From assembly GCA_035905775.1 (NCBI GenBank), contig JAMIGJ010000044.1:2-64001 (forward strand): a stretch of 64,000 nt of DNA. Direction: 5' to 3'. Made by a program: the position numbers and the translations under genes. How positions within the stretch are numbered: position 1 is the stretch's first letter; every line of letters begins with the position of its first letter. The notes beneath the pieces are model-generated. The model searched no databases, was not told the origin of the DNA, and worked only from the letters and a program-made list of their open reading frames with translations. This document shows, in pieces, positions 1-64,000 of this stretch. The stretch comes from Candidatus Altimarinota bacterium (GTDB lineage: Bacteria; Patescibacteriota; Gracilibacteria; BD1-5; UBA6164).

Positions 1-13
1 ATAAAAAAATAGA

Positions 14-967
14 TTATAAGCTAAAAAATACTTCAGACAAGAGCGTATCTTGCAACTTTGTTTTTCGGATATTTTTTCCGATAAATACTATGCGAGATAT
101 CCTCTCTTTTCTATCCCAACGCTCATCTGGGTTAAGCGTAAAACTCGAACCAGCTTTTTGGATGATATATCGTGCTTCAGGCATTTCGGCAAAGTGCACA
201 AATCCCTTGATTCGAAAGATATCATCGGGAAGATTTCCTAAAAAGTGTTTCATATGTTCGAGGCTATAACATGTTTCCTCTGTTTTAAAGAGATAGTTGG
301 TGATACTATGATCATGATGGTGATCGTGCTCATGCCCTAGTTCGTGTTCTATCGCTTCGGTCATCTCAAAACTCGTGGTATCGAGGATGTAACTGAGGTC
401 TACTTTTCCAAAATTTGTTTCAACGATGACTCCATAAGGATTGAGTTCTTTGACTGATTTTTTGATTGCTTCTATTTCTTCTGGTGCCACTCCTTCGACT
501 TTATTAAGGATGATAAAATTCGCAAACTCTATCTGTTCAAAGGTCGTTTGGAGTGATTGTACGAGATGATGCCTGAAATTTGTGGCATCAACGAGGCAGA
601 CGATACTATCCAGTTTACATCTTCCTTCAAAATCTTCGATGAGAAAGGTCTGAGCAATCGGCAGAGGTTCGCTCATTCCAGAAGCTTCGATGATGAGATA
701 GTCAAATTCTTTTCCAGAGTCAAGAAGTTTTTGAACTCCAGCGATAAAGTCTCCTCGTACTGAGCAGCACATACATCCATTCTGGATTTCTATGATTTCT
801 TCGACAGAGTTTTCGACGAGTTCTCCATCGACTCCTTCTTCTCCAAATTCATTTTCTATCACGGCTATTTTGTAGTCTTGGGTATTTCGTAAAATATGAT
901 TGAGAAGGGTTGTTTTTCCAGCTCCCAAAAAGCCAGAAAGTACGGTTACGGGTATTTTTTTATTCAT
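14..967 (-). CDS. COG0523/CobW-family G3E GTPase, putative zinc metallochaperone
   Basis: Uninterrupted 317-aa ORF with Walker A GFLGAGKTTLL, a CxCC motif (GCMCCSV) and a His-rich stretch HELGHEHDHHHDH. TAA stop. Lies directly downstream of a Fur-family gene. Confidence 0.85.
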   Translation of the reverse strand: MNKKIPVTVLSGFLGAGKTTLLNHILRNTQDYKIAVIENEFGEEGVDGELVENSVEEIIEIQNGCMCCSVRGDFIAGVQKLLDSGKEFDYLIIEASGMSEPLPIAQTFLIEDFEGRCKLDSIVCLVDATNFRHHLVQSLQTTFEQIEFANFIILNKVEGVAPEEIEAIKKSVKELNPYGVIVETNFGKVDLSYILDTTSFEMTEAIEHELGHEHDHHHDHSITNYLFKTEETCYSLEHMKHFLGNLPDDIFRIKGFVHFAEMPEARYIIQKAGSSFTLNPDERWDRKERISRIVFIGKNIRKTKLQDTLLSEVFFSL

Positions 968-979
968 AGATTTAATATT

Positions 980-1378
980 TTATGAGCTACACTCACTACA
1001 TTTCCCAAATAAATTTATCGAGTGTTCTCGCAGGGTGAAATGATGATTTTTTGCAACTTGAGAGAGAAGTTTGCAGAGAAACTGAGAGTCAAACGAAAGG
1101 ATTTTTCCACAAGATTCGCACTTCATATGTTCGTGATGATGCTCGTGTGAGTTGACTTCATATTGTTCGACTCCAGCCTCAAGACTCACTCTGCGAAGAA
1201 CTCCAATCTCACAAAAGAGCTTTATCGTCCGAAAGATACTCGCTCTCCCAATATCTGGAAAGCTTGTTTCGATATCACGAGCCGAAAAAATATGAAACTC
1301 CTGCATTTTTCCAAAGAGCTCTTTACGCTCAGGAGTGACGCTTTTTTTCTCACGTTTGAGTATTTCTTCTATTTTCAT
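980..1378 (-). CDS. Fur-family metal-responsive regulator (Zur-like)
   Basis: 132-aa ORF with a winged-helix N-terminus, HEHHHEH, and CxxC pairs (CESC, CSEC). Same orientation as the COG0523 gene. Confidence 0.8.
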   Translation of the reverse strand: MKIEEILKREKKSVTPERKELFGKMQEFHIFSARDIETSFPDIGRASIFRTIKLFCEIGVLRRVSLEAGVEQYEVNSHEHHHEHMKCESCGKILSFDSQFLCKLLSQVAKNHHFTLREHSINLFGKCSECSS

Positions 1379-1650
1379 AATTGAGACATAGTATCAATTA
1401 AAGTATTTGAAATATATGCAAGAGAGGTGAGATGTCAAAAGATTTTTGAGAAAAATAATTTCTTCTTGCAATTTTAAAACTTTTTTGTAGAGTACTGCTC
1501 GACACAGATTTTCATGTTTTGAAAATCCCCTGAATGAAGAGACACCCTTACACAAAACTTGAGGACATCTCTTCCTTGCGAGATGTATACATATTTTGTA
1601 GGTAGGTTTTATAGGCTTGTATGAGCGTGTAAAAAAGTGTCTCTTTATTT

Positions 1651-1699
1651 TATTATTCCACCTCTGAATCTCCTCCTTTTATTAAAAAGGAGGAGAGCA
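1651..1699 (-). repeat. PE-1 palindromic element copy
   Basis: On the minus strand it reads CTCCTCCTTTT-TAAT-AAAAGGAGGAG followed by ATTCAGAGGTGGAATA. Same architecture as the other PE-1 copies. Confidence 0.7.
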
Positions 1700-1721
1700 T
1701 CAAAAAATATTAATTCTTTTT

Positions 1722-1766
1722 CCCCCTTCCTTTTTTGTAAAAGGAAGGGTTGGGGATGGAATAAGT
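1722..1766 (+). repeat. PE-1 palindromic element copy (variant)
   Basis: CCCTTCCTTTT-TTGT-AAAAGGAAGGG followed by TTGGGGATGGAATAAG. Inverted relative to the copy at 1651-1699. Confidence 0.6.
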
Positions 1767-1786
1767 GGGATTAACCATATTACATT

Positions 1787-3604
1787 ATGTCAGAAATTAC
1801 TGTACAGAAAACTACGTTCCGTGACCTCGGTCTTTCGGAAAAGCTTCTTGAGGCCATTGAGAAAAAAGGATACCAATATCCAAGTGAAATCCAAGCTGGA
1901 GTGATACCACTTCTCTTAAACGGAGACAGAGATATCGTAGGACAAGCTCAAACGGGAACCGGGAAAACAGCAGCTTTTGGTCTGCCACTTTTAGATAGAC
2001 TCAATATGGATAAATCAGGAGTTCAAGCGATGATCCTCGCTCCAACTCGAGAGCTTGCGATCCAAGTAGCCAATGAAATCAAATCATTTGCCGATGCTCA
2101 AGTAAAAGTAACACTTCTCTACGGAGGACAAAATATCCGAGATGAACTTATGGAGCTTAAACGAGGTCCGCATATCGTGGTTGGGACTCCAGGTCGAGTC
2201 AAAGATCACCTTATTACCAAACGAACGCTCAATCTCTCGACGATCGATTATTTTATCCTCGATGAAGCAGATGAGATGCTTAATATTGGGTTTCGAGAAG
2301 AAATCGAAGAAATCCTGACGCATACTCCAGAAAATAAAAAAACACTGCTTTTTTCTGCAACGATGCCACGAGAAATTTTGGGTCTCGTAAAACAATATAT
2401 GCACGAGTATGATACCGTTGCGATTCAATCAAAAACGACGATTTCAGATCGTATCACTCAAATCTACTATGAAGTGGCTCCACGAAATAAATTTGAAGCT
2501 CTTTCGCGAGTGATTGATATGACCGAAGATTTTTATGGAATCGTATTTTGTAAGACCAAGATGGATGTAGATGAAGTTGCTTCAAAACTTATCGGAAGAG
2601 GGATTAAGGCTGAAGCCATTCACGGAGATATCGAACAAAAAAATCGAGAAAAAGTACTTGCGAGATTTAAATCTCGCAAAATCTCAATTCTTGTCGCAAC
2701 CGATGTTGCGGCTCGAGGAATCGATGTAGAAGATCTCACTCACGTGGTAAACTACTCACTTCCAGATAATGCAGAAGTCTATACACACCGTATCGGTCGT
2801 ACCGCTCGTGCAGGGAAGACGGGAACAGCCATCAACTTCGTGTCTCGACTCGATACTCGAAAACTCTTTGGCATCGAAAGACTCTTGAAACAAAAAATGA
2901 CCCAAGGAAAAATCCCAGGAGCTCGTGAAGTAGTAGAACTTCAGAAAAAACGACTCGTAGGAAATATCGCAAATCTCATGAATGACGAAAAACTCCATGA
3001 ATACGAATCTATGGTTCAAAGTCTCCTTGAACTTGGGGATCCAAAAACCGTACTTGCTGCGATGCTCAAAAACGCTCATGCAGATAAATTTGATGAAGCA
3101 TCCTATAATATCATCACGGAGTCAGCACCTCTTGCTCCAACAGGAGAACAGCGTATTTTCATCGCTCGTGGAAAGCTCGATAATCTTGATCCAGGAAGTC
3201 TGATCCGATTCATCGAAAACGAAGTGGGGATGAAACTCGGTGATGTTGGTAAAATCGATGTTCTTGAAAAATTTTCTTATATGAATGTTCAAGCGAAAGA
3301 CGCAGAGCAAATTTTACATCATTTTAAAGAACTTAATCCACGTCAACCACTTGTAGTACAAGCGAAAGCTCGAACAGATGGAGGAGGATATGCAAGCAGT
3401 GGGGGAGGTTCACGTGGAGGACGAAGTGGAGGATCATCTGGATGATATTCTGGAGGGGGATTTAAAAAATCATACTCAGGAGGACGAGGAGATGGACTTG
3501 GATATTCTGGAGGAGGTTCAAATTCACGTTCAAGCGGAGCTCGAGGGAGTTCTCGTGGAGGTCGAGAATCTGCAGGAGGGAAAAGTTATGGATGGAAAAA
3601 GTAA
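1787..3604 (+). CDS. deaD: DEAD-box ATP-dependent RNA helicase with Gly/Ser/Arg-rich tail
   Basis: Carries Q motif, AQTGTGKT, DEAD, SAT and HRIGRTARAG. The frame reads through TGA at 3443-3445 into a GYSGGG/RGG tail and ends at TAA 3602-3604. Confidence 0.9.
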
Positions 3605-3610
3605 GAAATA

Positions 3611-3639
3611 AAAAAATCTCTGCCTTGCAGAGATTTTTT
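3611..3639 (+). terminator. Rho-independent terminator
   Basis: Stem ATCTCTG/CAGAGAT with a 5-nt loop, followed by a T-run, right after the deaD stop. Confidence 0.7.
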
Positions 3640-3710
3640 GTGCATGAAAAGAGTTTGCAAAAAATATAAAAACCTCTAATTTACTAAAAAGTATTTTGTA
3701 ATTTAAAATT

Positions 3711-3992
3711 ATGCTTGAGCTTCTCCAACTCATGTGACAAAAACAATCTCTAGTTATATATGCGCTTTTTCTTATCCTTATCGTGTTACAGTATTATGTT
3801 TCACTGCAGCCTCAAGGATATTTTTTGTGAAAAATACGTAAGTATATCCCAAAAAACTATCGTCAGAGATTTGTGCAACCTGAAATGGAGATAAAAGCAC
3901 GAGTTTCATTTCAAAGATTTGTGCTTTTATGTATAATTGCACTCGTTATATTTCTCATCTTACAAATAGCAGGATTATATTTTTTATCATAA
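3711..3992 (+). CDS. small hypothetical membrane protein (93 aa)
   Basis: ATG to TAA in code 25 with 2 in-frame TGA. Two hydrophobic segments. Ends 4 nt before the next ATG. Confidence 0.4.
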
Positions 3993-3996
3993 TTTT

Positions 3997-5829
3997 ATGA
4001 ACCAAACACTCTTTCTTGAAAATATTTCAAAAATTCATGAACTTTTTAACGCAAATGAAGCGCATCTCAATGGACTTGCTGAAGGAATTCAAAAAGAGGG
4101 ATATCAAAGAGAGATACTAGATAGCTTTCTTGATGAGTTGAGGCTTGAAAAAAATAGTGATACACGCTATGTAGCCTATGCACGAATTGCAGGAAAAAAA
4201 TTTGAACCTCTCGATATCTACCTCGAAAAAATTGGAAAATCTCGTGAAGAGCGAGATATCTATTTTGAGAAATCCTATATTTTTGTGAGAAAATATTATG
4301 AAAATATGCAGGAAACTCTGCTTCAAAAAATACAGGAGCAAAAACTGCTCCCAGAGTTCTATATGACGATATTTGAGTATACACATAAGCTTGGAAAACT
4401 CTATTCTGAATTATTTTTGCAGTGGAATAGAAAACTTCTTTTTGAGCAAAATCGTGAACTCGAAGCTCGCTTTGAGGGAAATCAGGATGCAATTATCATG
4501 TTTCTCCAAGAAAATGGACTCTTTGATACATGACACCGTGGAGATATGGCAGACAGGAGTTATTCACTGCTAGAGAAAGCAGGAAACGAATATATTTCTC
4601 GAAGCTACTGTGAAGTATTTCCCACAGAAGTTCAAACGATTGTGAAAAAATACGAAGATTTTATACAAGCTCTAGATCTGCTCGAAGACGAAGTATTTGG
4701 GAGAAAACGAGAATATATTAACTATTTTACAGCAATTCAAACTGCATGGAAGGAAAAAGATATAAACGAACTCGTAGAAAAATGGTCTCAAGTGGATATT
4801 GCGTGGATGGCTATAGATACTCCCGTACAACCAGGGCATCCGATAGAATACTATGAAGATAAATATCGTCGAGCAGTTTCCATAGAGTTTGACCTCCGGC
4901 TGACTGATCCAAGTCTCTTTGAATCGACCGTTGCAAAAAATATCGAACATATGTATGAAGCGATGTACGATGAAATCGGTCGAGAAAATTTTCCTGAAAG
5001 CTATCACTACAGTCTCAATAATCAAAAAAAAGTACAGCTCTATATCGGAGCTCCAGTTCTTGCTTATGGATCATTTTTGTGTGGAAGCTATAGCGCGCAA
5101 GTCGTTCCAAACGATGATGAGGTGAGTAAAATCCATGGAAAAAAGATTTTTGCCTTTCCAAAATATGTACGAGAAAGCCAAAAAGTAGCTCCAAAAATGG
5201 CACTTGATGCCAAGATGATAGATGCAGAGATCTTAGAAAAATATGATGCGTTTTTGCAAGGTCCAGAAGAGAGATACTACGAAATCTATGATATCGAAAC
5301 GATTGGGCACGAATATGGGCATACCCTTTGGCTTGCTCCAGGAGCAGAGATTCGCATGGGAGAACAAGGACTTTTTAAAAATATAGAAGAGTTTAAAGCA
5401 ACGGCAGGAGGACTCGTCGCATATTTTCTCGCAGGTGGAAATGAGCTTTTGGATGAAGATGTAGTGGTAACGCATCTCATGCGCAGTATGCGGATGATGC
5501 GATACCGAGAAGTAGAGGATATTCTCCCATACTATTGTGAGTGCCTCATACATCTCCATATATTTTTTATGTCAGGGATGATAGACTATCACTTTGGAAA
5601 AGTAAAACTCCATTATAATGAAAAAACCTACGCAACATTCAAAGAACTCTATACTTCTATCTATACCCAACAAATATTTACCTATCTCAATCAGATGGAA
5701 GCAGGGAATTTTCTTTTTGAATTTGTAGTACGGGAAAACGGAGTATTTCTCCCAAAAGAGGAAAAAGTCAGAAAATTTGTAGAAGAGTATTATGAAAATT
5801 ATAAGAGGATAGGGAATGAAGTGTTGTAG
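3997..5829 (+). CDS. hypothetical protein with HExxH zinc-metallopeptidase motif
   Basis: Track ORFs 3997-4533 and 4546-5829 share one frame and are separated only by TGA 4531-4533. Contains HEYGH (IGHEYGHTLW). 610 aa. Confidence 0.75.
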
Positions 5830-5842
5830 AAAAGTTTTGTAA

Positions 5843-5871
5843 GGAACGAATATTTTCGTTCCCATTTTTTT
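5843..5871 (+). terminator. Rho-independent terminator
   Basis: Stem GGAACGAA/TTCGTTCC with loop TATT, then a T-run. Confidence 0.7.
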
Positions 5872-5983
5872 AGAGATTTTCAGTACTTCTTGTATCCATC
5901 TTTGTTTTCTTTGTATTTCATATTTCTTGAAAAATGAAAAAAACTCTCTTTACTTCTGCATATATTTTCATACTATAAAACGT

Positions 5984-8269
5984 ATGAAAAATATACAAAC
6001 TATACTCAAAAATACCTTTTGACTCGAATCTTTTCGAGAAGGGCAACAAGAAATCATCGAGCATATCATCGACGGAAACGATACGCTCGTTTTTATGCCG
6101 ACTGGAGGAGGAAAATCTCTTACCTATCAACTTCCTGGGATAGTCGGGGACGGGATATGTATCGTGATTTCTCCGCTTATTTCTCTCATGAAAGATCAGG
6201 TTGATAAACTCAATACTCTTGGAATACGTACAGAAGTCATCAACTCGACTCTTTCTGGACGTGAAAAACAGGATATATTGCATGAGCTCAAGTATTTTCA
6301 GGATGAAGGAAATGAAGGAATAAAATTTCTCTATATCGCTCCTGAACGTCTCAACTCTAATGAGTTTATCGGGATTCTCAAAACCTGTAAAATATCGCTG
6401 CTTGCCATCGATGAAGCTCATTGTATCTCGCAGTGGGGACATGATTTTCGTCCGAGCTATATGAAAATTAAAGGATTTATTGATGAACTTGCAGGAGGGG
6501 GAGTACGAACTTTTCCGGTCGTAGGACTCACTGCAACCGCAACCCATAAAGTACGAGAAGATATCGTCGAGCGACTTGGGCTTAAAAAATATAGGAGTTT
6601 TATCTCAGGATTTGATCGAAAAAATATCTGTATCATCGTCCGAGAAATCTCTACCAAAGAAGAAAAACAAAAAAAAGTCGAGGAAATCATCGCAAAAACA
6701 CCTTGAGTTGGGATTATCTACTGCTCAAGCCGAAAACACGTGATCGAGCTTTCAGATCATCTCATCTCTCGTGGGATAAAAACAGGAGTGTATAAAGGAG
6801 ATTTGAGTGCAGAAGTGCGTGACCAACAGCAAAATGCCTTTATGAATGACGAGTATAAGGTGATGGTTGCCACCAATGCCTTTGGAATGGGAATCGATAA
6901 AAAAGACATTCGTTTTGTGATTCACTACAATCTTCCCGGAAGTATTGAAAACTATTATCAGGAAATCGGTCGGGCTTGAAGAGATGGAAAGATGAGCTAC
7001 GCAGTGACCCTTGCAAGTTACGGTGATACCAAAATCCAAGAATTTTTCATAGAAAATACCTATCCAGAAAAAAAAGAAGTTTTGGATTTCTATGACTATC
7101 TCTACCAAAAGATGCAACTTTGAGAAGGAAAAGCCGAGCGAGTAGCAAAAACCTATGTGTCGATGGCCAGTGAATCAGGAGTCGGAAATGATATGAAAGT
7201 CGCTGCGATTATCAAGATTCTCGAAAAATATGGAATCTTGCGACGATGACTCGAAGAAACAGATACTGAGCAAGACTTTCGAGGACGTGGTTTAACATTG
7301 CTACAAGAAAAACGTCAACACAGCCATGTGATGATAGACTGGAAACGGCAAGAACTTCTCAAAAATGAGTCCTATCATAAACTCGAAGAGATGAAAAAAC
7401 TCCTCTTTTATCCACGTTGTCGTAAGAGATATATTTTAGAGTACTTTGGAGATGAAGAAGATCTAGAGCATCTTCCAGCAAACTGTGGAGTGTGTGACTA
7501 TTGTCTGGAAGCAAGAAAATATAGCTCTGAAGATATCGAAAAGATGTTTCCCCTGAGTAGCTATAGTCTCATCCTCGAATCTGTAAAAAAATATGACGAA
7601 AAGTTTGGACAAGTATTATTGGTGCGCATGCTCTTAGGAAGTGGAGATAAAAGACTTACACAGTGGCATCTGGATGACTATGAGCATTTTTGAGCGCTGA
7701 AAGAATATGATAAGGAGGCGATTGGAGCGATGTTTGATGCACTCGTCACCGAAAACTTTCTTTTTAAAACTTCAGGGCAATACCCATGTATAGGTATTAC
7801 AGAGCTCGGTCGTGCTGCGATTTTTCGCAGTCAGGTCTTAAAAAATGCTCACAGTGATATGAATCACTTTGTGATGCAAAAAGTATGAAACAGCAAAAAA
7901 ACAGCCGGAAAAAGTGACGGGAAAAAAGCTGCAGCCAAAAAATCTGAAACCTATAAAGAGACTTTAGAGCTCTATAAAGCAGGAAAAACCATTCCAGAAA
8001 TCGCTGAGCTTCGGGACTATACCATGCAAACCATCGAGCAACATCTCGTACAACTCTATATCTCAGGACTCCTTTCGCTTTTTGAAGTACTGAAGCTTTC
8101 AGATCTCGAAAAACTCAAGACAGTAAAAACACTCGTTGAGTCAGATGCACTCATCGATAACTCAGCTTTGAAACCCATAAAAGAGATTTTACAAGATGAG
8201 GGAAGAGATGATATCTCCTATTTTGATATCAAACTCGCACTTGCGCTCATCGAAAAAGGAGATTTATAA
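5984..8269 (+). CDS. recQ: ATP-dependent DNA helicase RecQ with C-terminal helix-turn-helix-like domain
   Basis: Five track fragments lie in one frame joined by 7 TGA. Motifs: FG(TGA)LESFREGQ, MPTGGGKS, DEAHC, GRAG(TGA)RDG and a CxxC zinc region. 761 aa, TAA stop. Confidence 0.9.
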
Positions 8270-8350
8270 AAACTAAAAATGAATTGTTTCGTAAATTGTA
8301 TTTTTATTTCTTTTATGTTACTATTTTTATATACAAATTAACTAAAAGAT

Positions 8351-9151
8351 ATGTCTGATTCAAAAGAAACATGAGGATGAAATAAAGATCCACTTCCATT
8401 TAATATTTATAAATGATATTTTTGAAAAATAGAAATGGGAGATATTATTCCTGTTTGATGAAATATTGTGTGAGGTGTAACTTCACATCTAGAAATAGAT
8501 GAAATACCTCAAAATACAATGATTGATATTCATGAATTTGAAGGATTATATAATAAGCAAAAATCGTGAATTGAAGAATACCTAAATAAAGCTCAAATAG
8601 ATGCTGAAAGTAGAATGTTTTTTGCTCTATGGAATGTACAAACTAGAATTCAAAAAGCACTCAAAACTATGCAGCAAACAGATTTATCTCAAAGAAGTAC
8701 CCTTTATAATACCAAAGGGCAAGTCAAACTTTCAGAACTGATATGAAATTCTGCGTGTGCTGAACGAGCAGCATTATGAACATATGTATTATATGGTTTA
8801 TGAATAGAAGCATACTATATGGCATGATATTCTTTTCAGAGTGATATAGATGATGGAGAACCACATTCATGGATTATTATTCCATGAGTAAGTAAAACTC
8901 TTATTTTTGATGTTGCTCGACCAATTACAATTGAGTGAGGACAAGAATTGCCTAATATTTATAGGATAAATGGAGAATTTAATAAAGAAATAATTTGAAA
9001 ATCAGATAATTTTTATGTGGAAGCAAAATCTGTATATTGATGAAGAAATTCACTTCATTTTTGAGTTTGAGATGGAAGAATGTCATCTGAAATTCCAAAT
9101 ATAGTAAACACAAGTTCAAATGAGGTAGTAAAAATCATCTCATGAAATTAG
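8351..9151 (+). CDS. hypothetical protein, transglutaminase-like cysteine-peptidase fold suspected
   Basis: Invisible in the standard-code track because it has 20 in-frame TGA in 266 codons. ATG to TAG. Candidate Cys-His-Asp pattern: NSACAERAAL...PHSWIIIP...IFDV. Confidence 0.6.
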
Positions 9152-9168
9152 ATTATTAGTACGAATTC

Positions 9169-9870
9169 ATGAAAAAAATATTATTTCTCATACCTCCCAG
9201 CGAAGGAAAAACTTCAGGATGAGAGCTCTGAAATGAAACTCTCAACTTTCATTTTGAAAAACCAACAAAAATAATAGAGCAAGCAAACGAAAAAGATCTC
9301 AAATGCAAGGGAAAACGTTTTGAGGAAGCGCAGGAACTCAATACTTTATGTAGTTCTCCTCTCCTGCAAGGGAGAGGAGATTCAGAGGTGAGGGCTGCGA
9401 TTGCTCGCTATAATGGAGTGATGTATAGCGCAATTGATTACGACGCAATGACTTTGGATGCGCAACATATTTTTGATAGGCATTTTTTGATATGTTCTGG
9501 GATGTATGGACTTGTGTGACCACAAGACGCAATAGCAAACTATAAACTTCCGATAGAGACGAAGTGACTTTCGCATTTTTGGAAAGAAAAAATCACTCAA
9601 ACACTCAATGAGAGTAAGTTTAATATCATCGTAGATGTACTTCCAGGAAGCTATAAAAAGATGATTAACTGGAAAAAACTCCATAAAAAAGTCATAGTGG
9701 TAGATTTTTTTGAAATGAAAGATGGAAAGAAGAAAAAAATGACGCATGGAGTAAAAGCCGTGAAAGGGAAATGGATTAAAAAACTCTGTGAAAAAGATTT
9801 CACAGAGTTTGAAAACATGATTCTTGAAAAAATATCACAAGGGGAAACTAGGCTTGAGGTACTTCAATAA
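9169..9870 (+). CDS. yaaA: YaaA-like peroxide stress protein (UPF0246/DUF328)
   Basis: Motifs LIPPSEGK, RYNGVMYSAID, ICSGMYGLVG(TGA)PQD, YKLP, FWKEKIT and THGVKAVKG. 4 in-frame TGA, TAA stop. Confidence 0.75.
9348..9394 (+). repeat. PE-1 palindromic element copy inside yaaA coding sequence
   Basis: CTCCTCTCC-TGCA-AGGGAGAGGAG followed by ATTCAGAGGTGAGG. Translated in-frame as CSSPLLQGRGDSEVR. Confidence 0.65.
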
Positions 9871-10555
9871 GCAAAATATCACTTTCACTTTCTGCAGTAA
9901 AACCTATTTTTTGATTGATTTCTAAAATCCCAATTGCATCACGAGTGTGCAGAAGCGTGTCTTCTACTACAAAACTTCCTGAAATATTCATCACATAGAT
10001 GATATTGTTTGCTTTTTGGAGTTGATACTCAAAACTCTCTCCAGTGTTTGTAAGTCTTCGAGAAATATACGCATCTTGGTTGATAAAGGCAACATCATCT
10101 CGTTTTATTGGTCCAGAAAGTAAGGTCCATTCTCCATTTTTGAGAGTGTAGGCTGCTTGAGAATATTGAGGATCAATCCCATTTTCTCTCGTATGTATCC
10201 AAATTTGAAAGAGTTCACAGGCTATAAAAGGATCATGATTCATCTCAGAGTGATAGACTCCACTTCCAGCAGACATGGATTGTACTTCTCAAATAGATAC
10301 GATTCCAGCGTTTCCCATAGAATCTTTATGAGAAATACTTCCCTGAAGTGGAATAGTGATAATTTCCATATTTGCATGAGGATGCATTCAAAATCCCTTT
10401 GCAGGAGCAATCCAATCATCATTGATGACGCGAAGAGCTCAAAATCCCATACGATCGGGATCATAATAATCCGAAAAAGAAAACGAAAAATTACTTCGAA
10501 GCCACGAAATTTCTGATTTTCATCGAGTATGTTCTGGAAAAAATATAGTTTTCAT
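9848..10555 (-). CDS. pirin-family protein (cupin)
   Basis: Motifs HPHANMEIITIPLQG and MSAGSGVYHSEMN. 4 in-frame TGA. Its start shares TAATG with the upstream gene's stop. Confidence 0.85.
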
Positions 10556-11190
10556 TATGAGAGGTGAAGGATAACATCATCGTTTGCATAGCGAATCTTT
10601 GGTCGAGTTGCATAGCTATCATCTGCTGCGCGGTATCAAACTGGAAGAACGAGAACACTCGCAAGTCCCAATTCAGGAAGTCCAAGCACTCTATCATAGT
10701 CAGCTTTCGAGAATCCTTCCATAGGGCACGCGTCTATCTGCATGCTTGCAGCGACGGTGAGAGCATTCCCGAGTGCGATATATACTTGTTTTTCTGCCCA
10801 AGATGCAGCCATCTCTGGACTCAAATTTTGGATAAAACCAAGCATCGTATCTTTGTATCCCTGAAGTGCTTCAGCGGGAGCTCCAGTTTTTTGGATCATA
10901 TCTGCGATGTAGGACTCAACGTGACTTGCATCAAGCGCTGTTTTACGGCATAAAACTAGCAGATGACTCGCATCAGCTACTTGTCTTTGTCCCCAAGAGT
11001 GAGTTACCAGCTCTTCTCGAACACTTGGATTTTCTACCACTACAAATTTCCATGGTTGGAGTCCAAAACTACTTGGAGTCAGTCGGAGTGCTTCGAGAAG
11101 CGTTTCAAATGCTTCAGCAGAGAGTTTTTTTGTGGCATCAAATTTTTTGGTAGCATATCTCCAAGAGAGTGCAGAAATCATGTTATTCAT
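10555..11190 (-). CDS. NAD(P)H nitroreductase
   Basis: Nitroreductase signatures RYATKKF, QPWKFVVV and CPMEGF. One TGA read-through extends the ORF to TAA at 10555-10557. Looks more GC-rich than its neighbours by eye. Confidence 0.85.
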
Positions 11191-11283
11191 ACGAGTTTTT
11201 TAAAATAATAAAATTGCTTTTCTATTATAGGAAGCTATTATTTTATAGCAACACCGAACTAGTATCTTTTTCACTACTATAGT

Positions 11284-11556
11284 ATGAATTATTGCTCACT
11301 TTCTCCACTTTTTGGGGTATTAGGGAAAAAATGGACTATGCATCTGATGGCTACTTTTTGAGAAAAAGAAGTGATTTCTTTTGGGGATTTACGACGTGAA
11401 TTTCCTCAAGTAACCGCATCAACTCTCACAGCTCGTTTACGTGATTTTCAAAACTTTGATCTTATCGAAAAGACACAAGAAGGGAAATACACTATCACCG
11501 AAACATTTCGAAAACTTACTCCTCTTATACGGCAGCTTGATCTATGAAAAAAATAA
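11284..11556 (+). CDS. HxlR-family transcriptional regulator
   Basis: C-x-L-x-LFGVLGKKWTMHLM pattern and a winged helix. Divergent from the nitroreductase gene. 2 in-frame TGA. Confidence 0.7.
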
Positions 11557-13055
11557 AATCTCTTTTTGAAATGATGGCAAAACATCATAAAACGTGTTTG
11601 CTTCCAAAACCTGTAAAAATACTGGTGCGTATCACGTATATCCTCATATTTTTCTATTTGCTTCTGCTTATTTTTGCAGCACGACTTGAGGGATACGCAA
11701 CATTTCCAGGAGTATTTCTCAATACTTTGGAGTATACGAAAACAGAGCAATATATATCCAATCTTCCCGTGCAAGATATTTTTGTGCAGAGTGGAAAAAA
11801 CACCATTCACGCGTGGTATATCGATAATAAAGCCCCTAAAACGGTGTACTATTTTCATGGAAATGGGGGAGAACTGAGATATTTTCAAGAGGAAATCGAG
11901 TTTATCTCTGCTTTGTGATATAATGTTTTAGCGCTCGAATATCCAGGGTACGGAAAGTCAACAGGATTTCCTTTTCCTTGAGATATAAAAAATGCTGCTG
12001 AGGATATGTATGCTTATGCTCAAAAAACTTACTGACTCAGTGAAGAAAATACGATTATCTGGGGCTATAGCATCGGAACCTGAGTTGCGACAGAGTTCGC
12101 AATGTGAAAAGATATTGATTCACTCGTCCTGCTGGCAAGCTATACTTCACGGTATGATTTATCGAGCTTTCGCTTTGGAGTCCCTCTGCAAAAACTCTTT
12201 TTTCTTCCTAATAGTTTTGTAACGCTCGAAAATATACAGTATGTTTCTGCTCCAAAATATATCATGCACGGGACTGCAGATACGATCGTTCCATATTTTA
12301 TGGGAAGAGAGGTGTTTGAGTCTGCAAGATGAAAAAAGTATTTTTTTGAAATTCCAAATGGAGATCATTTTCGATTTTTTTATCTTCCAGAGGCACGCAA
12401 GCAGATACAAAATTTTTTGCAATACCATACTCTTGATGAGCAAGAAATACAAAAAATGGAGCAAACACGTTTTCTTGAAAGTCTTGATTTGGAGTCCGAT
12501 ACGTCATTTCAAAAGTATATAGATCCCGAGAGGGCATTTAGCCAAAAATGGTATGTTCCTGAAGATATGAGAAGTCTCTCAGTAACGTATATCATCGATG
12601 TAAAAGGAGATTTACAGTTAAGGAACGAAGCAGCAAGCCAGTTTGAAAAACTTGCAGCAGCATTTCACCAGGATATGGGGGAAAAAGTAGTGGTTGTGAG
12701 TAGTTATCGAAGCTATAGCTATCAAGTTGGGATTAAAGCAGGAGGTTGTCCTGATGCACTCTGCGCAAAAGCAGGTCACAGTGAGCATCAATCTGGTCTT
12801 GCGCTCGATGTCTGGTCAGCCAGTTCAGATGCCTATTGGAAATCCTCTACGAAACTCATGAGATATTATGATTGGTTTTCACAAAACGCACATCTCTATG
12901 GATTTCATAATAGCTATCAAAATGGGAGATCTATCGATGGATATGAAATCGAGCCTTGGCATTGGAGATATCTTGGAGTTGAGCTTGCAAGTTATCTCAA
13001 AAATCATGATATGACTTTTGCACAGTACTTTGCACGTACCAAAAAAGAGCCTTAG
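11544..13055 (+). CDS. fusion protein: N-terminal TM, alpha/beta hydrolase and VanY-like D,D-carboxypeptidase (M15B)
   Basis: One frame from 11544 to 13055 with 6 TGA and no TAA/TAG, checked codon by codon. Has HGNGG, the nucleophile elbow GYSIGTG, then HSEHQSGLALD and EPWHWRY. Confidence 0.75.
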
Positions 13056-13073
13056 GATCTTTTTTGGTTGTTT

Positions 13074-13367
13074 TTAGTTTTGAAATTTTTCTTGTTCTTC
13101 GATTTGTATCTCTTTTTCTACTTCGTCTTCAATTTCTTTTTGGAGGAGGATTTGAGTGAGGAGCCTTTTTTTATAGAGCTTATCTTTTTCAGCGAGTTTA
13201 TTTTTATACCATAGTATCAGAAAGGGGAGAGCAATAAAACTCAGAAGAAAAAATACAATAAGTGCAAGACATATATGAAGAATAACTCAAAATGATTGAG
13301 AAGATATGCCTCATACTTGAGTCATAATTTCAGCATATGAATTATAATGATACTCAAACCCTATCAT
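13074..13367 (-). CDS. small membrane protein (97 aa)
   Basis: ATG to TAA with one hydrophobic helix followed by a charged coiled tail. Directly downstream of the sortase gene. Confidence 0.5.
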
Positions 13368-13376
13368 AGTATAAAA

Positions 13377-14384
13377 TTATTTTTCTATTCGTAAAAGTTC
13401 CCCCGTCAAGACAAGACGATTGAGCGTTGTTCCAATGGGCCAGCAAGTCATGAGAGATATTTGCGCTTTTCCTGCTTCGACATTATTTTTTAAAACAGAG
13501 ACATCACCCGGTCGTATTACATTTTTTGTTTGTATTTTATAGATATATTTTTCTTGGCCATAATATACGATAACTTCATCATCAAACGATACTTTATCAA
13601 GAAGTGCAAATACATCGTTATATTCTCACTCAAGCCATGGAAAGTTTGATGAGTGACCAAATATAAATGAATTTCCGACTTCACCAGGTTTTGCAGATCC
13701 AGGATATCGTACCACTCCGTTTTCAAGTTCTTTCATGAAAATATCATTGAGTTCATCCACTCCTTGCACATTTGGGTGAGTGATATCCACGAGTGGTATA
13801 TTTTTTCCTATTTTTGGAATGACAATACGATTTTCATAGGGAGTGATTTCTATATCAAGAGCCACATCATCATTTTTTGCTACGAGTGCAGCGATAGAGT
13901 GTTTTTCTCCTCCAGAAAGTACAGATCAAGATGCTTCTTCTGAGAGTTTTCCAAATGTCTGAGCCTGAACTCTTTCTTGTTTTCCTTCTCCTACATTGGC
14001 AGCAGCTACTGACTCGATGAGTGAATTTTTCGTTTGTTCTAGTTCTCCAGCGTATATGACGCTTTTTGCAATATTCCAGTAGGCAGAATAATTAGAAACA
14101 AGTAAAAGAACTCAAAAAATAATAGCCGAAGTAGAAAAATACTTTATCAGAAATATGAGAGTTGAAAGCATTCATTTTTTTTTCGTTTTGACTTCTTGAG
14201 TTGTTTGTATGCTTTCAAAGGCATCTCACATATTTTCTCAAGCCAAAATATCAATATTGCCTGCTTCTTTCTCTTCTCTCTCTTCAGATTTTTCGGTCAA
14301 TACGTCATTTTTTCCCTCTAAAAAAGGTATTTTTTGTATTTCTTGGGCATCAAGCGCTGCAAGAATATCATCTTGGTATTGCAT
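13377..14384 (-). CDS. sortase-family transpeptidase
   Basis: Motifs PGEVGNSFIFGHS, ISLMTCWP and NRLVLTG, with a TM anchor LSTLIFLIKYF. Start is uncertain: in-frame ATGs at 14435, 14384, 14231 and 14171. Confidence 0.7.
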
Positions 14385-14528
14385 AGAGTATATTTTTATT
14401 TGTATTTTTGTTTTGGTACTTCTAGAGTAACACATATTTTTTTCTCCTGCAAAGAAAAGAACTTGATTTCCTCATATTTTTGGGTACTATCACTTCTAAT
14501 ACATTTACCGCATAGAAAAACCCTTCCC

Positions 14529-14981
14529 ATGGCAAGAAAATATGAAAAAAGTTCGGGATGAGTGGTGTACAGAAAAAATAATGGAAAGACGGAAATATTG
14601 CTCTTAAAGTGGCTCAATTCACGCAAGCAAGAAGAGTATGTGATTCCCAAAGGAAAGATTGAAGACGGAGAAGTCGCAAAAGATACTGCAGTACGAGAAA
14701 TCTCGGAAGAAGCAGGAGTTGCGATGCAAGATCTTGAAATTATTAAATTTGTCACGAAGCTCAACTACACGTACACCGCAGGATACCTCAAAGGAACTCC
14801 TCTGATTGATAAAGATGTTTATATCTTTATCATTCGCTATCACGGAACAGCAGCTCCAGTTGTTCGAAAAGAAGAGCGATTTACTGGCTATGAGTGGGTA
14901 GATATTGAGAAGATACAAGATATTCCGATTCGTTTTGATCTAAACGGGATTATTTACCGAAACAAACCGTATTTTATTTAG
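14529..14981 (+). CDS. NUDIX hydrolase
   Basis: Nudix box GKIEDGEVAKDTAVREISEEAGV. ATG 14529 is joined to the track ORF through TGA 14559-14561. Confidence 0.85.
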
Positions 14982-15052
14982 CCTTCACCTAAGCTTTCCC
15001 AAGATAGCCCACATACAATTTTTCACCCTCAAGGTGTAGGGGAGAAATGGGG
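14982..15052 (-). repeat. PE-1-related palindromic element (divergent variant)
   Basis: The minus strand reads CTCCCCTACACCTTGAGGGTGAAAAATTGTATGTGGG. It resembles the copy at 27088-27145. Confidence 0.35.
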
Positions 15053-15082
15053 CTCAAGATATATTTTCTAAACAATATACGT

Positions 15083-15556
15083 ATGATAGAAATTAGCTAT
15101 AAAACTCCAGATATCCTCGTGATAAAAAATTCTGATAAAAAAGAAGTACTGTTTCATACCCAAGAGAGAAAAGTATTTTTGGAAGAATTTGATGTGACGC
15201 ATCCTGGAGAATATGAAAAATCAGGAAATCTCCTCGAAGTTCGAAACTATACAGATATCTTATTTTACAAATTTTTGATAGATGGAAAACACCTCTGTAT
15301 TGTGACTTCTGATGCTTTTGATCTCAAAGAAGACATTATTTCATTTTTTGGAGATGTAGATATCCTCATCATTATAGGTTCAAAAGATGCCGTGAAAGTC
15401 TATGAAAATATCGAAGCAAAAGTCGTAATCCCTTACGGAGAAGGGAAGGATCTGTTTTTAGGTGCAGCAGGACAGCATCCAGAAGGCATAAAAATATACA
15501 AGCTCAATGCTGAGCTTGACGGAGATAGAACGGATTTTATCAATTTGGAAGGGTAA
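15083..15556 (+). CDS. hypothetical protein (possible MBL-fold-like hydrolase)
   Basis: 157-aa ORF starting at MIEISYK with no TGA. The function call is weak. Confidence 0.55.
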   Translation: MIEISYKTPDILVIKNSDKKEVLFHTQERKVFLEEFDVTHPGEYEKSGNLLEVRNYTDILFYKFLIDGKHLCIVTSDAFDLKEDIISFFGDVDILIIIGSKDAVKVYENIEAKVVIPYGEGKDLFLGAAGQHPEGIKIYKLNAELDGDRTDFINLEG

Positions 15557-15570
15557 AAAAGCTATTTACA

Positions 15571-15609
15571 AAAAAAACTCTCTCAAAGAATTTTCTTTGA
15601 GAGAGTTTT
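15571..15609. terminator. bidirectional terminator hairpin, copy 1 of an identical 38-bp repeat
   Basis: Sequence AAAAAACTCTCTCAAAGAATTTTCTTTGAGAGAGTTTT sits between convergent genes. It is identical to the copy at 17059-17096. Confidence 0.75.
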
Positions 15610-15611
15610 AT

Positions 15612-16175
15612 CTATTTCTTTTTTCCCTGAATGTAATCTTTAATTTCTTTGATTTTTGTGTCATTCTTTATTTCCTCTGCAATAGTATTCTTATCCTTTT
15701 TTAAAGTTTTTGTCCCATTTTCATGAGAAATAATAGTATACCATTTCTTATCCATATTATATTTTGTAGCAATAATATAGTATCATCATATTTCTAATAA
15801 TCCATTATTTCATTCTATTTTACCTCTCATTGCATCTCATTGGCTGATATATAAAATACCATTTTCATATCCTGCTTCTTGTTCAATAATAATATTTTCC
15901 TCGACATTACCAGAAATAGCTTCTAATACTTTAGCACTATATTGAGTCGCAGGAAGTGATCATAAATATTCATTTCATACTTCCTTTTCAACTTTTACTA
16001 CCATAATTGCATCTGCAAATTCTACTAGATTTTTTGTTTGAGAAAAATCCATTATATATTGAGCATCATAAATTGACGAAATAGGAAATTTAATCACATT
16101 ATAATGTATTCAAGTAGTAATAGTCCCAATGATTCAGAATATGAAAATGAAACTAATAAAAATATTTTTATTCAT
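15612..16175 (-). CDS. hypothetical membrane-anchored or secreted protein (187 aa)
   Basis: Absent from the standard-code track. 8 in-frame TGA, N-terminal hydrophobic anchor, ATG to TAG verified triplet by triplet. Confidence 0.6.
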
Positions 16176-16208
16176 ATGAATTGAAATTAGTTAATAAATG
16201 ATTCTTTT

Positions 16209-16706
16209 TTACCATAAATAATTATAATCAGCCTTATCTTGAGTTCATAATGATGTTTTTGCAGTTTGACTTGAGTACATAACATTGTTTATTACATTAT
16301 GATCGGCAAGCCCTAAAGTATGTCATAATTCATGAAGAAAGGTATTTGTTCTAGGAGAATTAGATTGATTTTCTAAATAAGCTTTATTTATTTCAACAAG
16401 ATCTGAACCGATTCTAAATGTTGTTCGTCATGTCCAGCTAGAATTTGCAACAGTGACATCTTTAATTTGTATATCTTCGATTGTTGAAGCTGTATCAGCA
16501 GCTATTGAAATAGATCACATTGCATTCCAAGTTGAGATAGCACTGGTAAGTTGAGTGGAATACTTTGTACTTCATCACCATCTAATTTCTCAAGAATCAA
16601 CAGAAGAAACTCATAAAACATAATTTGCAGCAAAAAGATTCGTTGAATACAATAAACAGAATGTTCATATAGCCATTACTATATAAAAAGATTTTTTTAT
16701 TTTCAT
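16209..16706 (-). CDS. secreted small zinc metalloprotease, snapalysin/matrixin-like
   Basis: Signal-like N-terminus and the motif HELG(TGA)HTLGLADH (HExxHxxGxxH). 9 in-frame TGA in 165 codons, TAA stop. Confidence 0.7.
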
Positions 16707-17058
16707 ACGAAAAAATCAAGAAATAAAATTGTACTTTGCAAAGTATATATATTTTCTCTTTTTATATCGGCAAAGCAAATTCTGAAAAAAAAAACAGATA
16801 GACAAAAACTCAAAAAACTTTTCAATAAAATACAAATATATTTAAAAAAAATTGCAAAACTCAAAAAAAATGATACAAATAGGGTCTGTGTGGAATAAGA
16901 AATAAAAGTTTTGCAAGACATTTTTTTCAAATCTATCTTCATGAGAGATACACAATATGTTCTCTCTTCGCCCACAGGAGGAGAGATTTTTATAGCATTT
17001 TTACAAAATAGTAACATCTTATCCCTTTCTTATAAAACGAAAGTTACGAAATAAAATT

Positions 17059-17096
17059 AAAAAACTCTCTCAAAGAATTTTCTTTGAGAGAGTTTT
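17059..17096. repeat. copy 2 of the identical 38-bp hairpin (terminator downstream of tRNA-Gln)
   Basis: Exact repeat of 15571-15609, located 13 nt from the tRNA-Gln 3' end. Confidence 0.75.
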
Positions 17097-17109
17097 TTAG
17101 TTTTAAAAT

Positions 17110-17183
17110 TGGCTGGGATGGAGGGGATCGAACCCCCGATGCCGGATTCAGAGTCCGGAGCCTTACCACTTGGCGACATCCCA
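17110..17183 (-). tRNA. tRNA-Gln (anticodon CUG)
   Basis: Cloverleaf with acceptor TGGGATG/CATCCCA, anticodon loop CTCTGAA, T-loop GGTTCGATCC and an encoded CCA. Confidence 0.9.
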
Positions 17184-17236
17184 AAAAATAAACTCTCACT
17201 TGAATTCTCTTCCGTGAGAAGGGCAAGATGCTAGCA

Positions 17237-17284
17237 TGTAGCTTCTTGCTCCTTTCTTCAAGAGGAAAGATTCAGGAAAGAGTT
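17237..17284 (+). repeat. PE-1 palindromic element copy
   Basis: TGTAGCTTCTTGCTCCTTTCTTCAAGAGGAAAG followed by ATTCAGGAAAGAG. Lies between tRNA-Gln and the rplL stop. Confidence 0.65.
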
Positions 17285-17291
17285 ATTCAAA

Positions 17292-17669
17292 CTACTTGAT
17301 TTCAACAGTTGCTCCAGCTTCTTCAAGTTTTGCCTTGATTTCTTCAGCTTCAGCTCGGTCAATACCTTCTTTTACAGCACCTCCTGCATCTACAAGAGCT
17401 TTTGCTTCACCAAGTCCAAGTCCAAGAAGTTCTTTTACTACCTTGATAACAGCAATTTTTTGTCCTCCTGCATTAGCAAGGATAACGTTTACTTTCGATG
17501 GTCCTTCATCTTCAGCAGCAGCTCCACCACCAGCAGCAACCATTACAGGAGCAGCAGCAGAAACTCCAAATTCTTCTTCCATAGCGTGTACGAGGTCGTT
17601 GAGTTCAACGATAGTAAGCTCTTTTACAAGCTCCATAATCTTAGCAGCGTTTTTTGATAATTCAGCCAT
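17292..17669 (-). CDS. rplL: 50S ribosomal protein L7/L12
   Basis: [19 protein letters not shown]..., an Ala/Gly hinge, and C-terminal domain [19 protein letters not shown]. No TGA. Confidence 0.95.
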
Positions 17670-17804
17670 TTTTGCAGAAATTATAAAAATAAAAATATAT
17701 TTCATCAAAGAAATTTTTTCCAATATCCCAAAACATTGGGATGTATCTCCACGAAATAGGGGATACTGAATACATCTCTTCTATGCTAGCTTTTGAGGCT
17801 AGTC

Positions 17805-17887
17805 AGGATTCTAAAAATGCTGTAGAGAACGAATGTATTCGTTCAGGTATGAATATTTTCATACCCTACAGACCATTTTTAGAACCT
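17805..17887. repeat. nested palindrome (three-way junction) in the rplJ-rplL spacer
   Basis: Outer stem AGGATTCTAAAAATG/CATTTTTAGAACCT, then CTGTAG/CTACAG, enclosing hairpins AGAACGAA/TTCGTTC and GGTATGAA/TTCATACC. Confidence 0.6.
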
Positions 17888-17902
17888 TAGACTAAACACA
17901 AA

Positions 17903-18556
17903 TTACTCAGCTTTTGCTTCTTCTGTTGCAGGAGTTTCAGTAGGTACTTCTTCAGACTTTGCTTCAGTTGGAGCTTCTTCTGTTTTCGCTTCAGGAGCTG
18001 CATCTTCAACTTTTGCTTCTTTCTTTGCTTCGAGTTTTCCAACTACATCTTTTCCTTGAGTTTCAAGGTCTTTCGCAGCAGCATCAAACCAGCGAGCCAA
18101 TCCAGCAAGAGGAGCTTGCATAGATCCAACGAGTCGTCCAAGAAGGGTTTCTCGGCTTGGCATACCAGCAATTGCTTTGGTTGCTGCTTCATCCTGAAGT
18201 TCTCCTTCAAAGATAGAAACCGTCCAATTTACTTTTTCACCTTTCGTTTTTGTAACGACTTCATTTACTTTTGCAAGTCCTGCAATCGCATCATCGTTCG
18301 AACATACCATTCCAATTTGTCCTGGAAGGGTTTTGAGATCAATATCGATATTGAGCACATTTTTAATCGCTTTCACGATAATCGTCTTTTTTGCAACCGT
18401 ATAGTTCGCGTTTACAGATCGAAGACTTTTTCTCATTGCTTCAAATTCACTTACAGAAAGTGCGTTTGTTTTTGCAAAACCTATTGATTTTGCTGCTTTA
18501 ATTTTCGCTTCTAGATCTGCGATAATCTCTGCTTTTTGTTGTTTTGTTACTGCCAT
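17903..18556 (-). CDS. rplJ: 50S ribosomal protein L10 with acidic C-terminal extension
   Basis: L10 N-terminus MAVTKQQKAEIIADLE. Upstream of rplL. 217 aa with an E/A/K/T/P-rich tail. No TGA. Confidence 0.9.
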   Translation of the reverse strand: MAVTKQQKAEIIADLEAKIKAAKSIGFAKTNALSVSEFEAMRKSLRSVNANYTVAKKTIIVKAIKNVLNIDIDLKTLPGQIGMVCSNDDAIAGLAKVNEVVTKTKGEKVNWTVSIFEGELQDEAATKAIAGMPSRETLLGRLVGSMQAPLAGLARWFDAAAKDLETQGKDVVGKLEAKKEAKVEDAAPEAKTEEAPTEAKSEEVPTETPATEEAKAE

Positions 18557-18822
18557 AATATTGGTTTAAGCAAGTAGGGTATAATATGTAAGCATATATA
18601 AAAAATCTCTTTGCGAGAGCAAAGAGAAAGTTTTTGGTATTTTAAAAATACATTCAAAAAATCGACTCTTTTGTCTCGATAGGTCTTACGTGACTTTGCC
18701 TATGGTCTTCAACAAAATATATGTTTACGGAGAGTATTATAGTGATATTTTTATGCAGTCAAGTTTTTTGCGAGAGAAATATATTTTTCATTATCTTTGC
18801 TTGATATTTTTCAAAAAAATGT

Positions 18823-18850
18823 TTGACAATTCTCGCAAAACCTATAGCAT
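18823..18850 (+). promoter_or_regulatory. sigma70-like promoter of the ncRNA gene
   Basis: TTGACA at 18823-18828, a 16-nt spacer, then TAGCAT at 18845-18850. Confidence 0.4.
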
Positions 18851-18856
18851 ACTAGG

Positions 18857-19198
18857 TATCCTCTCGGTAAAACAGCGAGTTGGACACGAGTAGCTCCCAT
18901 GGGTGGGGGCTAAAGATAAACGCGCAGAAGCGCAAAGGAGTAAAGTTATGTTCTGTCAAACAGGGAACCAAAATCCAGCCCCATTTATGGGGCAGAATCA
19001 ACAGGAACCCGAAAACGGGTCGGATGTCGAGCAGCCTCGAATGCAACTGAAACCTCAACGTGATGTTGAGTGTGAATGTTGCGGCTTTCCCAAGTCAATG
19101 CACATGGGGCCTTGCGGAGTTAATAGCAGATAACTGTCTATAACTCCATGAAATCGACCCGCGCAAGTTTACAGGCCTGCGCGGGTCATTCTTTTTTT
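18857..19198 (+). ncRNA. rnpB: structured ncRNA, candidate RNase P RNA
   Basis: Locally GC-rich with its own promoter and terminator. Blocks resemble RNase P: GGAGTAAAGTTATG (P4 5' strand), CAGGGAACC, ATGCAACTGAAAC, GTGAATGTTGCGG, CCAAGTCAATG, and GCAGATAACT that can pair with AGTTAT. Confidence 0.45.
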
Positions 19199-19212
19199 AA
19201 ATATTCTACTAC

Positions 19213-19247
19213 AAAAAAATCTCATACATATATGTATGAGATTTTTT
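19213..19247. terminator. bidirectional terminator (rpmE)
   Basis: AAAAAAATCTCATACATATATGTATGAGATTTTTT, a perfect hairpin flanked by A and T runs. Confidence 0.7.
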
Positions 19248-19263
19248 AAAGGTGTTTCAAAAA

Positions 19264-19527
19264 TTATTTTTTTGCGTTTTGCATTTCTTCCATCTTTTTC
19301 TGACGTGCGTAAAATTTGTCCACTGCACCAGTCTTGAGGATTCTCTTTTCTCCTGTATAGTGAGGATGAGACTGAGATGATACTTCGATAAATACACTTG
19401 GATACTCTACTCCTTCGTAGGTGTAGGTTCCGGTTGTCTTAATCGTAGAGTTTACGATCAGTACGTACCCGATAGCTTGCTCCACAAAAGCAACTTTTCG
19501 GCTCACTGGGTGAATTCCTTCTTTCAT
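19264..19527 (-). CDS. rpmE: 50S ribosomal protein L31, type B (no CxxC zinc ribbon)
   Basis: MKEGIHP...SSQSHPHYTG. The zinc-binding cysteine pairs are absent. Confidence 0.9.
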   Translation of the reverse strand: MKEGIHPVSRKVAFVEQAIGYVLIVNSTIKTTGTYTYEGVEYPSVFIEVSSQSHPHYTGEKRILKTGAVDKFYARQKKMEEMQNAKK

Positions 19528-19614
19528 AGTTTCTTTTTTTACTTGCCCGCTTGATACGGTGCAAAAATATAAATATTTGGAAAAATAACAGATTAACTGT
19601 TAGCGGGATATATA

Positions 19615-19698
19615 TGGTGCCCAGGAGAAGACTCGAACTTCCACACCATACGGCACTGGTTTCTAAGACCAGCGTGTCTACCATTCCACCACCTGGGC
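19615..19698 (-). tRNA. tRNA-Leu (anticodon UAG)
   Basis: Acceptor GCCCAGG, anticodon loop CTTAGAA, long variable arm, T-loop GTTCGAGTC, encoded CCA. Confidence 0.9.
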
Positions 19699-19713
19699 AT
19701 TGCATAAAAAATC

Positions 19714-19798
19714 TGGTGGGCAGAGAGGGATTCGAACCCCCGAAAGCGAAGCTAAGGGATTTACAGTCCCCCCCATTTGGCCACTCTGGAATCTGCCC
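19714..19798 (-). tRNA. tRNA-Tyr (anticodon GUA)
   Basis: Acceptor GGGCAGA, anticodon loop CTGTAAA, long variable arm, T-loop GGTTCGAATCC, encoded CCA. Confidence 0.9.
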
Positions 19799-19876
19799 AA
19801 ATAAAAAACCTCACCCGAACTCTTTTTATGGAGAGACCCAAAGGATTTTTTGGATGAGGAGTTTCAAAAATTTCAA

Positions 19877-19952
19877 TGGAGCCACTTGTCGGATTTGAAC
19901 CGACGACCCTTCGCTTACAAGGCGAGCGCTCTACCAGCTGAGCTAAAGTGGC
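19877..19952 (-). tRNA. tRNA-Thr (anticodon UGU)
   Basis: GCCACTTTAGCTCAGCTGGTAGAGC, anticodon loop CTTGTAA, T-loop GGTTCAAATCC, encoded CCA. Confidence 0.9.
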
Positions 19953-20080
19953 TTACTGCTTTTTTGTAGCGCGTGAAATATTATGAAGATTCAAATGAAA
20001 GTCAAATTTTTTTCTCACATTTTATTTTTGAGTTTTTTTCGTATACTTTCGTGGCTATTTTTATAAATCTAGAACTATTT

Positions 20081-20757
20081 ATGATGGTTTTACGTAAATT
20101 TTTTCTGATACTGGTCTGCTTCTTGTTTCTCCTTTCTTGTGGTCAAAATACGAAAAATGTAAAAAATGAGAACACACAAGCAGATTCAATCCCCCAAGAA
20201 AGACGTATTTTTGCGCTTGGTGATTCGCTCACTGCGGGGTATGGGCTTGAACTGGAAGATGCCTATCCTGCTCAGTTAGAAAGTAAACTTACAGCTGCAT
20301 GATATAGATATAAGGTCGTAAATGCAGGGGTTTCTGGAAATACATCTGCTGAGCTTTTAGCTCGTATTGAGTGGACTCTCACTGATGCAAATCCTGAAGA
20401 TATCGTGATACTCGTGATAGGAGGAAATGATGGTCTTCGTGGATTGCTATCTCTGATCTCAAAAAAAATATTCTCTCGATGATAGAAATCATTCAAGCAA
20501 AAGAACTTACTCTCGTACTTGCTGGGATGCAAATCCCACCAAACCTCGGGCTTGCATATGCTCGTGATTTTAAAAATGTATATAGTGAAATAGTAGCAGA
20601 AGTATCAGATATATATTTTCTCGAATTTTTCTTGGAGGACGTTGCTGCAGTGAGAAAATATAATCTCCCAGATATGATACATCCAAACCGAGAAGGATAC
20701 CAAGTAATTGTAGAAAATGTGTTTGAATTTTTAGTTGATAATACGATAGTATGATAG
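20081..20757 (+). CDS. SGNH/GDSL lipoprotein esterase (TesA-like) with apparent -1 frameshift in an A8 run
   Basis: Lipobox LLSC, then GDSLTAG, GVSGNT and GGNDGL in one frame. MQIPPNLG and DMIHPN lie in the -1 frame. The switch falls at A8, 20461-20468. Confidence 0.65.
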
Positions 20758-21413
20758 AAATATATTCTCTGACGAAATCTTTTTCTACTCCTGAAAACGA
20801 AATACTCAAGCTCTTTGAAAATATGAATCTACGTTTTGAAACGTGAGATTTTGTAGCTCTGATGTGACCCAGTGGTCAATGAAAAACGACCTTTCTCAAT
20901 ATGCTATCTGGTCTTGAATCTGATTACACTGGGAGTATACAAATAGCTGATACCAAGCTTGAATCTCTCACAGAATCACAAAGAACTGCTTTTCGTGGAA
21001 AACATATTTCCTATGTATTTCAGGACTATAATCTTATAGATACGCTTACCGTCGAGGAAAATATCGATCTCGTACTTGATATTAATCACACAAAGAGACG
21101 ATATTCGACTGATGAAATCCTCACAAAAGTATGACTTCTCTCTAAAAAAAAGAGCTTTCCGAACCAACTTTCATGAGGAGAAAAACAAAGAGTCGCGCTT
21201 GCACGTGCGTTCGTAAGTGTGACCGATATCATCCTCGCAGATGAGCCAACGGGAAGTCTGGATGAAAAAAATGAGAAAAAAGTGATGGAACTCTTTCAAA
21301 CACTCTGGAAAGAGTCTGGAGTGACTCTCGTGATGATTACACATTCTGAGACAGTTGCATCTTATGCAGCAAACAAATATATATTAGCAGATCACACTTT
21401 TAAAAAATTATAA
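20751..21413 (+). CDS. ABC transporter ATP-binding protein (LolD/MacB type)
   Basis: Walker A G(TGA)PSGQG(TGA)KT, signature LSG(TGA)GEKQR, Walker B ILADEPT. Its start overlaps the previous gene (ATGATAG). Confidence 0.9.
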
Positions 21414-21417
21414 ACCT

Positions 21418-23808
21418 ATGTTTTCCTATTTTTTTAAATCTTTTTACAGAAATCATCTTTCTCTCATTATACGGATGTGGAGTATTATTTTTATAGCTGC
21501 ACTTGGCTTTATTATGACGCTCTCAGTAATAGAACTTGCGTATAATAAAATCCGTGCTGAGTCACGTATTTTACTCTGAGCTGATATCGTCCTGGAGCAT
21601 AGTCAAGATTTGACTGAAGAACAGAGAATTACCATGCAAGAGATACAAGATCGTTTTTGACTGGAGTATACTTCGATTTTGGAGTTTGATACGAATTTGC
21701 TTTTTTGAGATTCAGATGTTCCAGAGCTCACAGAAATAAAGCTTATCTCGGGAGTATTTCCACTTTTTGCTGACTGAGTCGATCTCTCACAGGGAATAGC
21801 CGTTTCTGATGCAGTACGAGAAAAATTATGAACCTGACAAACGATACGTATCGCAGAGAAAGATTTTAGGGTGAGTGAAACTATCCCTGCAGAGCAAATT
21901 GTTGGATTTTCACTCTTCACGCAAGGCAGAGAAATCTGGATTCAAAATACTCCCTGAGTTTTTGATATGCTTTTTAGTCCATGAGCACGTCTTGAGTATG
22001 AATATCTGTTTGCAGTACCAGCAGAAACATTTGATGCTGTGAAAGCAGCCTTTGAAGAAAAGAAAGATGTATTTTGAGGATGGAGGGTACGCGATATCGA
22101 AAATCGAGAAGAACGAATTACCGATGCACTCTGAGAACTGGAACTTTTTTTACAAGTATTTTTACTCTGTTCTACTCTCGTGACGCTCCTCTCTCTCTAT
22201 TTTTCGCTTGAAACCTTTCGTCTTCAAGAAAAGAAACATTATACTCTGTTTGTGATTTTAGGATATTCGCGTTTCAAAGCTGCGATAATTTTACTGGTGA
22301 TGATACTCATCCTGTTTCATAGCGCATTTTTGCTCGCACTTTTTGCTTGTTGGTTCATATTTTTGTGACTGTGAGATATTGCTCTCTTGCAGTGACTGAC
22401 TCTGAGCGTTGAAACGCTCATTACGAGTTATACTGCTCTTATCTGTATTGTATGTTTTGCAGGATATTTGAGTCTCTATAAACTTTTTTTTCTTCCAATT
22501 CGTCTTCTGATGCGCTCTGAGGAAGTATTTTCAAACCTAAGACAAAAAATTATTTTTGGAAGTATCATATTTTTCTGAATCACCCTTCTTGCTCTGATTT
22601 TTTCTCAAAATGTATTTCAGGCATTTCTTATCAGTGGAGGGATATTTGCTTTTTGTATCATTTTAGGATGATGTATGTTTCTTGTATATCAGACTTTATT
22701 TTTGGGAATTCAAAAATATAGGAAAAAATATTTTCCTCTCTATCATACGCTGCGAGCACTCATACGACCCAGAAATATGACGCTTCTCATAAGTCTTCCT
22801 CTCATTATCATCTTTTCCGTTTTGTATTTTTTGATCGTATTTGCGTTTGTATTTCTCGATGTGATGAAGCTCGAAACGAAAAATTCGGATTATTTTTTCC
22901 TCAATATCTCAGAAAGCTCAGCTCAAACTCTTGGGGAACAGTATAGAGATATAGATCTTTATGATATTCTCTTGGCTCGTATCATCGCAATTAATGAGAG
23001 TTCACTTCAAACGCATTTAGGACAAGAAAAACCAAGTTGAGAATTCAGTCGAGAATTTAATCTGACCACCCATCCACTTCCAGAAAATCCATTTTTTGTT
23101 GGAAGTGCTTTGACGCAGAGCTGAGTTTCTCTCGATGAAGATTTTGCAAAGAGATTATGAGTGGAACTATGAGATAGGATTACTTTTCTCCTCTCAGGAC
23201 GAGAGGTGACATTTGAAATCCAAAATCTCCGTAGGGCAGTCAGAGATGATTTTTGACCTTTTTTCTATTTTCAAATTCGCAGTGAGGATGTAGCGTGACT
23301 TGGAAGAAATTATTTTGCAACTTTACCTTCTCCAGAGAGGGATATCACCACTTTGAAACAAGATCTCTTTCACATATCTCCTACGATACAGCTCATTGAT
23401 GTACGAAATACGCTTTGAGAGATAGAGGGAATATTTCATCTTATTTCCCAAACAGTGTGAGGCATACTGATCTATACTCTCCTTTTTGTATATCTCTTGC
23501 TGACGGTATCTCTCAGGGTATTATCAGATTTGAGAAAACCAGAAGTAACGATACTCTATACTCTCTGAGCCTCAAAAACCTTTTCTGAGAGATTTCTTCT
23601 CTATGAATATAGTTTTTTACTTCTTTTTTCTGCTCTTTTTTCTCTCATTTTAGGGACTTGTACGGTGAGTATATTTTTATTGCAGTCAAGTTTTTTTGTA
23701 TTTGAGTGGAAATTTTTATTTGCAGGATATGGAGTAGTATGACTTGGAGTCTTGCTTTTATTTTTGCCATTTTTCCCTCAATTTTTTAGATTTTCACGAA
23801 AGATATAA
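21418..23808 (+). CDS. FtsX-family ABC transporter permease (large two-module type)
   Basis: 796 codons in a single frame with about 27 TGA and no TAA/TAG (all lines checked). Multiple TM blocks. Immediately follows the ATPase gene. Confidence 0.8.
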
Positions 23809-23810
23809 AC

Positions 23811-24707
23811 ATGAATTTTCAAGAAAAAATACAAACATTTCTCGAAACAATATCACAAAAGCCAAAACTCATCGTGATCTATGGTCCTACAGCCTGTGGG
23901 AAAACAGCGCTGAGTATCGAAATCGCACAGATGCTCCAAACGGAAATTATTTCGACCGATAGTAGGCAGATATTTTGCGGTATGGATATCGGGACGGGAA
24001 AAATCACTGAAAGCGAAAAACAGGGGATAGTGCATCATATGCTAGATATCGTGACTCCAGATCAAGAATATACGGTTGCAGATTTTAAAAAAGAAGCAGA
24101 AAATCATATTGAGACACTTCTGAAATCCTGAAAAATTCCTCTCCTTGTCTGAGGAACTGGGCTCTATATCGATGCACTTATCTATGAAAATAAAATTGGA
24201 GTGATGCCCAGTGATCCGGAACTTCGACAAAAGATAGAAGTGATGCCCAGTGATGAGCTCTACGAAACACTCCAAAAGATCGACCCTGAATACGCAAGTG
24301 AACTGCATCCCAATAATCGTCCCTACCTCGAACGAGCTCTAGAAATCAAACTTCTCACGGGAAAATCAAAGAAAGATTTTAGACAGGAAAAAGTCCTCAA
24401 GTATGATGTACTTTTTCTCACTCCCTATGATGGAGACAGAGAAAAACTCTACACAAGAATTAATACGAGAGTACAAGAGATGTTTGAGCAGAGGCTTGAG
24501 CAGGAAGTACGATGATTGATAGAACAATGATATAGAGAAAATGATTTTGGAATGCGAAGTATTGGCTATCAAGAATTTTTCCCGTATTTTGCAGGAGAAA
24601 TTTCGATCTGAGAAGTAAAAAATAAGATACAACAATATTCTCGAAATTATGCAAAAAGACAACTTACTTGGTTTTCAAAATATACAAAAAATATATCTGA
24701 ATTATAA
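23811..24707 (+). CDS. miaA: tRNA dimethylallyltransferase
   Basis: Motifs GPTACGKT, STDSRQIFCGMDIGTGK, LVG(TGA)GTGLY and RNYAKRQLTWF. 5 in-frame TGA. Confidence 0.9.
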
Positions 24708-24860
24708 GATTTCAAAGTCAATATATTTTTCAGATGATTTTTTTGTGAGGAGATACAAAATATGTTATTGTACTCGTGCATATTCTTTCTTGAGAAATAC
24801 TTTGATTTTTGCGAAAGCCACAATATACTTTTACAAAGCATCTCTTACTTTTCAAAAAAT

Positions 24861-25154
24861 ATGAATATCAAACTTGAAAAACTCTTTGAAACATACCAAT
24901 TTTCTCCAAAAGATCGATATGATTTCTTGCAAATATATAACTTACTCCCAGACTATAAAAAGATAAAAGTAATAGAGTCATTTGAAGAAATAGCAAAAAA
25001 ATTAGATATTTTGCGTGAAAATCTTCATCTCGAGCAAGAAATACTTTTTGGGAAAACACTAGAAAACATTGAATCGAGGCTTGAGGCACTCCATCGAGCA
25101 AAAATCTTAGAAGGCAGCCAAGGACAAAGAGAGCTTCTGCGTCAAAGCTTTTAA
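24861..25154 (+). CDS. hypothetical helical protein (97 aa)
   Basis: ORF from ATG 24861 to TAA, charged and helical in composition. No family recognised. Confidence 0.55.
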   Translation: MNIKLEKLFETYQFSPKDRYDFLQIYNLLPDYKKIKVIESFEEIAKKLDILRENLHLEQEILFGKTLENIESRLEALHRAKILEGSQGQRELLRQSF

Positions 25155-25195
25155 GAAAAAATACAAAAATACAAATATAACTTAATTCCACAGAT

Positions 25196-25480
25196 ATGGC
25201 AGTGAGCGCAGGACTCCAAAAATATTTTGACTCACGACGTGGGAAAAAAGACGATACTCAGGCTCGACTTGATGCTCTTGCAGGACAGATAGACCCTGCT
25301 TTTGCACAAAGTTTTTTAGACTTTCGAGCAAAAATCCTCGGGATTATCGAAGAACATCCTGAAGAAACTCCTGTAATTTTGGAAGAAATCGAGGAACTCG
25401 ATCAGACACTCCAGACTCGAAAACGAGTTCATAATCTCAAAAAAGCACAGATAATGCTCGATATCGCAGATGCCGTATAA
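25196..25480 (+). CDS. hypothetical protein (94 aa)
   Basis: Clean ATG to TAA ORF with an acidic helical composition. Confidence 0.55.
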   Translation: MAVSAGLQKYFDSRRGKKDDTQARLDALAGQIDPAFAQSFLDFRAKILGIIEEHPEETPVILEEIEELDQTLQTRKRVHNLKKAQIMLDIADAV

Positions 25481-25492
25481 AAAATCAGGAAG

Positions 25493-26140
25493 CTACACTT
25501 CTATATTTTTTTTCCCAAAGGTACATTCCTCACGCATCGGACATACTCCACACTTTGGATTTCTTGCAGTACAGTGATAGCGACCGAAAAGTACGAGCGT
25601 ATTATGTAGGGGAGCGAGATCAGTAGCATCAAATATGGATGCTGCTTTTTTATCGGTCTCGAGGGGAGTTGTTGTCTTAACGATACCGATACGATTGAGG
25701 ACTCGGTGAACGTGCGTATCAACTCAGAGGTAGGGAGCTTTTTCTGTCACTGAGAGAAATACTTTTGCCGTTTTTATCCCCACTCCAGGAAGTTTTACGA
25801 GCTCCTCAATCGTTTTTGGAGGCTTACTGGCATGTTTTTCTATGAGTATCTCACAGGTTTTAAAGATATTTTTGGCTTTATTGTTAAAAAAACTCACTGA
25901 GTTGATGAAATCAGTTATTTCCTCAATTCAGAGCTTGACTCCATCTTCAGGAGTCTGTAAAAAACGAAAAAAGTTTCGATTGATAATATTTACCTGCTTA
26001 TCGGTTGCCTGAGCAGACATGAGGATCGCAATCAGGAGCTGAAACTCATTTTCATGATAGAGCTCCGTTTCAGCATTGGGAAACATTTCAAAGGCCGTTT
26101 TTTTCAGTGCTTCGATTTTTTGTTTTATTTTTGGAGTCAT
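25493..26140 (-). CDS. nth: endonuclease III
   Basis: HhH-GPD motif LVKLPGVGIKTA, VDTHVHRV, and the Fe-S motif CTARNPKCGVCPMREEC. 2 in-frame TGA, TAG stop. Confidence 0.9.
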
Positions 26141-26205
26141 AGAACTTGAGTGGAAAATATTGTATGTATTTTATAGAAAAAATGAGTAATATCTAGAAAA
26201 AATAA

Positions 26206-26256
26206 CTATTCCTATCTTAATTCTTTCCTTTTTGATAAAAGGAAAGAGGCTACAAA
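26206..26256 (-). repeat. PE-1 palindromic element copy
   Basis: The minus strand reads TGTAGCCTCTTTCCTTTT-ATCA-AAAAGGAAAGA followed by ATTAAGATAGGAATAG. Confidence 0.65.
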
Positions 26257-26258
26257 AT

Positions 26259-27059
26259 ATGTACACGCAAGATTTTTACATCACTAGGCCAGTGTGAAAT
26301 AATGCTTTTTCCTATCATGAAAGAAAAAATAAAAAGCTTTTTGTTCCTACAATCAAAAAGATAGAGAGTTTTGATGATATAAAGCTTTTGAATCTCAATA
26401 CAAAAAATATCACTTTTGAAGATTTTGATTTTGATGGAAAACTCCAGACCTGCTTTGGACTCAAGAATTTGTATGAACTCAGTTTCTCGTCACTACAGCC
26501 CTCATCACAATTCTTCTCCTGCCAGGAGAGAGAGCAAATACAAAAATCTATACCGATATATATTGTAGATAACCACAATCATGTGTTTTATTTTTGGTAT
26601 TTGGCTCGTGAGCGGGGAATCATCTCAGACGGAGCTCTCCTCTATCATGTTGATGAGCATGCAGATATGCGAGACCCCCAAGAGTATCTCATGAAGCCCG
26701 ATTCACAGGATTTAGAAAAGGTTTTTGAATATACCAATTTTTTCCTCAATGTTGGAAATTTTATCATTCCTGCAATGAAAGAATGACTGATTGGAGAAGT
26801 AGTACAAATTCGCAGTGAAGGGGCACTCAATGCATATCTAGAGTCCGGACTCCAAAGAGTCCGGACTCGGTGAGAGTCAATTATTCTCAACCTCGACCTT
26901 GATTTTTTTGAACCAGAACTCGACTACATCGAATTCGAACTCAAAAAGCAGGTGATACTCGATATCGCAGCTAAAGCAGACCTTATCACGATTTGCACGA
27001 GTCCATTTTTTATAGAACAGGAGAGAGCAATCAGAGTTTTGAAAGAAATATTCCAATAA
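26259..27059 (+). CDS. hypothetical protein, UPF0489-like (DNHNH motif)
   Basis: IYIVDNHNHVFYFW...HVDEHADM. ATG 26259 is joined through 3 TGA. Contains the twin palindrome at 26841-26868. Confidence 0.55.
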
Positions 27060-27060
27060 A

Positions 27061-27089
27061 AAAATCTGAGAAATTTCTCAGATTTTTTT
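27061..27089 (+). terminator. Rho-independent terminator
   Basis: Stem ATCTGAGAAA/TTTCTCAGAT followed by a T-run. Confidence 0.7.
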
Positions 27090-27145
27090 GTAATTTCATC
27101 TCCCTTGATAAGGGGAAAATTGTGAGGGGTTTGAGATTGCGAGAA
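27088..27145 (+). repeat. PE-1-related palindromic element (variant)
   Basis: TCTCCCTTGATAAGGGGAAA followed by ATTGTGAGGGGTTTGAG. Confidence 0.45.
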
Positions 27146-27159
27146 TGTGAAGTATTTTT

Positions 27160-27696
27160 TTACTCCTTTGGCATGACAGCCTCTATCGCTCCAAATGTCG
27201 CTTCTTTTCAAGCTGGGATAAGGACTGTGACGGTATCTCCGATTTCAGCCTTGAAGTGCGTTACTGCTGCAGTAAGAACGTCGTAAGCTACTCCATCAGA
27301 TATGACTTGGTAGCGACCATTATTTTGAGAGAGCAGTCAGATACGAGTTTCGCGCTCAATTTGTTTGATTTGTTTATAGAGCATTTTTCCACTTCCGTCG
27401 ATCGTGAGTTTCATACGATCTCCTTGCACGAGTTTTGACTTACTCGCATAGTTTACTGGGACTGGATAGTGATTTTTATCTACTCCGAGCATATCCTCAC
27501 CTGTAAAGACCCCTTCGATAATCTTAGAATCCCCACTTTCATATTTCGAGAGCCCTTTGGTATCGAGTTCCAAAGACGAATTCAAATCAATATTTTCTTC
27601 TTCAAGAATTTCTTTGAGGAGTTTCTTGGCATTTTTGAGAGATTTTTCTGCCGTGTCGATAAAGTCTCTTATGGCTTGGATACGTTTTTTGGTCAT
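27160..27696 (-). CDS. hypothetical protein (178 aa)
   Basis: Track ORF 27337-27696 extends through 2 TGA to TAA at 27160-27162. Coiled N-terminus and a beta-rich C-terminus. Confidence 0.65.
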
Positions 27697-27777
27697 ATTT
27701 GTATATTTATTTTTATAAGTATGTATCTATTGTATGTAAAAAAGAGTTTTTTGTAAATAAACAGAGCTTTACTTTCT

Positions 27778-28782
27778 CTAAAAATACCACGCTATAAAGC
27801 TTGAAATCTGGGGATGAAAAAAGAGAACACAGAGATATCCACTTGCGATAAATGGTCCAAATGGAACTTGAGTTTCAAGACCGGTTTCACGGGTTTTTTT
27901 GAGACGAGCTTGTATGAGAATAATTATCCCAAGAATACTTCCGATAATATAACACAGCATCCAAGCAGGGAATGCAAAACTTACTCCAACAAGCAGTCCC
28001 ATAAGTATCGCGATTCTTAGATCTCAGGCCCCCATCCAGCGTCATCCAGAAACGATGATTTGTAAAAAAAATGAGATATATACCCCAAGTGCCGCAAGAG
28101 TTCCAGAAAGCAGAGCAGAATCTCGATAAGATACGTCAAAAAAATACATATACACTCATAAACCGATACATACCCCTGCTACGATGAGACAATCGTATAT
28201 TTCTTTGAGACCCGCAAGAAAGACAAAATATAAGGCTCATAGGACTCACATACATACGAGAAAAGTCACAATATCAAAATTTCACACAGGGAAATAGGGA
28301 TAAATAACAATTCAAAAACCTTGAAGGATTAAAGCTCCAAATGCTCCAATATTTGCAATAAGTAAAACACTTTCAGGAATTTCTAAAAAGAGAATATCGT
28401 AAAAACTATAGACCACGGTGAGAAATACGATACTCAGAAAAAACAGAAGTCTTGAGATTTCTCTAATATCTCACGAAAATATAAGCGCAGGATCAATCAT
28501 GAAATATCACACAGCAGCAAAAAGTGCCCCAGTCGCAAGCTCTAAAGCAGGATAAATAGGAGAAATTCTTGTTCTACAAGACTGACACTTTCCTCATTGA
28601 AACAGCCATGAAAATAAGGGAATCAGTTCTGATGCTCAGAGTGTATGTTGGCACTTCGGACAGTGACTTCGTCCCGTCATAATCCCACCTTCTCCGCTTT
28701 TGAGTCGATACACCAGTACCGATGCAAAACTTCCAAAGAGTGTTCCTAAAATGAAGAGAGAAGTGTAAAAAAAGAGGTTCAT
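27778..28782 (-). CDS. pilD: type IV prepilin peptidase (A24)
   Basis: Motifs CPKCQ...CQSC, GAGDLRI and VPFGPF, with multiple TM helices. 13 in-frame TGA; every triplet checked for TAA/TAG. Confidence 0.85.
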
Positions 28783-28837
28783 GAGTTTCAGAGCTAAAAA
28801 AATATTTTTTCAAGTATATGAAAAATTAAAAAAACTC

Positions 28838-28996
28838 CTACATTTTCGGAGTTTTTTGTCTGCGACATCTCTCGCTACAATACAGTACTTGCTCAAAATT
28901 GTTCTTCCATTTTTTACGTATCGTAAAAGGCTTCTGGCACACTTTGCAGAGCTTTGCTTCTTTGAGTTTTCATCTATCGAGCAGTTTCATAATCAT
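28838..28996 (-). CDS. DUF2256-like small zinc-binding protein
   Basis: [30 protein letters not shown]. Its start overlaps the photolyase 3' end by about 20 nt. TAG stop. Confidence 0.65.
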
Positions 28997-30374
28997 CTGA
29001 TTTGTAGAGTTCTCGAGCCTTGTGCGTCTCGATGCGATGGTCAACTATTGTGGGACAATACGAAAGAGGAATTTCGAGAGGATTATGGATTGCTTTTACA
29101 CTTTCAAACTCGAGCTGCGGGATATATTTTTTGATAAACGTTGCTTGTGTATCAAATTTTTCACTTTGCAGCATCGGACTAAAGACTCGAAGGGGTTTTG
29201 GATCAGCTCCCACACTTGCTGACCATTGCCAGTTTCCGAGGTTTACTGCCTCGTCATAATCGAGCAGTTTTTCTGCAAAGTATCGTTCTCCGAGTCTCCA
29301 GTCGATATGCATATCTTTGGTGAGAAAACTTGCAACCACCATACGAGCCCGTCCATGCATCCAATTTGTTTCGTTGAGCTGTCGCATCGCAGCATCTACG
29401 ATAGGATATCCAGTTTCTCCACAGCACCATTTTTGAAACATCTCTTCATCTTGAGACCACTCAATATGCCTTCGTTTTTCCTGAAATTCTTCGTTTTTTG
29501 TGTTCGGAAAATAATAGAGAATGTGCCACCAAAACTCTCTCCATGCCATTTCTGAAATAAAATGCTCTGCTCCACGAGTCCTATCAGCTCCATCATGTCC
29601 ACTTTGTGTGGCATCCAGTTCTCGAAAACTTTCAAGAGCTTGTTTATAAATCTGTCTCACCGAAAAAACTCCAAATCTGAGATAGGGAGAAAGTCGGGAT
29701 GTCCCATCTTTATCGAGATCATTTCTCACATCACTGTAATTTCGTAAAATATGTTTTTCAAAACGCTCTTTTCCAAAATCCATTGTAAAATAAGAATGTT
29801 TTTCATGAGCTATGAAATCTCAAGCTTGTGTGTGATCTTCACTGTCGAGTTGAGAAAAATACTCAAGTTTTGGAAGTATCTTGAGTGATTCAGGATGAGC
29901 TCTGAGATATTTTTGCCAGAGTTTATAGTAAGGAGTAAATACCTTTCTTTGCTCGATTTCCTGAGGTTCTACAAGGAGAAAGTCTTTGTGCGATTCAAAC
30001 TTGCATCAAAAAAAATGAATCTTTTCCGCAACGAGTTCATCACGTTTTTTTCCATACGTTCCATAACTCGTATTCGTAAATACACACTCGATACCGTATT
30101 TTTTCACGAGTTCTGGTATGATTTCTTCTGGTTTTCCTTTCAAAACGATCACTTTTTCTCCTCAGATTTTTTTGAGATTTTCTGAAAGAGTATCAAGTGC
30201 TTCTCGGATAAATCAAAACTTGATGTCAGAGAGTCCTCAAAATTTCTCAAGCAAATGCTCATCAAGGATAAATATCGGGAGAATATTTTCTGAGTTTTGT
30301 ACAGCTTCAAAGAGTCAGGTGTTATCATCGAGACGCAAGTCTTGCCTGAACCAGAATATAGATTTTTTATACAT
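28974..30374 (-). CDS. phr: deoxyribodipyrimidine (CPD) photolyase, class I-like
   Basis: Motifs IFWFRQDLRLDDN, SRLSPYLRFG, WREFWWH and GYPIVDAAMRQL...WMHGRARM...NWQWSAS. 466 aa, 7 in-frame TGA, TAG stop. Confidence 0.9.
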
Positions 30375-30699
30375 AATTTTGCGTGAGTTTACGAATATAT
30401 TTTTTTTCTCATTGTGCAATTTTCTCTCCATCTTGAAAGAGGATTGCTTGTAGTGTATCAGAATCAACTCGGATGAGGGTGCATTTCCACTGCTTTGCGA
30501 TACAGACTTTTTCCCACAGATTTTCGAGATTTACGCGGTCCTTATGAGTGATTTCAAGATATTTGTTTTTCAGAGCCCGTTCGTATTTTGCTTCTTCGTA
30601 GCTATAGAGATGATGAGGAGTTCCACGGGATCCGATTTTTGCTCCCGATTTTTTTCCACGTCGCAGCTTATCGATATGTTCGAGTTTTATTTTTGTCAT
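30367..30699 (-). CDS. hypothetical protein (110 aa)
   Basis: ORF 30409-30699 extends through one TGA to TAA 30367-30369, overlapping the photolyase start by 8 nt. Confidence 0.55.
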
Positions 30700-30701
30700 A
30701 C

Positions 30702-30983
30702 CTATTGCTCATCTAAATAAAGAGTCACCTCAACCATATCTCCAGCTCATTTGTGAATATATTTTCGTATCTCCTCATTAATAGAAAGAAGTTTATCCTG
30801 TCCGTTTATAGAAAAAAGATTTTTTGATCGAATTTCATAGCTGTCGATGTATCAAGAAACTTTCGTATATCCCCAGCGAACGTAGAGTTCTTGAGTATTT
30901 GGGATTTGAATATGATAGGTCCATGCTCATTTTCATGGAGCATAGATGAGTTCCAAATATGTATTTTTTATGAGATAGTTCAT
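30702..30983 (-). CDS. DUF1905-like protein
   Basis: Found only in code 25 (6 TGA). GKGAWTYHIQIP...GYIDSYEI...GAGDMVEVTLYLD. Its start overlaps the upstream gene's end. Confidence 0.65.
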
Positions 30984-31156
30984 AATCTTTTTTCTTTTGA
31001 TTTCCAAGTACCACCGTAGACATAATATACTCATTTTTTCAGAGAAAGACAACATTTTCCGCAGACAAATATCCAATTTTTTCCTTTTTCTTTTTGTATT
31101 CGATAGGCTTGATGGAGGTCTGCTTTTCCACAGTGTTCACAGATTTTTGGAGTCAT
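30968..31156 (-). CDS. small zinc-ribbon protein (62 aa)
   Basis: CEHCGK...CGKCC. ATG lies 5 nt after the upstream stop. 2 in-frame TGA. Confidence 0.5.
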
Positions 31157-31161
31157 AGAGT

Positions 31162-32682
31162 TTAAAAAAGAGATATTTGGAGTGTTACGGAAGTCTTCTT
31201 CGGTATTTTTTTGCGTCCACGGAACACTCGGCTTCCGTGTTTTTTATATATTTTTTCTTTGAGTTCTTTTGGGAGAACTCATTTGGTTTCCCAGAGGATT
31301 TTTCGAGCCTGTCTATTTGCTTCTTCTATATCTATGATTGCTTGAGGATACTCCAAGCTTTCAAAATGTTCCCATTTCCATGGTTCATGGAGACACTCTT
31401 TGGGAACTTTTTGGAGTTCGGGAATATATTTTCGAATGAGTTTCCCATCGGGATCTTTTTCACGACCATTGAGGACAGGATTATAAATACGTATGGTATT
31501 AATTCCACTGGTCCCTGCCTGCATCTGGAGCTGACTGTAGTGAATTCCAGGTTCATAATCGAGAAAGAGCTTCGCAAGTCTCCCTCAGATAGTCTGCCAA
31601 GGTTGCATACAGGTATTACACAAAAAACTCGTCAGAATGGCTCGACTCCGAAAATTGCACCAACCAGTAGCTTGCAGCTGACGAATCGTTGCATCAATGT
31701 AGGGGATGCCTGATGTTCCTGTAAATACTCTTTCGACGAGTCCTTCATCTGCTTGGCTGCGTATCATATCAAAGGCAGGATTAAGGTTTTTCCACTCGAT
31801 GCTGGGCTCATCCTCGAGTTTTTGGATAAAGTGCGATTGCCAATGCAGTCGTGCGAGAAAAAAATCAAGTTGTTTGATGAACCCTTTTCCACTTTCTCAG
31901 GGGAGAGTTTTGAGTTCTTGGATGCGTTTTTGGGTTTCCTGATAGATATATTTGACCGAGAGACAGCCAAACGCGATATAGGGAGAAAGTCGTGAACAGG
32001 AGTCTTGGGACTCAAAAGGTTTTGAAATATGATAGCTATAGTTTTTTGCTCGATTCCATAGAAAATCATCAAGGACTTTTTTCCCAACATCTTCTCCTCC
32101 TGCTTGAAATCATTTCAGGTCTTGTATTTTTTGTGCAAAACTCCGAAAGGTTTGTTGTGAAAGTATTTCGAACTCTCCAAGCTCCAGAGAGAAGCTACAT
32201 TTTTGAGGTGCAAAAATTTCTTCATGCATCCGAGTATTCCAGATACGCGACCATACATCTCTACTTTTGAGCCTTCTCACGACTCCATTTGTAGGATATT
32301 CTTTGAGTCGAATATGCTGATCTTTACAGAATTCAATTACTTTGAGATCTCTCTGAAACGTTAGAAAGTTCCCAGTTTCCTCATGAGAAAAGATTTTTGT
32401 GATATCATAGTGTTTTTGTAAAAAGGAAAAACCTTCTAGAGCTTCGTAAGGAAGAGTAATGAGAGGGATATTGTATTTTTTGAGATTTTTTTTGAGAACT
32501 GAGAGACTTTCGCAGACAAATTTGAGATGTCTCTCGCTCGAGTCTGGAGCTTCAAGAATGGAGTTTTCAAAAAAATATACCCCAAGCGTTGGGATATCCG
32601 GCTTGAAATTTGCCAAAATCTCGTTATCGTGAATACGAAGATTTTTTTTAAACCAGATTATTTGTATTTTTTCTCGTTTCAT
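31162..32682 (-). CDS. cryptochrome/photolyase-family flavoprotein (second paralog)
   Basis: Motifs IIWFKKNLRIHDN, SRLSPYIAFG, ARLHWQSHFIQKLEDEP, GIPYIDATIRQL and IHYSQLQMQAG. 506 aa, 5 TGA, all triplets checked. Confidence 0.85.
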
Positions 32683-32821
32683 GCACGAAGCTCAAATTAT
32701 ATTATACCACCAGTTGCGAGAGGATTATATATATTCAAAATATACTCATATTATATATATCCATCATACGGGAAAAATCAAGTTTCAGTGAAATAATTTG
32801 AACCTCAATGTTCATAGCAAG

Positions 32822-34150
32822 ATGATTGACTATGCAGGAGGGAAGTATTTTATGAACGAACTTTCAAAAAAAGGTTTCAAGGCAAACTTCTTTTGTAGTA
32901 CCAGCTATCTTTCATGACTCAAAAAATATGCAAAAAAGCATCATATCACAAAATATGTTCTGGTAAAACCACTCGAGGACTATGTGTATAAAAATTTTTT
33001 AAAAATCCAAAAAGAGCTTGAGAAAGCCTCAGTTGAACTCGAATTTCTCCCTGATACTCAGAGTTTTTTCCTGAGTCACGAAGATTTTTTGAAGCAATAC
33101 CAAAAACCTCCCATTCTCGAGTATTTTTATCGCTTTATGCGAAAGAGAGAACATATCTTAGTGGGTGAAAATAATGAGCCTCTTGGAGGAAAATGGAACT
33201 ATGACGAAGAAAATCGCAAATTTGATAAAAGCCATAGTAGATCTTGGAATTTCTCTCTCGAAAAAAATAGCTTTGTGCTGGAGGCAGAAGAATATTATAA
33301 TGGAGCACTATTTCCAAACTTAATCCCTACGAACCGTCCTGAAGCTTTGAAGCTTTTAGAGTATTTTTGTGAGCATCATCTTGCTGATTTTGGGAGACTT
33401 GAAGATGCGATGTATGAGACAGATAATTATGTGCATCATAGCCTGCTTTCCACTGCCATAAATTTTTGATTTCTCTCTCCAAGAGAAGTACTTGAGAGAG
33501 CGCTCTCCCAGGCAAATATTCCTCTTTCGAGTTTAGAGGGATTTGTCAGACAAATTTTAGGGTGGAGAGAATATATGTATCACTTTTTCCAGTTTTATAA
33601 AGACACTATACACACAGAAAATCATTTTTCTCATACTCGAAGTCTGCCATCATACTTTTGGAAGGATGCAGAGATTTGTGAGATGAATTGTCTTTTTCGA
33701 ACCTTGAAACAGGTACAAACCGAGCATTACTCGCACCATATCCAACGACTCATGGTTATCGGAAATTTTGCCTTACTTTCGGGACTTGATCCGCATGAAC
33801 TCAATAGATGGTTTTTTGAGTACTATACCGACGCATTTGAGTGGGTGGTAACTCCCAATGTTCTCTCGATGAGCCAATTTGCAGACGGAGGAAAACTTGC
33901 AACCAAACCCTATATAGCATCAGCCAATTATATCTCTGGGATGTCCGATTATTGCAAAAATTGTTACTATGATGCCAAAGAAAAATACACAGAAAATGCC
34001 TGTCCCCTCAACTATCTCTACTGGGATTTTGTCGCGCAAAATAAAACTGCCTTTGAAAAAAGACAGCCCTTTATCGTAAAAAATCTTGCAAAAATAGATA
34101 TTGAAAAAGTGAGGGAGCAGAAGGAGAGGTTTTTAGGGAAGATAATCTAG
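32822..34150 (+). CDS. FeS-BCP / (6-4) photolyase-like protein (COG3046 type), N-terminus apparently short
   Basis: Motifs EYFYRFMRK, GGKWNYDEENRK, RQILGWREY and the Cys cluster YCKNCYYD...CPLNYLYWDF. Start is uncertain (ATG 32822 or 32852). Confidence 0.75.
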
Positions 34151-34567
34151 ACTTATTTTTCATAATTCAGTCCCAGTACCGTCTGCTACTTGAATATCAG
34201 TAGGAATCATATAGATTATAATTCCATTATCATAAATTGCTCAAGGTATAATACTCGTATCTATTACATCTTTATAAGCTTTTCATATATCATCTCTTCA
34301 AGGAAAAATATTGTCAAATTCAGTTGGCTTCTTTCAAGTGTGTAAAATAATTCTCACATTTTCCCATCGTTTATCTCTCTTTATTTGATTTCGAGCATCA
34401 GCTATTAGTCTATCAAATTCTTTGATTTCTATTCAAGAAGTATTTTTAAATTGTTCAGGTGTCATAAAAATTTCTCAATCTAAAACTGCTTGAACTGCAT
34501 TTCAAGTCTCATCTGGTTTCTGAAATACTCTTCTATCTTTTAAGAATTCTCCTAGAAAAACTTCCAT
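34133..34567 (-). CDS. hypothetical protein (144 aa)
   Basis: Absent from the standard-code track (8 TGA). ATG to TAA verified. Its 3' end overlaps the convergent gene by 18 nt. Confidence 0.5.
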
Positions 34568-34633
34568 AAAACTATTTTATATGATAATAAAAACATTTTA
34601 AAAAATAAAATTATATTGTCAATTAAAAAATAT

Positions 34634-34662
34634 TTGACAGAAAAATACTTATTTTATATAAT
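34634..34662 (+). promoter_or_regulatory. consensus sigma70 promoter
   Basis: TTGACA at 34634-34639, a 17-nt spacer, then TATAAT at 34657-34662. About 70 nt upstream of ATG 34731. Confidence 0.55.
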
Positions 34663-34730
34663 AAGCACGTAAATATATTATGTGCTAATTTAGATATATT
34701 TACAAGATTTTATTTCTTCACTTTTGTATT

Positions 34731-35201
34731 ATGTTTCAAGGAAAAGTATACTCCTACCGTAATATCAACGGTCAGGAAAAAACATTTGAAAAAACATTTG
34801 AGAACTATGATGACTATAAAGCGTTTATAGATTCGGATGAAAATTTTAGACCCTTTGCCCATTTTCCAAGCTTTGGATTTGGAAATTTTGATGCCTTTGA
34901 TCGTTATCTTAATAATTTCTTCACCCAGAGAATTGCTCTCCCATCTCAAAATAATCGCAATCAAGAACTGCTTCCCGTAAGTCTTGAGAAATATGAAGTT
35001 GAGGCACAGCGACTCGAACAAGAAGAACAGCAAAAAGCTCAGAAAAAGACGCTTCTTGAGAAATCTCGCGAGAGGCTTCAAGGCTATCTTGAAAAATTTC
35101 AAACACACAGTAAAAAAGACGAGCGCATCGCTGAGCTCGTTAAAGAAGCCGAAGCAGATATGAAAAAGATTGAAGAGGAACTTGCAAAAATTGCAGGATA
35201 A
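34731..35201 (+). CDS. hypothetical protein (156 aa) with coiled-coil C-terminus
   Basis: Clean ORF with a consensus promoter upstream and a terminator downstream. The antisense ORF in the track is a low-complexity mirror. Confidence 0.65.
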   Translation: MFQGKVYSYRNINGQEKTFEKTFENYDDYKAFIDSDENFRPFAHFPSFGFGNFDAFDRYLNNFFTQRIALPSQNNRNQELLPVSLEKYEVEAQRLEQEEQQKAQKKTLLEKSRERLQGYLEKFQTHSKKDERIAELVKEAEADMKKIEEELAKIAG

Positions 35202-35204
35202 GCA

Positions 35205-35228
35205 AAAGCAGCCATTAGGCTGCTTTTT
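35205..35228 (+). terminator. Rho-independent terminator
   Basis: Stem AAAGCAGCC/GGCTGCTTT with loop ATTA, then T's. Confidence 0.7.
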
Positions 35229-35320
35229 GTTATCTCTTTGATACTTTATTTTCACAAAATCTTTTTTAATTCTTTATATTTGAATTATCATTCGTGATAA
35301 TTATATAAGAATTAAATACT

Positions 35321-35869
35321 ATGCAATCATTACTTTTCTCATTTTATATGGCTACAGAAGCCGAGGTAAAAGAGTTTTTTGATTCACAAATAAAGTGTAA
35401 ATATCAAGGGAGAGTAGAATGAGAGTATAGAAGCGAAATTCCAGCAGGGGAATGTTCAGGAAGATATAATTATTTTGTAAAAAATGATAAAGGATATGTA
35501 TTTCCTTGATGCACATACTTAAGTAATGAGTGTGTTTGAGATGGTATATGTTGAAACTCTAATCTGACAGAAATTTATTGGCCTGAACCTGAAATATGAG
35601 ATTATATATATTGAATTATGAATGATTCATGAAATATATTACGTATTTGAAAACATAATTATGATTCGGATAAAAGTATCCCTGACTGTAAAACTTATTC
35701 TAATATAGCGGATTTTTATTTTCATACATCAGTATCATCAGAGTCTAATGAATATTCAATTTACAGTGTAATTTTCATTTCTTCTGCAATATTTTTTTGC
35801 ATATTTTTTTTATCTTTCATATATAAAAAAATAAAATCCACTAAAAAAATAAGTAAATTTCTAAAATAA
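35321..35869 (+). CDS. Cys-rich protein with C-terminal TM anchor (182 aa)
   Basis: Only visible in code 25 (8 TGA). 7 Cys in the N-terminal two-thirds. C-terminal hydrophobic helix followed by a KK-rich tail. Confidence 0.55.
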
Positions 35870-36976
35870 ACTTAAATTATCTCCAAACTCCATTTCCTCT
35901 ACAAAACTCTCCTCATATCCTCTTACTTTGAGATTTTCAAAGACAGTAAAATCATGTGTTCCCGACTGGATTTGCGCGTAACACACAAGATAAGGGATTT
36001 CAAAACAATTGTAGGACTTCACTTCGGGAGGTCGAACTGAAAGTTCAAGATTATATTTTTTCTGAAAAGATTGTTGTATCATTGCTCGAGGATTTCCCGA
36101 GTTTTTTCCGATGAGAAAAGGGGAGAATGGAGAGTTCTGCGAAAAATACTTCTTATGATTTTCGTGTAAGATACATATGACGTAAGCTTCACGAGTAGGG
36201 AAGGAACTTTTTTTCTTTTCGACTACTGGTTCTAAACTTCCTTGAGTTTGGTAAAATTTTGATTCTTGGAAAGGATATGTTTCCCAGTCAATTCACGAAA
36301 CATTATTGAGAGAAATCGTTGCTCCATAATCCATGAGAGCATTATTGATATCGCGAGATATATTTGTAGCCCCTTTCTCTTTTCAAGGGAGAGGATTCAG
36401 GAGAGAGTTATGAAACTCTCTCATCTGCCCTAGTAACTCCTCTTTCTCCTCTTTCGTCAGCTTTTGAAACTTTGTTCCAAAATAATATCGGGAAAATATT
36501 TTTTCGAGATTGGTATCAAAACTGAGTGTTGGGATATCATAAGCAAAGGCTCGGATAGCTTCAGCCGTATAGGGTCAAACTCAGGGAAGAGTTCGGAGTT
36601 TTTCTGTTTCATGTGGAAAAACTCATCCAAAATCAGTAACTACTTTTTGTGCGGTTTTGAGCATATTACGAGCTCGACTATAGTATCCAAGTCATTTATA
36701 GTAGGGAAAGAAATCTTCATAGCTACACGCTGCGAGGTCTTCCAACGTTGGAAACGCTTTCAAAATAGTTTCAAAATAGAGTTTGACTCGTTCGACTTGT
36801 GTTTGCTGGAGCATCGTTTCTGCAAGCCATACTCGATATCCCAGAGTCTTTTCATCAAAATTATAATCCCTCCAAGGAAGATTTTTTCTTCCATTTTGAA
36901 GATACCATGTTTGTAACTCAGAAAATGGAAATTTTGGAAGCATATTTTGTATATTGCTTGAAAAGATATTTTTCAT
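35861..36976 (-). CDS. mutY: A/G-specific adenine glycosylase MutY lacking the Fe-S cluster cysteines
   Basis: Motifs LPWR, VWLAETMLQQTQV, G(TGA)LGYYSRARN, LPG(TGA)VG(TGA)PYTA and NNALMDYGA. 371 aa in one frame, all triplets checked. Confidence 0.85.
36364..36409 (+). repeat. PE-1 palindromic element copy inside mutY coding sequence
   Basis: TGTAGCCCCTTTCTCTTTTCAAGGGAGAGG followed by ATTCAGGAGAGAG. Read antisense, it encodes NSLLNPLPGKEKGATN. Confidence 0.7.
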
Positions 36977-37016
36977 ATACTATAGGGGTATTATTTTATT
37001 TTTCCAATTTTTCACT

Positions 37017-37445
37017 ATGGAACTTCTCAAACTTTTTTTAACTTTTGGAGTCGGGTATCTCACGATTCTCATTGGGGACTTTTTGTGGCTTGGGCATGGT
37101 GCAAAAAATTTTACGATTCGTGAGTTTGGAGAACTTGTGGTCGTGAAAGACGGATCAATTGATATTAAACTTGGGGTAGGACTTCTCGCGTGGGCAGTGA
37201 TTGTACTTCTTGTGCTCGTATTTGTGACAAAATCAGGATATGCGCACTCTATTTCATCTGCGCTTTTTTGGGGAGCTATGATGGGTTGTCTCAGCTACGC
37301 GATGTATGATCTCACCAATCTCACTTTTTTGAAAAATTATTCTCTTGCTTTTACTCTCGTAGATATTACCTGGGGAACATTCTTGCTTGCGATGGTTTCG
37401 CTTACAATGTATCTCTTTTCACGTTGGATCGAAAAAGTGTTGTAA
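37017..37445 (+). CDS. DUF2177-like membrane protein
   Basis: 142 aa with 4 hydrophobic helices. DFLWLG...YAMYDLTNL...DITWG pattern. Confidence 0.7.
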   Translation: MELLKLFLTFGVGYLTILIGDFLWLGHGAKNFTIREFGELVVVKDGSIDIKLGVGLLAWAVIVLLVLVFVTKSGYAHSISSALFWGAMMGCLSYAMYDLTNLTFLKNYSLAFTLVDITWGTFLLAMVSLTMYLFSRWIEKVL

Positions 37446-37452
37446 TATTTCC

Positions 37453-37480
37453 GTAGAGAACGCAGATCTGCGTTCCCTAC
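37453..37480. repeat. GTAGAGAACG...CGTTCCCTAC hairpin
   Basis: Near-perfect 28-bp palindrome that shares arms with the element at 17821-17870. Confidence 0.55.
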
Positions 37481-37495
37481 ATAATAATTCTGAAT

Positions 37496-38254
37496 ATGAC
37501 CATCCTTCTTATAAGCCTCGCAATTTCCTATATCTTGCTTTTTCTCCTCTCCGTCAAACTCAGAGATAACTCTATCGCAGATATTTTTTGGGGGCTTGGT
37601 TTTATACTTATCGCGTGGGTAACGTATAGCCAAAGTATTGAAACGACCTCTCAAACCATAGTGACCCTTCTCGTAACTGCTTGGGGAGTACGACTTGCAC
37701 TGAATATCGGATCAAAAAAATTTTTGCACACTGGAGAAGATGCTCGCTATGCGAGATGGAGAGCAAGTTGGAAATATTTTTATATCAGAAGCTTTTTACA
37801 AGTTTTTGTATTGCAGGGGATTTTGATGTTTTTTGTGGCAACTCCGATTTGGATTTTAAACTTTGAGAGTGGCTTTCAGGAACATATGATGTTGACGATG
37901 ATGGGATGACTCATAGCACTTTTTGGTCTCATATACGAAACCATTGCAGACTGTGAACTCAGGCAGTTTATCAGAACCAAAGAAGAGGGGCAGATACTTA
38001 CACAGGGCTTACGAAAATTTCACAGGTATCCGCAGTATTTTGGAGAATCAGTGTTTTGGCTCGGGATATCAATTATCGCTGCTCAAATCTCTCTTTGGGC
38101 TTATGCAGGTTGGCTTCTGATTACCTTTCTCCTGCTCTTTGTTTCAGGAGTCCCACTTCTTGAGGCTCGCTACAAAGGGCAGAGAAACTATACGATGTAC
38201 AAGAAAAAAACTCCCGTCTTTTTTCCGGATTATAGAAGACTATGGGAGAGATAA
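37496..38254 (+). CDS. DUF1295 / steroid 5-alpha-reductase-like membrane protein
   Basis: Two track ORFs lie in one frame joined by TGA. GLRKFHRYPQYFGE, with multiple TM helices. Confidence 0.8.
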
Positions 38255-38282
38255 AAAGTTCCTGCATTGCAGGAACTTTTTT
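38255..38282. terminator. bidirectional terminator
   Basis: AAAAGTTCCTGCATTGCAGGAACTTTT sits between convergent genes. Confidence 0.7.
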
Positions 38283-39153
38283 AATAACTCATGGCACCAA
38301 TGACCTTAAGCCCCAGCTGTGCTATCGGCATGAGATTTTCTTTGAGCTTTTGTCGCAGGATCATGAAATCTGCTCGGACGATTGCGAGGAGAAAATGTAT
38401 AGGGAAATTGTTTTCGTACTCACTGTAGGCATGAAATGCTATTGGAAGTACCTTGTAGGTATGTGCGATTTCTTCGGCAATTTGTCCTTCTATATCACTC
38501 ATAATCGCAGGAATCTCTCCAGTCGTGAACTTCTGAGAAACTTTTTTATCGGTTCCATATGAGGCTTGCATCTGTCCGGCATCTGCAAATCTATCTGCTT
38601 TCGCGTAGTGTGCTTTGAGATACTCGAGATAGCTTACGTATTTACAAGCTTCGGTCGTCGTTTCCCGAAGGATATTGAGTTTATTATGAATCGTCTGTGT
38701 ATCGGTGAGCGAACACCCTAGCGTTTCTGCTGTTCGGTCAAGACGTGTGATACGCAGATCGATCTGTCCTCCTACAGTATCATTGAGCTCTCCACTGGCT
38801 TCGCGTTGCAGTTCTTCGAGGAGGAATGTGAGCGAATTTTTTTGTGCTTGGATAAGGGCACATTTATAGATATTTCCTATATTTTTTCGATACAGTGCTT
38901 TTGCAGCATCGAGTGCAGGAGCATGAGAAACGGCATTTTGAAACTGAGAACCAACCCCATCTGCTGATTCATATTCTTCGACACTGTATACTGGTTTTTC
39001 AGATTTATATGTCTCACAGATATTTTTTACTCGACACTCATACATCGAAAAACCATTTTGCGAACCACAAACATCGGACTCTGCTGCATAAGAAGAGCTT
39101 TGCAGTGAAAAAAATACAAAAGCGATACTGGCTACGAGAATGCGAATTTTCAT
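38281..39153 (-). CDS. secreted hypothetical protein (290 aa)
   Basis: Signal peptide MKIRILVASIAFVFFSLQSSSYA. Seven Cys. No in-frame TGA. Looks more GC-rich than its neighbours by eye. Confidence 0.7.
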   Translation of the reverse strand: MKIRILVASIAFVFFSLQSSSYAAESDVCGSQNGFSMYECRVKNICETYKSEKPVYSVEEYESADGVGSQFQNAVSHAPALDAAKALYRKNIGNIYKCALIQAQKNSLTFLLEELQREASGELNDTVGGQIDLRITRLDRTAETLGCSLTDTQTIHNKLNILRETTTEACKYVSYLEYLKAHYAKADRFADAGQMQASYGTDKKVSQKFTTGEIPAIMSDIEGQIAEEIAHTYKVLPIAFHAYSEYENNFPIHFLLAIVRADFMILRQKLKENLMPIAQLGLKVIGAMSY

Positions 39154-39292
39154 GAGAAAATATACGAGTGCAAATATATATATCTAGAGTATAAAGATAG
39201 TTCACGCAGACGCAAGTTTTTCGCTCGGTGCATATTTGACTTGCGAGATATTTTTTTTACTATAAGAGGGAGATATTTTTTAATACAAAAAT

Positions 39293-39931
39293 ATGAGAAC
39301 TTTTTCATTTATTATTACCCTGCTTCTCACCCTTGCGTGGGGCTACACATCTTGGTATTGGTACACCTGTAATATCAAAGGATTTTGTGATGGACAGACT
39401 CCAATTATTACCCAAATACCACAGAGTGACGAACTTTCTGATGATGATTTTATAGCATCTTGAAGTGCTTCGGACGCTCAAAAACTTTCTGCATCAGATG
39501 TATTACTTGAATCACAAAAGAGACAAACACAAAGCTGAAGCAATGAACCAGTTCCAGACACACAAACGGGTACGACTCAGGATGTTAGCTCAAGTGGAGC
39601 ATCTCTTGAAACAGCAGAAGAAAATCTCATAAAAAATTCTGCAGAAGATGACACACAAAATCTCACGATTTGTACGGGAAATTTTGTTAGCCCAGTCGCT
39701 CTTTGAGCTCAAAATGATACAGCACAAGTCGAGCTTTTGGAAAAATTTCTCTTTTCACAGGGAAATACACTAACGATAGATGGAGTATATGACAGTAATG
39801 ATGTTGCGGCAGTAAAGGCATTTCAGCTCGAACATAAAGAGGAAATCCTTGATCCATGGGGGATAGCTGCTCCAACTGGCTACGTCTATACCACTACTAT
39901 TAAAAAGATGAAAGAAATTGCCTGTGAGTAA
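39293..39931 (+). CDS. membrane-anchored protein with peptidoglycan-binding-like domain
   Basis: N-terminal TM helix, a Ser/Thr/Asp-rich linker, then C-terminal DGVYDSNDVAAVKAFQ (PG_binding_1-like). 3 in-frame TGA. Confidence 0.65.
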
Positions 39932-39958
39932 ATAATTTAATTCTTAAAATGAGAGAGT

Positions 39959-40441
39959 ATGTTTCAACCTGGAGCTCCTACTACTACTTTGTTTGATGCA
40001 AGCCTTGAGATAGGAATTATCCTTCTATGAGCCTTTATCTTGGGGATGATGATGGGCTGGATTATAAAACCTCGATATGAGTATGAAACAGATGTACTCG
40101 AAGAAGTTGGAGCAGTAAAACCGAGTTATGCTGCAACAAAAAAAATAGAAAAAAAACCACTTGTGACTCAAACAGAGGGAGAAAATGATGATTTAAAACT
40201 TATTGTTGGGATTAATGCAAAAGTAGAAAAATTTCTTCACGAAAAGGGAATTACAAGTTTTGAAGATATTGTTCGTGAGGATGTAGCTGGACTTGAGGTT
40301 CTGCTTCTTGATGGTGGAGCAAGTTTTCAAAAATATTCTCCTGTTACCTGGCCAGACCAGGCACGACTCGCGGCTCATAAAAAATGGACAGAACTCGAAG
40401 AGTATCAAGAGATACTTGCTCGAAGTGAAAAAAATGTCTAA
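39959..40441 (+). CDS. membrane-anchored helix-hairpin-helix protein (COG3743-like)
   Basis: N-terminal TM helix, then DDLKLIVGINAKVEKFLHEKGITSFEDI and WPDQARLAA. Confidence 0.6.
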
Positions 40442-40475
40442 AAAAATAGTTCTTCCAACAGAAGAACTATTTTTT
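40441..40475. terminator. bidirectional terminator
   Basis: ATAGTTCTTC-CAAC-AGAAGAACTAT flanked by A and T runs. Confidence 0.7.
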
Positions 40476-41787
40476 ATATGACTCGGAGTATTTCTTCAAT
40501 CGTGGTAAAACCTCGTATAGCCTTCAAAATCCCGTCTTCTTTCATGGTAATGAGGTCTCCATTTCGAGCTTCAGAAAGGATAGTTTCCACACTTGCTCCA
40601 CCTCGGATGAGGTTTCGTATATTTTCATTAAGCGTAATAATCTCATAGATTCCAATACGTCCTTTATATCCAGAGTTATTACAGTGTATGCATCCCTTTC
40701 CCTCATAAAGTTTCATATTTTCAGTAGGGAGCTGACTCATCCCAGTTTCTTGCATCATCGCTTCAATGATTGCGATATCCTGAGGAGTTTTTTCTTTTTC
40801 CACTTTACAGTGTGGGCAGATACGTCTCACCAGTCGCTGCGCGATAATCGTATCAAGCGCAGAAGCCAAAATGTAGGGAGGAAGTCACATATTGATGATA
40901 CGATCAAGCGTATCAGCTGCTGATTTGGTATGCAGGGTTGAAAGCACGAGATGTCCCGTAAGGGAAGCACTGGTTGCGGTTTGGAGGGTTTCAAAATCTC
41001 GGATTTCCCCAACCATGATGATATTAGGGTCTTGCCTCAAACACGCTTTGAGTCCAGAAGCAAAGGTCACTCCATTTTTATCATCGATTTCTGACTGTAC
41101 AATTCCGTCGAGTTGATACTCTATCGGATCTTCGAGGGTGATTATTTTTTTCTCGCGACTATTGAGCTTGGCAAGCATCGTATAGAGGGAAGTTGTCTTT
41201 CCAGATCCAGTAGGTCCAGTCACGAGAAGCATCCCAGCTTTTTTTTGGAGGGCACGCTCAAGCATACGTTTTGAAGTCCAATAAAATCCAAGTTCTTCAA
41301 AGTCTATCACCACTCCTTTTGAATCGAGGATACGACACACGATATTTTCTCCCCAGTGAATCGGGAGGGTAGAAACACGGATATCAAGCTTTTTTCCTTC
41401 ATCGAGTTTGAGAGCATATTTCCCATCTTGAGGGATAGTGCTTATATTAAGCTTGAGATTTGCTGCATACTTGAGACGTTCCACTATTTTTTTATACTGC
41501 GTGTGACCCAGTCGAAAAATATCAACCAAAATTCCATCAATACGAAATCGAACGACGACATATTCTTCGTAGCACTCATAGTGCACATCACTACTTCCTA
41601 CCACGAGAGCTCAAAGCGTGATATCACGCAGTACTTCTGCGGTATCTTGTTTTTCGAGTCATTTTTTTACCTGATCTTCAATCTTTGAAAATCGCTCAGA
41701 CTGATACTCACGGACTTCTTCTTGAGAGAGTATTTCCTGTTTGAGAGCTTCGCTTGTTATTTTTTTAGATTTTTTTACTCCAGGCAT
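40474..41787 (-). CDS. type II/IV secretion ATPase (PilB/GspE family), short form
   Basis: Three track ORFs lie in one frame. Walker A GPTGSGKTT, an Asp box, His box LVLSTLHT, and CPHC...CIHC. Confidence 0.85.
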
Positions 41788-41907
41788 ACGGCAGACATAA
41801 ATATATATACTCCAAGCATAGTATATTTTTGAGAAAAATGCAAAAAATGCTATATGAAACACAGTAAAATCATTTCTCTCTCTATTTTTTGTCAGCAGTA
41901 AAAAAAT

Positions 41908-43461
41908 ATGCTACACTCAAAGGGAATTATTTTTAAATATGTGCTATTTATGTCAGGAGAAAAACAAGTTTTTGTCTCAGTCGAAGGAGGACTTGATGGA
42001 GTACGAAGGAGAAATTTGCATCTTACCGTGGGACTTTTGAGCTTTTCGACGATGATGTTTCACTTTACGAGTGTTTTTTTCTTTACCTTACAGCTTGAAT
42101 CCTTAGCTCTAGTGGGGATATTTCTCGGGCTTGGAAATCTCTTTGCGTTTCTCTTTGATGTACCAATCGGGATACTACAATACTATCTCAAATCGAAGAC
42201 TCTCTATCTCCTTGGAGTTGCAGCTCAGGTTGTTGCGATTTTGATATTTGGAAATTTTATTTTTGAGGCAACAGATTTCATCTCGCAAAATCTCGCAGAA
42301 AATGCCGGGCCACTCGATGGACTCTTGAGATTTTTCCTAGGAAATGTCTTGAATCTCATTTTGATGCTCGTTGCTGCGATGTGTTATGGATTTAGTAAGG
42401 AAGTCAATGATATTACCAATATCTCCTATGTTCTCAATAATGCCACTCCCGATCAGTACAAATCTATTTTTGCGACCAATAATATTGCTTTTGGGATTGG
42501 TTCATTTCTTGGGCTTTTGATATCAGGATTTATTCTCAGTTCTTCTCCAAAATTTATCATACTTCATATCCTTCTGATTATCATCATCATATTTTTTGTG
42601 ATGAATTACTATTTTGATAATGCAAAAACCACCCTTGATCTCAAAGAAGTACAAAAATTTCAAGTCTACTTAAAAAAATCATCCCTCAGTAAAGCTCGTG
42701 AAAATGTCACGCAAGTCGTAAAAAGTATCGATATGAAACAAACCTTGAGTCAAACAAAATACCTCTTTTTACGTCCGATGGTCCGTAATCCCAATATGAT
42801 TAGCGTTTCGCAGATGCAACAAAAAACCATTGAAAGCTTTCATGAGATTTATGCAACTTTAGCCTTTGCACGAGGAAAATACCTGATCGTGTACTGGTCT
42901 TTTGTGATGCTTCTCACCTTTGGGTTTTGGGATACCTTTGCTTCGACCTTTCTCATAGATTTTCTCAATCAGGTAAAGTCAGGATGGAGCTTTATTTTAC
43001 TTGGACTTATCGCAGTCCCTGCTTTCGGATTACAGGGATTATTTTGAAAACTTGCAGATAAAATTGGGGTCTTTAAAATCGCAAGTTTTGGACTGTTGCT
43101 TTCTGGAGGATCGCTTCTTTGTATGGGATTTTTTACGGGAGATCCTATAAATCCATATATCGTGATGGGGCTTGCGCTCATCAACTCTGTAGGATATGCG
43201 ATCTGTATGGGGCTTTCTGCTGCGACTTTTCTCGAAAGTTATAATGCCTCTTATGCAGAGCTCAAGGGGCTCAAGCAAATAGATGCCAATGCCTCTGCGG
43301 CTCCAATGAAGATACTGCAAAATCTTGCGAATGTAGTAGGGCTTTTCCTTGGATGACTCCTCGTTTCATTTGCGGGATATGGAGGATTTTTCATCCTTTT
43401 TGGACTCATGATACTCGTATTTTTGGGATGGTCACTTATAAATAAACACAATATACAATAA
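41908..43461 (+). CDS. MFS-type transporter
   Basis: About 12 hydrophobic segments. Three fragments lie in one frame joined by TGA. Start is uncertain (41908 or 41950). Confidence 0.7.
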
Positions 43462-43534
43462 TTTTTATTGCTTCTCATTTGTAAAAAATATATTTTTCAC
43501 TACCATAGGGGAAATATATTTTTTTATTGCATGT

Positions 43535-45238
43535 ATGCGCTACAATATACGGGTTGCAGGAGCTGCAGGTCTGGGGATGAACTCAACGGCAGACATCATC
43601 GTGGAAGTCTTTGCGGAGCTCGGGTATCTTGTCAATACCGATATCGAGTATCAATCTCTGATTAAAGGATGAGTCAATTATTTTGACATCTTTGTATCAG
43701 ATCGATCAAAATATATTTCAAAATATGTGGATGTGCTTATCGCGCTTGATAGTCTCAATCTCGCTGCGTGGCTCAAGGATCTCAAGTCTGGAGCTTGTAT
43801 CATCACGAATCAAAAAAATATCGAAAAGCTTGAGGCAAAAGGGCAAGATTTTTCTGCATATAATCTCCTGCCAGTTGCCAGTGACGATAAGTATGATAAT
43901 ACCTATCTTATCAGTATTTTTTCCAAACTTTTCGGACTTCCTGCGCATCTGCTTGAGGAGAAAATAGCAAAAATATTTGCAAAAAAATGACCAGATGTCG
44001 TCGCTCAAAATATTGCTCTGTTTCAAAATATTTTACAAAGTTATGATATCCCAGCTCATATCAGCTTTCCAAAGTTTGACTCCATTGGTCCAGCTCGTCC
44101 TGTCAGCTATGGAAATAAGATGCTCGCACAAGGGGCAATCGATAATGGACTTGAATATTACTCTGCTTATCCGATGACTCCAGCATCAACGGTACTTTCT
44201 GAAGTGATTAAATCTAAAAAAGTTCCATACTTGCAGGCAGAGGATGAAATCTCAGTTGCGATGAGCGCACTTGGTGCGAGCTTTGCAGGGAAGAGGTCTA
44301 TGGTTGGGACATCGGGAGGAGGTTTTGCACTCATGGTCGAGTCTATCTCGTTTGCCATACAGGCAGAGTTGGGGCTTTCGATGATACTCGCTCAGCGAGC
44401 AGGTCCAAGTACGGGAACTCCTACCTTTCATGAACAGGGAGATCTCAATCTCGCTCTGAATCCAAGTTTTGGGGATTTTGATCATATCGTGATTGCTCCA
44501 AGTACGCTCGAAGATGCCTATTATCTCTCAGGATATTCTCTCAATCTTACTCAAAAATATCAAACCATCGTCATCGTCCTCATCGATAAACAGTTCTCAG
44601 ACGGAAAGGCAACCCTCGAAGAAGAACTCAAAACTGCAGGAATCAACCGTGGAAAGCTCGAAATGACTCCAGCAAGTGACTTTAAACGATATGCGCTCAC
44701 AGACGACGGAATTTCTCCATACTCTATCCCAGGAACTCCAAACGGAGACTTTATCGCAACGAGTTATGAGCACGATGAGTTTGGGGCAACAACAGAAGAT
44801 ACAGACATGAAAATGAAGATGACCGAAAAGCGCTGGAAAAAACTCGAAAATTTTTATGAAAAAGAAGGGATATGTGGGTATGAGGTGTTTCACTCAGAGA
44901 CCGGTCTCGTATGAGACCGGTCTCAAGCAGGACTTAGCCCAAAAAAAATGCTTCTCACAACGAGTTACACGAGTTATACCGCAAAAGAATTTATCAAAAA
45001 TAATCCTGAGTTTGGACTCATCATCGTAAAATTTCTCAAGCCACTTGATACAAGACTTCGAAACGAACTCGTAGGAAAGTCAGAAATCATCTTTGTAGAA
45101 AGCAACTACTCAGGACAACTCGAAAACTATATCACCAAAGAACTTGGACTGGCCTATATCGACGGACTCAAAATCTCAAGACTGCGAAAATATGACCTCT
45201 ATCCATTTTACTATGAGGATTTTGAAACGCTAAAATAG
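43535..45238 (+). CDS. korA: 2-oxoacid:ferredoxin oxidoreductase, fused gamma-alpha subunit
   Basis: N-terminal gamma-like domain IRVAGAAGLGMNS, then an alpha domain YSAYPMTPAS, GTSGGGFALM. 567 aa, 3 TGA, TAG stop. Confidence 0.85.
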
Positions 45239-45452
45239 TTATATGTATTGAAAAAGAAGAATAATTAAATGAATTCCAGCAATATTATCCTTAATATTTT
45301 TTGGATGTATTTTTATTTTTATATTGATATATTCATATATATATTTAGATATTATTACATCAGTAATTTTAACTCCATTTGTTTTATTTACTTTGATGTC
45401 ATTTTATAATTGAATTAAAGAAGAAATTACCAAATTAAACAATAAATAACCT

Positions 45453-46061
45453 ATGCGTAGCTGACTGACAAACATACAATGGTGTCCAGGATGTGGAGAT
45501 TTCCTCATCATCATGGCCCTCAAAAATGCCTTTAAAGAGCTTGAAATCGCGTCTCATAATCGCGTGGTCGTTTCTGGAGTTGGATGCTCTGGAAAAGCAA
45601 GCCAATACGTGGACTGATATGCAGCTGAAACGCTTCATGGACGTGCGGTGCCATTTGCGACGGGAGTGAAGCTCGCAAATCCTGAACTCACGGTCGTGAT
45701 TATGGGAGGAGACGGAGACGGATATGGGATTGGGATGGGGCACTTTATCCATGCATGTCGTAGAAATATCAATATGCTCTATATCGTGTTTGATAACGAA
45801 AATTACGCACTTACCACAGGACAGGCAAGTCCAACCACTCCACTCGGGGCTCAAACCAAAACCACTCCAGATGGAAATACCGTTGCTCCAATAGATCCAC
45901 TCAAGCTCGCAGCAGATGCTGGATGTACTTTTGCTAAACTCGGGCACTCCAAAGATTTCAAAGCACTCAAAGAGCTTATTAAGGAAGCGATACAACATCC
46001 AGGATTTGCACTTATCAATGTGATTCAGGATTGTCCAAGTTTTAAGAGATGGGGAGAGTAA
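45453..46061 (+). CDS. korB: 2-oxoacid:ferredoxin oxidoreductase beta (TPP-binding) subunit, short
   Basis: Motifs WCPGCGDF, GVGCSGK, HGRAVPFATG, GGDGDGYGIG and YALTTGQASPTT. 202 aa. Confidence 0.85.
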
Positions 46062-46077
46062 CATGATATATTACGAC

Positions 46078-46106
46078 AAAAGCCGTTCCTATAGGAACGG
46101 CTTTTT
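46078..46106 (+). terminator. Rho-independent terminator
   Basis: Stem AAAGCCGTTCC/GGAACGGCTTT with loop TATA, then T's. Confidence 0.7.
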
Positions 46107-46276
46107 GCTGTTGTGGGAGAACCAATATGGAAGCCTTTCTTCTTCATCTGATTCCCCCTGTTTTGAAAAATTTCCCGCGGCGCCAGATTATTTCACTGCG
46201 ACGAGTTTCATTTTCTCCTCCCTTCTTGTTAGAAGTAAAGTGAATATAATTATTTTTTAAATTTAGTCAAATATTT

Positions 46277-48055
46277 TTACTCTACATACAAAATATCCTT
46301 CCAATCCGCTCGGTAGAGTCCTTCTCCGAGCCTTTTTTGATCGATGGCATGTCCGATAAACCCGATACTTCTGGCAAGCAAGAAGAGCCCATTAAAAATC
46401 CCTGCCTCGATGTAGAGCTTTTTTTCATCGTAGTCCATGCTGATATCCTCGAAGATATCCAAAAGCATCGCAGCAATGTATCCGTCGACATTGAGGATGA
46501 GATTTGGCTTTTTTTCGAGGGTGAGTTCTGCTACCTGTCTGGCAAAATCAAGATGTTGGTGAGTTGGAAAATCTTGTGCGAGTGTTTCGAGGATTTCACA
46601 ACGAGAATCAGGGTTGAACTTGGATTTTACCTTGTGCCCGATTCCTGCGATATTTTCTCCAGCATCTTTCATACTCGCAACAAAGTCTTCAGCTGAAATA
46701 CCCGTTTTCAATGCCTCAAGCCAGTTTTTTGCAGCTCCGTCTATCGCTCCTCCAAAGCGTGGTCCGATAGCCGTGAGTCCTGCGATGAGCGAGGATTTGA
46801 GATCATTTCCCGCACGAGAAGTGATGATGGTGTTGATGGCTCCAGAAACCGCAGGTCCATGGTCAGCAACGAGCACTAAAACCGTGTTGAGAAATTTTTT
46901 CGCATAGTCTGGAAGAGATTTTTTAAGCCAGAGTTGTCCGATGATTTCTGCGATATCAGGATGTTGCGTAAACTCAGATATTTTTTTCCCATTGTATAGG
47001 AGTTCCTCACCTCGTTCGTCCGAAATAGACGAAGTAAAAGAAGTTTTTCTGCGATGCTTGATGTGAGCGAGTTTCTCGGAGAGAGTATCTGTTTGAGAAG
47101 AGTCTCTTTTGAGACCAGTCTTTTGAAATACTTCCTCAATCTTCTCTCCAAAATCCATATAGCTTTCTGGAACGATGGCTCCTGCATTTCTGAGAGCCAT
47201 ATTTTTATAACTGGCAGTTTCTTCGTCTTTGTTGGACTTTGCTCCTGCATGTCCAAATTGTACTTCTCCCTTGATATGTTCGTTAATCGTTCCGATACAC
47301 CATGCAACGACGGGTTTAGTAATTTCTCATGTCTCTATCATCCGTGCTACCTCGAGTTCGTCGCGTCCTCCGATTTCCCCGAGCATCACGATCATTTTGA
47401 TGTGTTCATCTGCCTGCATGATGTTCATCGCAGCAGGGAAATCCATGATATTATACTTATCTCCCCCAAGAGCGATAGAAAGCGCAGTTCCATTCGTTCG
47501 GTCTGCGATCACACGACGCAGTTCATTACTCATCCCTCATGATTTTGAGACAAATCCGACATTTCCCGGCTCATAGAGTCGTGAATCAACGATATTTTCG
47601 AGGCTTCCACCTGTGTTTCCAGCACGAAATACTCCCGCACTCATCGCTCCAACCGTTGCTGGTCCGATGATATTGAGTCCAAGTTCCTTATTTTTTTCGA
47701 TGATTTCAAGCGTGTGTCTCTCAGGAATTCCCTCAGCAATGATGATAATATTTTTGAAATATCCAGTATCCATCGCTTGCAACGTCGATTTTTGAGCAGA
47801 GCGAAAGCTTGCAAAATTTACTAGAGTATCGAGTTTTTCGGAAATACTTGTTGGTATATTTTCAAAATCTGAAAAACTAGGAACGAGAATTTCCTTGTCT
47901 CCATAAAAGAGCTTTTGCAGGGCATATTTTTTTCCAGGATTCACAAAACAAAGCACTGATGCTTCTCGACCAGAGAGAAAATCAAAATCGAGCATGTGTT
48001 GAGCTGCTCCCGTTTGGAGACCATAGATGCAGGCAAAAGAATTTTTGGTAAACAT
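46277..48055 (-). CDS. aclA: ATP-citrate lyase alpha subunit (CoA-binding, CoA-ligase and citrate-synthase-like domains)
   Basis: Three fragments lie in one frame. Phosphohistidine loop VQFGHAGA, and C-terminal LVLVADHGPAVSGA...GPRFGGA...GIGHKV. 592 aa. Confidence 0.8.
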
Positions 48056-48057
48056 AA

Positions 48058-49266
48058 TTAGAGTTTTATTTCATTCAAAATATCAGTCATATAGTGGTCA
48101 CTTCCGGTGATATGTGCTGGAATATCGAGCCTTTCACAAGCAGTTTTTAGGAGTTCAAGTCATTTTTTTTCGTTGATTCCTCCTCGTCGTACGAGGATTT
48201 CTATCTTTTGTGCTCGGATTTCTTCTTGGAGTTCTTCGAGGATATCGATGACTCCCTGAAAGGTCGTTGCTATATCGGTAAAGTTTGCAATCGCTCCTGC
48301 GATAATGAGGTATTTTTTTTGAGTCTGAGGTTTTGCTTTCAGCACCTCTTTCACTAACACTCGCACATATTCTCTGGTAAATTCTCGAGTCGGATTTCCA
48401 GACAGTTCTCCATAATTTCCTATTTCATGAGCATATCCAAGAGCTCCGAGTGAGTCCGTCATCACGAGTGACCCTCCTCCTCCGGCAAAAAGTGTCCAAA
48501 TACTCGCATTTGGATTTAAAATCTTGAGCTTCAGGGAAGCTCCCGTTTGCATATCAAGTTCTCGGATATATCGCTCGGCAGCTGACTCCTGAAATCCAAA
48601 ATTATTCGGAAACTCTATGAGAGCCCAGTGCTCTTTTTGAAGAAAATGTTCGCAGTCATCGATCTTTGCTACCGCGTCAAGCAGATGAAAATTTCCAAAA
48701 GTATCTTCAGAAATAGGATTAAACTCGAGACTGGTAAATCCATGCGTGCGATAAAAATCAAAGAGGGAAGAGATGAGTTCTTGAAGCTTCTTCTCTCCTT
48801 GTAGAAGAGAATTGAGAGAGGTTTCCTCCAACTCATCATTTACTTTTACGACTATACTTTTCGTAGTTTCCCAGTTTTCTTCGATATCGACTCCTCCTGC
48901 AGGAGAAAAAGTGACGATATCTCCATCTCGACTTTGCGTAAAACTCAGATAGTATTCTTGCTTTATTGGGAGCATTTCTTCTGCGAGAAATACATCGAGT
49001 GTTCCAAGTACTCCATCGATATTGACTTCTTTTTTGTACCAGTCTGTAAGCCATTCTTTTGCTTCGCTTCTCGCGAGGTTGATTCCGACCATTCCGCGTT
49101 TTCCGCGTTTTCCAAAGAGCATATCAGGTTTTAAAACATATTTTTTTTCTGTATCAAGTTTTTCTATATCTGAAATATCTCGAATTTGGATTCCAGAATA
49201 AAAAGTTCCAGCATATCGTGCAAACATCTGTTTTACATCATATTCTCGCAGTGAAATCTGAGCCAT
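48058..49266 (-). CDS. aclB: ATP-citrate lyase beta subunit (ATP-grasp and citrate-binding)
   Basis: MAQISLREYDVKQM..., KPDMLFGKRGK, LEFNP, and IAGAIANFTDIA. Its stop is 2 nt before the aclA start. 402 aa. Confidence 0.8.
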
Positions 49267-49493
49267 AAAGTAGGGAAAAAAATTTTTAATGCTGAGATTA
49301 TACAAAATTTTTGTATTTTTGAAAACATAATTTATACTAGAAAGTAATATTTTTTGAAAAAAAATTATGGTACAGTCATCGTTCAGTATGCTTCTGCAAC
49401 TGGTTATTTTAGGAATTTTTCTTTTTATTGTCCTTTTTGTATTTTTGAAAAAATAAAGTATAATTTTCACATATATTTTATAATTCTGTTTTT

Positions 49494-50891
49494 ATGGATC
49501 TTACCTCTTATGCATCTCTTCCGGAACTTTCATTTCTCTTTCTTTTGGCTTTTGTACTATGAGCTTTTGTAGGGATACAAAAAGATATCCTTGGAAATGA
49601 GAAAACAGGAGCATTTCGTAATAAAAATACCAGTAATGATTTTGCAGGAATTCGTTCTTTTGGACTCATTGCGATTCTTTGAGCCCTCATGCAATTTTCA
49701 GACCAACTTTTAGGAAGTTATTTAGTACTCACAATTATTGGTCTTATTATCATAGCAATATTTGTCTATGTAGATTATGTATTTCATGTATTTCGAAAAG
49801 AGCAGCAATCTCCAGCCTCAGAAATTGCGGTGATACTCGTGTATCTTTTATGAGTTCTCATATTTCTGAATCAAAAGGAGATGGCAATTATCTTTGCTAT
49901 TTTTATCTCGCTTATAATCTCAGCAAAAGATACACTCCATAATCTCATGCAAAAGATATCTCGTGATGAGCTCAATACCACACTGAAATTTGCAGCAATT
50001 GCTTTTGTGATTCTTCCACTTCTTCCAGATGTAAAATATTCTTTTTCAACGCTTTTTCAGTCACTGGGGTTCACAGAAGCTGCTCAAATCCAGCTTCCTA
50101 TTTGGACGATGGAGTTTTTTAATCCTTACTCTACATGGTTTTTCGTAGTAGTGATGTCTGGGATTTCCTATATTGGATATTTTATGACACGAATCTTTGG
50201 AGATAAATCAGGGATTATCGCATCATGTGTGATGGGAGGGATGATATCTTCCACGGCAGTAACAGCGTCTATGTCAGAAGAAAGTAAAAAACATCCTCAT
50301 AACTCTTCTCTCTATACCACAGGTGCTTTGCTGGCTTCTGGAGTGATGTTTCTGAGAGTGATCGCGATTATTGCCTTTACCTACAGTGCACTTTTAGCTG
50401 CAGTATTTATCCCTGCTCTTGCTATGTTTGTCGTTTTTATTGGCTTAACCGGATATTTTTATCTCACTTCAAAAAAACAGGCTTCGCAAGAAGTACATAT
50501 CGAGGAAAAAGTACAAAGTCCATTTCAAATTGCTCCTGCGCTCAAATTTGCAGCCTTTATTCTGATGATTAAGTTTATTGCGGCTCTCGGGATTGCCTAC
50601 AAAGATCTCATTCCACAGGAGATATTTTACTACGGTCTTGCCATCATCTCAGGACTTGCAGATGTAGATGCGATTACTCAGACGATGTCTGCGAATGCAA
50701 AATCTGGAGAGCTTGCAGCTCTCATTGCAGGGACGACTATCCTGATTGCCGTGATGTCCAATAATCTCGTCAAAGGATCTCTCGCGTTTCGTTTTGGAGA
50801 AAAAATGTTTGGACGAAAAGTTCTTCTTACCTTTATTGTTTCGATGATCGCAGGGATTATTGCTTTAGTGTTTCCTGTATTTTTCTCCTAG
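49494..50891 (+). CDS. MgtC/DUF4010-family membrane protein
   Basis: ATG 49494 is joined to the track ORF through 3 TGA. Polytopic, with the LADVDAITQT motif. Confidence 0.7.
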
Positions 50892-50908
50892 TATTTTTAA
50901 ATTTTTTA

Positions 50909-51790
50909 ATGATGAAGATTTTCAGCTTTATAGCCTTATTTTTCCTTGTTTTTCTTGTTTCTTGTCAAAAAAAAGAATCACAAGAAATGAGTATTTCAAC
51001 TCCTCAAGAAACCCCTATCACTCAAACAGCAGCTCTTATGGAAACTCCACTTCATACCACACTTGCAACAGATCCTTATACACTCACAGGATCAAGCTAT
51101 CAATTTAGCATCAATGATGAATCCATCAGGATCACTCCCATTGCACACGCTACCCTGATACTTGAGTGGGCAGATCAGGTACTCTATATCGATCCAGCAG
51201 AAGCACTGGAGTCATATACGAATTTCCCAAAACCTACTGCCATACTTGTGACGCATGAGCATGGAGATCATCTCAATCCTGAAGTACTCGAAGCACTCAT
51301 GCAAGAGGAGGTTGCACTTATCGTGAACCCTGGAGTTTTTGAAAAAATATCACCTGAACTCCAAAAAAAAGCCCAAGTGATGAAAAATGGTGATATTCTT
51401 GATGTACTTGGATTTACAATCGAAGCTGTACCTGCCTATAATGTCCGTGAAGAAGCACAAAACTATCATCCAAAAGGTAGGGATAATGGATATGTGATAC
51501 AAAAAAATGATACTAGAATCTATATTTCAGGGGATAGTGAAGATACTCCAGAAATGAGAGCTTTGAGTGATATTGATTTAGCCTTTATATCGATGAATCT
51601 CCCATATACGATGCCGGTTGAATCAGCGATTTCATGAGTCCTTGCATTTGCTCCTAAGTTTGTATTTCCGTATCATTACAGAGGCCAAGACGAGAATACA
51701 GATATAAACCTCTTTAAATCAGAAGTAGAAGGACAAAATCTCGATATTGAAGTTATACTTCATGATTGGTATAAAAATGCAACAGAGTAA
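50909..51790 (+). CDS. MBL-fold metallo-hydrolase lipoprotein
   Basis: Lipobox LVSC, THEHGDH, and a SGDSEDT region. One TGA read-through to TAA at 51788-51790. Confidence 0.75.
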
Positions 51791-52346
51791 TCGCATTCGC
51801 TGTGGCTGGGTGAATCCCACAAATGAACTCTATGTTCACTATCATGACGAAGAGTGGGGAATCCCAGTACATGATGACAGAGTGCTGTTTGAGTTTTTGA
51901 TTCTCGAAGGAGCGCAAGCAGGACTTTCATGGGAAACGATTTTAAAACGACGCGAAGGCTACAAAAACGCTTTCTGTGACTTTGATGTCAAAAAATGCTC
52001 AGAACTCAGTGACGAAGCACTCAAAACTATTTTGAAAGATGAACGCATTATTCGCAACCGACTCAAAGTATTTTCCGTACGCAAAAATGCTCTTGTATTT
52101 CTTCAGATTCAGAGCGAATTCGGGAGTTTCTCGAATTATCTCTGGAACTTTGTCGGAGGAAAAGTAGTAAAAAATCATCCAAAAACTCTTTCTGAGGTTC
52201 CAGCAAAAACTGAACTTTCAGACCGTATCTCAAAAGACCTCAAAAAACGAGGCATGAGCTTCGTCGGTTCGACCATCATCTATGCCTATCTGCAAGCTGT
52301 CGGAGTCGTGGATGATCATATCGAGGGATGCTTTTGTAAAAACTAA
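51777..52346 (+). CDS. tag: DNA-3-methyladenine glycosylase I
   Basis: Motifs RCGW, YHDEEWG, EGAQAGLSW and the C-terminal His/Cys zinc site DDHIEGC. Overlaps the previous gene by 14 nt. Confidence 0.9.
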   Translation: MQQSNRIRCGWVNPTNELYVHYHDEEWGIPVHDDRVLFEFLILEGAQAGLSWETILKRREGYKNAFCDFDVKKCSELSDEALKTILKDERIIRNRLKVFSVRKNALVFLQIQSEFGSFSNYLWNFVGGKVVKNHPKTLSEVPAKTELSDRISKDLKKRGMSFVGSTIIYAYLQAVGVVDDHIEGCFCKN

Positions 52347-52350
52347 TTTT

Positions 52351-52396
52351 CTCGCACTTTTCCAAAAAATACATACAATCTTTGTATGTATTTTTT
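52351..52396 (+). terminator. TP cassette copy 1 (terminator hairpin with embedded promoter-like hexamers)
   Basis: CTCGCA, 17 nt, TACAAT, inside AAAAAATACATAC-AATCTTT-GTATGTATTTTTT. Begins 5 nt after the tag stop. Confidence 0.65.
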
Positions 52397-52407
52397 AGTT
52401 TTCCCCC

Positions 52408-53169
52408 ATGCTCTCCAAAGAAAAAATCAAGCAGATTCGTAAACTCCACGATAAAAAATGACGTACTGAGTCAGGACTTTTTTTGGTCGAAGGACGAAAG
52501 ATGATTCTCGAACTTTTCGCAAGTGATTGGAAAGAACACATCGAAGAACTCTATGTAAGTGAAAAACTGTTTGAAGAGATTGCAGCATCTTTCCCTTTCC
52601 AAGCAAAAGAAATCAAGAGAGAGGTATGTATTTGAGATACAGAAACTATCTCCAAAATCTCGACTCTGGAAAATAATAGCGATGGAGTTGCAATAGTGAG
52701 ACAACAATCTCCCGCAACAAGTACGGTATGACAATTCAGAGACTCGTGGACCCTCGTTCTCGATGGGATTCGCGACCCAGGAAATATGGGAACGATACTA
52801 CGAACCGCAAGTTGGTTTGGAATAGAGCATATCGTGTGTTCGCAGGACTCTGTAGAACTCTATAATCCCAAAGTCGTGAGTGCGACGATGGGAACTCTCT
52901 TTCACCTCAATATTTCCTCCCAAAATCTCGAGGATTTTTATAAAAATAATACCCTTCCCGTGTATGGAGCTGAGCTTGGATGAACTAATATTGGTGAAAT
53001 AGTATTTCCAAAATCAGGAGTTCTCGTCATGGGAAGCGAATCACATGGAATCTCAGAAATCTCACGAAAATATATGACGCAGGGAGTGTTGATTCCAAAA
53101 ATCGGATACGGTGAATCTCTCAATGTCGGGATTGCAACGGGGATTTTACTCTCGCATATTGTGAAATAA
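52408..53169 (+). CDS. SpoU/TrmH-family RNA 2'-O-methyltransferase
   Basis: Motifs LDGIRDPGNMGTILRTA, VMGSESHGI and ESLNVGIA. 5 in-frame TGA. Confidence 0.85.
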
Positions 53170-53498
53170 TGAAAGCACTTCCAGAACTTTTAGTATATTT
53201 TCTCTCAGATTGCCTAGAGGGAAATAGAAACTATACGACACGACGCATGTTTGGAGGCTATGGAGTCTATTTTCGTGGAAAGATATTTGCGATATATGCT
53301 TTTGAACGCATTTATTTTAAAGTGTGAGAACACAATAAAGCAGATTTTCTGGAAAAAAATGCACGTATTTTTAGCTACGAAAAGCAAGGAAAAATAGCAA
53401 ATATCTCCTACTATGAACTCCCAGAAGAGATTATGGAAGAGAGAGAAGAGTTAGAAAAGTGGATAGAGAAGGCTTTAAATAATTGACATAAATTATAG
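53169..53498 (+). CDS. TfoX N-terminal domain protein
   Basis: RRMFGGYGVYFRGKIFA...YFKV. Its start shares one nt with the upstream TAA. TAG stop. Confidence 0.65.
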
Positions 53499-53546
53499 AT
53501 ATGTATAATATATCTACCTTAAAATTTAGAATAACAAATATAACTT

Positions 53547-53804
53547 ATGAATAAACCAGTATCACAAGAAGATATATCTTGAGAATCACTTGATGAGATT
53601 TTAAAAGGAATTTCAAGTGAAATTTCGTCTGCTTCAGGGATTACACTGCATCGCATCCAAACACGACTTGCCTGATTATTACTAGGTACTAATGATAAAA
53701 ATGCTGAAAGAAAAATTCTTAATGTTACAGAATATTGTAATTCTAAAATTCGCAAATCGCTTTGAAGTTTCACTCCTAGTAGGAGCAAACTGAGAAGAAG
53801 ATAA
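53547..53804 (+). CDS. small hypothetical protein (85 aa)
   Basis: Code-25 ORF (3 TGA) running ATG to TAA, followed by a TP cassette. Confidence 0.4.
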
Positions 53805-53805
53805 T

Positions 53806-53847
53806 TTCACAAAATATAAAAAATACATACAATCTCGTATGTATTTT
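53806..53847 (+). terminator. TP cassette copy 2
   Basis: TTCACA, 16 nt, TACAAT, inside AAAAATACATAC-AATCTC-GTATGTATTTT. Confidence 0.6.
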
Positions 53848-53869
53848 ATTTTCCTCCAATCTAAAAAAA

Positions 53870-54781
53870 ATGCCAGCAATTCTACAAATACAAAACCTGA
53901 AAAAATCCTATAAAGGAAACGAAGTCCTGAAATGAGTCAATCTCGAAGTACAAGAAGGTGATTTTTTTGCACTTTTGGGGCATAATGGAGCCGGAAAATC
54001 TACCACGATTGGGATTATGACGAGCCTCGTGAATAAAGACTCAGGAACGGTAAAAATAGGGGGAGTCGATATCGATGAAAACTTTTCTCTGGCTAAAACC
54101 CATATTGGAGTCGTGCCACAAGAGTTCAATTTTGATATCTTTGCGAAAGTCGAGGATATCTGTCTCTTTGCAGCAGGATACTATGGAGTTTCAAGAGACG
54201 AAGCGAAAAGACGAGCTGAGTTCTATCTCACGAAACTTTGACTTTGGGAAAAACGTGAGAGTAAAGCAAAAGAACTCTCAGGAGGGATGAAACGAAGACT
54301 CATGATAGCGCGAGCGCTCATGCACGAACCAAAGATTCTCGTCCTCGATGAACCCACAGCAGGAGTCGATGTCGAGCTTCGAAAGACGATGTGGGAATTT
54401 ATCCGTGAACTCAATGAAAAGGGAGTGACGATTATCCTCACGACCCACTATCTCGAAGAAGTAGAGGAGCTCTGTCGCAATGTTGCGATTTTGTCCGGAG
54501 GACAAATCGTGCATCAGGGAAGCGTGAAAGAACTTCTTTCCACCCTGGATGAAGAGATATTTGTGTTGGATTTGAAAGATAAACTCCAAGAAATACCAAA
54601 ACGATTTGCAGAGTATAATCCAAAACTCGTAGATGCAAAAACGCTCGAACTGAGCGTAAAAGCAGCGGAAAGCATAAATGATATATTTTCTATCCTCACG
54701 GAAAAGTGAGTCCAGGTTCTCTCGATGCGAAACAAATCCAACAGACTCGAGCAACTCTTTTTAAAACTTGCGAAGAAGTAA
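53870..54781 (+). CDS. ABC-2 type transporter ATP-binding protein
   Basis: Motifs GHNGAGKST, LSGGMKRRL and LVLDEPTAGVD. 3 in-frame TGA. 303 aa. Confidence 0.9.
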
Positions 54782-54785
54782 TTTC

Positions 54786-54837
54786 TTATTCCTCATCTGA
54801 ATCTTCTCCTTTTACAAAAAAGGAGAAGGGCTACAAA
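54786..54837 (-). repeat. PE-1 palindromic element copy
   Basis: The minus strand reads TGTAGCCCTTCTCCTTTT-TTGT-AAAAGGAGAAG followed by ATTCAGATGAGGAATAAG. Confidence 0.7.
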
Positions 54838-54854
54838 CAAGAATCCTAAAAACA

Positions 54855-54905
54855 CTGCAGCCTCTTTCCTTTGAATTCAAAAGAAAGAATTCAAGATAGG
54901 AATTT
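54855..54905 (+). repeat. PE-1 palindromic element copy
   Basis: CTGCAGCCTCTTTCCTTTGAATTCAAAAGAAAGA followed by ATTCAAGATAGGAAT. Inverted partner of 54786-54837. Confidence 0.65.
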
Positions 54906-54925
54906 ATTTCCTAAAATATCCTCCC

Positions 54926-55681
54926 ATGACCGATCTCTATACTCTGATCTACAAAGAAGTTTTTCGCTTCTTGCGTGTTTGGAAGCAAACGCTTCTCCCA
55001 CCTGTTATCACAACCGTACTGTATCTTGCGATTTTCTGAAAATTTATCGGGGATAATATCTCTGTGGTTAAAGGACATAGCTACATCGATTTTATCTTTC
55101 CAGGGCTTCTCATGATGGCTGTGATTATGGCAAGTTACTCCAATACCTCAAGTAGTTTTTTTGGAGCAAAGTTTCAAAAATCGATCGAAGAGCTTTTTGT
55201 CTCTCCGATAGCTCACTGGAAGATCCTTGCGGGTTTTGCTATCTGAGCGGTACTTCGAGCTCTGATTGTTGCAGGATGCGTGTTTCTGGTAGGAGCTTTT
55301 ATGACGGATATTCATATCGAGCATTATGCTCTTGCTCTTGTATTTGTTTTTCTTACAGCTCTGCTTTTTGCATTTTTAGGACTCTATAACGCACTCTTTG
55401 CAAAAAGCTTTGATGATATATCGATTATTCCAACCTTTCTTATCACCCCGATGACCTATCTTTGAGGAGTGTTTTATCCGATTTCCGTACTCGGGCAACC
55501 ATGGCAATTTATTTCTCAGTTCAATCCCATTCTCTATATGATAAATGGTCTTCGCTATAGTTTTATCTCAGTTTCAGACATCAATATTTGGATTTCTCTC
55601 GGGATGCTTATTTTTTGTAATATTGCATTTATCATCGTTCTTTTGAGACTTCTCAAGAGGGGATATGGGATACGAAGTTAA
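54926..55681 (+). CDS. ABC-2 type transporter permease
   Basis: Four track fragments lie in one frame joined by TGA. 6 TM pattern. 251 aa. Confidence 0.85.
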
Positions 55682-55688
55682 AAAAATT

Positions 55689-55735
55689 CTCGCAAATTTT
55701 TAAAAAACACATACAATCTCTGTATGTATTTTTTT
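55689..55735 (+). terminator. TP cassette copy 3
   Basis: CTCGCA, 17 nt, TACAAT, inside AAAAAACACATAC-AATCTCT-GTATGTATTTTTTT. Confidence 0.65.
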
Positions 55736-55736
55736 A

Positions 55737-55834
55737 TTTGTAGCCCCTCGTCTTTCGTATGAAAGAACAAGTGAAGAAAGGAGTACTTGTACGACTATTC
55801 TGAAGTTGAACTGAAAGAGAGGATTCAGGTGAAG
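55737..55834 (+). repeat. PE-1-related composite element
   Basis: Starts TTGTAGCCCCTCGTCTTTCGTATGAAAGA and ends GAGAGGATTCAGGTGAAG. Longer than the other copies. Confidence 0.45.
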
Positions 55835-55851
55835 ATTATTATAAAAAGATT

Positions 55852-56478
55852 ATGAAACAACAAGTTATTTTCCTCAATGGAGGGAGTCCAAAAGAAAATT
55901 TTAAGGATTATTATGACATGCTCGAGAAGCTGGAATACAATCCCGCAGATGTAAATTTTAAAAACTGGAATAAAACTTTGGGAGAAAGACTCGGGGAAAA
56001 CTATGAGTATCTCAGAGCCCCATTCCATGATAGAGATTTTGCAGACTATAGAGCATGGAAGATTATGTTTGAAAAAATGCTTCCATTTTTAGATCAAGAG
56101 ATTATGATAGTCGCTACCTCATTAGGGGGGAGTTTTATTCTCAAATATCTTGGGGAAAATGATGGAATACTTCATCCAAAATCAGGAAAGAAAATTATCA
56201 TCAAAAAACTCTTTCTGATTGCAACAGCAGTGAGTGATACTCCAGATGAGATTATGTGAAACTTTGCTTTTGATTTGGAGGAAGTATATAGTAGAGTAGC
56301 AAGATGGTGTGAAAAAATCTATATCTATCATAGCACGGATGATACTATCGTGATGTATGAAGATGCTCTCAAAATAAAAAATTATTTTCCAGATGCAATC
56401 TTTCGTGATTTTCATGATAGAGGGCATTTTTATCTTGAAACTGAACTTCCAGAACTTATAGAAGATATTAAAAATTAA
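55852..56478 (+). CDS. alpha/beta hydrolase (YdeN/RBBP9-like)
   Basis: Nucleophile elbow ATSLGG, with late Asp and His (HSTDD, DRGHF). One in-frame TGA. Confidence 0.7.
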
Positions 56479-56542
56479 GACTCAGTTGAGTTTTGAGTTT
56501 TTTCTATAGAATCATTTTATATCATCTCATAAAATTATATAT

Positions 56543-57424
56543 ATGCGAAGCGAAGCGAATACCCGAAGGGTAAAAAAAATAACAAAATGCGTGATTCCAG
56601 CAGCAGGGATGGGAACGAGATTTCTTCCAGCAACCAAAGCACTTCCAAAAGAGATGTTTCCGATTGTGGATAAACCCGTGATGCAATATCTCGTCGAAGA
56701 AGCCATTGCAGCAGGGTGTACTGATATCATTATCATTACTGGACGTAGTAAACGTGCGATAGAGGATCATTTTGATAGTAATCCTGAGCTCGAAGCACGA
56801 CTGGATAGTTCTGGAAAATTTGAGTATCTTCAAAAAGTAAAATCTGCTTCAGGTGGAGCCAATATCGTCTATGTACGACAGCCCTATCCAAAAGGAGATG
56901 GTGATGCTATATTGCGAGCGAAAAACCTCATCGGAGATGAACCTTTTTTGGTGCTTTTCGGAGATGATATTATTGATAATCCTATAACAGCAGCAGAGCA
57001 ACTCGTAAAAAAATTCGAAGAAACAGGCAGAGTAGTGATAGCAACCATCGAAGTCCCAGCGAGTGAAGTAAAAAATTATGGAATCGTAGAAACAACAGAA
57101 AATCTTGAGGTTACTAAATTTCTTGAAAAGCCAAAGTCAGGTACAGATTCTCGTAGAGCAGCAATTGGGAAATATATCCTGACTCCAGATATATTTCGCT
57201 ATCTCGAAACGGCAGATTCGAGTGTTGGAGATGGAGAAATTCGTCTTGCAGATGCCTTTATTTCCATGCTTCAAAATGATAGTATTTTTGCACTCGATAC
57301 TCTCGGAACTCGCTACGATACAGGAAGTAAAATAGGATATCTCAAAGCCTGTATCGCATACGCTATGAAAGATGAAGAAGTAAAAGATGAGTTACAAGAG
57401 TTTTTAAAAAAAATCACTTACTAA
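56543..57424 (+). CDS. galU: UTP--glucose-1-phosphate uridylyltransferase
   Basis: Motifs VIPAAGMGTRFLPATKALPKEM, PKGDGDA and EKP. No TGA. 293 aa. Confidence 0.9.
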   Translation: MRSEANTRRVKKITKCVIPAAGMGTRFLPATKALPKEMFPIVDKPVMQYLVEEAIAAGCTDIIIITGRSKRAIEDHFDSNPELEARLDSSGKFEYLQKVKSASGGANIVYVRQPYPKGDGDAILRAKNLIGDEPFLVLFGDDIIDNPITAAEQLVKKFEETGRVVIATIEVPASEVKNYGIVETTENLEVTKFLEKPKSGTDSRRAAIGKYILTPDIFRYLETADSSVGDGEIRLADAFISMLQNDSIFALDTLGTRYDTGSKIGYLKACIAYAMKDEEVKDELQEFLKKITY

Positions 57425-57426
57425 TT

Positions 57427-57472
57427 CTCGCACTTCATTAAAAAATACATACAATACTGGTATGTATTTTTT
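57427..57472 (+). terminator. TP cassette copy 4
   Basis: CTCGCA, 17 nt, TACAAT, inside AAAAAATACATAC-AATACTG-GTATGTATTTTTT. Confidence 0.65.
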
Positions 57473-57484
57473 AATGCTATTTGT

Positions 57485-58723
57485 ATGCTTCAACTCCTTT
57501 CTGATCCCGATATCCCTTGCTTTTCGCAAATGCAAGATGTTATCACTTCACTTCTTGGGAAACGAGAAAATCTTGGTTTTATCGATGTCGATGAAACGGT
57601 TGATACTGCTGAGATTCATGAATATATTGCAAAGATTTGAGACCAATTTGATACTATGGTCGTACTCGGTATCGGTGGTTCTGCACTGGGGACGAGAGCT
57701 GTGTTTGAAACACTCAGAGGCAAGTACCACAATCAAAAGCAAGCAGTCAAAAAACTCTATATCCTCGATAATATCGATCCTGAAAGTATTACGGATTTGC
57801 AGGAGCAACTCGATCTTTCAAAAACACTTTTTTGCGTGATTTCCAAGTCTGGAACCACGGTGGAGATTCATGCACTCACAACGTATTTTATGAATCTCAC
57901 GAAATCTCGTGTAGACAAATGGAAAGAGCATTTTTGCTATGTGCTTGGAGAAAATTATTCAAAAAAAGCAGAAATACAGAAACATTTCCAGACCTTTTCT
58001 CTTGCAGATAATATTGGAGGAAGATTCTCGGTATTCACTCCCGTAGGACTTCTCCCACTTGCCTTCGCTGGAGTCGATATTGATGCCTTACTTGCTGGAG
58101 TACAACACGCAAAACAGAGATTTTTGTCTGAGGATATAGAGCAAAATACAGCTCTGAGACTTGCGTTCTTACAATACTATTTTTATGAAAAAGAGGGAAA
58201 AAATATTTGTGTGCTGTTTCCTTACTCGAGTCGTTTGGGGGGAATCGGAGCGTGGTATACGCAGCTTCTTTCTGAAAGCATCGGGAAAGACAGTATCGGG
58301 ATCACTCCTATCACCGCAGTCGGAGTGACCGACCAACACTCGGAGCTTCAGCTCTTTCAGGATGGTCCCAGAGATAAGTTTTTTATGAGTCTACAAATCG
58401 CAGAGCACATAAAAAATCCTCTCATCGATGCAGAAAATCACTTTGGTTTTGCTGAATTGCTTGAAATCGAGAGATATGGGACGCTCACTTCTCTCCAAAA
58501 CGACGAAGTCCCACTTGCAGCTCTCCAAATAGATGATATCTCAGAATCGTCACTTTCCGAGCTTCTCTACATGCTTGAGTTCCAGATTGCCTATCTTGGT
58601 GAACTTTTCGGGATTAATGCCTTTGATCAACCCGGAGTCGAGAAATCAAAAATTCTTACCAAGCAAAAACTCGCACAAGATTTTCCCAATCTTGATTTGG
58701 CTACGAAGTCTCAGGAGTTTTAA
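57485..58723 (+). CDS. pgi: glucose-6-phosphate isomerase (short form)
   Basis: Motifs VVLGIGGSALG, ISKSGTT, GGRFSV and DQPGVE. ATG 57485 is joined through one TGA. Confidence 0.85.
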
Positions 58724-58736
58724 ATTTCATCATTTC

Positions 58737-58782
58737 TTCGCATTTTTCTAAAAAATACATACAATACCTGTATGTATTTTTT
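58737..58782 (+). terminator. TP cassette copy 5
   Basis: TTCGCA, 17 nt, TACAAT, inside AAAAAATACATAC-AATACCT-GTATGTATTTTTT. Confidence 0.65.
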
Positions 58783-58791
58783 AGTTTTTCT

Positions 58792-59958
58792 ATGAAAAAA
58801 ATAGTTACGATTTGAGGAGGAAATGGACAATCCAATCTCCTGGATGCTATGCAACGATATTTCCCAAAAAAGAAATATCATATCTCTAGTATCGTCTCGA
58901 TGTCGGATGATGGTCGTACAACAGGGGAGTTGATGCGAAAGTTTCAGGAAGATCTGGGACTGCATCTCCCACCTCCAGGAGATCTCCGTAGATGTCTGTT
59001 TATGATGTCGAATTCAGAGCGAAAAGATGAGTTCGAGCAGTTTCTTGAGACGATTATAGAGCGAGATATCCAGATTTCAGAGCTCACGATTTGGGACTAT
59101 TTTAGGCTGGTAGGTGCTGATGAGACTTTTAAAAAGCATTTACAAAAAATGAAGTCTCTTTCCCTTTTCAAGGGAGAGAATTCAAGCGAGAGTTTCTTAA
59201 ATTTCACTCTCCCTCTCAGGTCTTCTATCAAGGGGCACAAAGTCGGAAATATCCTGATGGCAAATCTCTACTACAATCTAGAAAAAGATTATTATAAGAT
59301 GCTTGAGGTGATGCACGAGATACTCGAAGTTGAGGCAGATATTATCCCAGTTACGACGCAGCGAGCTTATATCCGCGCTGTTTTATGAAATGGGGAAGTG
59401 ATAGAAAGCCAAGATAGAATTTCCAATGTGGCTTCCTATACCGCAGGGATTGCAGATCTCGAACTCATGGAAGACTCAAAACATGCCTACCAACATAAAA
59501 ATGTATTCAAGGCAATAAAACAAGCTGACTACATCATCATCACTCCAGGGGATCTCTTTACCTCTATCATCTCCAACTTTGTGATTGGAGGAGTGAGTGA
59601 CGTGATTAAAAAATCCGATGCAAAAATCATCTATATTGGAAATTCGACTAATAAAGGAGGAGAAACACAATGACTGACACATCTGGATATCATTAATAAA
59701 ATCGAGAGATTTTTAGGACGCAAGATAGATATATTTATCTGTAATAACAAAAAACTTGAGCTCACTCTCGAAGAAAAACAAAGCTTTCAAAGTAATATCT
59801 CTGTAAAAGGAGGGGATTATCTCTATCTCTCAAAAGGGGAGAAAAAAGAGCTCGAAGCCCGTAAAGTAAAAGTCTTCGAAGCTCCTCTGCTTGATGCACA
59901 TACCTTCTATAAACATGATAAAAAAGCTCTCACCGAGCTTTTAGAAAAGATTTTGTAG
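58792..59958 (+). CDS. YvcK/CofD-family (UPF0052) protein
   Basis: Motifs IG(TGA)GGNGQSNLL, SMSDDGRTTG, PPGDLRRC and ITPGDLFTSI. 388 aa, TAG stop. Confidence 0.8.
59153..59193 (+). repeat. PE-1 palindromic element copy inside the YvcK-like coding sequence
   Basis: CTCTTTCCCTTTTCAAGGGAGAGA followed by ATTCAAGCGAGAG. About 85 percent identical to the mutY copy. Encodes KSLSLFKGENSSESF. Confidence 0.7.
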
Positions 59959-59959
59959 T

Positions 59960-60562
59960 TTAAATCTTTTTCCAACCATCATAACTGGCTTTTCCTGTTG
60001 CAAGCAGATAGAGATGATAGGGAGTGACGAGGACTCACTTTCCAAGTCCGTAGAGAAAGAGGATGATAGCTTCTGTGCTATCAATTATTCAGAGGAGTCA
60101 TCCGATTGCTTCATCCGTAAGAGACTCTGGGGAATGTCCCCGCTGTATAAAATCAGCTGAAAAGAGCTTACGGATGAGGACTCAAGGAGTATCACTTATA
60201 TTTTTTTCTTGCTCGAGAGTCATTCTGAGATGTTCTCGAAATTCTTTACTTGCAGCTTGAAGTGCTTCTTTTGCTCGTATAATCGCTTGTTGTAACTTTT
60301 CTTGTTCTTGCAGAGAGAGTTTTTCACTTACTCCGAGTGAAAGCTCTCAGAGTGAGTTTTTTGTATTTCCTTCAAGGAGATTTTGAGCTTCTGAAATATT
60401 TATTCCAAATTCCGATGCGATATTTGCGGCAAGTTTTTGTAATAAGAGAGAGCTCTCATTTCTGATTTTTTGTTCTAAAAAAAATTGCTCTTGTCTCTGC
60501 GACTCGAGATTTTTTTTCTTTTTTTCTTCACGCTGCTGATATTCGAGTTGTTCAAATGACAT
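59960..60562 (-). CDS. hypothetical coiled-coil protein with hydrophobic C-terminus (200 aa)
   Basis: Track ORF 60347-60562 extends through 5 TGA to TAA at 59960-59962, all triplets checked. Confidence 0.55.
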
Positions 60563-60588
60563 ACCGATGAAATGAAAAAAATAAATTT

Positions 60589-62079
60589 TTACTCAGTTTC
60601 TAAACTGCTCAGTTCCATTTGAGCTTGTGTTGACCACAAAGTATTAGGTGCTTCTTGGAGTACTTTTTTAAAATATACTTGAGCAATCCCTAAGTTCCCA
60701 CTTTCTTTTGCAGTATAGGCAATTTGTATCAAAAGAAAAGGATTTTTTGGATCTTTTGAAAGAGCATGTTGCAAAAGAGAAAAAGCTTCTTGCGTATTTC
60801 CATTTTCTCGAAGAATCCATCCTTCATACGCATAAAAGTCTCAATTTTCAGGGAAGAGTTTTTGTCATTTTTTACTCCAGTCTTGAGCTGTCTCATATGA
60901 TTCATGGAGAATATGATAATACACTGCAAGCCCAAGATCAGATGCTTCAAGGTTTTCTTCCTCTTCTACGAAATCTCAAAATGCCTTGAGCATCCCAGCA
61001 TCATTTTCAAGGAGATAGAGATTATGGATGAGTTGTCTGCGAACATCGATACTTGGAGTATACCCAAGCTCAAGCGCTTTGTTGAGATGGATATTGGCTA
61101 CGACATAGTCTTTGAGCTTCTCGTGAATGACTCACAGCATATAGGAAACATCCGCATCTTGCGAGTCTATTTTTTGATACTGTGTCAGTACTTCGCGAGC
61201 CTGAGTATATTCTCCGAGTTCATAATAACTTTGCGCAAGTATTTTGAGAACGGGTTTATATCCAGGTTTTTCTTTGAGCAGTTCTTTCGAGAGCGCAACT
61301 GCAACAGGATAGAGTTTATTATGGTACCACGCTCCGATGAGATAAGCATTTTTGAGTGATACGTCTTCAAGCTGAAAATTTTCATAATTTTTCAATGCCT
61401 CTTCAACTTTGAGAAGAGGAGAAAATACGGTATTTTGAGTTCAAGTACCACTCTCTTGCACACTACTTCCTGAAAAGGAGTCTTGAAATCAAAGTTTACA
61501 CATATGAAAATCTACGACACATGAGAGACTTTGCGTATAATAAAATATTTCCTCTGAGCTATAATTGTATTTTTTGAGTTCATTTTCTATTTTCACTCGA
61601 TTTTCAGGCAGAGTTATATCGAGACTATAGATGAGACTCAGGGCAAAAAGCTCTTTTTGACTTTGTGGCATCTCTGGAAGTCGAGAGAGATAGTTGACAC
61701 TGCTTCCAAACTTTTTGAGTTCAAAATAGGTGAGCGCAATCTTTTCGAGGATGAGAGGATCATTTGGATTTTTTTTGTAAAACTCCAGATATTTTTTGAG
61801 CGCGAGCGAAAGTTGGTTATTGTTATAATAACTGTCTCCTTCAAGAATCATTCCTTTATCTGCAAGTCGTTTTTTAATCAGCTCGATTTTTGTTCGTACT
61901 GCATCTGGCTCTTCCGTCACTTCCTCTTCGACAGGAGTATTTTCTTCTGCTCCAGTTGAGGAAACAGGAGTTTCACTGTTTTTTTTCTGCTCAGTGATAA
62001 GAGTCTCTATCGTCCCAGTAAAAAATAATATTCCTGCTGCAAAAGCAAAAAACGTAAAAATAATAAGAATATTGCGCAT
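60589..62079 (-). CDS. membrane-anchored TPR-repeat protein
   Basis: Three track ORFs lie in one frame (6 TGA). N-terminal TM helix MRNILIIFTFFAFAAGILFF. Repeated TPR-like A/Y/L patterns. Confidence 0.7.
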
Positions 62080-62135
62080 AGTCGTTTTGTTTTTTTTATT
62101 TTTTTGTATAAAGTATGATCTCGAACGTATCATAG

Positions 62136-63683
62136 ATGCTTCTTGGAAAATTGCAACAGTACTATCTTTTAAAGTTCTCGACATTGTATAAAAAAATAGC
62201 CTCAAATACGATTGCACAAATCGTTTCAAAAATGCTTACCGCACTTATTTCTATCGTCCTGATTGGACTTCTCACGAAATATCTCCCGATGGAGCTCTAT
62301 GGAAGCTACAATAAAGTGTATAGCTATCTTGGGATTTTTGCATTTCTTGCGGATTTATGACTCTATACGATTGCGATTCGAGAAATCTCTGCCTGACATA
62401 CCGCAAAAGAAAAGATTATTGGAAATATCCTGACGCTTCGTACCATTTTAGGTCTGTGAATCTGGGTTCTTGCGATAGTGATAGCACTCTTGCTTCCAGG
62501 GTATCACGATACTTTGACCCTTATTGCGATAGCGATTGTGGGAGCCTTTACACTGGTAAGCCTTATAAACTCTTCGCTTTTGGCTCTCATGCAGTCACAA
62601 ATGAAGATGGAATTTTCTCTGGTATCGCTTATATCAGGAAAACTGCTCAATCTTGGGCTTATTGCGCTCGCTCTTTTGTATATTTTTCAAGAGAGCTCTG
62701 AACTTTCCTTTGCCTTTCTTTCGGTCTTTGTTGCAGGATTTCTTGGAATAGTCCTTAATACACTTTTGAACTATTGCTATCTCAAAAAAACCATAGAGAT
62801 TCGCTATCTTTTTGATGGGGAATATATTACTCATATTTTCAAAATTTCACTTCCATACGGACTCGCTTTGTTTCTTTCGGTGGTATATTTTAAGGTAGAT
62901 GTGATATTACTTTCTTTGCTTGAATCTCCAGAAAAAGCAGATATTTCTATTGCTCTGTATGGTCTTCCAATGAAGATTATTGAAGTGCTCATGGTTCTTT
63001 GAGGTTTTTACTTAAACTCTTTGCTTCCTACCCTCACAGAAAAATATAAAAATACCGACGTAAAAGCGCTTGAACATATTTTTGGTCTGAGTTTGAAAGT
63101 ACTTTTGAGTTTTGGTTTTTTGATATTTTTACTGGGGAATCTCTTTGCCTCTGAAGTGATATCGATTATTGCCACCCCAGACTATCTCACACCAAGTAAT
63201 CATCTCTATAGTTCGCTTGATGCCTTTCGAGTCGTTCTTGCCGTACTCCTGTTTTATTTTTTATCACTGTGTTGTATCTATATGCTGATTGCATCAGAAA
63301 GACAGGGGATACTCTTGTGGGTCAATCTTGCCGTGACGCTTATAAACATTATTGGAAATATTATCTTTATCCCATATTTTTCATTTATGGGAGCAGCTTA
63401 TATCACACTCGTCTCGCAGATATTTTTACTCCTGTGTACAGGATATATCATTTTGAAAGACATAAAGATACCAAAAATCTATATCTTCTCTTGCATCAAA
63501 ACATGGTTTTTTGGGACTCTTCTCTTTTTTCTATTTTACTTTATTTCTTTTTGGAAAGATTGGGGAGATATACTAACTCTCTTTATTGTTGCTCCAATGT
63601 TTCTCGCAATGTATATTGCGATGGAATATCTCTTTTCAAAAAAGCTTCTCAAAGCTTCTAATATGTTCTCAGCACTCAAGTAA
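62136..63683 (+). CDS. MOP-superfamily polysaccharide/lipid flippase (Wzx/MurJ-like)
   Basis: Three fragments lie in one frame joined by TGA. About 12-14 TM helices. 515 aa. Confidence 0.75.
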
Positions 63684-64000
63684 CAGTATTAAGTTCAAGA
63701 AATTCACTATAATCCCTATTTTTAACCTCGAGAGTGAAAATTTTCAAGTTTTGATTCGTACATCACACTCCAGAAAATGAAAGTTGTGATCCAGTGAGCA
63801 AGAGTGTTCCAGTATTGTTTCCTGTGACAGCTCATGTGAGTGTGCCAGTAAGATTTTTACAGCCAATAGATCTGATCTCATATGGAGTTTTTGCAGACCA
63901 GTTTTTTCCATAAGATATCCACGTACTTCCACTCAAATAGCTACTTTGTAGAGTCCCACTTGCACTGCGAGAAATTTGTATTCTCCAACTTGTAGGGATG
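63658..64000 (-). CDS. hypothetical Gly/Thr/Ser-rich protein, 5' end outside the window
   Basis: Open frame in code 25 from the window edge to TAG 63658-63660. Contains LTGTLTGAVTGNNTGTLLLTGS repeats. Overlaps the flippase 3' end. Confidence 0.35.

Follow-up and report, generated by a model that had tools for sequence, protein, structure and literature searches.

The genes recognizable along a 64,000-nucleotide segment of bacterial DNA (the window, i.e. the whole stretch analysed, positions 1 to 64000) are repeatedly interrupted by TGA, and this raises the question of whether TGA is a sense codon here and, if so, which amino acid it specifies. An initial annotation proposed glycine. This reassignment is already known and well established: UGA as a Gly codon of the Gracilibacteria (GN02/BD1-5) and the Absconditabacteria (SR1) goes back to Campbell 2013 and Rinke 2013 (both cited in PMC8629427) and to Hanke 2014 (PMC4032931), in agreement with the initial annotation's view that this is the code of these groups.

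The share of the window covered by stop-to-stop ORFs of 300 aa or more is 0.19 under table 11 and rises to 0.83 with TGA as sense, versus only 0.23 and 0.25 when TAG or TAA, respectively, is freed instead; either of the latter codons as the freed one was rejected for want of a real gain in ORF cover. Greedy gene calling yields 105 ORFs under table 11 (mean 144 aa, coding density 0.71) and 75 ORFs with TGA as sense (mean 256 aa, density 0.90), so that re-calling bears out the proposed sense reading, and in three control loci of similar GC that use the standard code the greedy calls are unchanged when TGA is treated as sense. In a curated set of 64 genes, chosen by codon-usage score, 217 in-frame TGAs are spread over 51 genes. 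As had been claimed, frames are broken by TGA only, never by TAA or TAG, and continue in the same frame beyond it. The curated genes end at TAA (45) or TAG (19), again as claimed, a count that is partly circular owing to the ORF definition; independent support comes from orthologue C-termini, since related loci supply an orthologue for 17 genes, and 15 of these end no more than 5 residues from where the orthologue stops. The exceptions are a distant ABC match of 29% identity and a partial alignment of the ATP-citrate lyase (ACL).

A dual meaning of TGA, chiefly glycine and in some contexts stop or low-level misreading, is very unlikely. It draws on proteomics of a BD1-5 bacterium, in which rare Trp, Ala, Asp and Lys peptides occur at UGA (PMC4032931), and on a few ORFs of the window in which TGA immediately precedes TAA or TAG, e.g. 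two GDSL fragments; however, no gene needs a TGA terminator, the orthologue C-termini coincide at TAA or TAG, and BLAST homology runs unbroken through 43 TGAs with at least 10 residues on either side, and through more in alignments to PDB chains. Nor do the interruptions behave as pseudogene lesions, sequencing or assembly errors, or selenocysteine codons. The GDSL lipase does look frameshifted at about 20443-20485, so some damage or error exists, but a process of that kind would have to account for interruption by one codon alone throughout the curated genes, for TGA positions that are common to, or GGN in, 15 related genomes, and for the recurrence of the sequence on contigs of 99-100% identity from independent assemblies. 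Cys log-odds at TGA of -12.8 and -21.5 in two data sets rule out sites of the Sec/Cys type. The lesion and selenocysteine explanations are contradicted by the conservation pattern and may be counted as already refuted, their probability being vanishingly small.

The identity of the residue was established from alignments to PDB chains and to standard-code loci and by comparing codons. The large protein database is unusable for this purpose because the best 120 matches all come from the same recoded clade, in a mixture of W (table 4) and G (table 25) translations. When the residues opposite TGA were tabulated in homologues, as the initial annotation had suggested, Gly predominated: in PDB-homologue alignments it stands opposite 24 of 38 TGA sites (binomial P = 7e-19 for a background of 7% Gly) and Trp opposite none. 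The remaining 14 sites fall in variable columns (A, S, K, E, D, P, L and others) and are uninformative, as is expected of non-conserved positions. Summed BLOSUM log-odds against standard-code loci are +14.5 for Gly, -0.9 for the next best residue and -13.4 for Trp, and against related loci +23.5 for Gly and -21.9 for Trp; on these scores Trp, Cys/Sec or any other residue was rejected. In an all-codon screen TGA is the sole deviation found in both data sets.

Tryptophan is the alternative that resembles glycine most closely in its consequences for gene structure. UGA is Trp (table 4) in the Mycoplasmatales, some insect endosymbionts and the Patescibacteria family JAKLIH01 (PMC13092985), so that a UGA-to-Trp lineage is present within the Patescibacteria themselves; tables 4 and 25 give identical ORF structures in the window, and public databases show these proteins with W. 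What separates the two codes is the residue, Gly in the window and Trp in code 4. Opposite the TGAs of the curated genes no Trp occurs in the standard-code loci, and the conserved Trp columns carry TGG, which is inferred as Trp with scores of +40.5 and +111.6. The Trp fraction of the curated genes, 0.9%, would rise to an abnormal 2.1% if TGA were Trp, whereas the Gly fraction is 6.8% counting TGA and 5.65% leaving it out. The Trp reading is thus extremely improbable. One TGA is discordant with glycine as well: that at 9517-9519 in YaaA lies opposite Arg of E. coli YaaA, in a column that is K or R in 94 of the best 120 matches and G or W in none. At this site, which is normally basic, either Arg has been substituted by Gly or the sequence is in error.

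Glycine as the meaning of TGA is seen most directly in motifs of conserved genes. In the RecQ helicase (5984-8269, plus strand) the TGA at 6977-6979 is the invariant Gly of motif VI (GRAxRDG), and two further TGAs, at 6020-6022 and 7691-7693, align with Gly. The YbbA-like ABC ATPase (20751-21413, plus strand) carries TGA at both Walker A glycines (GxxGxGKT; MxPSGQxKT here), at 20865-20867 and 20880-20882, where 38/38 and 37/38 standard-code homologues have Gly, and at the signature Gly (LSGGQ; here LSxGEKQR) at 21174-21176, which is Gly in 38/38; the YbbP-like ABC permease (21475-23808, plus strand) contains 25 in-frame TGAs in 777 codons. In MiaA (23811-24707, plus strand) TGAs stand at 24129-24131 and at 24150-24152 (the x of LLVxGTGLY), and another at 24528-24530 also aligns with Gly. 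The four TGAs of RecQ, Walker A and MiaA that the initial annotation had singled out (6977-6979, 20865-20867, 20880-20882 and 24150-24152) are all TGA, in frame and in the motifs named, and those it placed in MutY and in the YvcK GGGNG loop are likewise where it put them. In MutY (35861-36976, minus strand) the TGAs at 36692-36694 (xLGYYSRA), 36623-36625, 36581-36583 and 36575-36577 (the last two in LPxVxPY) are all opposite Gly, and the MutY hairpin is among the sites where TGA aligns with Gly of solved structures; in the YvcK/CofD-family gene (58792-59958, plus strand) the TGA of the N-terminal IxGGNG loop, at 58813-58815, is Gly in 12/12.

Further instances lie on the minus strand. The A24 prepilin peptidase (27778-28896), with 12 TGAs, has one at 28042-28044 and one at 28024-28026, the latter being the Gly of the catalytic GxGD motif (MGAxD); among the best 120 relatives both columns hold only G or W, the W being a TGA translated with table 4. 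In the CoA-ligase/citryl-CoA-lyase subunit of ATP-citrate lyase (46277-48055) the TGAs at 47537-47539 (SKSxGMSNEL) and 47327-47329 are both Gly in human ACLY, and in the PilB/GspE-type ATPase (40474-41787) that at 40885-40887 is opposite the conserved Gly of RLLNMGV. Three TGAs of Pirin/YhhW (9848-10555), at 10520-10522, 10388-10390 and 10289-10291, are opposite Gly, and one at 10439-10441 is opposite Ser/Ala; in the photolyase (28974-30338) those at 30315-30317 and 30006-30008 are opposite Gly and the other four fall in variable columns (A/P/S/K/V).

The nearest relatives of the window are MAGs labelled Gracilibacteria or Patescibacteria that have the same TGA signature and exchange TGA for GGN, as the placement in the CPR by the initial annotation would predict. 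The best matches of GalU, the prepilin peptidase and YaaA are to MAGs named Gracilibacteria, Altimarinota or Patescibacteria, with at most 81% identity to GTDB representatives; two relatives bear the NCBI label 'Peribacteria'. In the relatives L001-L015, the cover by ORFs of 200 aa or more is 0-0.12 under table 11 and 0.74-1.04 with TGA as sense. An unfiltered six-frame comparison finds, opposite the relatives' TGAs, Gly 595 times in the window and TGA 123 times, with every other residue at 80 or fewer. TGA thus stands in frame throughout the genes, replaces Gly, and is a trait common to the nearest relatives. To judge by the sequence, the lineage fits the clade known for table 25 (PMC8629427, PMC4032931), which would place it in Gracilibacteria/Absconditabacteria, GTDB class JAEDAM01. 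The window almost certainly belongs to the chromosome of a Gracilibacteria-type bacterium (Patescibacteria/CPR) with genetic code 25, in which UGA is an ordinary Gly codon, only UAA and UAG are stops, UGG is Trp and CGA and CGG are Arg; a tRNA-Gly(UCA) and the loss of release factor 2 (RF2) would accompany it.

The window encodes tRNA-Gln(CTG), tRNA-Leu(TAG), tRNA-Tyr(GTA) and tRNA-Thr(TGT); a GC-rich, ORF-free stretch at 18850-19200 matches no family above threshold in an Rfam search. No tRNA with anticodon UCA was found within the 64 kb or in 16 related loci (~270 kb), and no release-factor gene of either kind is among the scanned window proteins, 64 kb being ~5% of such a genome. Since neither component lies in the window, we infer the decoding machinery from the literature on the clade. 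Gracilibacteria and Absconditabacteria have a tRNA-Gly(UCA) and lack RF2, and the Gly assignment has proteomic proof (PMC8629427; PMC4032931; PMC13092985). UGA would accordingly be read by a dedicated tRNA-Gly(UCA) with the glycine identity set G1:C72, C2:G71, G3:C70 and U73, and RF2, the UGA terminator, would have been lost.

Shulgina and Eddy 2021 (PMC8629427) describe a variant code of the Absconditabacteria in which UGA=Gly is joined by a reassignment of CGA/CGG to Trp. The window shares UGA=Gly with this variant but reads CGA and CGG as Arg: CGA, with 223 codons (121 per 10,000), is the commonest Arg codon in the window and aligns with Arg, and CGG, though rare (11 per 10,000), occupies invariant Arg positions at 4 informative sites, which belong to RecQ motif VI, two photolyases and Fur. 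The additional Absconditabacteria reassignment is therefore absent; CGA/CGG as Trp was rejected, the codons being neither depleted (CGA) nor aligned with Trp. With code 25 as known from Gracilibacteria and Absconditabacteria the window has in common that UGA stands in frame where glycine is conserved, that the sole stops are UAA and UAG, that UGG is Trp and that GC is low to moderate, and nothing essential differs. Its GC of 37.5% (versus 20-35%) and a TGA share of Gly codons of ~17% (versus 30-88%) set it apart from the sampled relatives, glycine being encoded by TGA more often where GC is lower. The window adds no new principle but a further example, at the GC-rich and low-TGA-usage end of these relatives.

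The finding counts mainly for correct annotation. Table 11 shortens or loses about four fifths of the window's genes, so that the initial annotation was right to call standard-code annotation badly wrong. Table 4, a frequent choice of metagenome gene callers, gives full-length proteins with Trp at every recoded Gly, misplaced also at catalytic and nucleotide-binding glycines. Public protein collections already contain these proteins mistranslated with Trp, a possible source of distortion in alignments, HMMs and predicted structures.

Six genes had been described as completely missing from the standard-code track. Each proves to be an intact frame that opens with ATG, closes with TAA or TAG and contains 4-20 TGAs but no internal TAA or TAG, and the description holds in that their longest TGA-free stretches are only 32-72 codons; the DUF1905 gene (minus strand, 4 TGAs), however, starts at 31007 (30702-31007) and not at 30983. 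It is conceivable, though doubtful, that the TGA-dense, low-GC genes, these six among them, are recent imports whose movement is confined to code-25 bacteria or the phages of such bacteria, in which case TGA density would mark a lower-GC Gracilibacteria source and the recoded stop would be a barrier that keeps the pool private; a PHROGs search for a phage origin gave no match. The most TGA-dense gene, 8351-9151 (plus strand), has 20 TGAs in 266 codons and a GC of 29%; its Cys/His/Asp pattern resembles that of a transglutaminase-like protease, a Pfam search gave no match, and a homologue in a standard-code Patescibacteria genome (L084) has GGN opposite 11 of 17 aligned TGAs. The gene at 16209-16706 (minus strand, 9 TGAs) encodes a secreted metzincin-like protein with a weak Matrixin match (E=6e-4), in which the TGA at 16323-16325 is the Gly of HELxHTLGLADH. 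Function is unassigned for the remaining three, at 15612-16175 (minus strand; 187 codons, GC 25.5%), 34133-34567 (minus strand; 144 codons, GC 29%) and 35321-35869 (plus strand; 182 codons, GC 26%), with 8 TGAs each. The TGA-dense genes form low-GC islets; near 8351-9151 and 34133-35869 no convincing repeats were found, and one pair of the genes makes up a 1.45-kb islet that has an exact 38-nt direct repeat on either side and adjoins tRNA-Gln.

With TGA read through, open frames of at least 300 aa, counted from stop to stop, cover 0.83 of the 64-kb window (GC 37.5%), as against 0.19 under the standard table 11, 0.23 with TAG freed and 0.25 with TAA freed. Reading TGA as sense likewise changes a greedy gene call of the window from 105 ORFs (71% coding, mean 144 aa) to 75 ORFs (90% coding, mean 256 aa), so that the re-calling of genes suggested by the initial annotation bears out its reading of UGA as a sense codon. 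The same switch leaves the greedy call unaffected in three standard-code control loci of similar GC, and takes it from ~0.4 to 0.93 in two related loci, L001 and L003. The curated set of 64 genes, scored by codon usage and covering 86% of the window, contains 217 in-frame TGAs spread over 51 of its genes. The six genes reported to be missing from the standard-code track (8351-9151, 15612-16175, 16209-16706, 30702-30983, 34133-34567 and 35321-35869) are intact ATG-to-TAA/TAG frames carrying 4-20 TGAs, and each position at which a TGA had been assigned to a named motif proved to be an in-frame TGA within that motif. The curated genes terminate in TAA (45) or TAG (19); because the ORFs had been defined by these two codons, the true gene ends were tested independently. 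Related loci supplied an orthologue for 17 genes, and for 15 of these the ends of both proteins lie no more than 5 residues from the alignment end. The two exceptions are a distant ABC match at 29% identity and a partial ATP-citrate lyase (ACL) alignment.

To assign the residue, ten proteins (RecQ, ABC ATPase, MiaA, MutY, photolyase, pirin, a TrmH-like methyltransferase, YaaA, ATP-citrate lyase and PilB) were aligned, with TGA rendered as X, to PDB chains that include no CPR proteins. Glycine is found opposite 24 of the 38 aligned TGA sites, in most or all of the PDB homologues displayed (binomial P = 7e-19 against a 7% Gly background), and tryptophan opposite none; the remaining 14 sites are variable columns. 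In the ABC ATPase, the sites facing glycine include the two of Walker A and that of LSGGQ; others lie in GRAGRDG of RecQ, GGTGLY of MiaA, GLGYYSRA and LPGVGPY of MutY, SRSGGMSNEL of ACLY and NMGV of PilB. Per-site BLOSUM log-odds of the curated window genes, summed against 65 standard-code loci retrieved through GalU, favour Gly (+14.5; Ala -0.9, Trp -13.4), and so do those against the non-TGA codons of the 15 related loci (Gly +23.5; Asn +3.0, Trp -21.9). The glycine share of residues is 6.8% when TGA is included as Gly and 5.65% when it is not; in the TGA-dense genes it would be just 1-4% if TGA were left out. For gene 8351-9151, the richest in TGA (20 TGAs), a homologue exists in a standard-code Patescibacteria genome. 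Its locus has an ORF cover of 0.86 under table 11, lacks in-frame TGAs and includes one gene with a TGA stop; GGT, GGA or GGC stands there opposite 11 of 17 aligned window TGAs. By these sequence comparisons UGA is shown to be decoded as sense, glycine being the residue expected from homology. The recoding observation is confirmed and its interpretation as UGA = glycine supported; UGA recoding is textbook knowledge for the clade.

One site is discordant. Opposite the YaaA TGA at 9517-9519 stands Arg in the E. coli protein, K or R in 94 of 120 relatives and G or W in none, and the closest homologue (87% identical) also has Arg at this position. It is probably a single CGA- or AGA-to-TGA change, which in code 25 is a missense (Arg to Gly) and not a nonsense change, or it may be a sequence error; the overall glycine inference is unaffected by it.

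TGA is the sole deviation common to the standard-code and related data sets in an all-codon log-odds screen. GTA, TTA, TGT and TGC form near-ties with similar residues in the small standard-code set, none of which is seen again in the related one, and TGG is firmly Trp. CGA and CGG were both examined because they are also read as Trp in Absconditabacteria, as CGG possibly is in some Gracilibacteria (PMC8629427). Such a reassignment is ruled out here: CGA, the commonest Arg codon of the window (223 codons), scores as Arg, and the rare CGG (21 codons) falls on an invariant Arg in RecQ motif VI, on the Arg of HxRxRM in two photolyases and on a conserved Arg in the Fur helix. With CGA and CGG still read as Arg, plain table 25 is adequate.

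From work on the clade, UGA would be read by a tRNA-Gly(UCA) bearing the glycine identity set, and RF2 would be absent. The clade possesses such a tRNA and lacks RF2 (PMC8629427), and proteomics of a BD1-5 bacterium confirmed Gly at UGA, with 97 unique peptides for the Gly version versus 3 for the Trp version (PMC4032931). The tRNAs encoded in the window are those for Gln, Leu, Tyr and Thr only; no release-factor gene was found within the 64 kb and no tRNA(UCA) in the related loci.

The recoding signature is present in all 15 related loci, where the cover by ORFs of at least 200 aa is 0-0.12 with table 11 and 0.74-1.04 once TGA is sense; it is absent from the loci of Lactobacillales and from that of Peregrinibacteria. 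In an unfiltered six-frame comparison, which includes some alignments in non-coding frames and for which the count was redone with curated genes only, the window has Gly opposite the relatives' TGAs in 595 cells, TGA in 123 and each other residue in at most 80, while window TGAs most often face TGA (123) or Gly (45). Among GTDB species representatives, the GalU genes nearest to that of the window show 81%, 75% and 69% identity, and the MAGs carrying the closest ones are labelled Peribacteria, "bacterium", Gracilibacteria or Patescibacteria. Two loci among the closest relatives, L001 and L004, carry the NCBI label "Candidatus Peribacteria" yet show the UGA-sense signature, and the label of these MAGs is probably wrong; the Peregrinibacteria locus uses the standard code. 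The top 120 database matches to the prepilin peptidase and to YaaA all come from the same clade, the source, where named, being Gracilibacteria or Altimarinota. Four public metagenome assemblies (SRR18360465, ERZ794920, ERZ27240681 and ERZ27240683) contain contigs that match parts of the window at 99-100% identity; the organism is thus present in them, sampled repeatedly and as short contigs only.

Public collections hold Gracilibacteria proteins (e.g. entries P0001 and P0121) in table 4 translation, with Trp at every TGA, and matches to the prepilin peptidase (27778-28896) contain 5.7% Trp. The entry P0121 derives from a 99%-identical contig and shares 92% identity with the 8351-9151 product, about what is expected from 20 Gly-to-Trp changes in 266 residues. 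The window needs annotation with table 25, neither table 11 nor table 4.

TGA use is uneven, accounting for 17% of Gly codons overall and 0-82% per gene, and falls with rising gene GC (r = -0.72). The genes for L10, L7/L12, L31, GalU and CobW are free of TGA; those with a share of at least 50% include five of the six genes missing from the standard-code track, the sixth being at 57%. Five TGA-dense genes (8351-9151, the two in 15612-16706, 34133-34567 and 35321-35869) have a GC of 26-30% and a GC3 of 12-17%. Among relatives the TGA share of Gly codons climbs from 0.30 at 35% GC to 0.88 at 21% GC, and the TGA-dense genes thus resemble lower-GC Gracilibacteria in codon usage; transfer between members of the code-25 clade may account for this. 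Two of them, one metzincin-like (HELxHTLGLADH), lie in a 1.45-kb low-GC (22-30%) islet at 15572-17096. An exact direct repeat of 38 nt, AAAAAACTCTCTCAAAGAATTTTCTTTGAGAGAGTTTT, flanks it on both sides (15572-15609 and 17059-17096; none expected by chance) and is itself a hairpin. The right-hand copy abuts, just 3' of it, tRNA-Gln(CTG) at 17110-17183(-), and the arrangement suggests that the islet is an insertion adjoining a tRNA gene. A PHROGs search of the TGA-dense genes gave no phage link, and no flanking repeats of this type were found at the other TGA-dense genes.

The rplJ-rplL pair (region 17110-19952) is not preceded by rplK-rplA-nusG-secE but by L31 and a tRNA-Thr/Tyr/Leu cluster. The stretch 18850-19200, between the L31 gene (19264-19527, -) and rplJ, is GC-rich (49%) and ORF-free, folds far more stably than shuffled sequences (z of -5.2 for the + strand and of -6.1 for the - strand) and has at its + strand end a strong hairpin and then T7; it is a candidate small RNA. 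Rfam gave no match to it, and an L10-leader match below threshold lies at 18590-18730(-) (E=0.003).

A multi-pass membrane protein of 515 aa with 4 TGAs (62136-63683), omitted from the curated set because of a ~49-nt overlap with the end of a TPR gene, looks like a polysaccharide flippase from its sequence; an NCBIfam search of the product returned no match. The GDSL/SGNH lipase at 20123-20757 is split into two frames, an N-terminal part (20123-20485, Pfam profile positions 1-78) and a C-terminal part (20479-20757, positions 93-178), with the frame change near 20443-20455; either the gene carries a frameshift mutation or is a pseudogene, or the assembly is wrong here. Three consecutive genes of the photolyase/cryptochrome family (28974-30338(-), 31162-32682(-) and the DPRP-type 32681-34150(+)) accompany repair genes for MutY, endonuclease III, 3-methyladenine glycosylase and RecQ. 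A two-subunit ATP-citrate lyase, with an ATP-grasp and citrate-binding subunit (48058-49305(-)) and a CoA-ligase and citryl-CoA lyase subunit (46277-48055(-); E=2e-83 to human ACLY), adjoins a 2-oxoacid:ferredoxin oxidoreductase (43535-45238 and 45453-46061) in the region 43535-49305, a combination unexpected in a reduced CPR genome. Of these genes, the relative L001 retains those for ACL, and L002 those for the oxidoreductase.

Follow-up and report, generated by a model that had tools for sequence, protein, structure and literature searches.

Rickettsia palindromic elements (RPEs), about 100–150 bp long, are palindromic repeats that persist in-frame in the genes of a small-genome bacterium, where they add surface peptide segments; we know of no enzyme associated with them. 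The short RPE-4 and RPE-6 have been classed as CGTC REPs (Di Nocera et al., PMC3733652). The precedent for in-frame palindromes, which the preliminary description of the repeats studied here drew from RPEs, is not confined to Rickettsia, insertions of REP type that keep the frame being on record from other bacteria as well (PMC3733652). GTAG REPs and REPINs, linked to the RAYT transposase (Di Nocera 2013, PMC3733652; Bertels & Rainey 2011, PMC3116915), are short palindromes with an unpaired GTAG-type tag. They form inverted dimers, often heterodimers, lie near upstream stop codons, occur in some cases in-frame in genes, DNA-repair genes included, and follow the REPtron logic of a single small enzyme gene flanked by repeats. 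MITEs, such as Correia elements and IS-derived MITEs, carry no gene and consist of both terminal inverted repeats of a coding element that is longer; they reach high copy numbers and favour intergenic DNA. Finally, E. coli and other Proteobacteria carry BoxC/PIT/TM_ECO, repeats of the intrastrand triplex type (Holder et al. 2015, PMC4666352, and earlier work cited there: Bergler 1992, Hoyne/Maher 2000).

The family described here, PE-1, resembles RPEs in its in-frame persistence in genes, resembles REPs and MITEs in the respects just listed, and has the architecture of BoxC/TM_ECO: both consist of a pyrimidine arm, a loop of 3–6 nt, a purine arm, a 3-nt loop and a mirror G/A/T strand (class II), and both occur in dozens of copies and in inverted tandem pairs, with two sequence types, strong presence/absence variation among relatives and no transposase found nearby. 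PE-1 differs in being A/T-rich with 10–11 triads (9 in TM_ECO), in its conserved TGTAGCC tag, in a second loop that is a conserved TTC within an ATTCA core, in its host, a CPR lineage with genetic code 25, and in its in-frame copies within genes, TM_ECO having been reported as always intergenic (PMC4666352). RPEs, in contrast, are longer and have neither the triplex architecture nor any sequence relationship to PE-1, which, although earlier labelled "RPE-like", is not an RPE relative. REPs lack the third strand, and MITEs differ in that PE-1 has no DDE or other recognised transposase, shows no target-site duplication and has termini that are themselves triplex motifs.

PE-1 units and their predicted triplex fold

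A covariance model was trained on nine copies from the window (the whole 64,000-nt stretch of DNA analysed) and run over it with filters off. All nine were recovered at 44–69 bits (E 1e-9 to 7e-17), with four weaker or split copies: a previously unlisted one at 52575–52633(+) with 30.6 bits, and weak matches at 17183–17234(−), 55733–55792(+) and 27083–27138(+). Two IUPAC patterns gave 4 and 5 matches in the window versus none in 100 dinucleotide shuffles, and a sequence-agnostic triplex-motif finder returned 8 matches, 7 of them PE-1 copies, with none in 5 shuffles. PE-1 is thus confirmed as a real interspersed palindromic repeat family. The sequences agree with the preliminary description at the positions it gave; its count of at least 12 copies becomes 9 strong and 4 weak or split ones, and its two inverted pairs (1651/1722 and 54786/54855) are joined by a third at 17183/17231. 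Two of its divergent forms, 14982–15052 and about 46130–46250, are not members: the model does not match them at E<=10, and they score poorly for stem and triads. The form at 55737–55834 is a unit, though split and degenerate, and that at 27088–27145 is a weak match and probably a degenerate unit. The units are as follows (bits from the covariance model).

1647–1708 (−): unit A, type 1 (..GATTCAGAGG..); 67 bits, stem 11/11, triads 11/11; left arm of head-to-head pair 1, in the gap between a fur-like gene and a DEAD-box helicase gene
1711–1771 (+): unit B, second loop TTG, third strand GGGATGGAATA; 44 bits, stem 11/11, triads 11/11; right arm of pair 1, the helicase ATG (1787) lying 16 nt past its end
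9343–9402 (+): unit G, sense and in-frame in yaaA (9169–9870 +); 49 bits, stem 11/11, triads 11/11; peptide LCSSPLLQGRGDSEVR
17183–17234 (−): unit C', type 2, degenerate; 17 bits, stem 7/9, triads 7/9; left arm of pair 2, adjoining the 5' end of tRNA-Gln (17110–17183 −)
17231–17292 (+): unit C, type 1; 57.9 bits, stem 9/11, triads 9/11; right arm of pair 2, terminating at the rplL stop codon (rplL 17292–17723 −)
26199–26260 (−): unit D, solo, ATTAAG variant; 62.9 bits, stem 11/11, triads 11/11; divergent gap between nth (25493–26140 −) and the next + strand gene
27083–27138 (+): probable degenerate solo unit, weak; 15.2 bits, E 0.21, stem 7/9, triads 8/9
36359–36417 (+): unit I, type 1, antisense and in-frame in mutY (35861–36976 −); 64.1 bits, stem 10/11, triads 10/11; peptide NSLLNPLPGKEKGATN, the G of LPGK being an in-frame TGA
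52575–52633 (+): unit K, possible old copy in a TrmH/SpoU-like gene (52408–53169 +); 30.6 bits, E 8e-6, stem 8/10, triads only 6/10; peptide IAASFPFQAKEIKREVC
54780–54841 (−): unit E, type 1; 69.1 bits, stem 11/11, triads 11/11; left arm of pair 3, beginning right past the ABC ATPase stop codon (gene end 54781)
54850–54911 (+): unit F, type 2; 56.3 bits, stem 9/11, triads 10/11; right arm of pair 3, 5' of the ABC-2 permease ATG (54926)
54783–54925: 143-nt segment holding pair 3, missing in the syntenic relative L001 (blastn)
55733–55845 (+): unit J, split and degenerate; 18.2 and 12.7 bits; TTTGTAGCCCC tag and short hairpin, a gap of about 50 nt, then ..GAGAGGATTCAGGTGAAGATTAT
59144–59202 (+): unit H, type 2, sense and in-frame in a YvcK/CofD-like gene (58792–59958 +); 58.6 bits; peptide KSLSLFKGENSSESF, tag TAG altered to AAG

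A PE-1 unit is 55–60 nt long and consists, in order, of 5'-TGTAGCC, an 11-nt pyrimidine arm, a loop of 3–6 nt, an 11-nt purine arm, TTC and an 11-nt G/A/T strand. The palindromic hairpin had been recognized before, but its conserved right flank proves to be a mirror of the purine arm and so constitutes a third strand, which gives the unit the intrastrand triplex motif known from BoxC/TM_ECO. As judged from its sequence, single-stranded PE-1 DNA is capable of folding as an intrastrand triplex of the class II purine-motif type. In the nine window copies 7 of 10 stem pairs covary. In a set of 239 copies, drawn from 22 Gracilibacteria genomes, Watson-Crick pairs make up 91% of the stem pairs, with exchange between TA and CG, and the remainder include 110 T.G wobbles versus 47 C.A mismatches. 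In the same set the triads covary and 2186 of 2297 positions (95%) are triad-compatible in register; 158 copies reach the full score of 10/10. The observed score of 9.15 falls to 6.68 (maximum 6.90) when third strands are permuted among copies and to 3.6–5.0 when their register is slid. The core is very strongly conserved (ATTCA 97–99%, C19–G34 98%).

An exact pattern of 47 bits matched 107 stretches among 185,579 species genomes, all of them in 21 Gracilibacteria-type MAGs. PE-1 is best explained as a family of small repeats, structured at the DNA level, that extends across the Gracilibacteria. Although ORFs make up 88% of the DNA, 78% of copies lie outside them. Copies stand about 17 nt past stop codons. 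Units occur singly or in head-to-head pairs (48, versus 2 tail-to-tail); 42 of 47 head-to-head pairs are type 1/type 2 heterodimers, and the gene-less heterodimers measure 105–130 nt. In a close relative with 82% nucleotide identity, none of the three copies is present over 9 kb of synteny, and nothing exceeds 18 bits in 18 kb.

Copies inside genes and empty sites

The copies in yaaA, the YvcK-like gene and mutY are in-frame under code 25 (TGA=Gly), with exactly the peptides quoted before, and the mutY copy is translated through an in-frame TGA. The mutY and YvcK copies are identical at 38 of 45 positions (84%, given earlier as about 85 percent). The closest YvcK orthologues, P0001 and P0002 (88–89% identity), lack the unit H segment; P0003 has it, and the sole segment of its AF2 model with pLDDT below 50 falls in the unit H peptide. 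In MutY of L028 (67% identical), 12+3 amino acids are missing at the unit I site. L001 has empty sites both in YvcK and in the ABC operon, where its ATPase stop abuts the permease ATG and the window carries the 143-nt pair (by blastn, L001 1–739 corresponds to window 54044–54782 and L001 740–1497 to 54926–55683). The empty sites in close relatives support in-frame insertion of PE-1 in YvcK and MutY, as the preliminary description had proposed. The yaaA copy is ambiguous in this respect: orthologues only 50% identical share the unit G peptide, with nucleotide identity of 83–87% there versus about 58% in the remainder of the gene, and it could be an old insertion held by selection or gene conversion, not a recent event. 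The TrmH segment has no extra length relative to PDB 2i6d, and unit K is an unconfirmed insertion. In-ORF copies in other genomes lie in both orientations and in recurrent frames, 12 of 26 with an in-frame TGA. Neither a target-site duplication nor a defined insertion target was found.

DUF559 nuclease genes between inverted units

The window contains no DUF559 gene, so the association described here was beyond the reach of the preliminary description. Among sampled loci, taken as 8-kb stretches of each genome, 8 of 10 DUF559 genes are flanked on both sides by inverted units, versus 16 of 828 ORFs overall (Fisher p=1e-13), and DUF559 is the gene between the arms in at least 9 genomes. The occurrence of DUF559 genes between two inverted PE-1 units is a new result: no report tying DUF559 to interspersed repeats, and no described substrate for any DUF559 protein, was found in the literature searched, and a BoxC/TM_ECO link to such genes is absent from PMC4666352 and from the other literature found. 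The ORFs are bona fide members of Pfam PF04480 (E 1e-22 to 1e-27), match PDB 3HRL by sequence (E 2.7e-7) and have invariant catalytic-type residues D61, E72, D74 and H78; DUF559/YcjD (3HRL) falls into one group with Vsr and with I-Bth0305I (PDB 3R3P), a homing endonuclease. The nuclease-bearing unit, about 0.5 kb, encodes only this YcjD-like, Vsr-fold PD-(D/E)XK endonuclease, unlike GTAG REPs, whose enzyme is an HUH Y1 transposase. Its parts are arranged as [unit −] gene [unit +], and the gene's stop codon falls inside a unit or beside it. Loci fetched by protein alone keep this layout (L114/L116, 63 and 53 bits; L118; L120), and inverted units flank the gene in 3 of 4 independently fetched lineages. 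An upstream arm of type 2 with a downstream arm of type 1 is not the rule throughout: both arms are type 2 in L114 and L120, and L123 has a different hairpin. One genome holds both degraded and multiple DUF559 units.

Among 80 unrelated metagenomic DUF559 loci (GC 0.27–0.63), 34 have a triplex motif no more than 200 nt from the gene, a 27-fold enrichment that partly reflects intergenic versus coding DNA, and 46 have none under the criteria used. These motifs are BoxC-like, and the G/C-rich copies fit the published TM_ECO pattern. E. coli ycjD partly shows the inverted-unit association: TM_ECO occurs 167 nt downstream of the gene, whose stop codon is inside a CCCTCTCCC hairpin loop. BoxC copies are present in 5420 of 5426 E. 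coli genomes, and ycjD, a single-copy gene, in only 62%.

Origin and spread of the units

We consider it probable that PE-1 units are MITE-like derivatives of a DUF559-encoding element, moved with the help of its nuclease. The units would form both inverted ends of the 0.5-kb element, gene-less dimers and solos being its derivatives; the nuclease would recognise or cleave the folded ends and thereby help their copying to new sites. Landing would be mostly intergenic, right past stop codons, and occasionally intragenic, where persistence would require a kept frame, no stops and a tolerant loop; all-pyrimidine and all-purine arms, together with a code in which TGA is Gly, may make this unusually likely. 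Against this reading, a lone PD-(D/E)XK nuclease is not, to our knowledge, a known transposase. The missing nuclease gene in the window, the lack of a target-site duplication or defined target, the variable arm types, the ambiguous yaaA copy, the 46 metagenomic DUF559 genes with no motif and, in E. coli, the near-universal BoxC beside ycjD in only 62% of genomes also count against it. The PE-1/DUF559 link suggests where the BoxC-type repeats of bacteria, long unexplained, come from.

Alternatively, the repeat could be a structural or regulatory element kept by selection because it serves the host, for example as a replication or transcription pause site, insulator, terminator or mRNA stabiliser, with DUF559 as a housekeeping triplex-resolving nuclease, motif-flanked for autoregulation. 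The conserved core, the position past stop codons, the elevated identity of the yaaA copy, the single-copy state of ycjD and the capacity of TM_ECO to block polymerases and form a triplex in vitro (PMC4666352) are compatible with such a role. We nevertheless regard it as unlikely, since the 82%-identity relative dispenses with all three copies, all intergenic gap types are occupied at background proportions and in both orientations, and unrelated ORFs carry copies in several frames. The units have no U-tract, and the genome possesses a separate terminator-like hairpin family; moreover, RNA does not form purine-motif triplexes. Degraded and multiple DUF559 units in one genome also fit poorly with a housekeeping gene.

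It appears rather improbable that the repeats spread otherwise and that DUF559 is a free-standing homing endonuclease gene targeting the centre of existing inverted pairs. Membership in a clade with I-Bth0305I, the constant position in the head-to-head spacer, in either orientation relative to the locus, and several diverged paralogues in one genome would be expected of such a gene, but gene-less pairs at dozens of unrelated sites are left unexplained. Furthermore, in E. coli as in lineages that share only 50–60% identity, the gene is fused at its 3' end to the unit (..KIAASF, ..CSPSP*) and has its stop codon within the loop; this suggests an integral unit of long standing and not repeated homing.

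It seems very unlikely that the units are REP/REPIN-type elements mobilised by a RAYT, an HUH tyrosine transposase whose gene would lie at another place in the genome, with DUF559 as a passenger or favoured neighbour. PE-1 does share with GTAG REPs (PMC3733652) a GTAG-containing unpaired tag (TGTAGCC) adjoining a short palindrome, inverted dimers and heterodimers, copies right past stop codons and intragenic copies. However, REPs have no covarying third strand, the G/C-rich relatives flanking DUF559 genes elsewhere lack the tag, and it is DUF559 that stands between the arms. A search of 919 kb of repeat-enriched sequence, by motif regex and by tblastn with approximate TnpA/RayT queries, returned no IS200/RAYT-like ORF.

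That the in-gene segments are lineage-specific loops or selected peptides resembling the repeat through convergence or low complexity is scarcely credible, even though YvcK and YaaA loops vary in length among orthologues, because these copies score 49–64 bits against the whole-unit model with 9–11 of 11 triads, lie sense and antisense in different frames with unrelated peptides, are lacking in the nearest YvcK and MutY orthologues and never arise in shuffles; contradicted for mutY, YvcK and yaaA, it could apply to the TrmH segment only, for which solved homologues have segments of comparable length.

Triplex-motif architecture of the PE-1 unit

The copies of the palindromic repeat family PE-1 are present in the window with the sequences given in the preliminary description, and nine of them align over ~60 nt. 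A covariance model (CM) built on the window copies and run over the window with filters off returned nine copies at 44-69 bits, one further copy at 30.6 bits and three weak ones. Two segments previously listed as divergent copies, 14982-15052 and ~46130-46250, gave no match to the model and fold poorly, and are therefore not counted as members. The motif is commoner than in shuffled sequence, with 4 and 5 window matches to two IUPAC patterns compared with 0 in 100 dinucleotide shuffles. A triplex finder that is agnostic to the family returned eight window matches, seven of them PE-1 copies, and none in five shuffles. The remaining match, at 14429-14461 on the minus strand (TTCTTTTCTTT-GCA-GGAGAAAAAAA.., in or near the gene at 13377-14435), has neither the TGTAGCC tag nor the ATTCA core, scores 8/11 triads, and is probably due to chance or a member of another family.

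PE-1 copies in the window (positions, strand, description)
1647-1708, minus, unit A; stem 11/11, triads 11/11
1711-1771, plus, unit B; stem 11/11, triads 11/11
17183-17234, minus, unit C'; weak CM match
17231-17292, plus, unit C
26199-26260, minus, unit D; stem 11/11, triads 11/11
27083-27138, plus, weak CM match
52575-52633, plus, copy added by the CM
54780-54841, minus, unit E; stem 11/11, triads 11/11
54850-54911, plus, unit F
55733-55792, plus, weak CM match
Copy in yaaA; stem 11/11, triads 11/11
Copy in mutY; stem 10, triads 10
Copy in the YvcK gene; stem 10, triads 9

Each unit contains a hairpin of 10-11 bp whose 5' arm is pyrimidine and whose 3' arm is purine. Covariation is seen at 7 of 10 stem pairs among the window copies. 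Of the 2390 pair cells in 239 copies drawn from 22 genomes, 91% are Watson-Crick, most positions exchanging T-A and C-G. Among the non-Watson-Crick cells, T.G wobbles (110) outnumber C.A mismatches (47), which points to the strand reading TGTAGCC first as the one that folds. What had been taken for a free right flank is part of the same structure: after a 3-nt loop, TTC, which lies within a near-invariant ATTCA, 10-11 bases mirror the purine arm, with G opposite G and either A or T opposite A. Positions compatible with C-G·G, T-A·A or T-A·T triads account for 2186 of 2297 (95%), and 158 of the 239 copies score 10/10. The mean is 9.15 triads per copy, compared with 6.68 when third strands are permuted among copies (maximum 6.90 in 200 trials), and sliding the register lowers it to 3.6-5.0. 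The units fall into two sequence types, G..ATTCAG and A..ATTCAA, in which the two distinguishing bases are almost perfectly linked because they make one triad. Judged by these patterns of substitution, the PE-1 unit is a class II intrastrand triplex motif of the form TGTAGCC-Y11-loop-R11-TTC-T11, of which CTTCTCCTTTTTTGTAAAAGGAGAAGATTCAGATGAGGAATA is an example oligonucleotide. Since purine-motif triplexes form in DNA and not in RNA (Holder et al., PMC4666352), the constraint on PE-1 most likely acts at the DNA level.

Three other roles were considered and rejected. Several copies face gene starts, as a promoter or 5' leader might, but pairs also separate co-directional genes and follow rplL, and the share of copies in co-directional, divergent and convergent gaps matches the background. 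An intrinsic terminator is not favored by a stem without a following T-tract in a genome region that has a separate family of A-tract/stem/T-tract hairpins, nor a structured RNA by the purine type of the third-strand covariation and by Rfam matches that comprise only four tRNAs in the window.

Distribution, arrangement and insertion into genes

An exact 47-bit pattern searched in one genome per species across 185,579 species matched 107 stretches. All belong to 21 Gracilibacteria-type MAGs, some of which carry the label Peribacteria or Patescibacteria, and a single genome typically has many of the stretches. Given this confinement and the ~57-nt triplex architecture, the earlier designation as RPE-like should be replaced; the likeness to Rickettsia palindromic elements is limited to persistence in frame. 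In a sample of 884 kb, consisting of the window and loci fetched from other genomes, 78% of the 239 copies lie outside ORFs although ORFs make up 88% of the sequence. The end of the third strand is a median of ~17 nt from the upstream stop codon, and solo copies in co-directional gaps are antisense in 34 cases and sense in 16. Subfamilies specific to individual genomes were considered and rejected, identity within genomes (0.70) being only slightly in excess of that between them (0.65).

Units occur solo or as head-to-head pairs with their TGTAGCC ends facing. Head-to-head pairs number 48, their gaps ranging from -1 to 23 nt, versus 2 tail-to-tail, and 42 of 47 pairs are heterodimers of the two types. 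The outer ends of pairs are prolonged as longer inverted repeats in several genomes, and within one genome three entire doublets are near-identical, spacer included. In the window, both inverted pairs previously noticed (1647/1711 and 54780/54850) are borne out and a third is present at 17183/17231. Its degenerate unit C' (edge at 17183-17184, ..GAGAGTTTATTTTTT) directly abuts the 5' end of tRNA-Gln, so that this pair occupies the entire spacer from rplL to tRNA-Gln.

Comparison with relatives reveals filled and empty sites. In L001, a syntenic contig with ~82% nucleotide identity, the stop codon of an ABC ATPase abuts the ATG of the permease, where the window has 143 nt with a head-to-head pair (pair 3); no copy above 18 bits is present in 18 kb of the L001 contig. 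No target-site duplication was seen at the YvcK site or in the single intergenic case in which a filled and an empty site compare cleanly, and the other repeated copies compared in this respect sit inside larger duplications.

The three genes reported to carry copies in frame can now be graded, and in-frame insertion is supported for two of them. In MutY, 12+3 residues are missing from a 67%-identical orthologue precisely where the element lies, and KSLSLFKGENSSES is absent from the two YvcK orthologues that are closest (88-89% identity); as had been noticed, the copies in mutY and YvcK are much alike (38 of 45 positions identical). A third YvcK orthologue, P0003 (82%), has KSLPLFHGEDSGED and a 27.6-bit copy in its DNA, and further orthologues have other peptides resembling the pyrimidine and purine arms at the same place. 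In an AlphaFold model of P0003 (pLDDT 81.7, pTM 0.84) the one segment below 50 pLDDT, residues 127-132, lies within the element-coded peptide. For yaaA the case is ambiguous: most of the segment is missing from the nearest orthologues, and two 50%-identical ones carry a near-identical CSSPLPQGRGDSEVR. This peptide is not conserved independently of nucleotide likeness, the segment having 83-87% nucleotide identity compared with ~58% elsewhere in the gene. Three histories are compatible with these sequences: repeated insertion, gene conversion, and an insertion of long standing that is constrained at the DNA level. A copy in TrmH is unconfirmed as an insertion, because solved homologues have a counterpart of at least equal length and the triad score of the segment is poor.

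Several orthologues (YaaA P0193; YvcK P0008, P0020, P0029 and P0037) have two or three element-like inserts, or much longer ones, in one loop, which suggests that such loops are hot spots where insertion has been nested or repeated. Besides the 10-aa element segment, the Gracilibacteria YvcK (gene 58792-59958) has at residues 78-143 ~55 residues beyond solved YvcK, between two conserved blocks and predicted by AF2 as helices. The window MutY (35861-36976, minus strand) and its 67%-identical relative (L028 712-1743) are without the four cysteines of the [4Fe-4S] loop (..YGATISLNNVSGIDWETYP..), and PDB alignments of MutY end before this region.

Approximately 25 more in-ORF copies are found in other genomes, in both orientations and recurrent frames, with peptides such as ..LNPLP..KGAT, ..RGYK, ..VASL..ERIQDR and LCS... 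The sense frame in which the tag would be read as TAG is avoided, and the YvcK copy has AAG instead. An in-frame TGA is present in 12 of 26 in-ORF copies, including the window mutY (CCT TGA AAA = P G K), and the reassigned code keeps their frames open. This code is evident from the window itself (37.5% G+C): ORFs of at least 150 aa total 30,394 aa with TAA/TAG stops versus 9,475 aa with table 11, and TGA codons fall on conserved glycines (first G of CofD GGGxG; GLGYY and LPGVG of MutY). An example is YvcK codon 8 (58813-58815). Since dense coding requires a sense TGA and TGA sits on conserved glycines, the window genome, as read from its codons, uses code 25 (UGA=Gly) and not code 4, and table 25 was used to translate the window genes throughout. 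All close protein relatives of these genes are labelled Candidatus Gracilibacteria; many database orthologues carry W at UGA-Gly sites, a mistranslation. The copies in mutY, yvcK and, if it is an insertion, yaaA extend an RPE-like in-frame phenomenon to the CPR. As UGA=Gly removes a stop that would otherwise kill many insertions, they also point to an interaction between an altered code and tolerance of mobile DNA.

DUF559 genes, BoxC-type repeats and possible mobility

The most interesting and least expected result is the association of PE-1 with a gene. ORFs bracketed by two copies encode a recurring protein of 120-130 aa that belongs to Pfam DUF559 (PF04480; 79-95 bits, cut-off 20.6). Eight of the ten DUF559 hits in the sampled loci have a unit within ~100 nt on both sides, compared with 16 of 828 ORFs of at least 80 aa (Fisher p=1e-13). 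The usual order is [unit -] gene [unit +], the gene filling the spacer of a head-to-head pair, and it often ends in the downstream unit (..KIAASF, ..CSPSP*) with its stop codon in the hairpin loop. As the loci had originally been chosen for the repeat, DUF559 loci were ascertained again by protein, using contigs for five homologues that represent four gene lineages. In L114/L116 the gene lies between the two CM hits that score highest in 20 kb (63 and 53 bits), with a weaker 26-bit hit just downstream of the gene, and L118 and L120 are bracketed in the same way. A fixed order of the arms is not claimed, since a type 2 unit upstream of the gene is combined with a type 1 unit downstream in L059, L064 and L108 but not in L114, L120 or L041. 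The window has no DUF559 gene.

Residues D61, E72, D74 and H78 do not vary among 22 DUF559 sequences that are 40-96% identical. Among solved structures PDB 3HRL is nearest in sequence (E 2.7e-7), and the family is classed together with Vsr and I-Bth0305I, a homing endonuclease. Inverted copies of another pyrimidine/purine hairpin, GGCTTCCTTTTGAAAAGGAAGC, without the TGTAGCC and ATTCA parts (L123 1087-1145 and 1530-1560; L122), bracket a DUF559 gene of Gracilibacteria that is more diverged; this different hairpin beside a diverged gene hints that nuclease and repeat may co-diverge. In L013 a degraded DUF559 unit with both flanking repeats (1528-1977) apparently lies within an 855-codon open frame (416-2983, minus strand), so that either the whole unit is tolerated in frame or the ORF call is spurious. 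Our incomplete literature search found no paper on the link between PE-1 and DUF559 or describing PE-1 in Gracilibacteria.

The association extends beyond this lineage. A scan of JGI metagenomes with a DUF559 alignment yielded 80 loci of G+C 0.27-0.63, and the CM, trained on AT-rich copies, already finds matches by many of the genes. The sequences there are G/C-rich and BoxC-like, e.g. CCCCTCTCC-TTTT-AGGAGAGGGG-TTA-GGGGTGAGG, and are mostly arranged as [-] gene [+]. In 34 of the 80 loci the agnostic finder placed a triplex motif no more than 200 nt from the gene (43%, compared with ~3% per gene expected by chance). Near gene ends 68 motifs fall in 35.7 kb versus 18 in 259 kb elsewhere, a 27-fold enrichment to which the contrast between intergenic and coding DNA contributes in part. 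E. coli MG1655 has a single DUF559 gene, ycjD, whose product terminates in ..RRSPSP*; the TGA stop lies within the loop of CACCCTCTCCC-TGAAAG-AGCGAGGGGG, and a copy matching the published TM_ECO pattern is found 167 nt downstream on the same strand. In this region (L204, MG1655 1351040-1351406) a duplicate of the last ~40 nt of ycjD (GAGACGGTGCTGGAGAATATTC..CTGAACCG) precedes the BoxC copy. The gene is single-copy and present in 3378 of 5426 complete E. coli genomes (62%), and BoxC-like places number 1 to 27 per genome. In the 38% without ycjD the regional match was confined to the part of the query at its fabI end, so that no clean empty site was obtained. The covariance model R1 did not detect BoxC in E. 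coli because of composition.

BoxC, also known as PIT or TM_ECO, is a class II purine-motif intrastrand triplex repeat with 23 copies in MG1655, invariably intergenic; it occurs in two types and also as inverted pairs, marks hypervariable loci and forms the triplex in vitro, and transposases and integrases were "never found" near it by the authors (PMC4666352). PE-1 shares with it the hairpin of a 5' pyrimidine and a purine arm (10-11 bp) and, after a short loop, the antiparallel 3' third strand (G·G, A·A and T·A triads). The folding of TM_ECO was established by CD and NMR (PMC4666352); for PE-1 the triplex fold is predicted from sequence. The architecture is common and the sequence is not: the window copies are A/T-rich (e.g. 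CTTCTCCTTTT..AAAAGGAGAAG..GATGAGGAATA) and do not match the TM_ECO pattern CCCTCNCCC N3-6 GGGNGAGGG N3 GGGNGAGGG, which is matched by G/C-rich copies beside DUF559 genes in other bacteria and E. coli.

Many traits recall the GTAG-tagged REPs, palindromes of 20-40 bp that bear an unpaired tag at one end and are tied to RAYT transposases (PMC3733652). Both have the tag, dimers, heterodimers, a place after stop codons and occasional in-frame copies, repair genes included (PMC3733652). In PE-1 the unpaired tag lies in the TGTAGCC beside the stem (G8 in 200, T9 in 181, A10 in 209 and G11 in 215 of 239 copies), and the head-to-head pairs resemble the inverted doublets of REPINs. The gene flanked by PE-1, however, is DUF559 and not Y1/HUH PF01797, and 919 kb of samples contained no RAYT or IS200-like ORF by motif regex and tblastn with TnpA/RayT queries, a weak test. 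Because no RAYT was found and the tag is absent in the G/C-rich relatives, PE-1 is not placed with the REP/RAYT systems. Gene-less PE-1 pairs, which may be MITE-like derivatives, share both arms with the units flanking DUF559, and in HOU_bin.0025 the same loops as well.

What the sequences show is a structured, lineage-wide repeat at the DNA level, with three-way covariation, gain and loss between relatives, in-frame copies and a tight physical association with a nuclease gene. How it spreads can be outlined conditionally. The autonomous form would be a ~0.5 kb [unit]-DUF559-[unit], from which gene-less pairs and solo units would derive, and the nuclease would act on the folded ends; as a lone PD-(D/E)XK enzyme it might move the element by nicking followed by repair-mediated copying, or by true homing. 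There are two main rivals: the repeat may be a structural element that serves the host, with DUF559 as its resolving nuclease, or a homing endonuclease gene may parasitize pre-existing pairs. Returning to the mobile reading, we tentatively propose that BoxC-type triplex repeats across bacteria are the folded ends and MITE-like remnants of unrecognized minimal mobile or homing elements whose sole gene is a DUF559 nuclease recognizing a DNA triplex or hairpin, and which in UGA=Gly lineages also remodel housekeeping proteins in frame. This reading, which would span the AT-rich Gracilibacteria family, G/C-rich copies of many phyla and E. coli BoxC/TM_ECO, is one we rate somewhat below even. BoxC/PIT/TM repeats have been known since the 1990s and their triplex demonstrated in vitro, with origin and means of spread unexplained, and DUF559/YcjD is a large nuclease family without a known substrate. 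A physical link was observed in Gracilibacteria, in unrelated metagenomic bacteria and in part at E. coli ycjD, where one copy lies downstream; through it both the repeats and the nuclease family would acquire a role open to testing.

A second hairpin family in the window

A second, unrelated family of hairpins consists of an A-run, an ACATAC stem, a loop, a GTATGT stem and a T-run, usually after a TTCTCGCA box, and is kept at 85-90% in L001. Its sequence suggests a bidirectional intrinsic terminator preceded by a box. The octamer occurs 8 times on the plus and 4 times on the minus strand, compared with ~0.74 expected per strand.

Hairpins and TTCTCGCA boxes in the window
52364-52396, 53818-53847, 55702-55735, 57440-57472, 58750-58782, A-run/ACATAC hairpins between consecutive plus-strand genes
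1025, 5426, 18830, 49243, 52349, 55687, 57425, 63601, plus, TTCTCGCA (examples)
27138, 31852, 48982, 63966, minus, TTCTCGCA

Follow-up and report, generated by a model that had tools for sequence, protein, structure and literature searches.

A probable native photoprotection locus in a code-25 Gracilibacteria-type genome, with p110 and DUF2256 as putative photolyase partners

From our sequence and comparative analyses, we consider it likely that the photolyase island studied here serves photoprotection, is native to its host, a Gracilibacteria-type bacterium of genetic code 25 (TGA = Gly), and is typical of that lineage, with the small proteins p110 and DUF2256 acting as partners of photolyases. 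The island lies in a stretch of 64,000 nucleotides of contig JAMIGJ010000044.1 (assembly GCA_035905775.1), hereafter the window. The genes named in an earlier sequence-only reading were found where it had placed them (Table 1), with the exception of the start of phrC. Its domain and class assignments held, all Pfam assignments being recovered with TGA read as Gly, and the companion repair genes nth, tag and recQ are all present.

Table 1. Features of the island and of the surrounding window
Feature	Position	Strand	Description
recQ	5927-8269		Elsewhere in window, confirmed
nth	25493-26140	-	Elsewhere in window, confirmed
DUF2256	28838..28996	-	Zinc-ribbon protein, 52 aa, Cys17/20/40/44, pI 10.2
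phrA	28974..30374	-	Class I CPD photolyase, 466 aa, 6 in-frame TGA
p110	30367..30699	-	110 aa, basic, pI 9.7; unannotated family, photolyase-associated and in places fused
DUF1905	30702..30983	-	93 aa, Pfam PF08922, 40.7 bits
znr	30968..31156	-	Four-cysteine zinc-ribbon protein, 62 aa, pI 9.6, 5 nt downstream of phrB
phrB	31162..32682	-	Cryptochrome/photolyase-family protein, 506 aa, remodelled active site, NewCRY-like
CATG palindrome	32680..32683		Divergent start codons of phrB and phrC, overlap 2 nt; read directly from sequence
phrC	32681..34150	+	FeS-BCP / prokaryotic (6-4)-photolyase-type, 489 aa
Candidate phrB promoter	32696..32709	-	Consensus extended -10, then second TATAAT
ORF	34133-34567		Doubtful as gene; between phrC and mutY, 8 in-frame TGA, no homologues
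ORF	35321-35869		Doubtful as gene; between phrC and mutY, 8 in-frame TGA, no homologues
MutY-like adenine glycosylase	35861..36976	-	371 aa, without four-cysteine FeS loop
DUF2177	37017..37445	+	Membrane protein, 142 aa, Pfam PF09945, 70 bits
DUF1295	37496..38254	+	Membrane protein, 252 aa, Pfam PF06966, 169 bits
Likely bidirectional terminator	38258..38282		GC-rich hairpin, inverted repeat, T-runs flanking on both strands
tag	51747-52346		Elsewhere in window, confirmed

Translation with table 11 leaves the island genes fragmented; with TGA taken as a sense codon, ORF coverage is 97% instead of 67%. TGA occupies the invariant Gly of the prepilin-peptidase GxGD motif and of the MutY LPGVG motif, and non-recoded homologues have Trp at none of the aligned TGA positions. 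In-frame TGA occurs in every island gene but DUF2177 (0-6 per gene), at 11 per 1000 codons versus 6.5 in the other genes of the window. The tetranucleotide correlation between the island and the rest of the window is 0.986 (0.969-0.988 for other segments). The sequence-only reading had named mis-binning of the contig, visible as a deviant TGA use and tetranucleotide profile, as a possible refutation; in both respects the island matches the rest of the window. The island is native in these respects and is no imported oddity.

The three photolyase-family proteins differ in class. PhrA matches DNA_photolyase (129 bits) and FAD_binding_7 (225 bits), and among solved structures it comes closest to 1owl and 1tez, the class I enzymes of A. 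nidulans/S. elongatus (280 bits). In E. coli numbering, it keeps E274, W277, M345, N378, W382 and W384, together with the Trp triad. As a member of this family, PhrA would split cyclobutane pyrimidine dimers in duplex DNA by means of light-excited FADH−. One residue that contacts the substrate in the E. coli enzyme, N341, is replaced by Gly in PhrA; this clade-specific change counts against the photoprotection reading. PhrC matches the Pfam family DPRP (81 bits) and the solved proteins 8ijy (308 bits), A. tumefaciens PhrB (4dja, 290 bits) and CryB (3zxs, 280 bits), and four of four FeS-ligand cysteines align with solved FeS-BCP structures. Its start had been set at 32822 but should be moved to 32681 (MHEAQIILYHQL...), because the 47 upstream codons are kept in all orthologues and align with the solved FeS-BCP structures. 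Family membership predicts light-driven repair of (6-4) photoproducts by an enzyme with a [4Fe-4S] cluster. PhrB (DNA_photolyase 55 bits, FAD_binding_7 174 bits) scores about 100 bits against every solved class and is close to none. Aligned to E. coli Phr, it shows the replacements E274Q, W277F, N341F, M345A, N378H, W382L, W384M and W306S, and its own motifs RLHWQSHFIQK, NFRxRA and DYEPGIHYxQxQMQ are kept in nearly all of the 51 loci in which phrB was found (single deviations or a gap in L041, L045-047, L040/042/050 and L006). The fold appears to be kept, with nearly all substrate-contact and electron-transfer residues swapped for another, equally conserved set. This replacement points to a function other than canonical CPD repair, namely sensing or the use of another substrate. 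In residue descriptions, to which the comparison is confined, PhrB resembles the NewCRY group: it is a two-domain protein, annotation would make it a CPD photolyase, and E274 and N341 are missing, as in the description of NewCRY. It differs in also lacking W382, W384, N378 and M345 and in having invariant motifs of its own.

The minus-strand unit has the order phrB-znr-DUF1905-p110-phrA-DUF2256 and is counted as seven genes with a possible continuation into pilD; phrC is divergent from it, and the MutY-like gene and the DUF2177-DUF1295 pair lie about 3 kb off. The small partners had been described as packed by overlapping start and stop codons, and this is indeed the case, with gaps of 5 nt (phrB to znr) and 2 nt (DUF1905 to p110), and overlaps of 16 nt (znr and DUF1905), 8 nt (p110 and the phrA start) and 23 nt (phrA 3' end and DUF2256). 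The CATG junction of phrB and phrC recurs identically in L003, L005, L006, L009 and L057, and such head-to-head overlap of start codons would place the promoter of each gene inside the coding sequence of the other. A candidate extended -10 for phrB (TGGTATAAT) lies 14-27 nt upstream of the phrB ATG, within phrC codons 6-10; it is a consensus match read by eye, not evidence of function, which a two-hexamer promoter scan did not list and which has no -35 match. The hairpin GTTCCTGC-ATT-GCAGGAAC likely closes both the DUF2177-DUF1295 unit and the convergent gene 38281-39153. A Pfam scan of the island genes found no regulator gene.

The four small proteins had been treated as one set, which is not how they are conserved: DUF2256 is a core partner across phyla, p110 occurs widely as a partner, znr is confined to the closest clade, and DUF1905 to this genome. 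DUF2256 (Pfam PF10013, 58 bits, cut-off 25) adjoins photolyase-family genes in both Gracilibacteria and Bacteroidota, and in 28/32 related-locus cases it lies on the same strand within 300 nt of one. The view of the sequence-only reading that DUF2256, DUF2177 and DUF1295 are recurrent photolyase neighbours in proteobacteria gains partial support from these placements and from the literature on DUF2177 and DUF1295 cited below. Znr has no Pfam match; it directly follows phrB only in L002, L003, L005, L006, L008, L009 and L065, and adjoins p110 in L056. For DUF1905, tblastn gave no match in 51+25 related loci.

The p110 sequence has no match in Pfam, NCBIfam or PDB, and its AF2 model (pLDDT 92) no fold match in PDB or BFVD. 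It has 56 close homologues, and a profile search gave 86 matches, three of them fusions to FAD_binding_7. In three fusion proteins (P0104, P0094 and P0118) a p110-like domain is N-terminal to a NewPHL catalytic domain, and residues 86-453 of P0104 and the Gracilibacteria short photolyase align over their whole length (E = 2e-75). A photolyase-family gene lies within 300 nt of p110 in 17 of 20 copies. In eight lineages (L014, L015, L017, L019, L022, L024, L030 and L048) p110 is directly upstream of a NewPHL-like gene of 376-381 aa, and in L060, where gene calls follow the standard code (LysR, HrpA-like helicase), a p110-like gene overlaps the start of a full-length photolyase. In L001, L056, L057, L060, L061 and L069-L074, p110 and DUF2256 adjoin each other in either order. 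The phrB-centred set of loci is biased to photolyase neighbourhoods; p110-centred searches, which lessen this bias and do not remove it, also put p110 beside photolyases. Judged by its homologues, p110 is a member of an undescribed protein family whose genes, in many organisms, neighbour those of photolyases or are fused to them. Homologues also occur in ferns, liverworts and algae. These, like the distant family members (P0150 in L053-055; L075/076), do not adjoin photolyases, so the role of the family may be more general than that of a photolyase partner.

By comparative genomics, p110 and DUF2256 are small proteins of strongly basic charge, translationally coupled to photolyase-family genes. 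We read them as accessory proteins dedicated to photolyases, and p110 would be the free-standing form of the domain that is N-terminally fused to NewPHL/SPL short photolyases elsewhere. As nucleic-acid-binding subunits, they may help photolyases to find or hold damaged, probably single-stranded, DNA; since the p110 model lacks a structural neighbour, the case for DNA binding is one of charge and context. Small size, basic charge and an extremely conserved N-terminal basic segment would also suit a transcription factor that regulates its own photolyase operon, as would the position of the gene within that operon and the lack of another regulator in the island. This is quite unlikely, given that three independent proteins have p110 covalently joined to the N-terminus of a NewPHL-type enzyme, that p110 shows neither a helix-turn-helix nor any other known DNA-binding fold, that its placement relative to photolyase classes varies by lineage with tight translational coupling kept, and that it has eukaryotic homologues with organelle-type N-terminal extensions, one with an RRM domain. 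We also regard as unlikely a cofactor module (antenna, or flavin delivery or reduction) serving NewPHL-type and related photolyases with a missing or altered N-terminal domain. NewPHL/SPL enzymes do lack the antenna domain (PMC7736829, PMC8476157), and in the fusions the p110-like domain stands exactly where canonical photolyases have theirs; in 10 Gracilibacteria loci p110 comes immediately after a Flavin_Reduct gene, and in L052 such a gene lies behind the fusion gene; and the invariant Gly/Ser/Arg/His loop of p110 (G15, G23-S24-R25, H29) could bind a phosphate-bearing ligand. However, p110 is similar to no known nucleotide- or flavin-binding fold, it is coupled in the window to phrA, which encodes a class I enzyme of full length that already has an N-terminal domain, and tblastn with the L022 protein detected no Flavin_Reduct homologue in the window.

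For PhrB, a true photoreceptor, i.e. a bacterial cryptochrome that senses blue light and controls the flanking repair genes as effectors, is conceivable but doubtful. The loss of the CPD-repair residues and of part of the Trp triad, the strongly conserved alternative motifs, the first position of phrB in the operon, head to head with phrC, and the lack of another regulator gene would fit such a sensor, and for the NewCRY group Emmerich et al. (PMC7736829) judged signalling the only feasible role. Nevertheless, PhrB has no output or DNA-binding domain, its C-terminal extension being at most about 40 basic residues, and its remodelled, highly conserved active site would be just as fitting for an enzyme that acts on another substrate. 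PMC5241685 places VcCry2 among ssDNA photolyases. It describes a V. cholerae triple photolyase-family knockout made to probe light sensing, and it credits the blue-light response to ChrR and MerR. Recent transfer or mis-binning from a free-living bacterium, e.g. of the Bacteroidota or Proteobacteria, is very improbable. Outside the CPR, PhrB finds its closest relatives in Bacteroidota (Aquirufa, Flavobacteriaceae; 36-42% identity), which share the phrB-phrC-DUF2256 linkage. On the other hand, the in-frame TGA codons, also at invariant Gly positions, the tetranucleotide correlation within the range of all other segments, and orthologues in about 30 other recoded MAGs with graded identity and kept synteny lend no support to a transferred or mis-binned fragment.

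The MutY assignment stood in part. The protein has the HhH-GPD core (Pfam HhH-GPD, 56 bits, and HHH) and the catalytic Glu and Asp, which align with E. coli MutY; it has no Cys from residue 85 to 267, and thus no FeS loop, and its score against TIGR01084 (189 bits) is below the NCBIfam cut-off of 286.5. It is syntenic in L003 and L004, and because the L008 orthologue retains the four cysteines, their loss appears to be recent in the lineage. Cluster-less MutY proteins occur in Lactobacillales and Entamoeba, and the window protein resembles such homologues in keeping core and catalytic residues without the 4Fe-4S cysteines. It would remove adenine opposite 8-oxoguanine, as MutY does, and DUF2177 and DUF1295 may, as families, handle photo-oxidised membrane lipid. 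The DUF2177-DUF1295 pair directly adjoins phrC in L057, L013 and L069 and lies 3.5-5 kb from it in L003, L004 and L010; the link of MutY, DUF2177 and DUF1295 to the photolyases is confined to a part of the lineage. In Chlamydomonas, DUF2177 and DUF1295 are induced by singlet oxygen in a SAK1-dependent manner (PMC4067076), and both belong to heliorhodopsin neighbourhoods (bioRxiv 10.1101/2021.02.16.431466). Those DUF2177-DUF1295(-DegV) modules share with the island the identical pair and a light-related context, Patescibacteria included; the pair in the window stands beside photolyases instead of a rhodopsin, and neither rhodopsin nor DegV was found among the ORFs scanned in the partly annotated window.

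SPL/NewPHL proteins are ssDNA-specific CPD photolyases known from operons with FeS-BCP genes (Emmerich et al. 2020, PMC7736829; Xu et al. 2021, PMC8476157). The island resembles these operons in bringing together paralogues of different classes, with an FeS-BCP gene beside another family member, and related Gracilibacteria and Aquirufa loci have the SPL-FeS-BCP linkage itself. It differs in having a class I enzyme and a NewCRY-like protein as the partners; the window contains no SPL/NewPHL. Main-text passages of both papers apparently leave p110 and DUF2256 undescribed, their genomic context being limited to a remark on the SPL-FeS-BCP operon. With the light- and singlet-oxygen-responsive regulons of proteobacteria (sigmaE-ChrR, MerR/LitR; V. 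cholerae, PMC5241685) the island shares the association of photolyase-family genes with uncharacterised membrane and lipid-related genes and with oxidative-damage repair; it lacks cfa and DUF1365, and sigmaE/ChrR, MerR/LitR and CarH genes were absent among the island genes scanned.

A set of this kind had been called unexpected in a reduced CPR genome, a view contradicted by its distribution: about 30 of the 51 loci belong to species-level Gracilibacteria/Patescibacteria MAGs. Their common core is phrB, phrC and DUF2256, to which phrA, p110 and DUF2177/DUF1295 may be added, at 42-60% PhrB identity, and the window is colinear with L003, L005, L008, L009, L062, L067 and L068. The Bacteroidota have phrB-phrC-DUF2256 in common with them. 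The clustering is not due to chance, as dozens of independent genomes have this gene set in common. The MAGs with the cluster come from surface waters, sea ice and glacier streams, and the sunlit habitat proposed by the sequence-only reading gains support from the record titles of the closest cluster-bearing relatives (station ALOHA, sea ice, glacier-fed streams, lakes). The cluster is common in Gracilibacteria, apparently as a vertically inherited trait, and the host likely lives in a light-exposed habitat.

The photolyase island stands as the sequence-only reading had described it: the Pfam families assigned to its genes all hold, each over its curated cut-off, and recQ, nth and tag are found elsewhere in the window as stated. 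Multi-photolyase clusters are already known, and as a photoprotection cluster of this kind the island is ordinary. What makes it valuable is an uncharacterised photolyase-linked family of wide distribution that it brings to light, the 110-residue protein p110 together with DUF2256, and the conserved overlapping divergent start codons of two of its photolyase-family genes. Functional statements that go past family membership are what we infer from comparative genomics. The genes of the minus-strand unit are spaced between a 23-nt overlap, the extreme, and a 5-nt gap.

Features of the photolyase island and its borders (nucleotide positions in the window)
Feature	Position	Strand	Basis
pilD (prepilin peptidase)	27778-28782	-	
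DUF2256	28838-28996	-	Pfam
phrA	28974-30374	-	Pfam
p110	30367-30699	-	
DUF1905	30702-30983	-	Pfam
Zinc ribbon (znr)	30968-31156	-	
phrB	31162-32682	-	Pfam
phrC	32681-34150	+	Pfam; start corrected
AT-rich variable stretch	about 34150-35860		
MutY-like	35861-36976	-	Pfam
DUF2177	37017-37445	+	Pfam
DUF1295	37496-38254	+	Pfam
Bidirectional terminator hairpin (likely)	38258-38282		

The window uses genetic code 25, in which TGA encodes Gly. Under the standard bacterial code the island is a mosaic of short ORFs; once TGA is translated, ORFs cover 97% of the window instead of 67% and the fragments merge into full-length genes. TGA encodes the second Gly of the GxGD active site of the prepilin peptidase (peptidase A24; 'MGAgD') and, in the MutY-like protein, both Gly residues of the helix-hairpin-helix motif ('LPgVgPYTA'). 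None of the roughly 230 residues standing opposite TGA in non-recoded homologues is Trp, and at the best-conserved site, position 337 of phrC (extended ORF numbering), Gly is the majority residue. The tRNA-Gly(UCA) that would read TGA is absent from the 64-kb window. Four other tRNA genes (Gln-CTG, Leu-TAG, Tyr-GTA and Thr-TGT) were seen at 17110-19952.

A foreign or mis-binned origin of the island, the latter being a refuting condition set with the sequence-only reading, was considered and rejected on tetranucleotide profile and TGA use, which both resemble the rest of the window. The tetranucleotide correlation of the island (GC content 0.365) with the remaining sequence is 0.986, compared with 0.969-0.988 for other 9.4-kb segments, and the island genes have 11 in-frame TGA per 1000 codons versus 6.5 for a dozen identified genes outside it. 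The AT-rich stretch (GC 0.30) that separates phrC from the MutY-like gene contains two ORFs, at 34133-34567 (-) and 35321-35869 (+), with eight in-frame TGA each, a density of about 50 per 1000 codons and roughly five times that elsewhere. They gave no family match and no homologue among the related loci and are probably not genes; it is this spacer that varies within the locus.

The sequence-only reading had called such a cluster unexpected in a small recoded genome of the candidate phyla radiation (CPR), which our comparison does not bear out. A phrB-centred scan of one genome per GTDB species returned 51 loci, of which about 30 belong to Gracilibacteria, Peribacteria or Patescibacteria MAGs, the rest being mostly Bacteroidota (Aquirufa, Cytophagales, Flavobacteriaceae). 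Searches of the related loci with all island proteins (tblastn) found phrB, phrC and DUF2256 linked almost everywhere, Bacteroidota included, and phrA, p110 and the DUF2177-DUF1295 pair linked in many Gracilibacteria; znr is restricted to the closest clade and DUF1905 is absent from all other related loci. Four of the loci (L003, L005, L008 and L009) are colinear with the window, as are three from an independent metagenome scan (L062, L067 and L068). This recurrence makes the cluster a lineage trait, which tells about lifestyle and is no anomaly. The record titles of the roughly 30 MAGs name station ALOHA, sea ice, glacier-fed streams and lakes; the earlier interpretation of the gene content and of a sunlit habitat is largely right, the habitat being read solely from these records of relatives.

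The three photolyase-family genes differ in class. By sequence, phrA is a class I CPD photolyase, with an N-terminal DNA_photolyase domain (129 bits) and a C-terminal FAD_binding_7 domain (225 bits); its best PDB matches are the cyanobacterial 8-HDF-type enzymes 1owl and 1tez (280 bits), with E. coli 1dnp at 208 bits. In E. coli numbering it keeps E274, W277, M345, N378, W384 and the Trp triad W382/W359/W306, and the substrate-contacting N341 is replaced by Gly (motif WMHGRARM, window 29300-29330). Gly341 occurs throughout the clade of the window (L002-L009) and in L013 and L018, clades without a gene for the short photolyases termed NewPHL or SPL; Asn341 is retained in the Gracilibacteria clade that encodes NewPHL (L014, L019, L022 and L030).

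The phrB product is nearly equidistant from the solved classes, at about 100 bits to each. Aligned to E. coli photolyase (1dnp) it carries the replacements E274Q, W277F, N341F, M345A, N378H, W382L, W384M and W306S. The motifs that hold these replacements, SRLHWQSHFIQKLE, GWxNFRxRA and DYEPGIHYxQxQMQ, are almost invariant across the 51 loci, which span Gracilibacteria, Bacteroidota, Betaproteobacteria and one Sericytochromatia MAG; the pattern argues against random losses in the active site. The NewCRY group, represented by VcCry2, has been described as lacking E274 and N341 (PMC7736829). With both residues lost and a canonical two-domain architecture, phrB appears to match that description, the comparison being one of residues set beside the published account.

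By sequence, phrC is an FeS-BCP, the prokaryotic (6-4)-photolyase type of protein. It matches the DPRP-type N-terminal domain PF04244 (81 bits) and the PhrB/CryB-type structures 8ijy (308 bits), 4dja (290 bits) and 3zxs (280 bits), and its four [4Fe-4S]-ligand cysteines (C...CxxC...C) align column for column with those of 8ijy. The start previously placed at 32822 has to be moved 47 codons upstream: the additional N-terminus, beginning MHEAQIILYHQLREDY, is conserved in all orthologues and matches the position of the N-terminus in solved FeS-BCPs. With this correction the phrB ATG (32682 to 32680) and the phrC ATG (32681 to 32683) have two bases in common, in the palindrome CATG at 32680-32683. 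The same overlap is found in L003, L005, L006, L009 and L057, and is conserved across a clade. Because the start codons overlap, both promoters and any 5' leaders must lie within the coding sequence of the partner gene. Codons 6-10 of phrC hold a consensus extended -10 element for phrB, TGGTATAAT, followed by a second TATAAT; as a pattern match, TGGTATAAT is a candidate phrB promoter. This head-to-head arrangement is a neat case for studying CPR promoter architecture.

A sigmaE-ChrR or LitR-type light regulon would be expected to include a cognate regulator gene, and in this the island differs, as none lies in or beside it: the genes scanned at 27.1-39.2 kb contain no sigma-factor, anti-sigma, MerR or B12-binding domain, and no other regulator gene was found among those of the island. 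Scans of the island for Rfam elements, repeats, promoters and terminators gave no riboswitch, repeat array or above-chance signal except the terminator hairpin. This GC-rich hairpin, with T-runs on both strands, stands between DUF1295 and a convergent gene (38281-39153) and is likely a bidirectional terminator.

The main result concerns p110, which has no Pfam or NCBIfam match. Its 56 close homologues are all unnamed, with 66 nearly invariant N-terminal residues (LEHIDNLRRGKKSGAKIGSRxVPHHLYxYEExKYxRALKxKYLEIxxKDRVNLxNLWxKVC). Searching 1.8 billion representative proteins with a profile extended the family to 86 members; a word-indexed search for homologues, queried with the diverse alignment, recovered for the most part the Gracilibacteria subfamily already found. 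Among 74 diverse members searched against Pfam no family is shared, FAD_binding_7 being found in three fusion proteins alone. In these three (P0094, P0104 and P0118) the p110 domain is N-terminal to an FAD_binding_7 protein without the usual N-terminal photolyase domain. In P0104, residues 86-453 can be aligned from one end to the other with a Gracilibacteria short photolyase of 381 aa (34% identity, E = 2e-75) that has the NewPHL/SPL hallmarks: no antenna domain, all CPD-repair residues kept, and a C-terminal extension ending SFFxYW. The gene for this short photolyase is immediately downstream of p110 in eight Gracilibacteria loci. A 493-aa ORF of L019 that resembled a further p110-NewPHL fusion was rejected as a frame artefact of stop-poor ORF calling. 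No NewPHL/SPL gene is present in the 64-kb window, where tblastn gave only weak cross-matches on phrA and phrB. The occurrence of p110 and NewPHL as adjacent genes in one lineage and as a fused gene in another is a classic signature of functional coupling.

The association extends beyond NewPHL. In the phrB-centred loci, 17 of 20 p110 copies are no more than 300 nt away from a photolyase-family gene, and p110-centred look-ups found photolyase neighbours in L056, L057, L059 and L060. In L060, where genes are called under the standard code and LysR and HrpA-like helicase genes lie nearby, a p110-like gene overlaps the 5' end of the gene for a full-length photolyase. A p110-centred metagenome scan with the close-homologue alignment as query found photolyase-family and/or DUF2256 neighbours at 11 of 13 loci with more than 45% identity. 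Distant members of the family that do not adjoin photolyases are P0150 and those of L075/076. DUF2256 (PF10013; 58 bits, cut-off 25) has a four-Cys zinc-ribbon pattern (Cys17, Cys20, Cys40 and Cys44) and is directly adjacent to p110, in either order, in at least ten loci. Homologues of p110 were also found in ferns, liverworts, streptophyte algae, brown algae and raphidophytes (P0111, P0130, P0161, P0169 and P0206). They are all annotated as hypothetical and have N-terminal extensions resembling organelle-targeting sequences, one with an RRM domain; no seed-plant homologue was among the profile-search matches.

Structure prediction gave a confident model of p110 and no relative. A first AlphaFold2 model, built from close homologues only, had a pLDDT of 80 and no fold match; a second, built from the diverse alignment, reached 92 and is ordered as a helix, a long conserved basic loop, a helix, a strand, a helix, three strands and a helix. 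This second model had no significant neighbour in the PDB (best E = 0.29, TM ≤0.33), its weak matches being scattered over nuclease-like folds and not to be trusted, and the p110 model had none in BFVD; the sequence profile found nothing among PDB sequences. A CRM/YhbY-like RNA-binding fold, which the succession of secondary-structure elements and a GxxG-like loop had suggested, was rejected: hhalign against an approximate E. coli YhbY sequence gave a probability of 0.1, and no YhbY structure appeared among the fold matches.

The best reading of these results is that p110 and DUF2256 act as nucleic-acid-binding accessory partners of photolyases; both are, like znr, strongly basic (pI 9.6-10.2). 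A role of p110 in cofactor handling is a less probable alternative, to which the location of the fused domain and a flavin-reductase neighbour point. A Flavin_Reduct gene lies between phrC and p110 in ten Gracilibacteria loci (L014, L015, L016, L017, L019, L022, L024, L025, L030 and L048) and directly 3' of the p110-NewPHL fusion gene in L052, where the neighbouring genes also encode a Tag glycosylase, a ferric reductase and a second photolyase; a search of the window with the L022 protein (tblastn) found no equivalent. A regulatory role is made unlikely by the fusion of p110 to photolyases. Returning to the accessory-partner reading, we tentatively raise a bolder form of it, which we consider possible and somewhat doubtful: p110 and DUF2256 would represent an unrecognised class of small photolyase partners. 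Such a partner would bind nucleic acid, as a subunit or a domain, and NewPHL/SPL and some class I photolyases would depend on it for their action on damaged, probably single-stranded, DNA in vivo. Such a class would be old enough to be common to CPR bacteria, other bacteria and plastid-bearing eukaryotes (ferns, liverworts, streptophyte and brown algae).

The remaining genes of the island are tied to the photolyases to differing degrees. The assignment of MutY holds in part. The protein has the HhH-GPD fold, and its LAETMLQQTQV and FDTN motifs align with the catalytic E37 and D138 of E. coli MutY. It scores 189 bits against TIGR01084 (cut-off 286.5), has no Cys between residues 85 and 267, where the four-Cys FeS loop is missing, and its C-terminal 190 residues, in which a NUDIX-like 8-oxoG-recognition domain was looked for, gave no Pfam match; we therefore label it MutY-like. 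The FeS loop is also lost in the L003 and L004 orthologues and kept in that of L008 (C189/C196/C199/C205), and Nth of the same window (25493-26140) keeps its FeS domain. The loss of the cluster in the MutY-like protein looks like a recent, lineage-internal event. Since the gene is syntenic in the closest relatives only, its link to the photolyases is weaker.

The DUF2177-DUF1295 pair adjoins phrC in L013, L057 and L069; in L003, L004 and L010 it occupies another part of the locus. Both families are among the SAK1-dependent genes induced by singlet oxygen in Chlamydomonas (PMC4067076), and both are characteristic neighbours of heliorhodopsin genes, including those of Patescibacteria, for which membrane-lipid remodelling has been proposed (bioRxiv 10.1101/2021.02.16.431466). 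In the window the gap between the two genes is filled by a near-perfect palindrome (37444-37489). A UPF0489 protein is encoded just upstream of the island (26232-27059, +). A DUF4010/MgtC membrane protein is encoded at 49494-50891 (+), and its family recurs near phrC in L003, L009 and L010. At 9848-11190 (-), a Pfam-confirmed pirin gene adjoins an ORF (10555-11190) that is nitroreductase-like by eye only.

Photoreactivation emerges as an investment that is conserved among the Gracilibacteria of sunlit water and ice; these organisms are small-genome, recoded and probably host-dependent. The lead that we take from their shared locus is an unannotated 110-residue family tied to photolyases by conserved adjacency, translational coupling and gene fusion, and often found beside the uncharacterised DUF2256. 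Photolyases have been textbook examples of single-subunit enzymes, so that a dedicated partner would be a new finding. If the partners are real, the stand-alone view of photolyases would have to be revised, there would be a way into the poorly understood NewPHL/SPL and NewCRY groups, and an orphan family of algae and non-seed plants would gain a function.

Follow-up and report, generated by a model that had tools for sequence, protein, structure and literature searches.

ATP-citrate lyase (ACL) and 2-oxoacid:ferredoxin oxidoreductase (OFOR) are classically taken as markers of the reductive TCA (rTCA) cycle. The ACL of Chlorobium limicola (AclBA, 6hxj) is a heteromeric two-gene enzyme which operates inside a complete CO2-fixing cycle; eukaryotic ACL stands in the context of lipogenesis, which differs from the situation in Gracilibacteria. 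In Hydrogenobacter homologous chemistry is carried out in two steps by citryl-CoA synthetase (CCS, 6hxq) and citryl-CoA lyase (CCL, 6hxp), separate proteins without a fused lyase module.

A closed Gracilibacteria genome of 1.34 Mb has been described with a two-subunit ACL and an OFOR, together with the proposal that, in the absence of a TCA cycle, scavenged citrate is split into acetyl-CoA and oxaloacetate (Sieber et al. 2019, mBio, PMC6851277; CP042461.1). This genome lacks glycolysis and most TCA steps, while putative citrate transporters are present. It was reported to be without fatty-acid synthesis and acetate-forming enzymes, no ATP-yielding enzymes forming acetate or short-chain acids were identified, lipids are among the building blocks needed from outside, and the source of ATP was discussed as an open problem (PMC6851277). 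Both the ACL and OFOR gene set and the scavenged-citrate reading have thus been published for a related genome and are not new. A preliminary description of the locus studied here had presented an ACL in a CPR genome as surprising, which does not hold, as the enzyme is already in the literature and in the NCBI annotation.

The locus lies in a 64-kb stretch of DNA, referred to as the window, from a different species than the published genome. The two share lineage, genetic code, the aclB-aclA pair, its domain layout and the GHAGA loop, their AclA proteins are 65% identical, and the interpretation is common to both: citrate is split into acetyl-CoA and oxaloacetate, the genome encodes an OFOR, and a TCA cycle is lacking. 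Unlike in the window, the ACL genes of the published genome are not adjacent to OFOR. A phosphoglucose isomerase gene is also encoded within the window, whereas the published genome was said to be without any glycolysis.

Genetic code and lineage

Using code 25, where TGA means glycine, the region holds four intact genes, and the coordinates and lengths given in the preliminary description were reproduced exactly. With table 11, KorA, KorB, AclA and AclB look broken because in-frame TGA is read as stop, each break being such a codon (one to three per gene; three in KorA). These codons fall on conserved glycines of solved homologues (AclA 173 and 243, AclB 369, KorA 46 and 152), and 135 in-frame TGA codons were found within 32 Pfam-backed genes of the window, all of which end in TAA or TAG only.

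The best homologues of AclA and KorB, as well as those of the flanking MFS and PilB genes, all match Candidatus Gracilibacteria MAGs, which bears out the CPR-type genome suspected earlier. The nearest homologues are 65-80% identical and carry the NCBI label "ATP citrate synthase [Candidatus Gracilibacteria bacterium]", the top database match of AclA having 80% identity. The source organism is therefore a Gracilibacterium (CPR/Patescibacteria) with genetic code 25, and its genome is of the reduced symbiont or scavenger type.

Identity and residues of AclA and AclB

AclB (402 aa, positions 48058..49266, minus strand) contains the ACL ATP-grasp domain PF24948 (150 bits) followed by PF16114 (Citrate_bind, 188 bits), and AclA (592 aa, 46277..48055, minus strand) combines PF00549 (Ligase_CoA) with the citrate-synthase C-terminal domain PF00285. 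The ACL-specific Pfam families exceed their gathering thresholds. Only 2 nt separate the AclB stop (48058-48060) from the AclA start (48053-48055), and each of the motifs VQFGHAGA, ADHGPAVSGA, GPRFGGA and GIGHKV is found in AclA, both as noted before.

AclA aligns over its full length with residues 492-1094 of human ACLY (543 bits, 46.7% identity) and scores 534 bits against Methanosaeta ACLY-B, compared with at most 95 bits for the alpha subunit of succinyl-CoA synthetase (SCS) and only 79 and 65 bits for the Hydrogenobacter CCS small subunit and CCL, respectively. AclB scores 309 bits against Methanosaeta ACLY-A (residues 1-397) and 247 bits against human ACLY, compared with 49 bits for the CCS large subunit and 34 bits for SCS-beta. 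The enzyme of C. limicola has the same domain order but is more distant (AclA 295 and AclB 124 bits, against the archaeal 534 and 309).

The full-length alignment is collinear with Methanosaeta (Methanothrix) concilii ACLY-A/ACLY-B and with human ACLY (6hxi, 6znw, 6hxh, 6o0h and others), the latter at approximately 47% identity. The Methanosaeta enzyme is split into two subunits at the same point as AclB/AclA, while human ACLY is one fused chain with a regulatory linker, unlike the two-subunit enzyme of the window. The catalytic Glu, the phosphohistidine, and the citrate-binding and citryl-CoA-lyase residues of both all match. AclA residues E108, H269, H399, H474, R485 and D524 correspond to human E599, H760, H900, H975, R986 and D1026 and are invariant across 121 sequences (the query and 120 homologues), so that catalytic Glu, phosphohistidine, the citrate-synthase-type His/His/Asp triad and arginines show no variation. 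Counterparts of human R1065 and R1085 are also carried by AclA, whereas human R976 is replaced by Lys in most of the Gracilibacteria sequences (108 of 121). In AclB the four citrate-contacting positions are kept (G290, N328, T330 and R361, aligned with human G309, N346, T348 and R379).

A rough neighbour-joining tree places the query inside one clade with ACLs labelled as Gracilibacteria by NCBI, including the protein of the published genome (P0038); the next named relatives are eukaryotic, Nanoarchaeia and Methanothrix-like ACLs. The aclBA pair is present in all related loci examined.

We consider AclB and AclA almost certainly a true ACL, as was first proposed: domain architecture, catalytic residue conservation and similarity scores all agree, and because all three fit ACL, the proteins are not placed with SCS or another ligase that is without the citrate-binding and citrate-synthase-like domains. 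The genes are predicted to encode a catalytically intact, heteromeric and translationally coupled enzyme of the eukaryote/archaeal-type clade.

KorAB and the neighbourhood in related loci

KorA (567 aa, 43535..45238, plus strand) is an alpha subunit with a fused N-terminal gamma-type domain (PF01558 at 12-165, PF01855 (POR_N) at 200-423) and has YPMTP, a variant of the YPITP motif. It matches TIGR03710 (OAFO_sf) over the full length with 425 bits, which is under the NCBIfam subfamily cut-off of 482.75. Among solved structures it comes closest to Magnetococcus OGOR alpha (6n2n_A, 195 bits) and Sulfolobus OFOR a (5b46_A). KorB (202 aa, 45453..46061, plus strand) is a beta subunit with PF02775 only, that is a TPP-binding domain and a single [4Fe-4S] site. 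It matches TIGR02177 above cut-off (270 bits), covering only 2-191 of the 286 profile positions, and is therefore really short. The Pfam layout and this coverage confirm the fused gamma-alpha KorA and short KorB described earlier.

Both Sulfolobus tokodaii OFOR (5b46/5b48) and Magnetococcus marinus OGOR (6n2n) are (alpha-beta)2 enzymes whose alpha subunit has gamma-type, I and II domains like KorA, and whose beta subunit, like KorB, has a TPP site and a single [4Fe-4S] cluster with four cysteines; neither these enzymes nor KorAB have a delta/ferredoxin subunit. KorB aligns with residues 9-201 of the 304-aa Sulfolobus OFOR b and retains the TPP motif and the four cluster cysteines, C11, C14, C45 and C194 (C12, C15, C46 and C197 in Sulfolobus), with conservation in no fewer than 116 of 121 sequences. 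It ends approximately 8 residues past the fourth cysteine, and about 90-100 C-terminal residues of all solved homologues are missing. Members of the Gracilibacteria family share this truncation. All 120 best KorB homologues have 163-209 aa, mostly 200-205, and the short KorB without the usual C-terminal domain is lineage-specific and conserved in these 120 sequences. Because the missing domain is found in all solved homologues, OFOR activity is a prediction from sequence; the substrate is probably pyruvate, possibly several 2-oxoacids.

According to the gene coordinates, the KorA-KorB spacer (45239..45452) is unusually long at 214 nt, with 17% G+C; in the related loci L006, L008 and L009 the genes are 3-5 nt apart or overlapping. 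A consensus scan gave several promoter-like hexamer pairs in this spacer, which are not significant evidence, and the total of such sites across the region was not above shuffled expectation. The best pair, TTTTCA-17-TATAAT at 49297..49325 on the minus strand, lies 31 nt 5' of the AclB start and is no more than a consensus match (10 of 12 positions). Direct reading of the sequence revealed a perfect hairpin with a 12-bp stem, AAAAGCCGTTCC-TATA-GGAACGGCTTTT, at 46078..46105 between the convergent KorB and AclA, which is likely a bidirectional intrinsic terminator. The hairpin is absent from the consensus-scan list, perhaps because its A/T runs are absorbed into the stem.

An MFS transporter gene (517 aa, PF07690, 41908..43461, plus strand) lies 5' of KorA. 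In L001 and L002 it is directly convergent with AclA, KorAB not being between them (tblastn, 54-63% identity). No recognisable citrate transporter was found within the 64-kb window, and any part played by the MFS protein in importing citrate or carboxylates is speculative. Divergent from AclB is a gene for an MgtC/DUF4010 membrane protein (PF02308 and PF13194, 49494..50891, plus strand), a conserved neighbour whose position is identical in L006.

The convergent KorAB-AclAB arrangement also occurs on L006 and L007, both independent metagenome contigs, while the adjacency is missing in six of nine related loci (L001-L004, L008 and L010, the last being the published genome). The juxtaposition is found in some relatives only and is not a conserved unit. 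Convergent genes form no operon, and for both reasons the locus argues weakly for a functional link between ACL and OFOR.

Direction of the ACL reaction

We favour, with moderate confidence, a citrate-cleaving physiology. Cleavage of scavenged citrate in place of the rTCA cycle was suggested in the preliminary description and is supported to the same degree, the same conclusion having been published for the related closed genome (PMC6851277). Imported citrate would come from a host or detritus. AclB would bind ATP and citrate, phosphorylation at AclA His269 would lead to citryl-phosphate and then citryl-CoA, and the lyase module fused at the C-terminus (H399, H474, D524) would yield acetyl-CoA and oxaloacetate. 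OFOR would interconvert a 2-oxoacid with acyl-CoA, CO2 and ferredoxin, and so feed or drain the acetyl-CoA pool of ACL. As the published relative is without fatty-acid synthesis and acetate-forming enzymes, there is no obvious sink for the acetyl-CoA from cleavage. The ACL reaction is near equilibrium and its direction is therefore not readable from sequence; flux direction, citrate source, OFOR substrate and, given the 64 kb covered, absence of the remaining cycle are what we infer, while gene structures, genetic code, family membership, conserved residues and lineage are shown.

It is possible, but in our view unlikely, that the enzyme is mainly citrate-forming (acetyl-CoA + oxaloacetate + ADP + Pi -> citrate + CoA + ATP), and so both a substrate-level phosphorylation step and an acetyl-CoA sink. 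Acetyl-CoA would come from pyruvate via OFOR and oxaloacetate from aspartate or malate, citrate being excreted to the host or community. There is biochemical precedent in Desulfobacter postgatei, where ACL reportedly works oxidatively with ATP formed by substrate-level phosphorylation (Moller, Schauder, Fuchs & Thauer 1987, Arch Microbiol 148:202, as cited in PMC9768450). Such a sink would fill both gaps of the closed relative, in acid-forming or lipid enzymes and in ATP source, and an acetyl-CoA-producing OFOR adjoins ACL in part of the clade. However, this adjacency is not conserved, excretion of a C6 acid is an expensive carbon loss for a scavenger, the route is inferred, and we know of no sequence feature that tells cleavage from citrate formation. 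Putative importers of citrate are encoded by the published genome (PMC6851277), though carriers can export too.

That ACL and OFOR belong to a complete rTCA cycle with CO2 fixation is very improbable, even with both marker enzymes present and the CO2-fixing Magnetococcus OGOR as best solved match of KorA. KorB is about as close to the broad-specificity Sulfolobus OFOR, the ACL falls in the eukaryote/archaeal-type clade and not that of Chlorobium AclA, the rTCA-type ACL of the solved set (295 versus 534-543 bits), and a reduced symbiont or scavenger genome speaks against it. A Pfam scan of the four genes and 30 further proteins of the window gave no other TCA-cycle gene, in line with the earlier claim, and the closed relative with an ACL of the same clade is without most TCA steps (PMC6851277). 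An SCS- or CCS-type ligase, or stop-interrupted pseudogenes, can be regarded as effectively ruled out: although the best named NCBIfam matches are SCS alpha/beta and CCL models and no matched family bears the ATP-citrate lyase name, these matches are all far under cut-offs (e.g. 125 versus 353 bits), ACL-specific Pfam domains and the fused citrate-synthase-like module are present, PDB scores for human and Methanosaeta ACL are 5-6 times those for SCS, CCS and CCL, and the TGA codons which suggest pseudogenes under the standard code are glycines.

The ACL, which we read as citrate-cleaving, most likely functions as a node of its own, outside a reductive TCA cycle. What is added to the published picture is the patchy ACL-OFOR adjacency, the conserved short KorB, and that an ATP-yielding, citrate-forming direction may also be possible.

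Gene structures and genetic code

KorA (43535-45238, 567 aa) and KorB (45453-46061, 202 aa) on the plus strand, and AclA (46277-48055, 592 aa) and AclB (48058-49266, 402 aa) on the minus strand, are all clean open reading frames when TGA is read as an amino acid. The coordinates and lengths of the preliminary description match these readthrough frames exactly, and a gap of 2 nt does separate the AclB stop from the AclA start. Translation of the same coordinates under the standard bacterial code instead fragments the region and breaks all four genes, each break being an in-frame TGA. Elsewhere in the window, 32 genes with Pfam support contain the codon in frame 135 times and end in TAA (21) or TAG (11), with no other stop. 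Six TGA positions of the four genes fall inside alignments with solved homologues, and at five of them (AclA 173 and 243, AclB 369, KorA 46 and 152) the homologue carries glycine. Since TGA stands at conserved glycines and the stops are TAA and TAG only, genetic code 25 (Gracilibacteria/Absconditabacteria, Gracilibacteria/SR1; UGA = Gly) is in use. A reading of the four genes as pseudogenes was rejected because the breaks are TGA codons at glycine positions. Open reading frame finders using the standard code fragment nearly every gene of the window.

A tRNA scan of the window returned four genes (Gln, Leu, Tyr, Thr) and no tRNA-Gly(UCA), the gene for which may be located elsewhere in the genome. 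The tRNA-Gln(CTG) gene stands alone at 17110-17183, and tRNA-Leu(TAG), tRNA-Tyr(GTA) and tRNA-Thr(TGT) form a tight cluster on the minus strand at 19615-19952. Near this cluster, at 17292-18556, are genes that by eye resemble those for ribosomal proteins L10 and L7/L12.

KorB homologues in the databases are often translated with TGA as tryptophan (code 4), which places W at invariant glycines of the family in the alignment of the closest 120 homologues (P0121-P0240). In the GDG motif for thiamine pyrophosphate (TPP), 56 of the 121 sequences, query included, have W at query position 86. As a result, some of the protein sequences predicted for the lineage in public databases are mistranslated.

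Identity of the two enzymes

AclB carries the ATP-grasp domain of ATP-citrate lyase (ACL) type (PF24948, 150 bits, cut-off 83) followed by the citrate-binding domain (PF16114, 188 bits, cut-off 26.8), and its residues 1-397 align with residues 1-413 of Methanosaeta ACLY-A. In AclA, Pfam finds the CoA-ligase domain (PF00549) and a C-terminal citrate-synthase-type domain (PF00285) over residues 363-575. The protein is 46.7% identical to human ACLY over the span 492-1094 and collinear with it end to end. These domains, the full-length alignments and the residues described below bear out the AclB/AclA architecture proposed in the preliminary description, and the motifs cited there (VQFGHAGA, ADHGPAVSGA, GPRFGGA, GIGHKV) are all found in AclA.

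Comparison with solved structures separates ACL from its relatives. AclA scored 543 bits against human ACLY, 534 against Methanosaeta concilii ACLY-B and 295 against Chlorobium AclA, as opposed to at most 95 against the alpha subunit of succinyl-CoA synthetase (SCS), 79 against the small subunit of citryl-CoA synthetase (CCS) and 65 against citryl-CoA lyase. The corresponding scores for AclB were 309 (Methanosaeta concilii ACLY-A), 247 (human ACLY) and 124 (Chlorobium AclB), as opposed to 49 for the CCS large subunit and 34 for SCS beta. NCBIfam gave AclB and AclA only far-sub-threshold matches to SCS and citryl-CoA lyase models, because none of the NCBIfam families matched carries the ACL name.

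The phosphohistidine loop EVQFGHAGA of AclA places H269 at H760, the phosphohistidine of the human enzyme, and E108, the catalytic Glu, corresponds to human E599. In the lyase module, the His/His/Asp set H399, H474 and D524 corresponds to human H900, H975 and D1026, and R485 to R986. These six AclA residues (E108, H269, H399, H474, R485, D524) are invariant in all 121 sequences, i.e. the query and its best 120 homologues; equivalents of human R1065 and R1085 are present at the C-terminus of the query, the one sequence inspected there. Human H900, H975, D1026, R986, R1065 and R1085 are taken by us to be catalytic or substrate residues, as in citrate synthase and ACLY structures. AclB G290, N328, T330 and R361 stand where the human enzyme has G309, N346, T348 and R379, presumably the citrate-contacting residues of the human citrate complex. 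A published list for the CCS citrate site (G, G, A, N, N, T, R) partly corroborates these contacts (bioRxiv 10.1101/2022.10.25.513756).

The preliminary description named as its refuting outcome a placement of the two proteins in SCS, or in some other family of ligases that lacks the citrate-binding and citrate-synthase-like domains; this outcome was not found. Misannotation and pseudogenes are both effectively excluded. Scores, domains and functional residues all speak against such a placement, and the assignment of AclB/AclA as a predicted heteromeric ATP-citrate lyase (EC 2.3.3.8), with all domains and residues intact, stands. An intact ACL is encoded in a Gracilibacterium using code 25. 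Literature searches turned up no biochemical measurements on any such enzyme from Gracilibacteria.

[quoted passage not shown] It matches TIGR03710 end to end with 425 bits, under the cut-off of 482.75, and domain II gave no Pfam match of its own; the best solved matches are Magnetococcus OGOR alpha and Sulfolobus OFOR a. KorB contains PF02775 and exceeds the cut-off of TIGR02177 (270 bits, cut-off 261.9). It matches residues 9-201 of the 304 of the Sulfolobus b subunit, keeping the TPP motif, and the alignments end at residue 201 of 304 in 5b46_B, 214 of 292 in 6n2n_B and 191 of 286 in TIGR02177. C11, C14, C45 and C194 of KorB, conserved in the homologue alignment, correspond to C12, C15, C46 and C197 of the Sulfolobus b subunit, which we take to be the ligands of the single [4Fe-4S] cluster in that structure.

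KorB ends 8 residues past the last of these cysteines. Whereas all solved OFOR beta subunits have a C-terminal domain of about 90-100 residues (the PFO_beta_C region), KorB has none, and no downstream or neighbouring open reading frame encodes it. The short form recurs in all 120 closest homologues (163-209 aa, mostly 200-205), which keep the four cluster cysteines, so the unusually short KorB first noticed is a real, family-wide truncation. On these alignments KorAB is plausibly an intact two-subunit OFOR. A literature search for published residues distinguishing OGOR from POR substrate specificity found none usable for KorAB. The short beta subunit is the least documented observation of the locus; we met no discussion of it in the literature searched for other questions.

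Gene order and relatives

The two gene pairs are convergent, so ACL and OFOR do not form an operon. Past the KorB stop codon, between KorB and AclA, direct reading of the sequence shows a hairpin with a perfect 12-bp stem at 46078-46105, with A and T runs on its flanks; it is probably a bidirectional terminator, a prediction from its form, and it is not in the list of a consensus terminator scan. The KorA-KorB spacer (45239-45452) is 214 nt long with 17% G+C; in related contigs the two genes overlap or lie 0-5 nt apart. This spacer may have arisen by insertion or may hold an internal promoter.

The aclB-aclA pair is kept in every related locus, and the flanking MFS and PilB genes of the window share 54-75% identity with their counterparts in two Gracilibacteria MAGs. 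No OFOR was found within 10 kb of ACL in four of the loci from genome contigs (L001-L004), nor beside ACL in the published closed genome (CP042461.1). In another Gracilibacteria genome (L008) KorAB lies at a different site from ACL, and a further relative (L009) has KorAB with no ACL alongside. Two of these loci, L001 and L002, have the MFS gene directly convergent with AclA; compared with them, KorAB of the window appears to have been inserted between the two genes, or else lost from L001 and L002. The convergent KorA-KorB and AclA-AclB layout is repeated in two independent metagenome contigs (L006 and L007), the first of which also has the downstream DUF4010, Tag glycosylase, metallo-beta-lactamase and ABC genes of the window. 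Being present in these two contigs and missing from L001-L004, the closed genome and L008, the adjacency is a sub-clade trait rather than a conserved module. The survey covers five genome loci from a one-protein search, too few for a proper Gracilibacteria-wide survey.

The best 120 AclA matches are 53-80% identical to the query, and every available name reads "ATP citrate synthase [Candidatus Gracilibacteria bacterium]"; one of them (P0038, 65% identical) comes from Gracilibacteria bacterium 28_42_T64. Twelve of the 120 (P0043, P0047, P0051, P0053, P0054, P0056, P0065-P0067, P0073, P0074, P0109), all outside the window, are about 1000-1030 aa long; each has a complete AclA and, after it, a partial second copy, residues ~141-591, comprising the ligase and citrate-synthase-like module. 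This tandem-duplicated architecture is, to our knowledge, new.

The single-protein search of genome contigs gave five AclA loci, four in Gracilibacteria MAGs and one in a Nanoarchaeia (DPANN) MAG at 46% identity. The latter (Candidatus Nanoarchaeia archaeon, DATDXI010000069.1, 3148-6236) holds an aclB-aclA pair with 46% and 38% identity, a stand-alone ACL in an ultra-small, presumably host-dependent archaeon. When 1.84 billion cluster representatives were searched exhaustively with P0001, 80% identical to the AclA of the window, only 209 clusters reached E <= 1e-30, and the ACL family is therefore small. Among the ten best representatives one organism name was recovered, a fungus.

A neighbour-joining tree (ACL-type sequences only, no outgroup, no support values, few labelled tips) was used solely to show that the Gracilibacteria ACLs, the query among them, form one group. 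Metagenome proteins are nearest to this group in the rough, unsupported topology, and the next group, likewise without support values, holds human and fungal ACLY, the Nanoarchaeia protein and a Methanothrix-like protein. This rough placement agrees with the archaeal-like origin described for the Gracilibacteria subunits (Sieber et al. 2019, PMC6851277).

Direction of the citrate lyase and central metabolism

The presence of ACL and OFOR is correct but already known, since archaeal-like ACL and OFOR were reported in Gracilibacteria (Sieber et al. 2019, mBio 10:e02128-19, PMC6851277), many Gracilibacteria proteins are annotated at NCBI as ATP citrate synthase, and a 2025 survey found aclAB enriched in Saccharimonadia, another CPR class. 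The window adds a new species-level ACL member, the nearest AclA being 80% identical.

ACL would act as a stand-alone node joining citrate to acetyl-CoA and oxaloacetate, and OFOR would join a 2-oxoacid, most simply pyruvate, to its acyl-CoA and reduced ferredoxin. Uptake of citrate from a host or from detritus, followed by cleavage at the cost of one ATP, is the most economical physiology and the one we consider rather probable. Cleavage of scavenged citrate was suggested in the preliminary description, a suggestion supported here, and is the published interpretation for the related closed genome (PMC6851277). A Pfam scan of 30 proteins of the window besides the four genes gave no recognisable citrate carrier and no ferredoxin.

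As the main rival, ACL may run the opposite way, in ATP-yielding citrate synthesis, a direction that Moller et al. are said to have documented in 1987 for Desulfobacter postgatei. It would give an acetyl-CoA sink and substrate-level phosphorylation, both left open in the published reconstruction (PMC6851277), and we hold it possible, on the unlikely side. That such an ATP-conserving, citrate-forming ACL, by analogy with Desulfobacter postgatei, is coupled to a minimal OFOR with a truncated beta subunit is a doubtful proposition. If true, OFOR would make the acetyl-CoA, scavenged aspartate or malate would supply the oxaloacetate, and the two would condense to citrate with a gain of ATP; this would be the main substrate-level phosphorylation of glycolysis-free cells with citrate as an excreted end product, and the conserved beta subunit without its C-terminal domain would be a minimal OFOR architecture unrepresented among solved structures. 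A complete reductive TCA cycle is very unlikely: Pfam found no aconitase, isocitrate dehydrogenase, fumarate reductase, fumarase, malate dehydrogenase or SCS in the four genes and 30 further window proteins, as the first inspection of the sequence had indicated, and the closed relative is without most TCA steps (PMC6851277).

The closed relative is described as completely without glycolysis (PMC6851277), in contrast to which the window encodes a GalU-type nucleotidyl transferase and a phosphoglucose isomerase (56543-57424 and 57485-58723); these may have a role in the sugar metabolism of the cell envelope. A DNA photolyase, a photolyase-related DPRP, a pirin, a nitroreductase and the peroxide-stress protein YaaA (28974-30431, 32459-34150, 9169-11190) hint at a habitat with light and oxygen, not strictly anoxic. 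A 610-aa protein at 3997-5829 aligns with DUF7897 over its full length at 550 bits.

The window is one more genome for the documented pattern in which Gracilibacteria, unlike most CPR, have a eukaryote/archaeal-type ACL together with OFOR. The next named relatives of this ACL come from eukaryotes and archaea, a DPANN archaeon among them, which bears on the question of its origin. The central metabolism of Gracilibacteria seems to be built around scavenged organic acids, not sugars. The direction of ACL would set the ATP source and the fate of acetyl-CoA in these cells.
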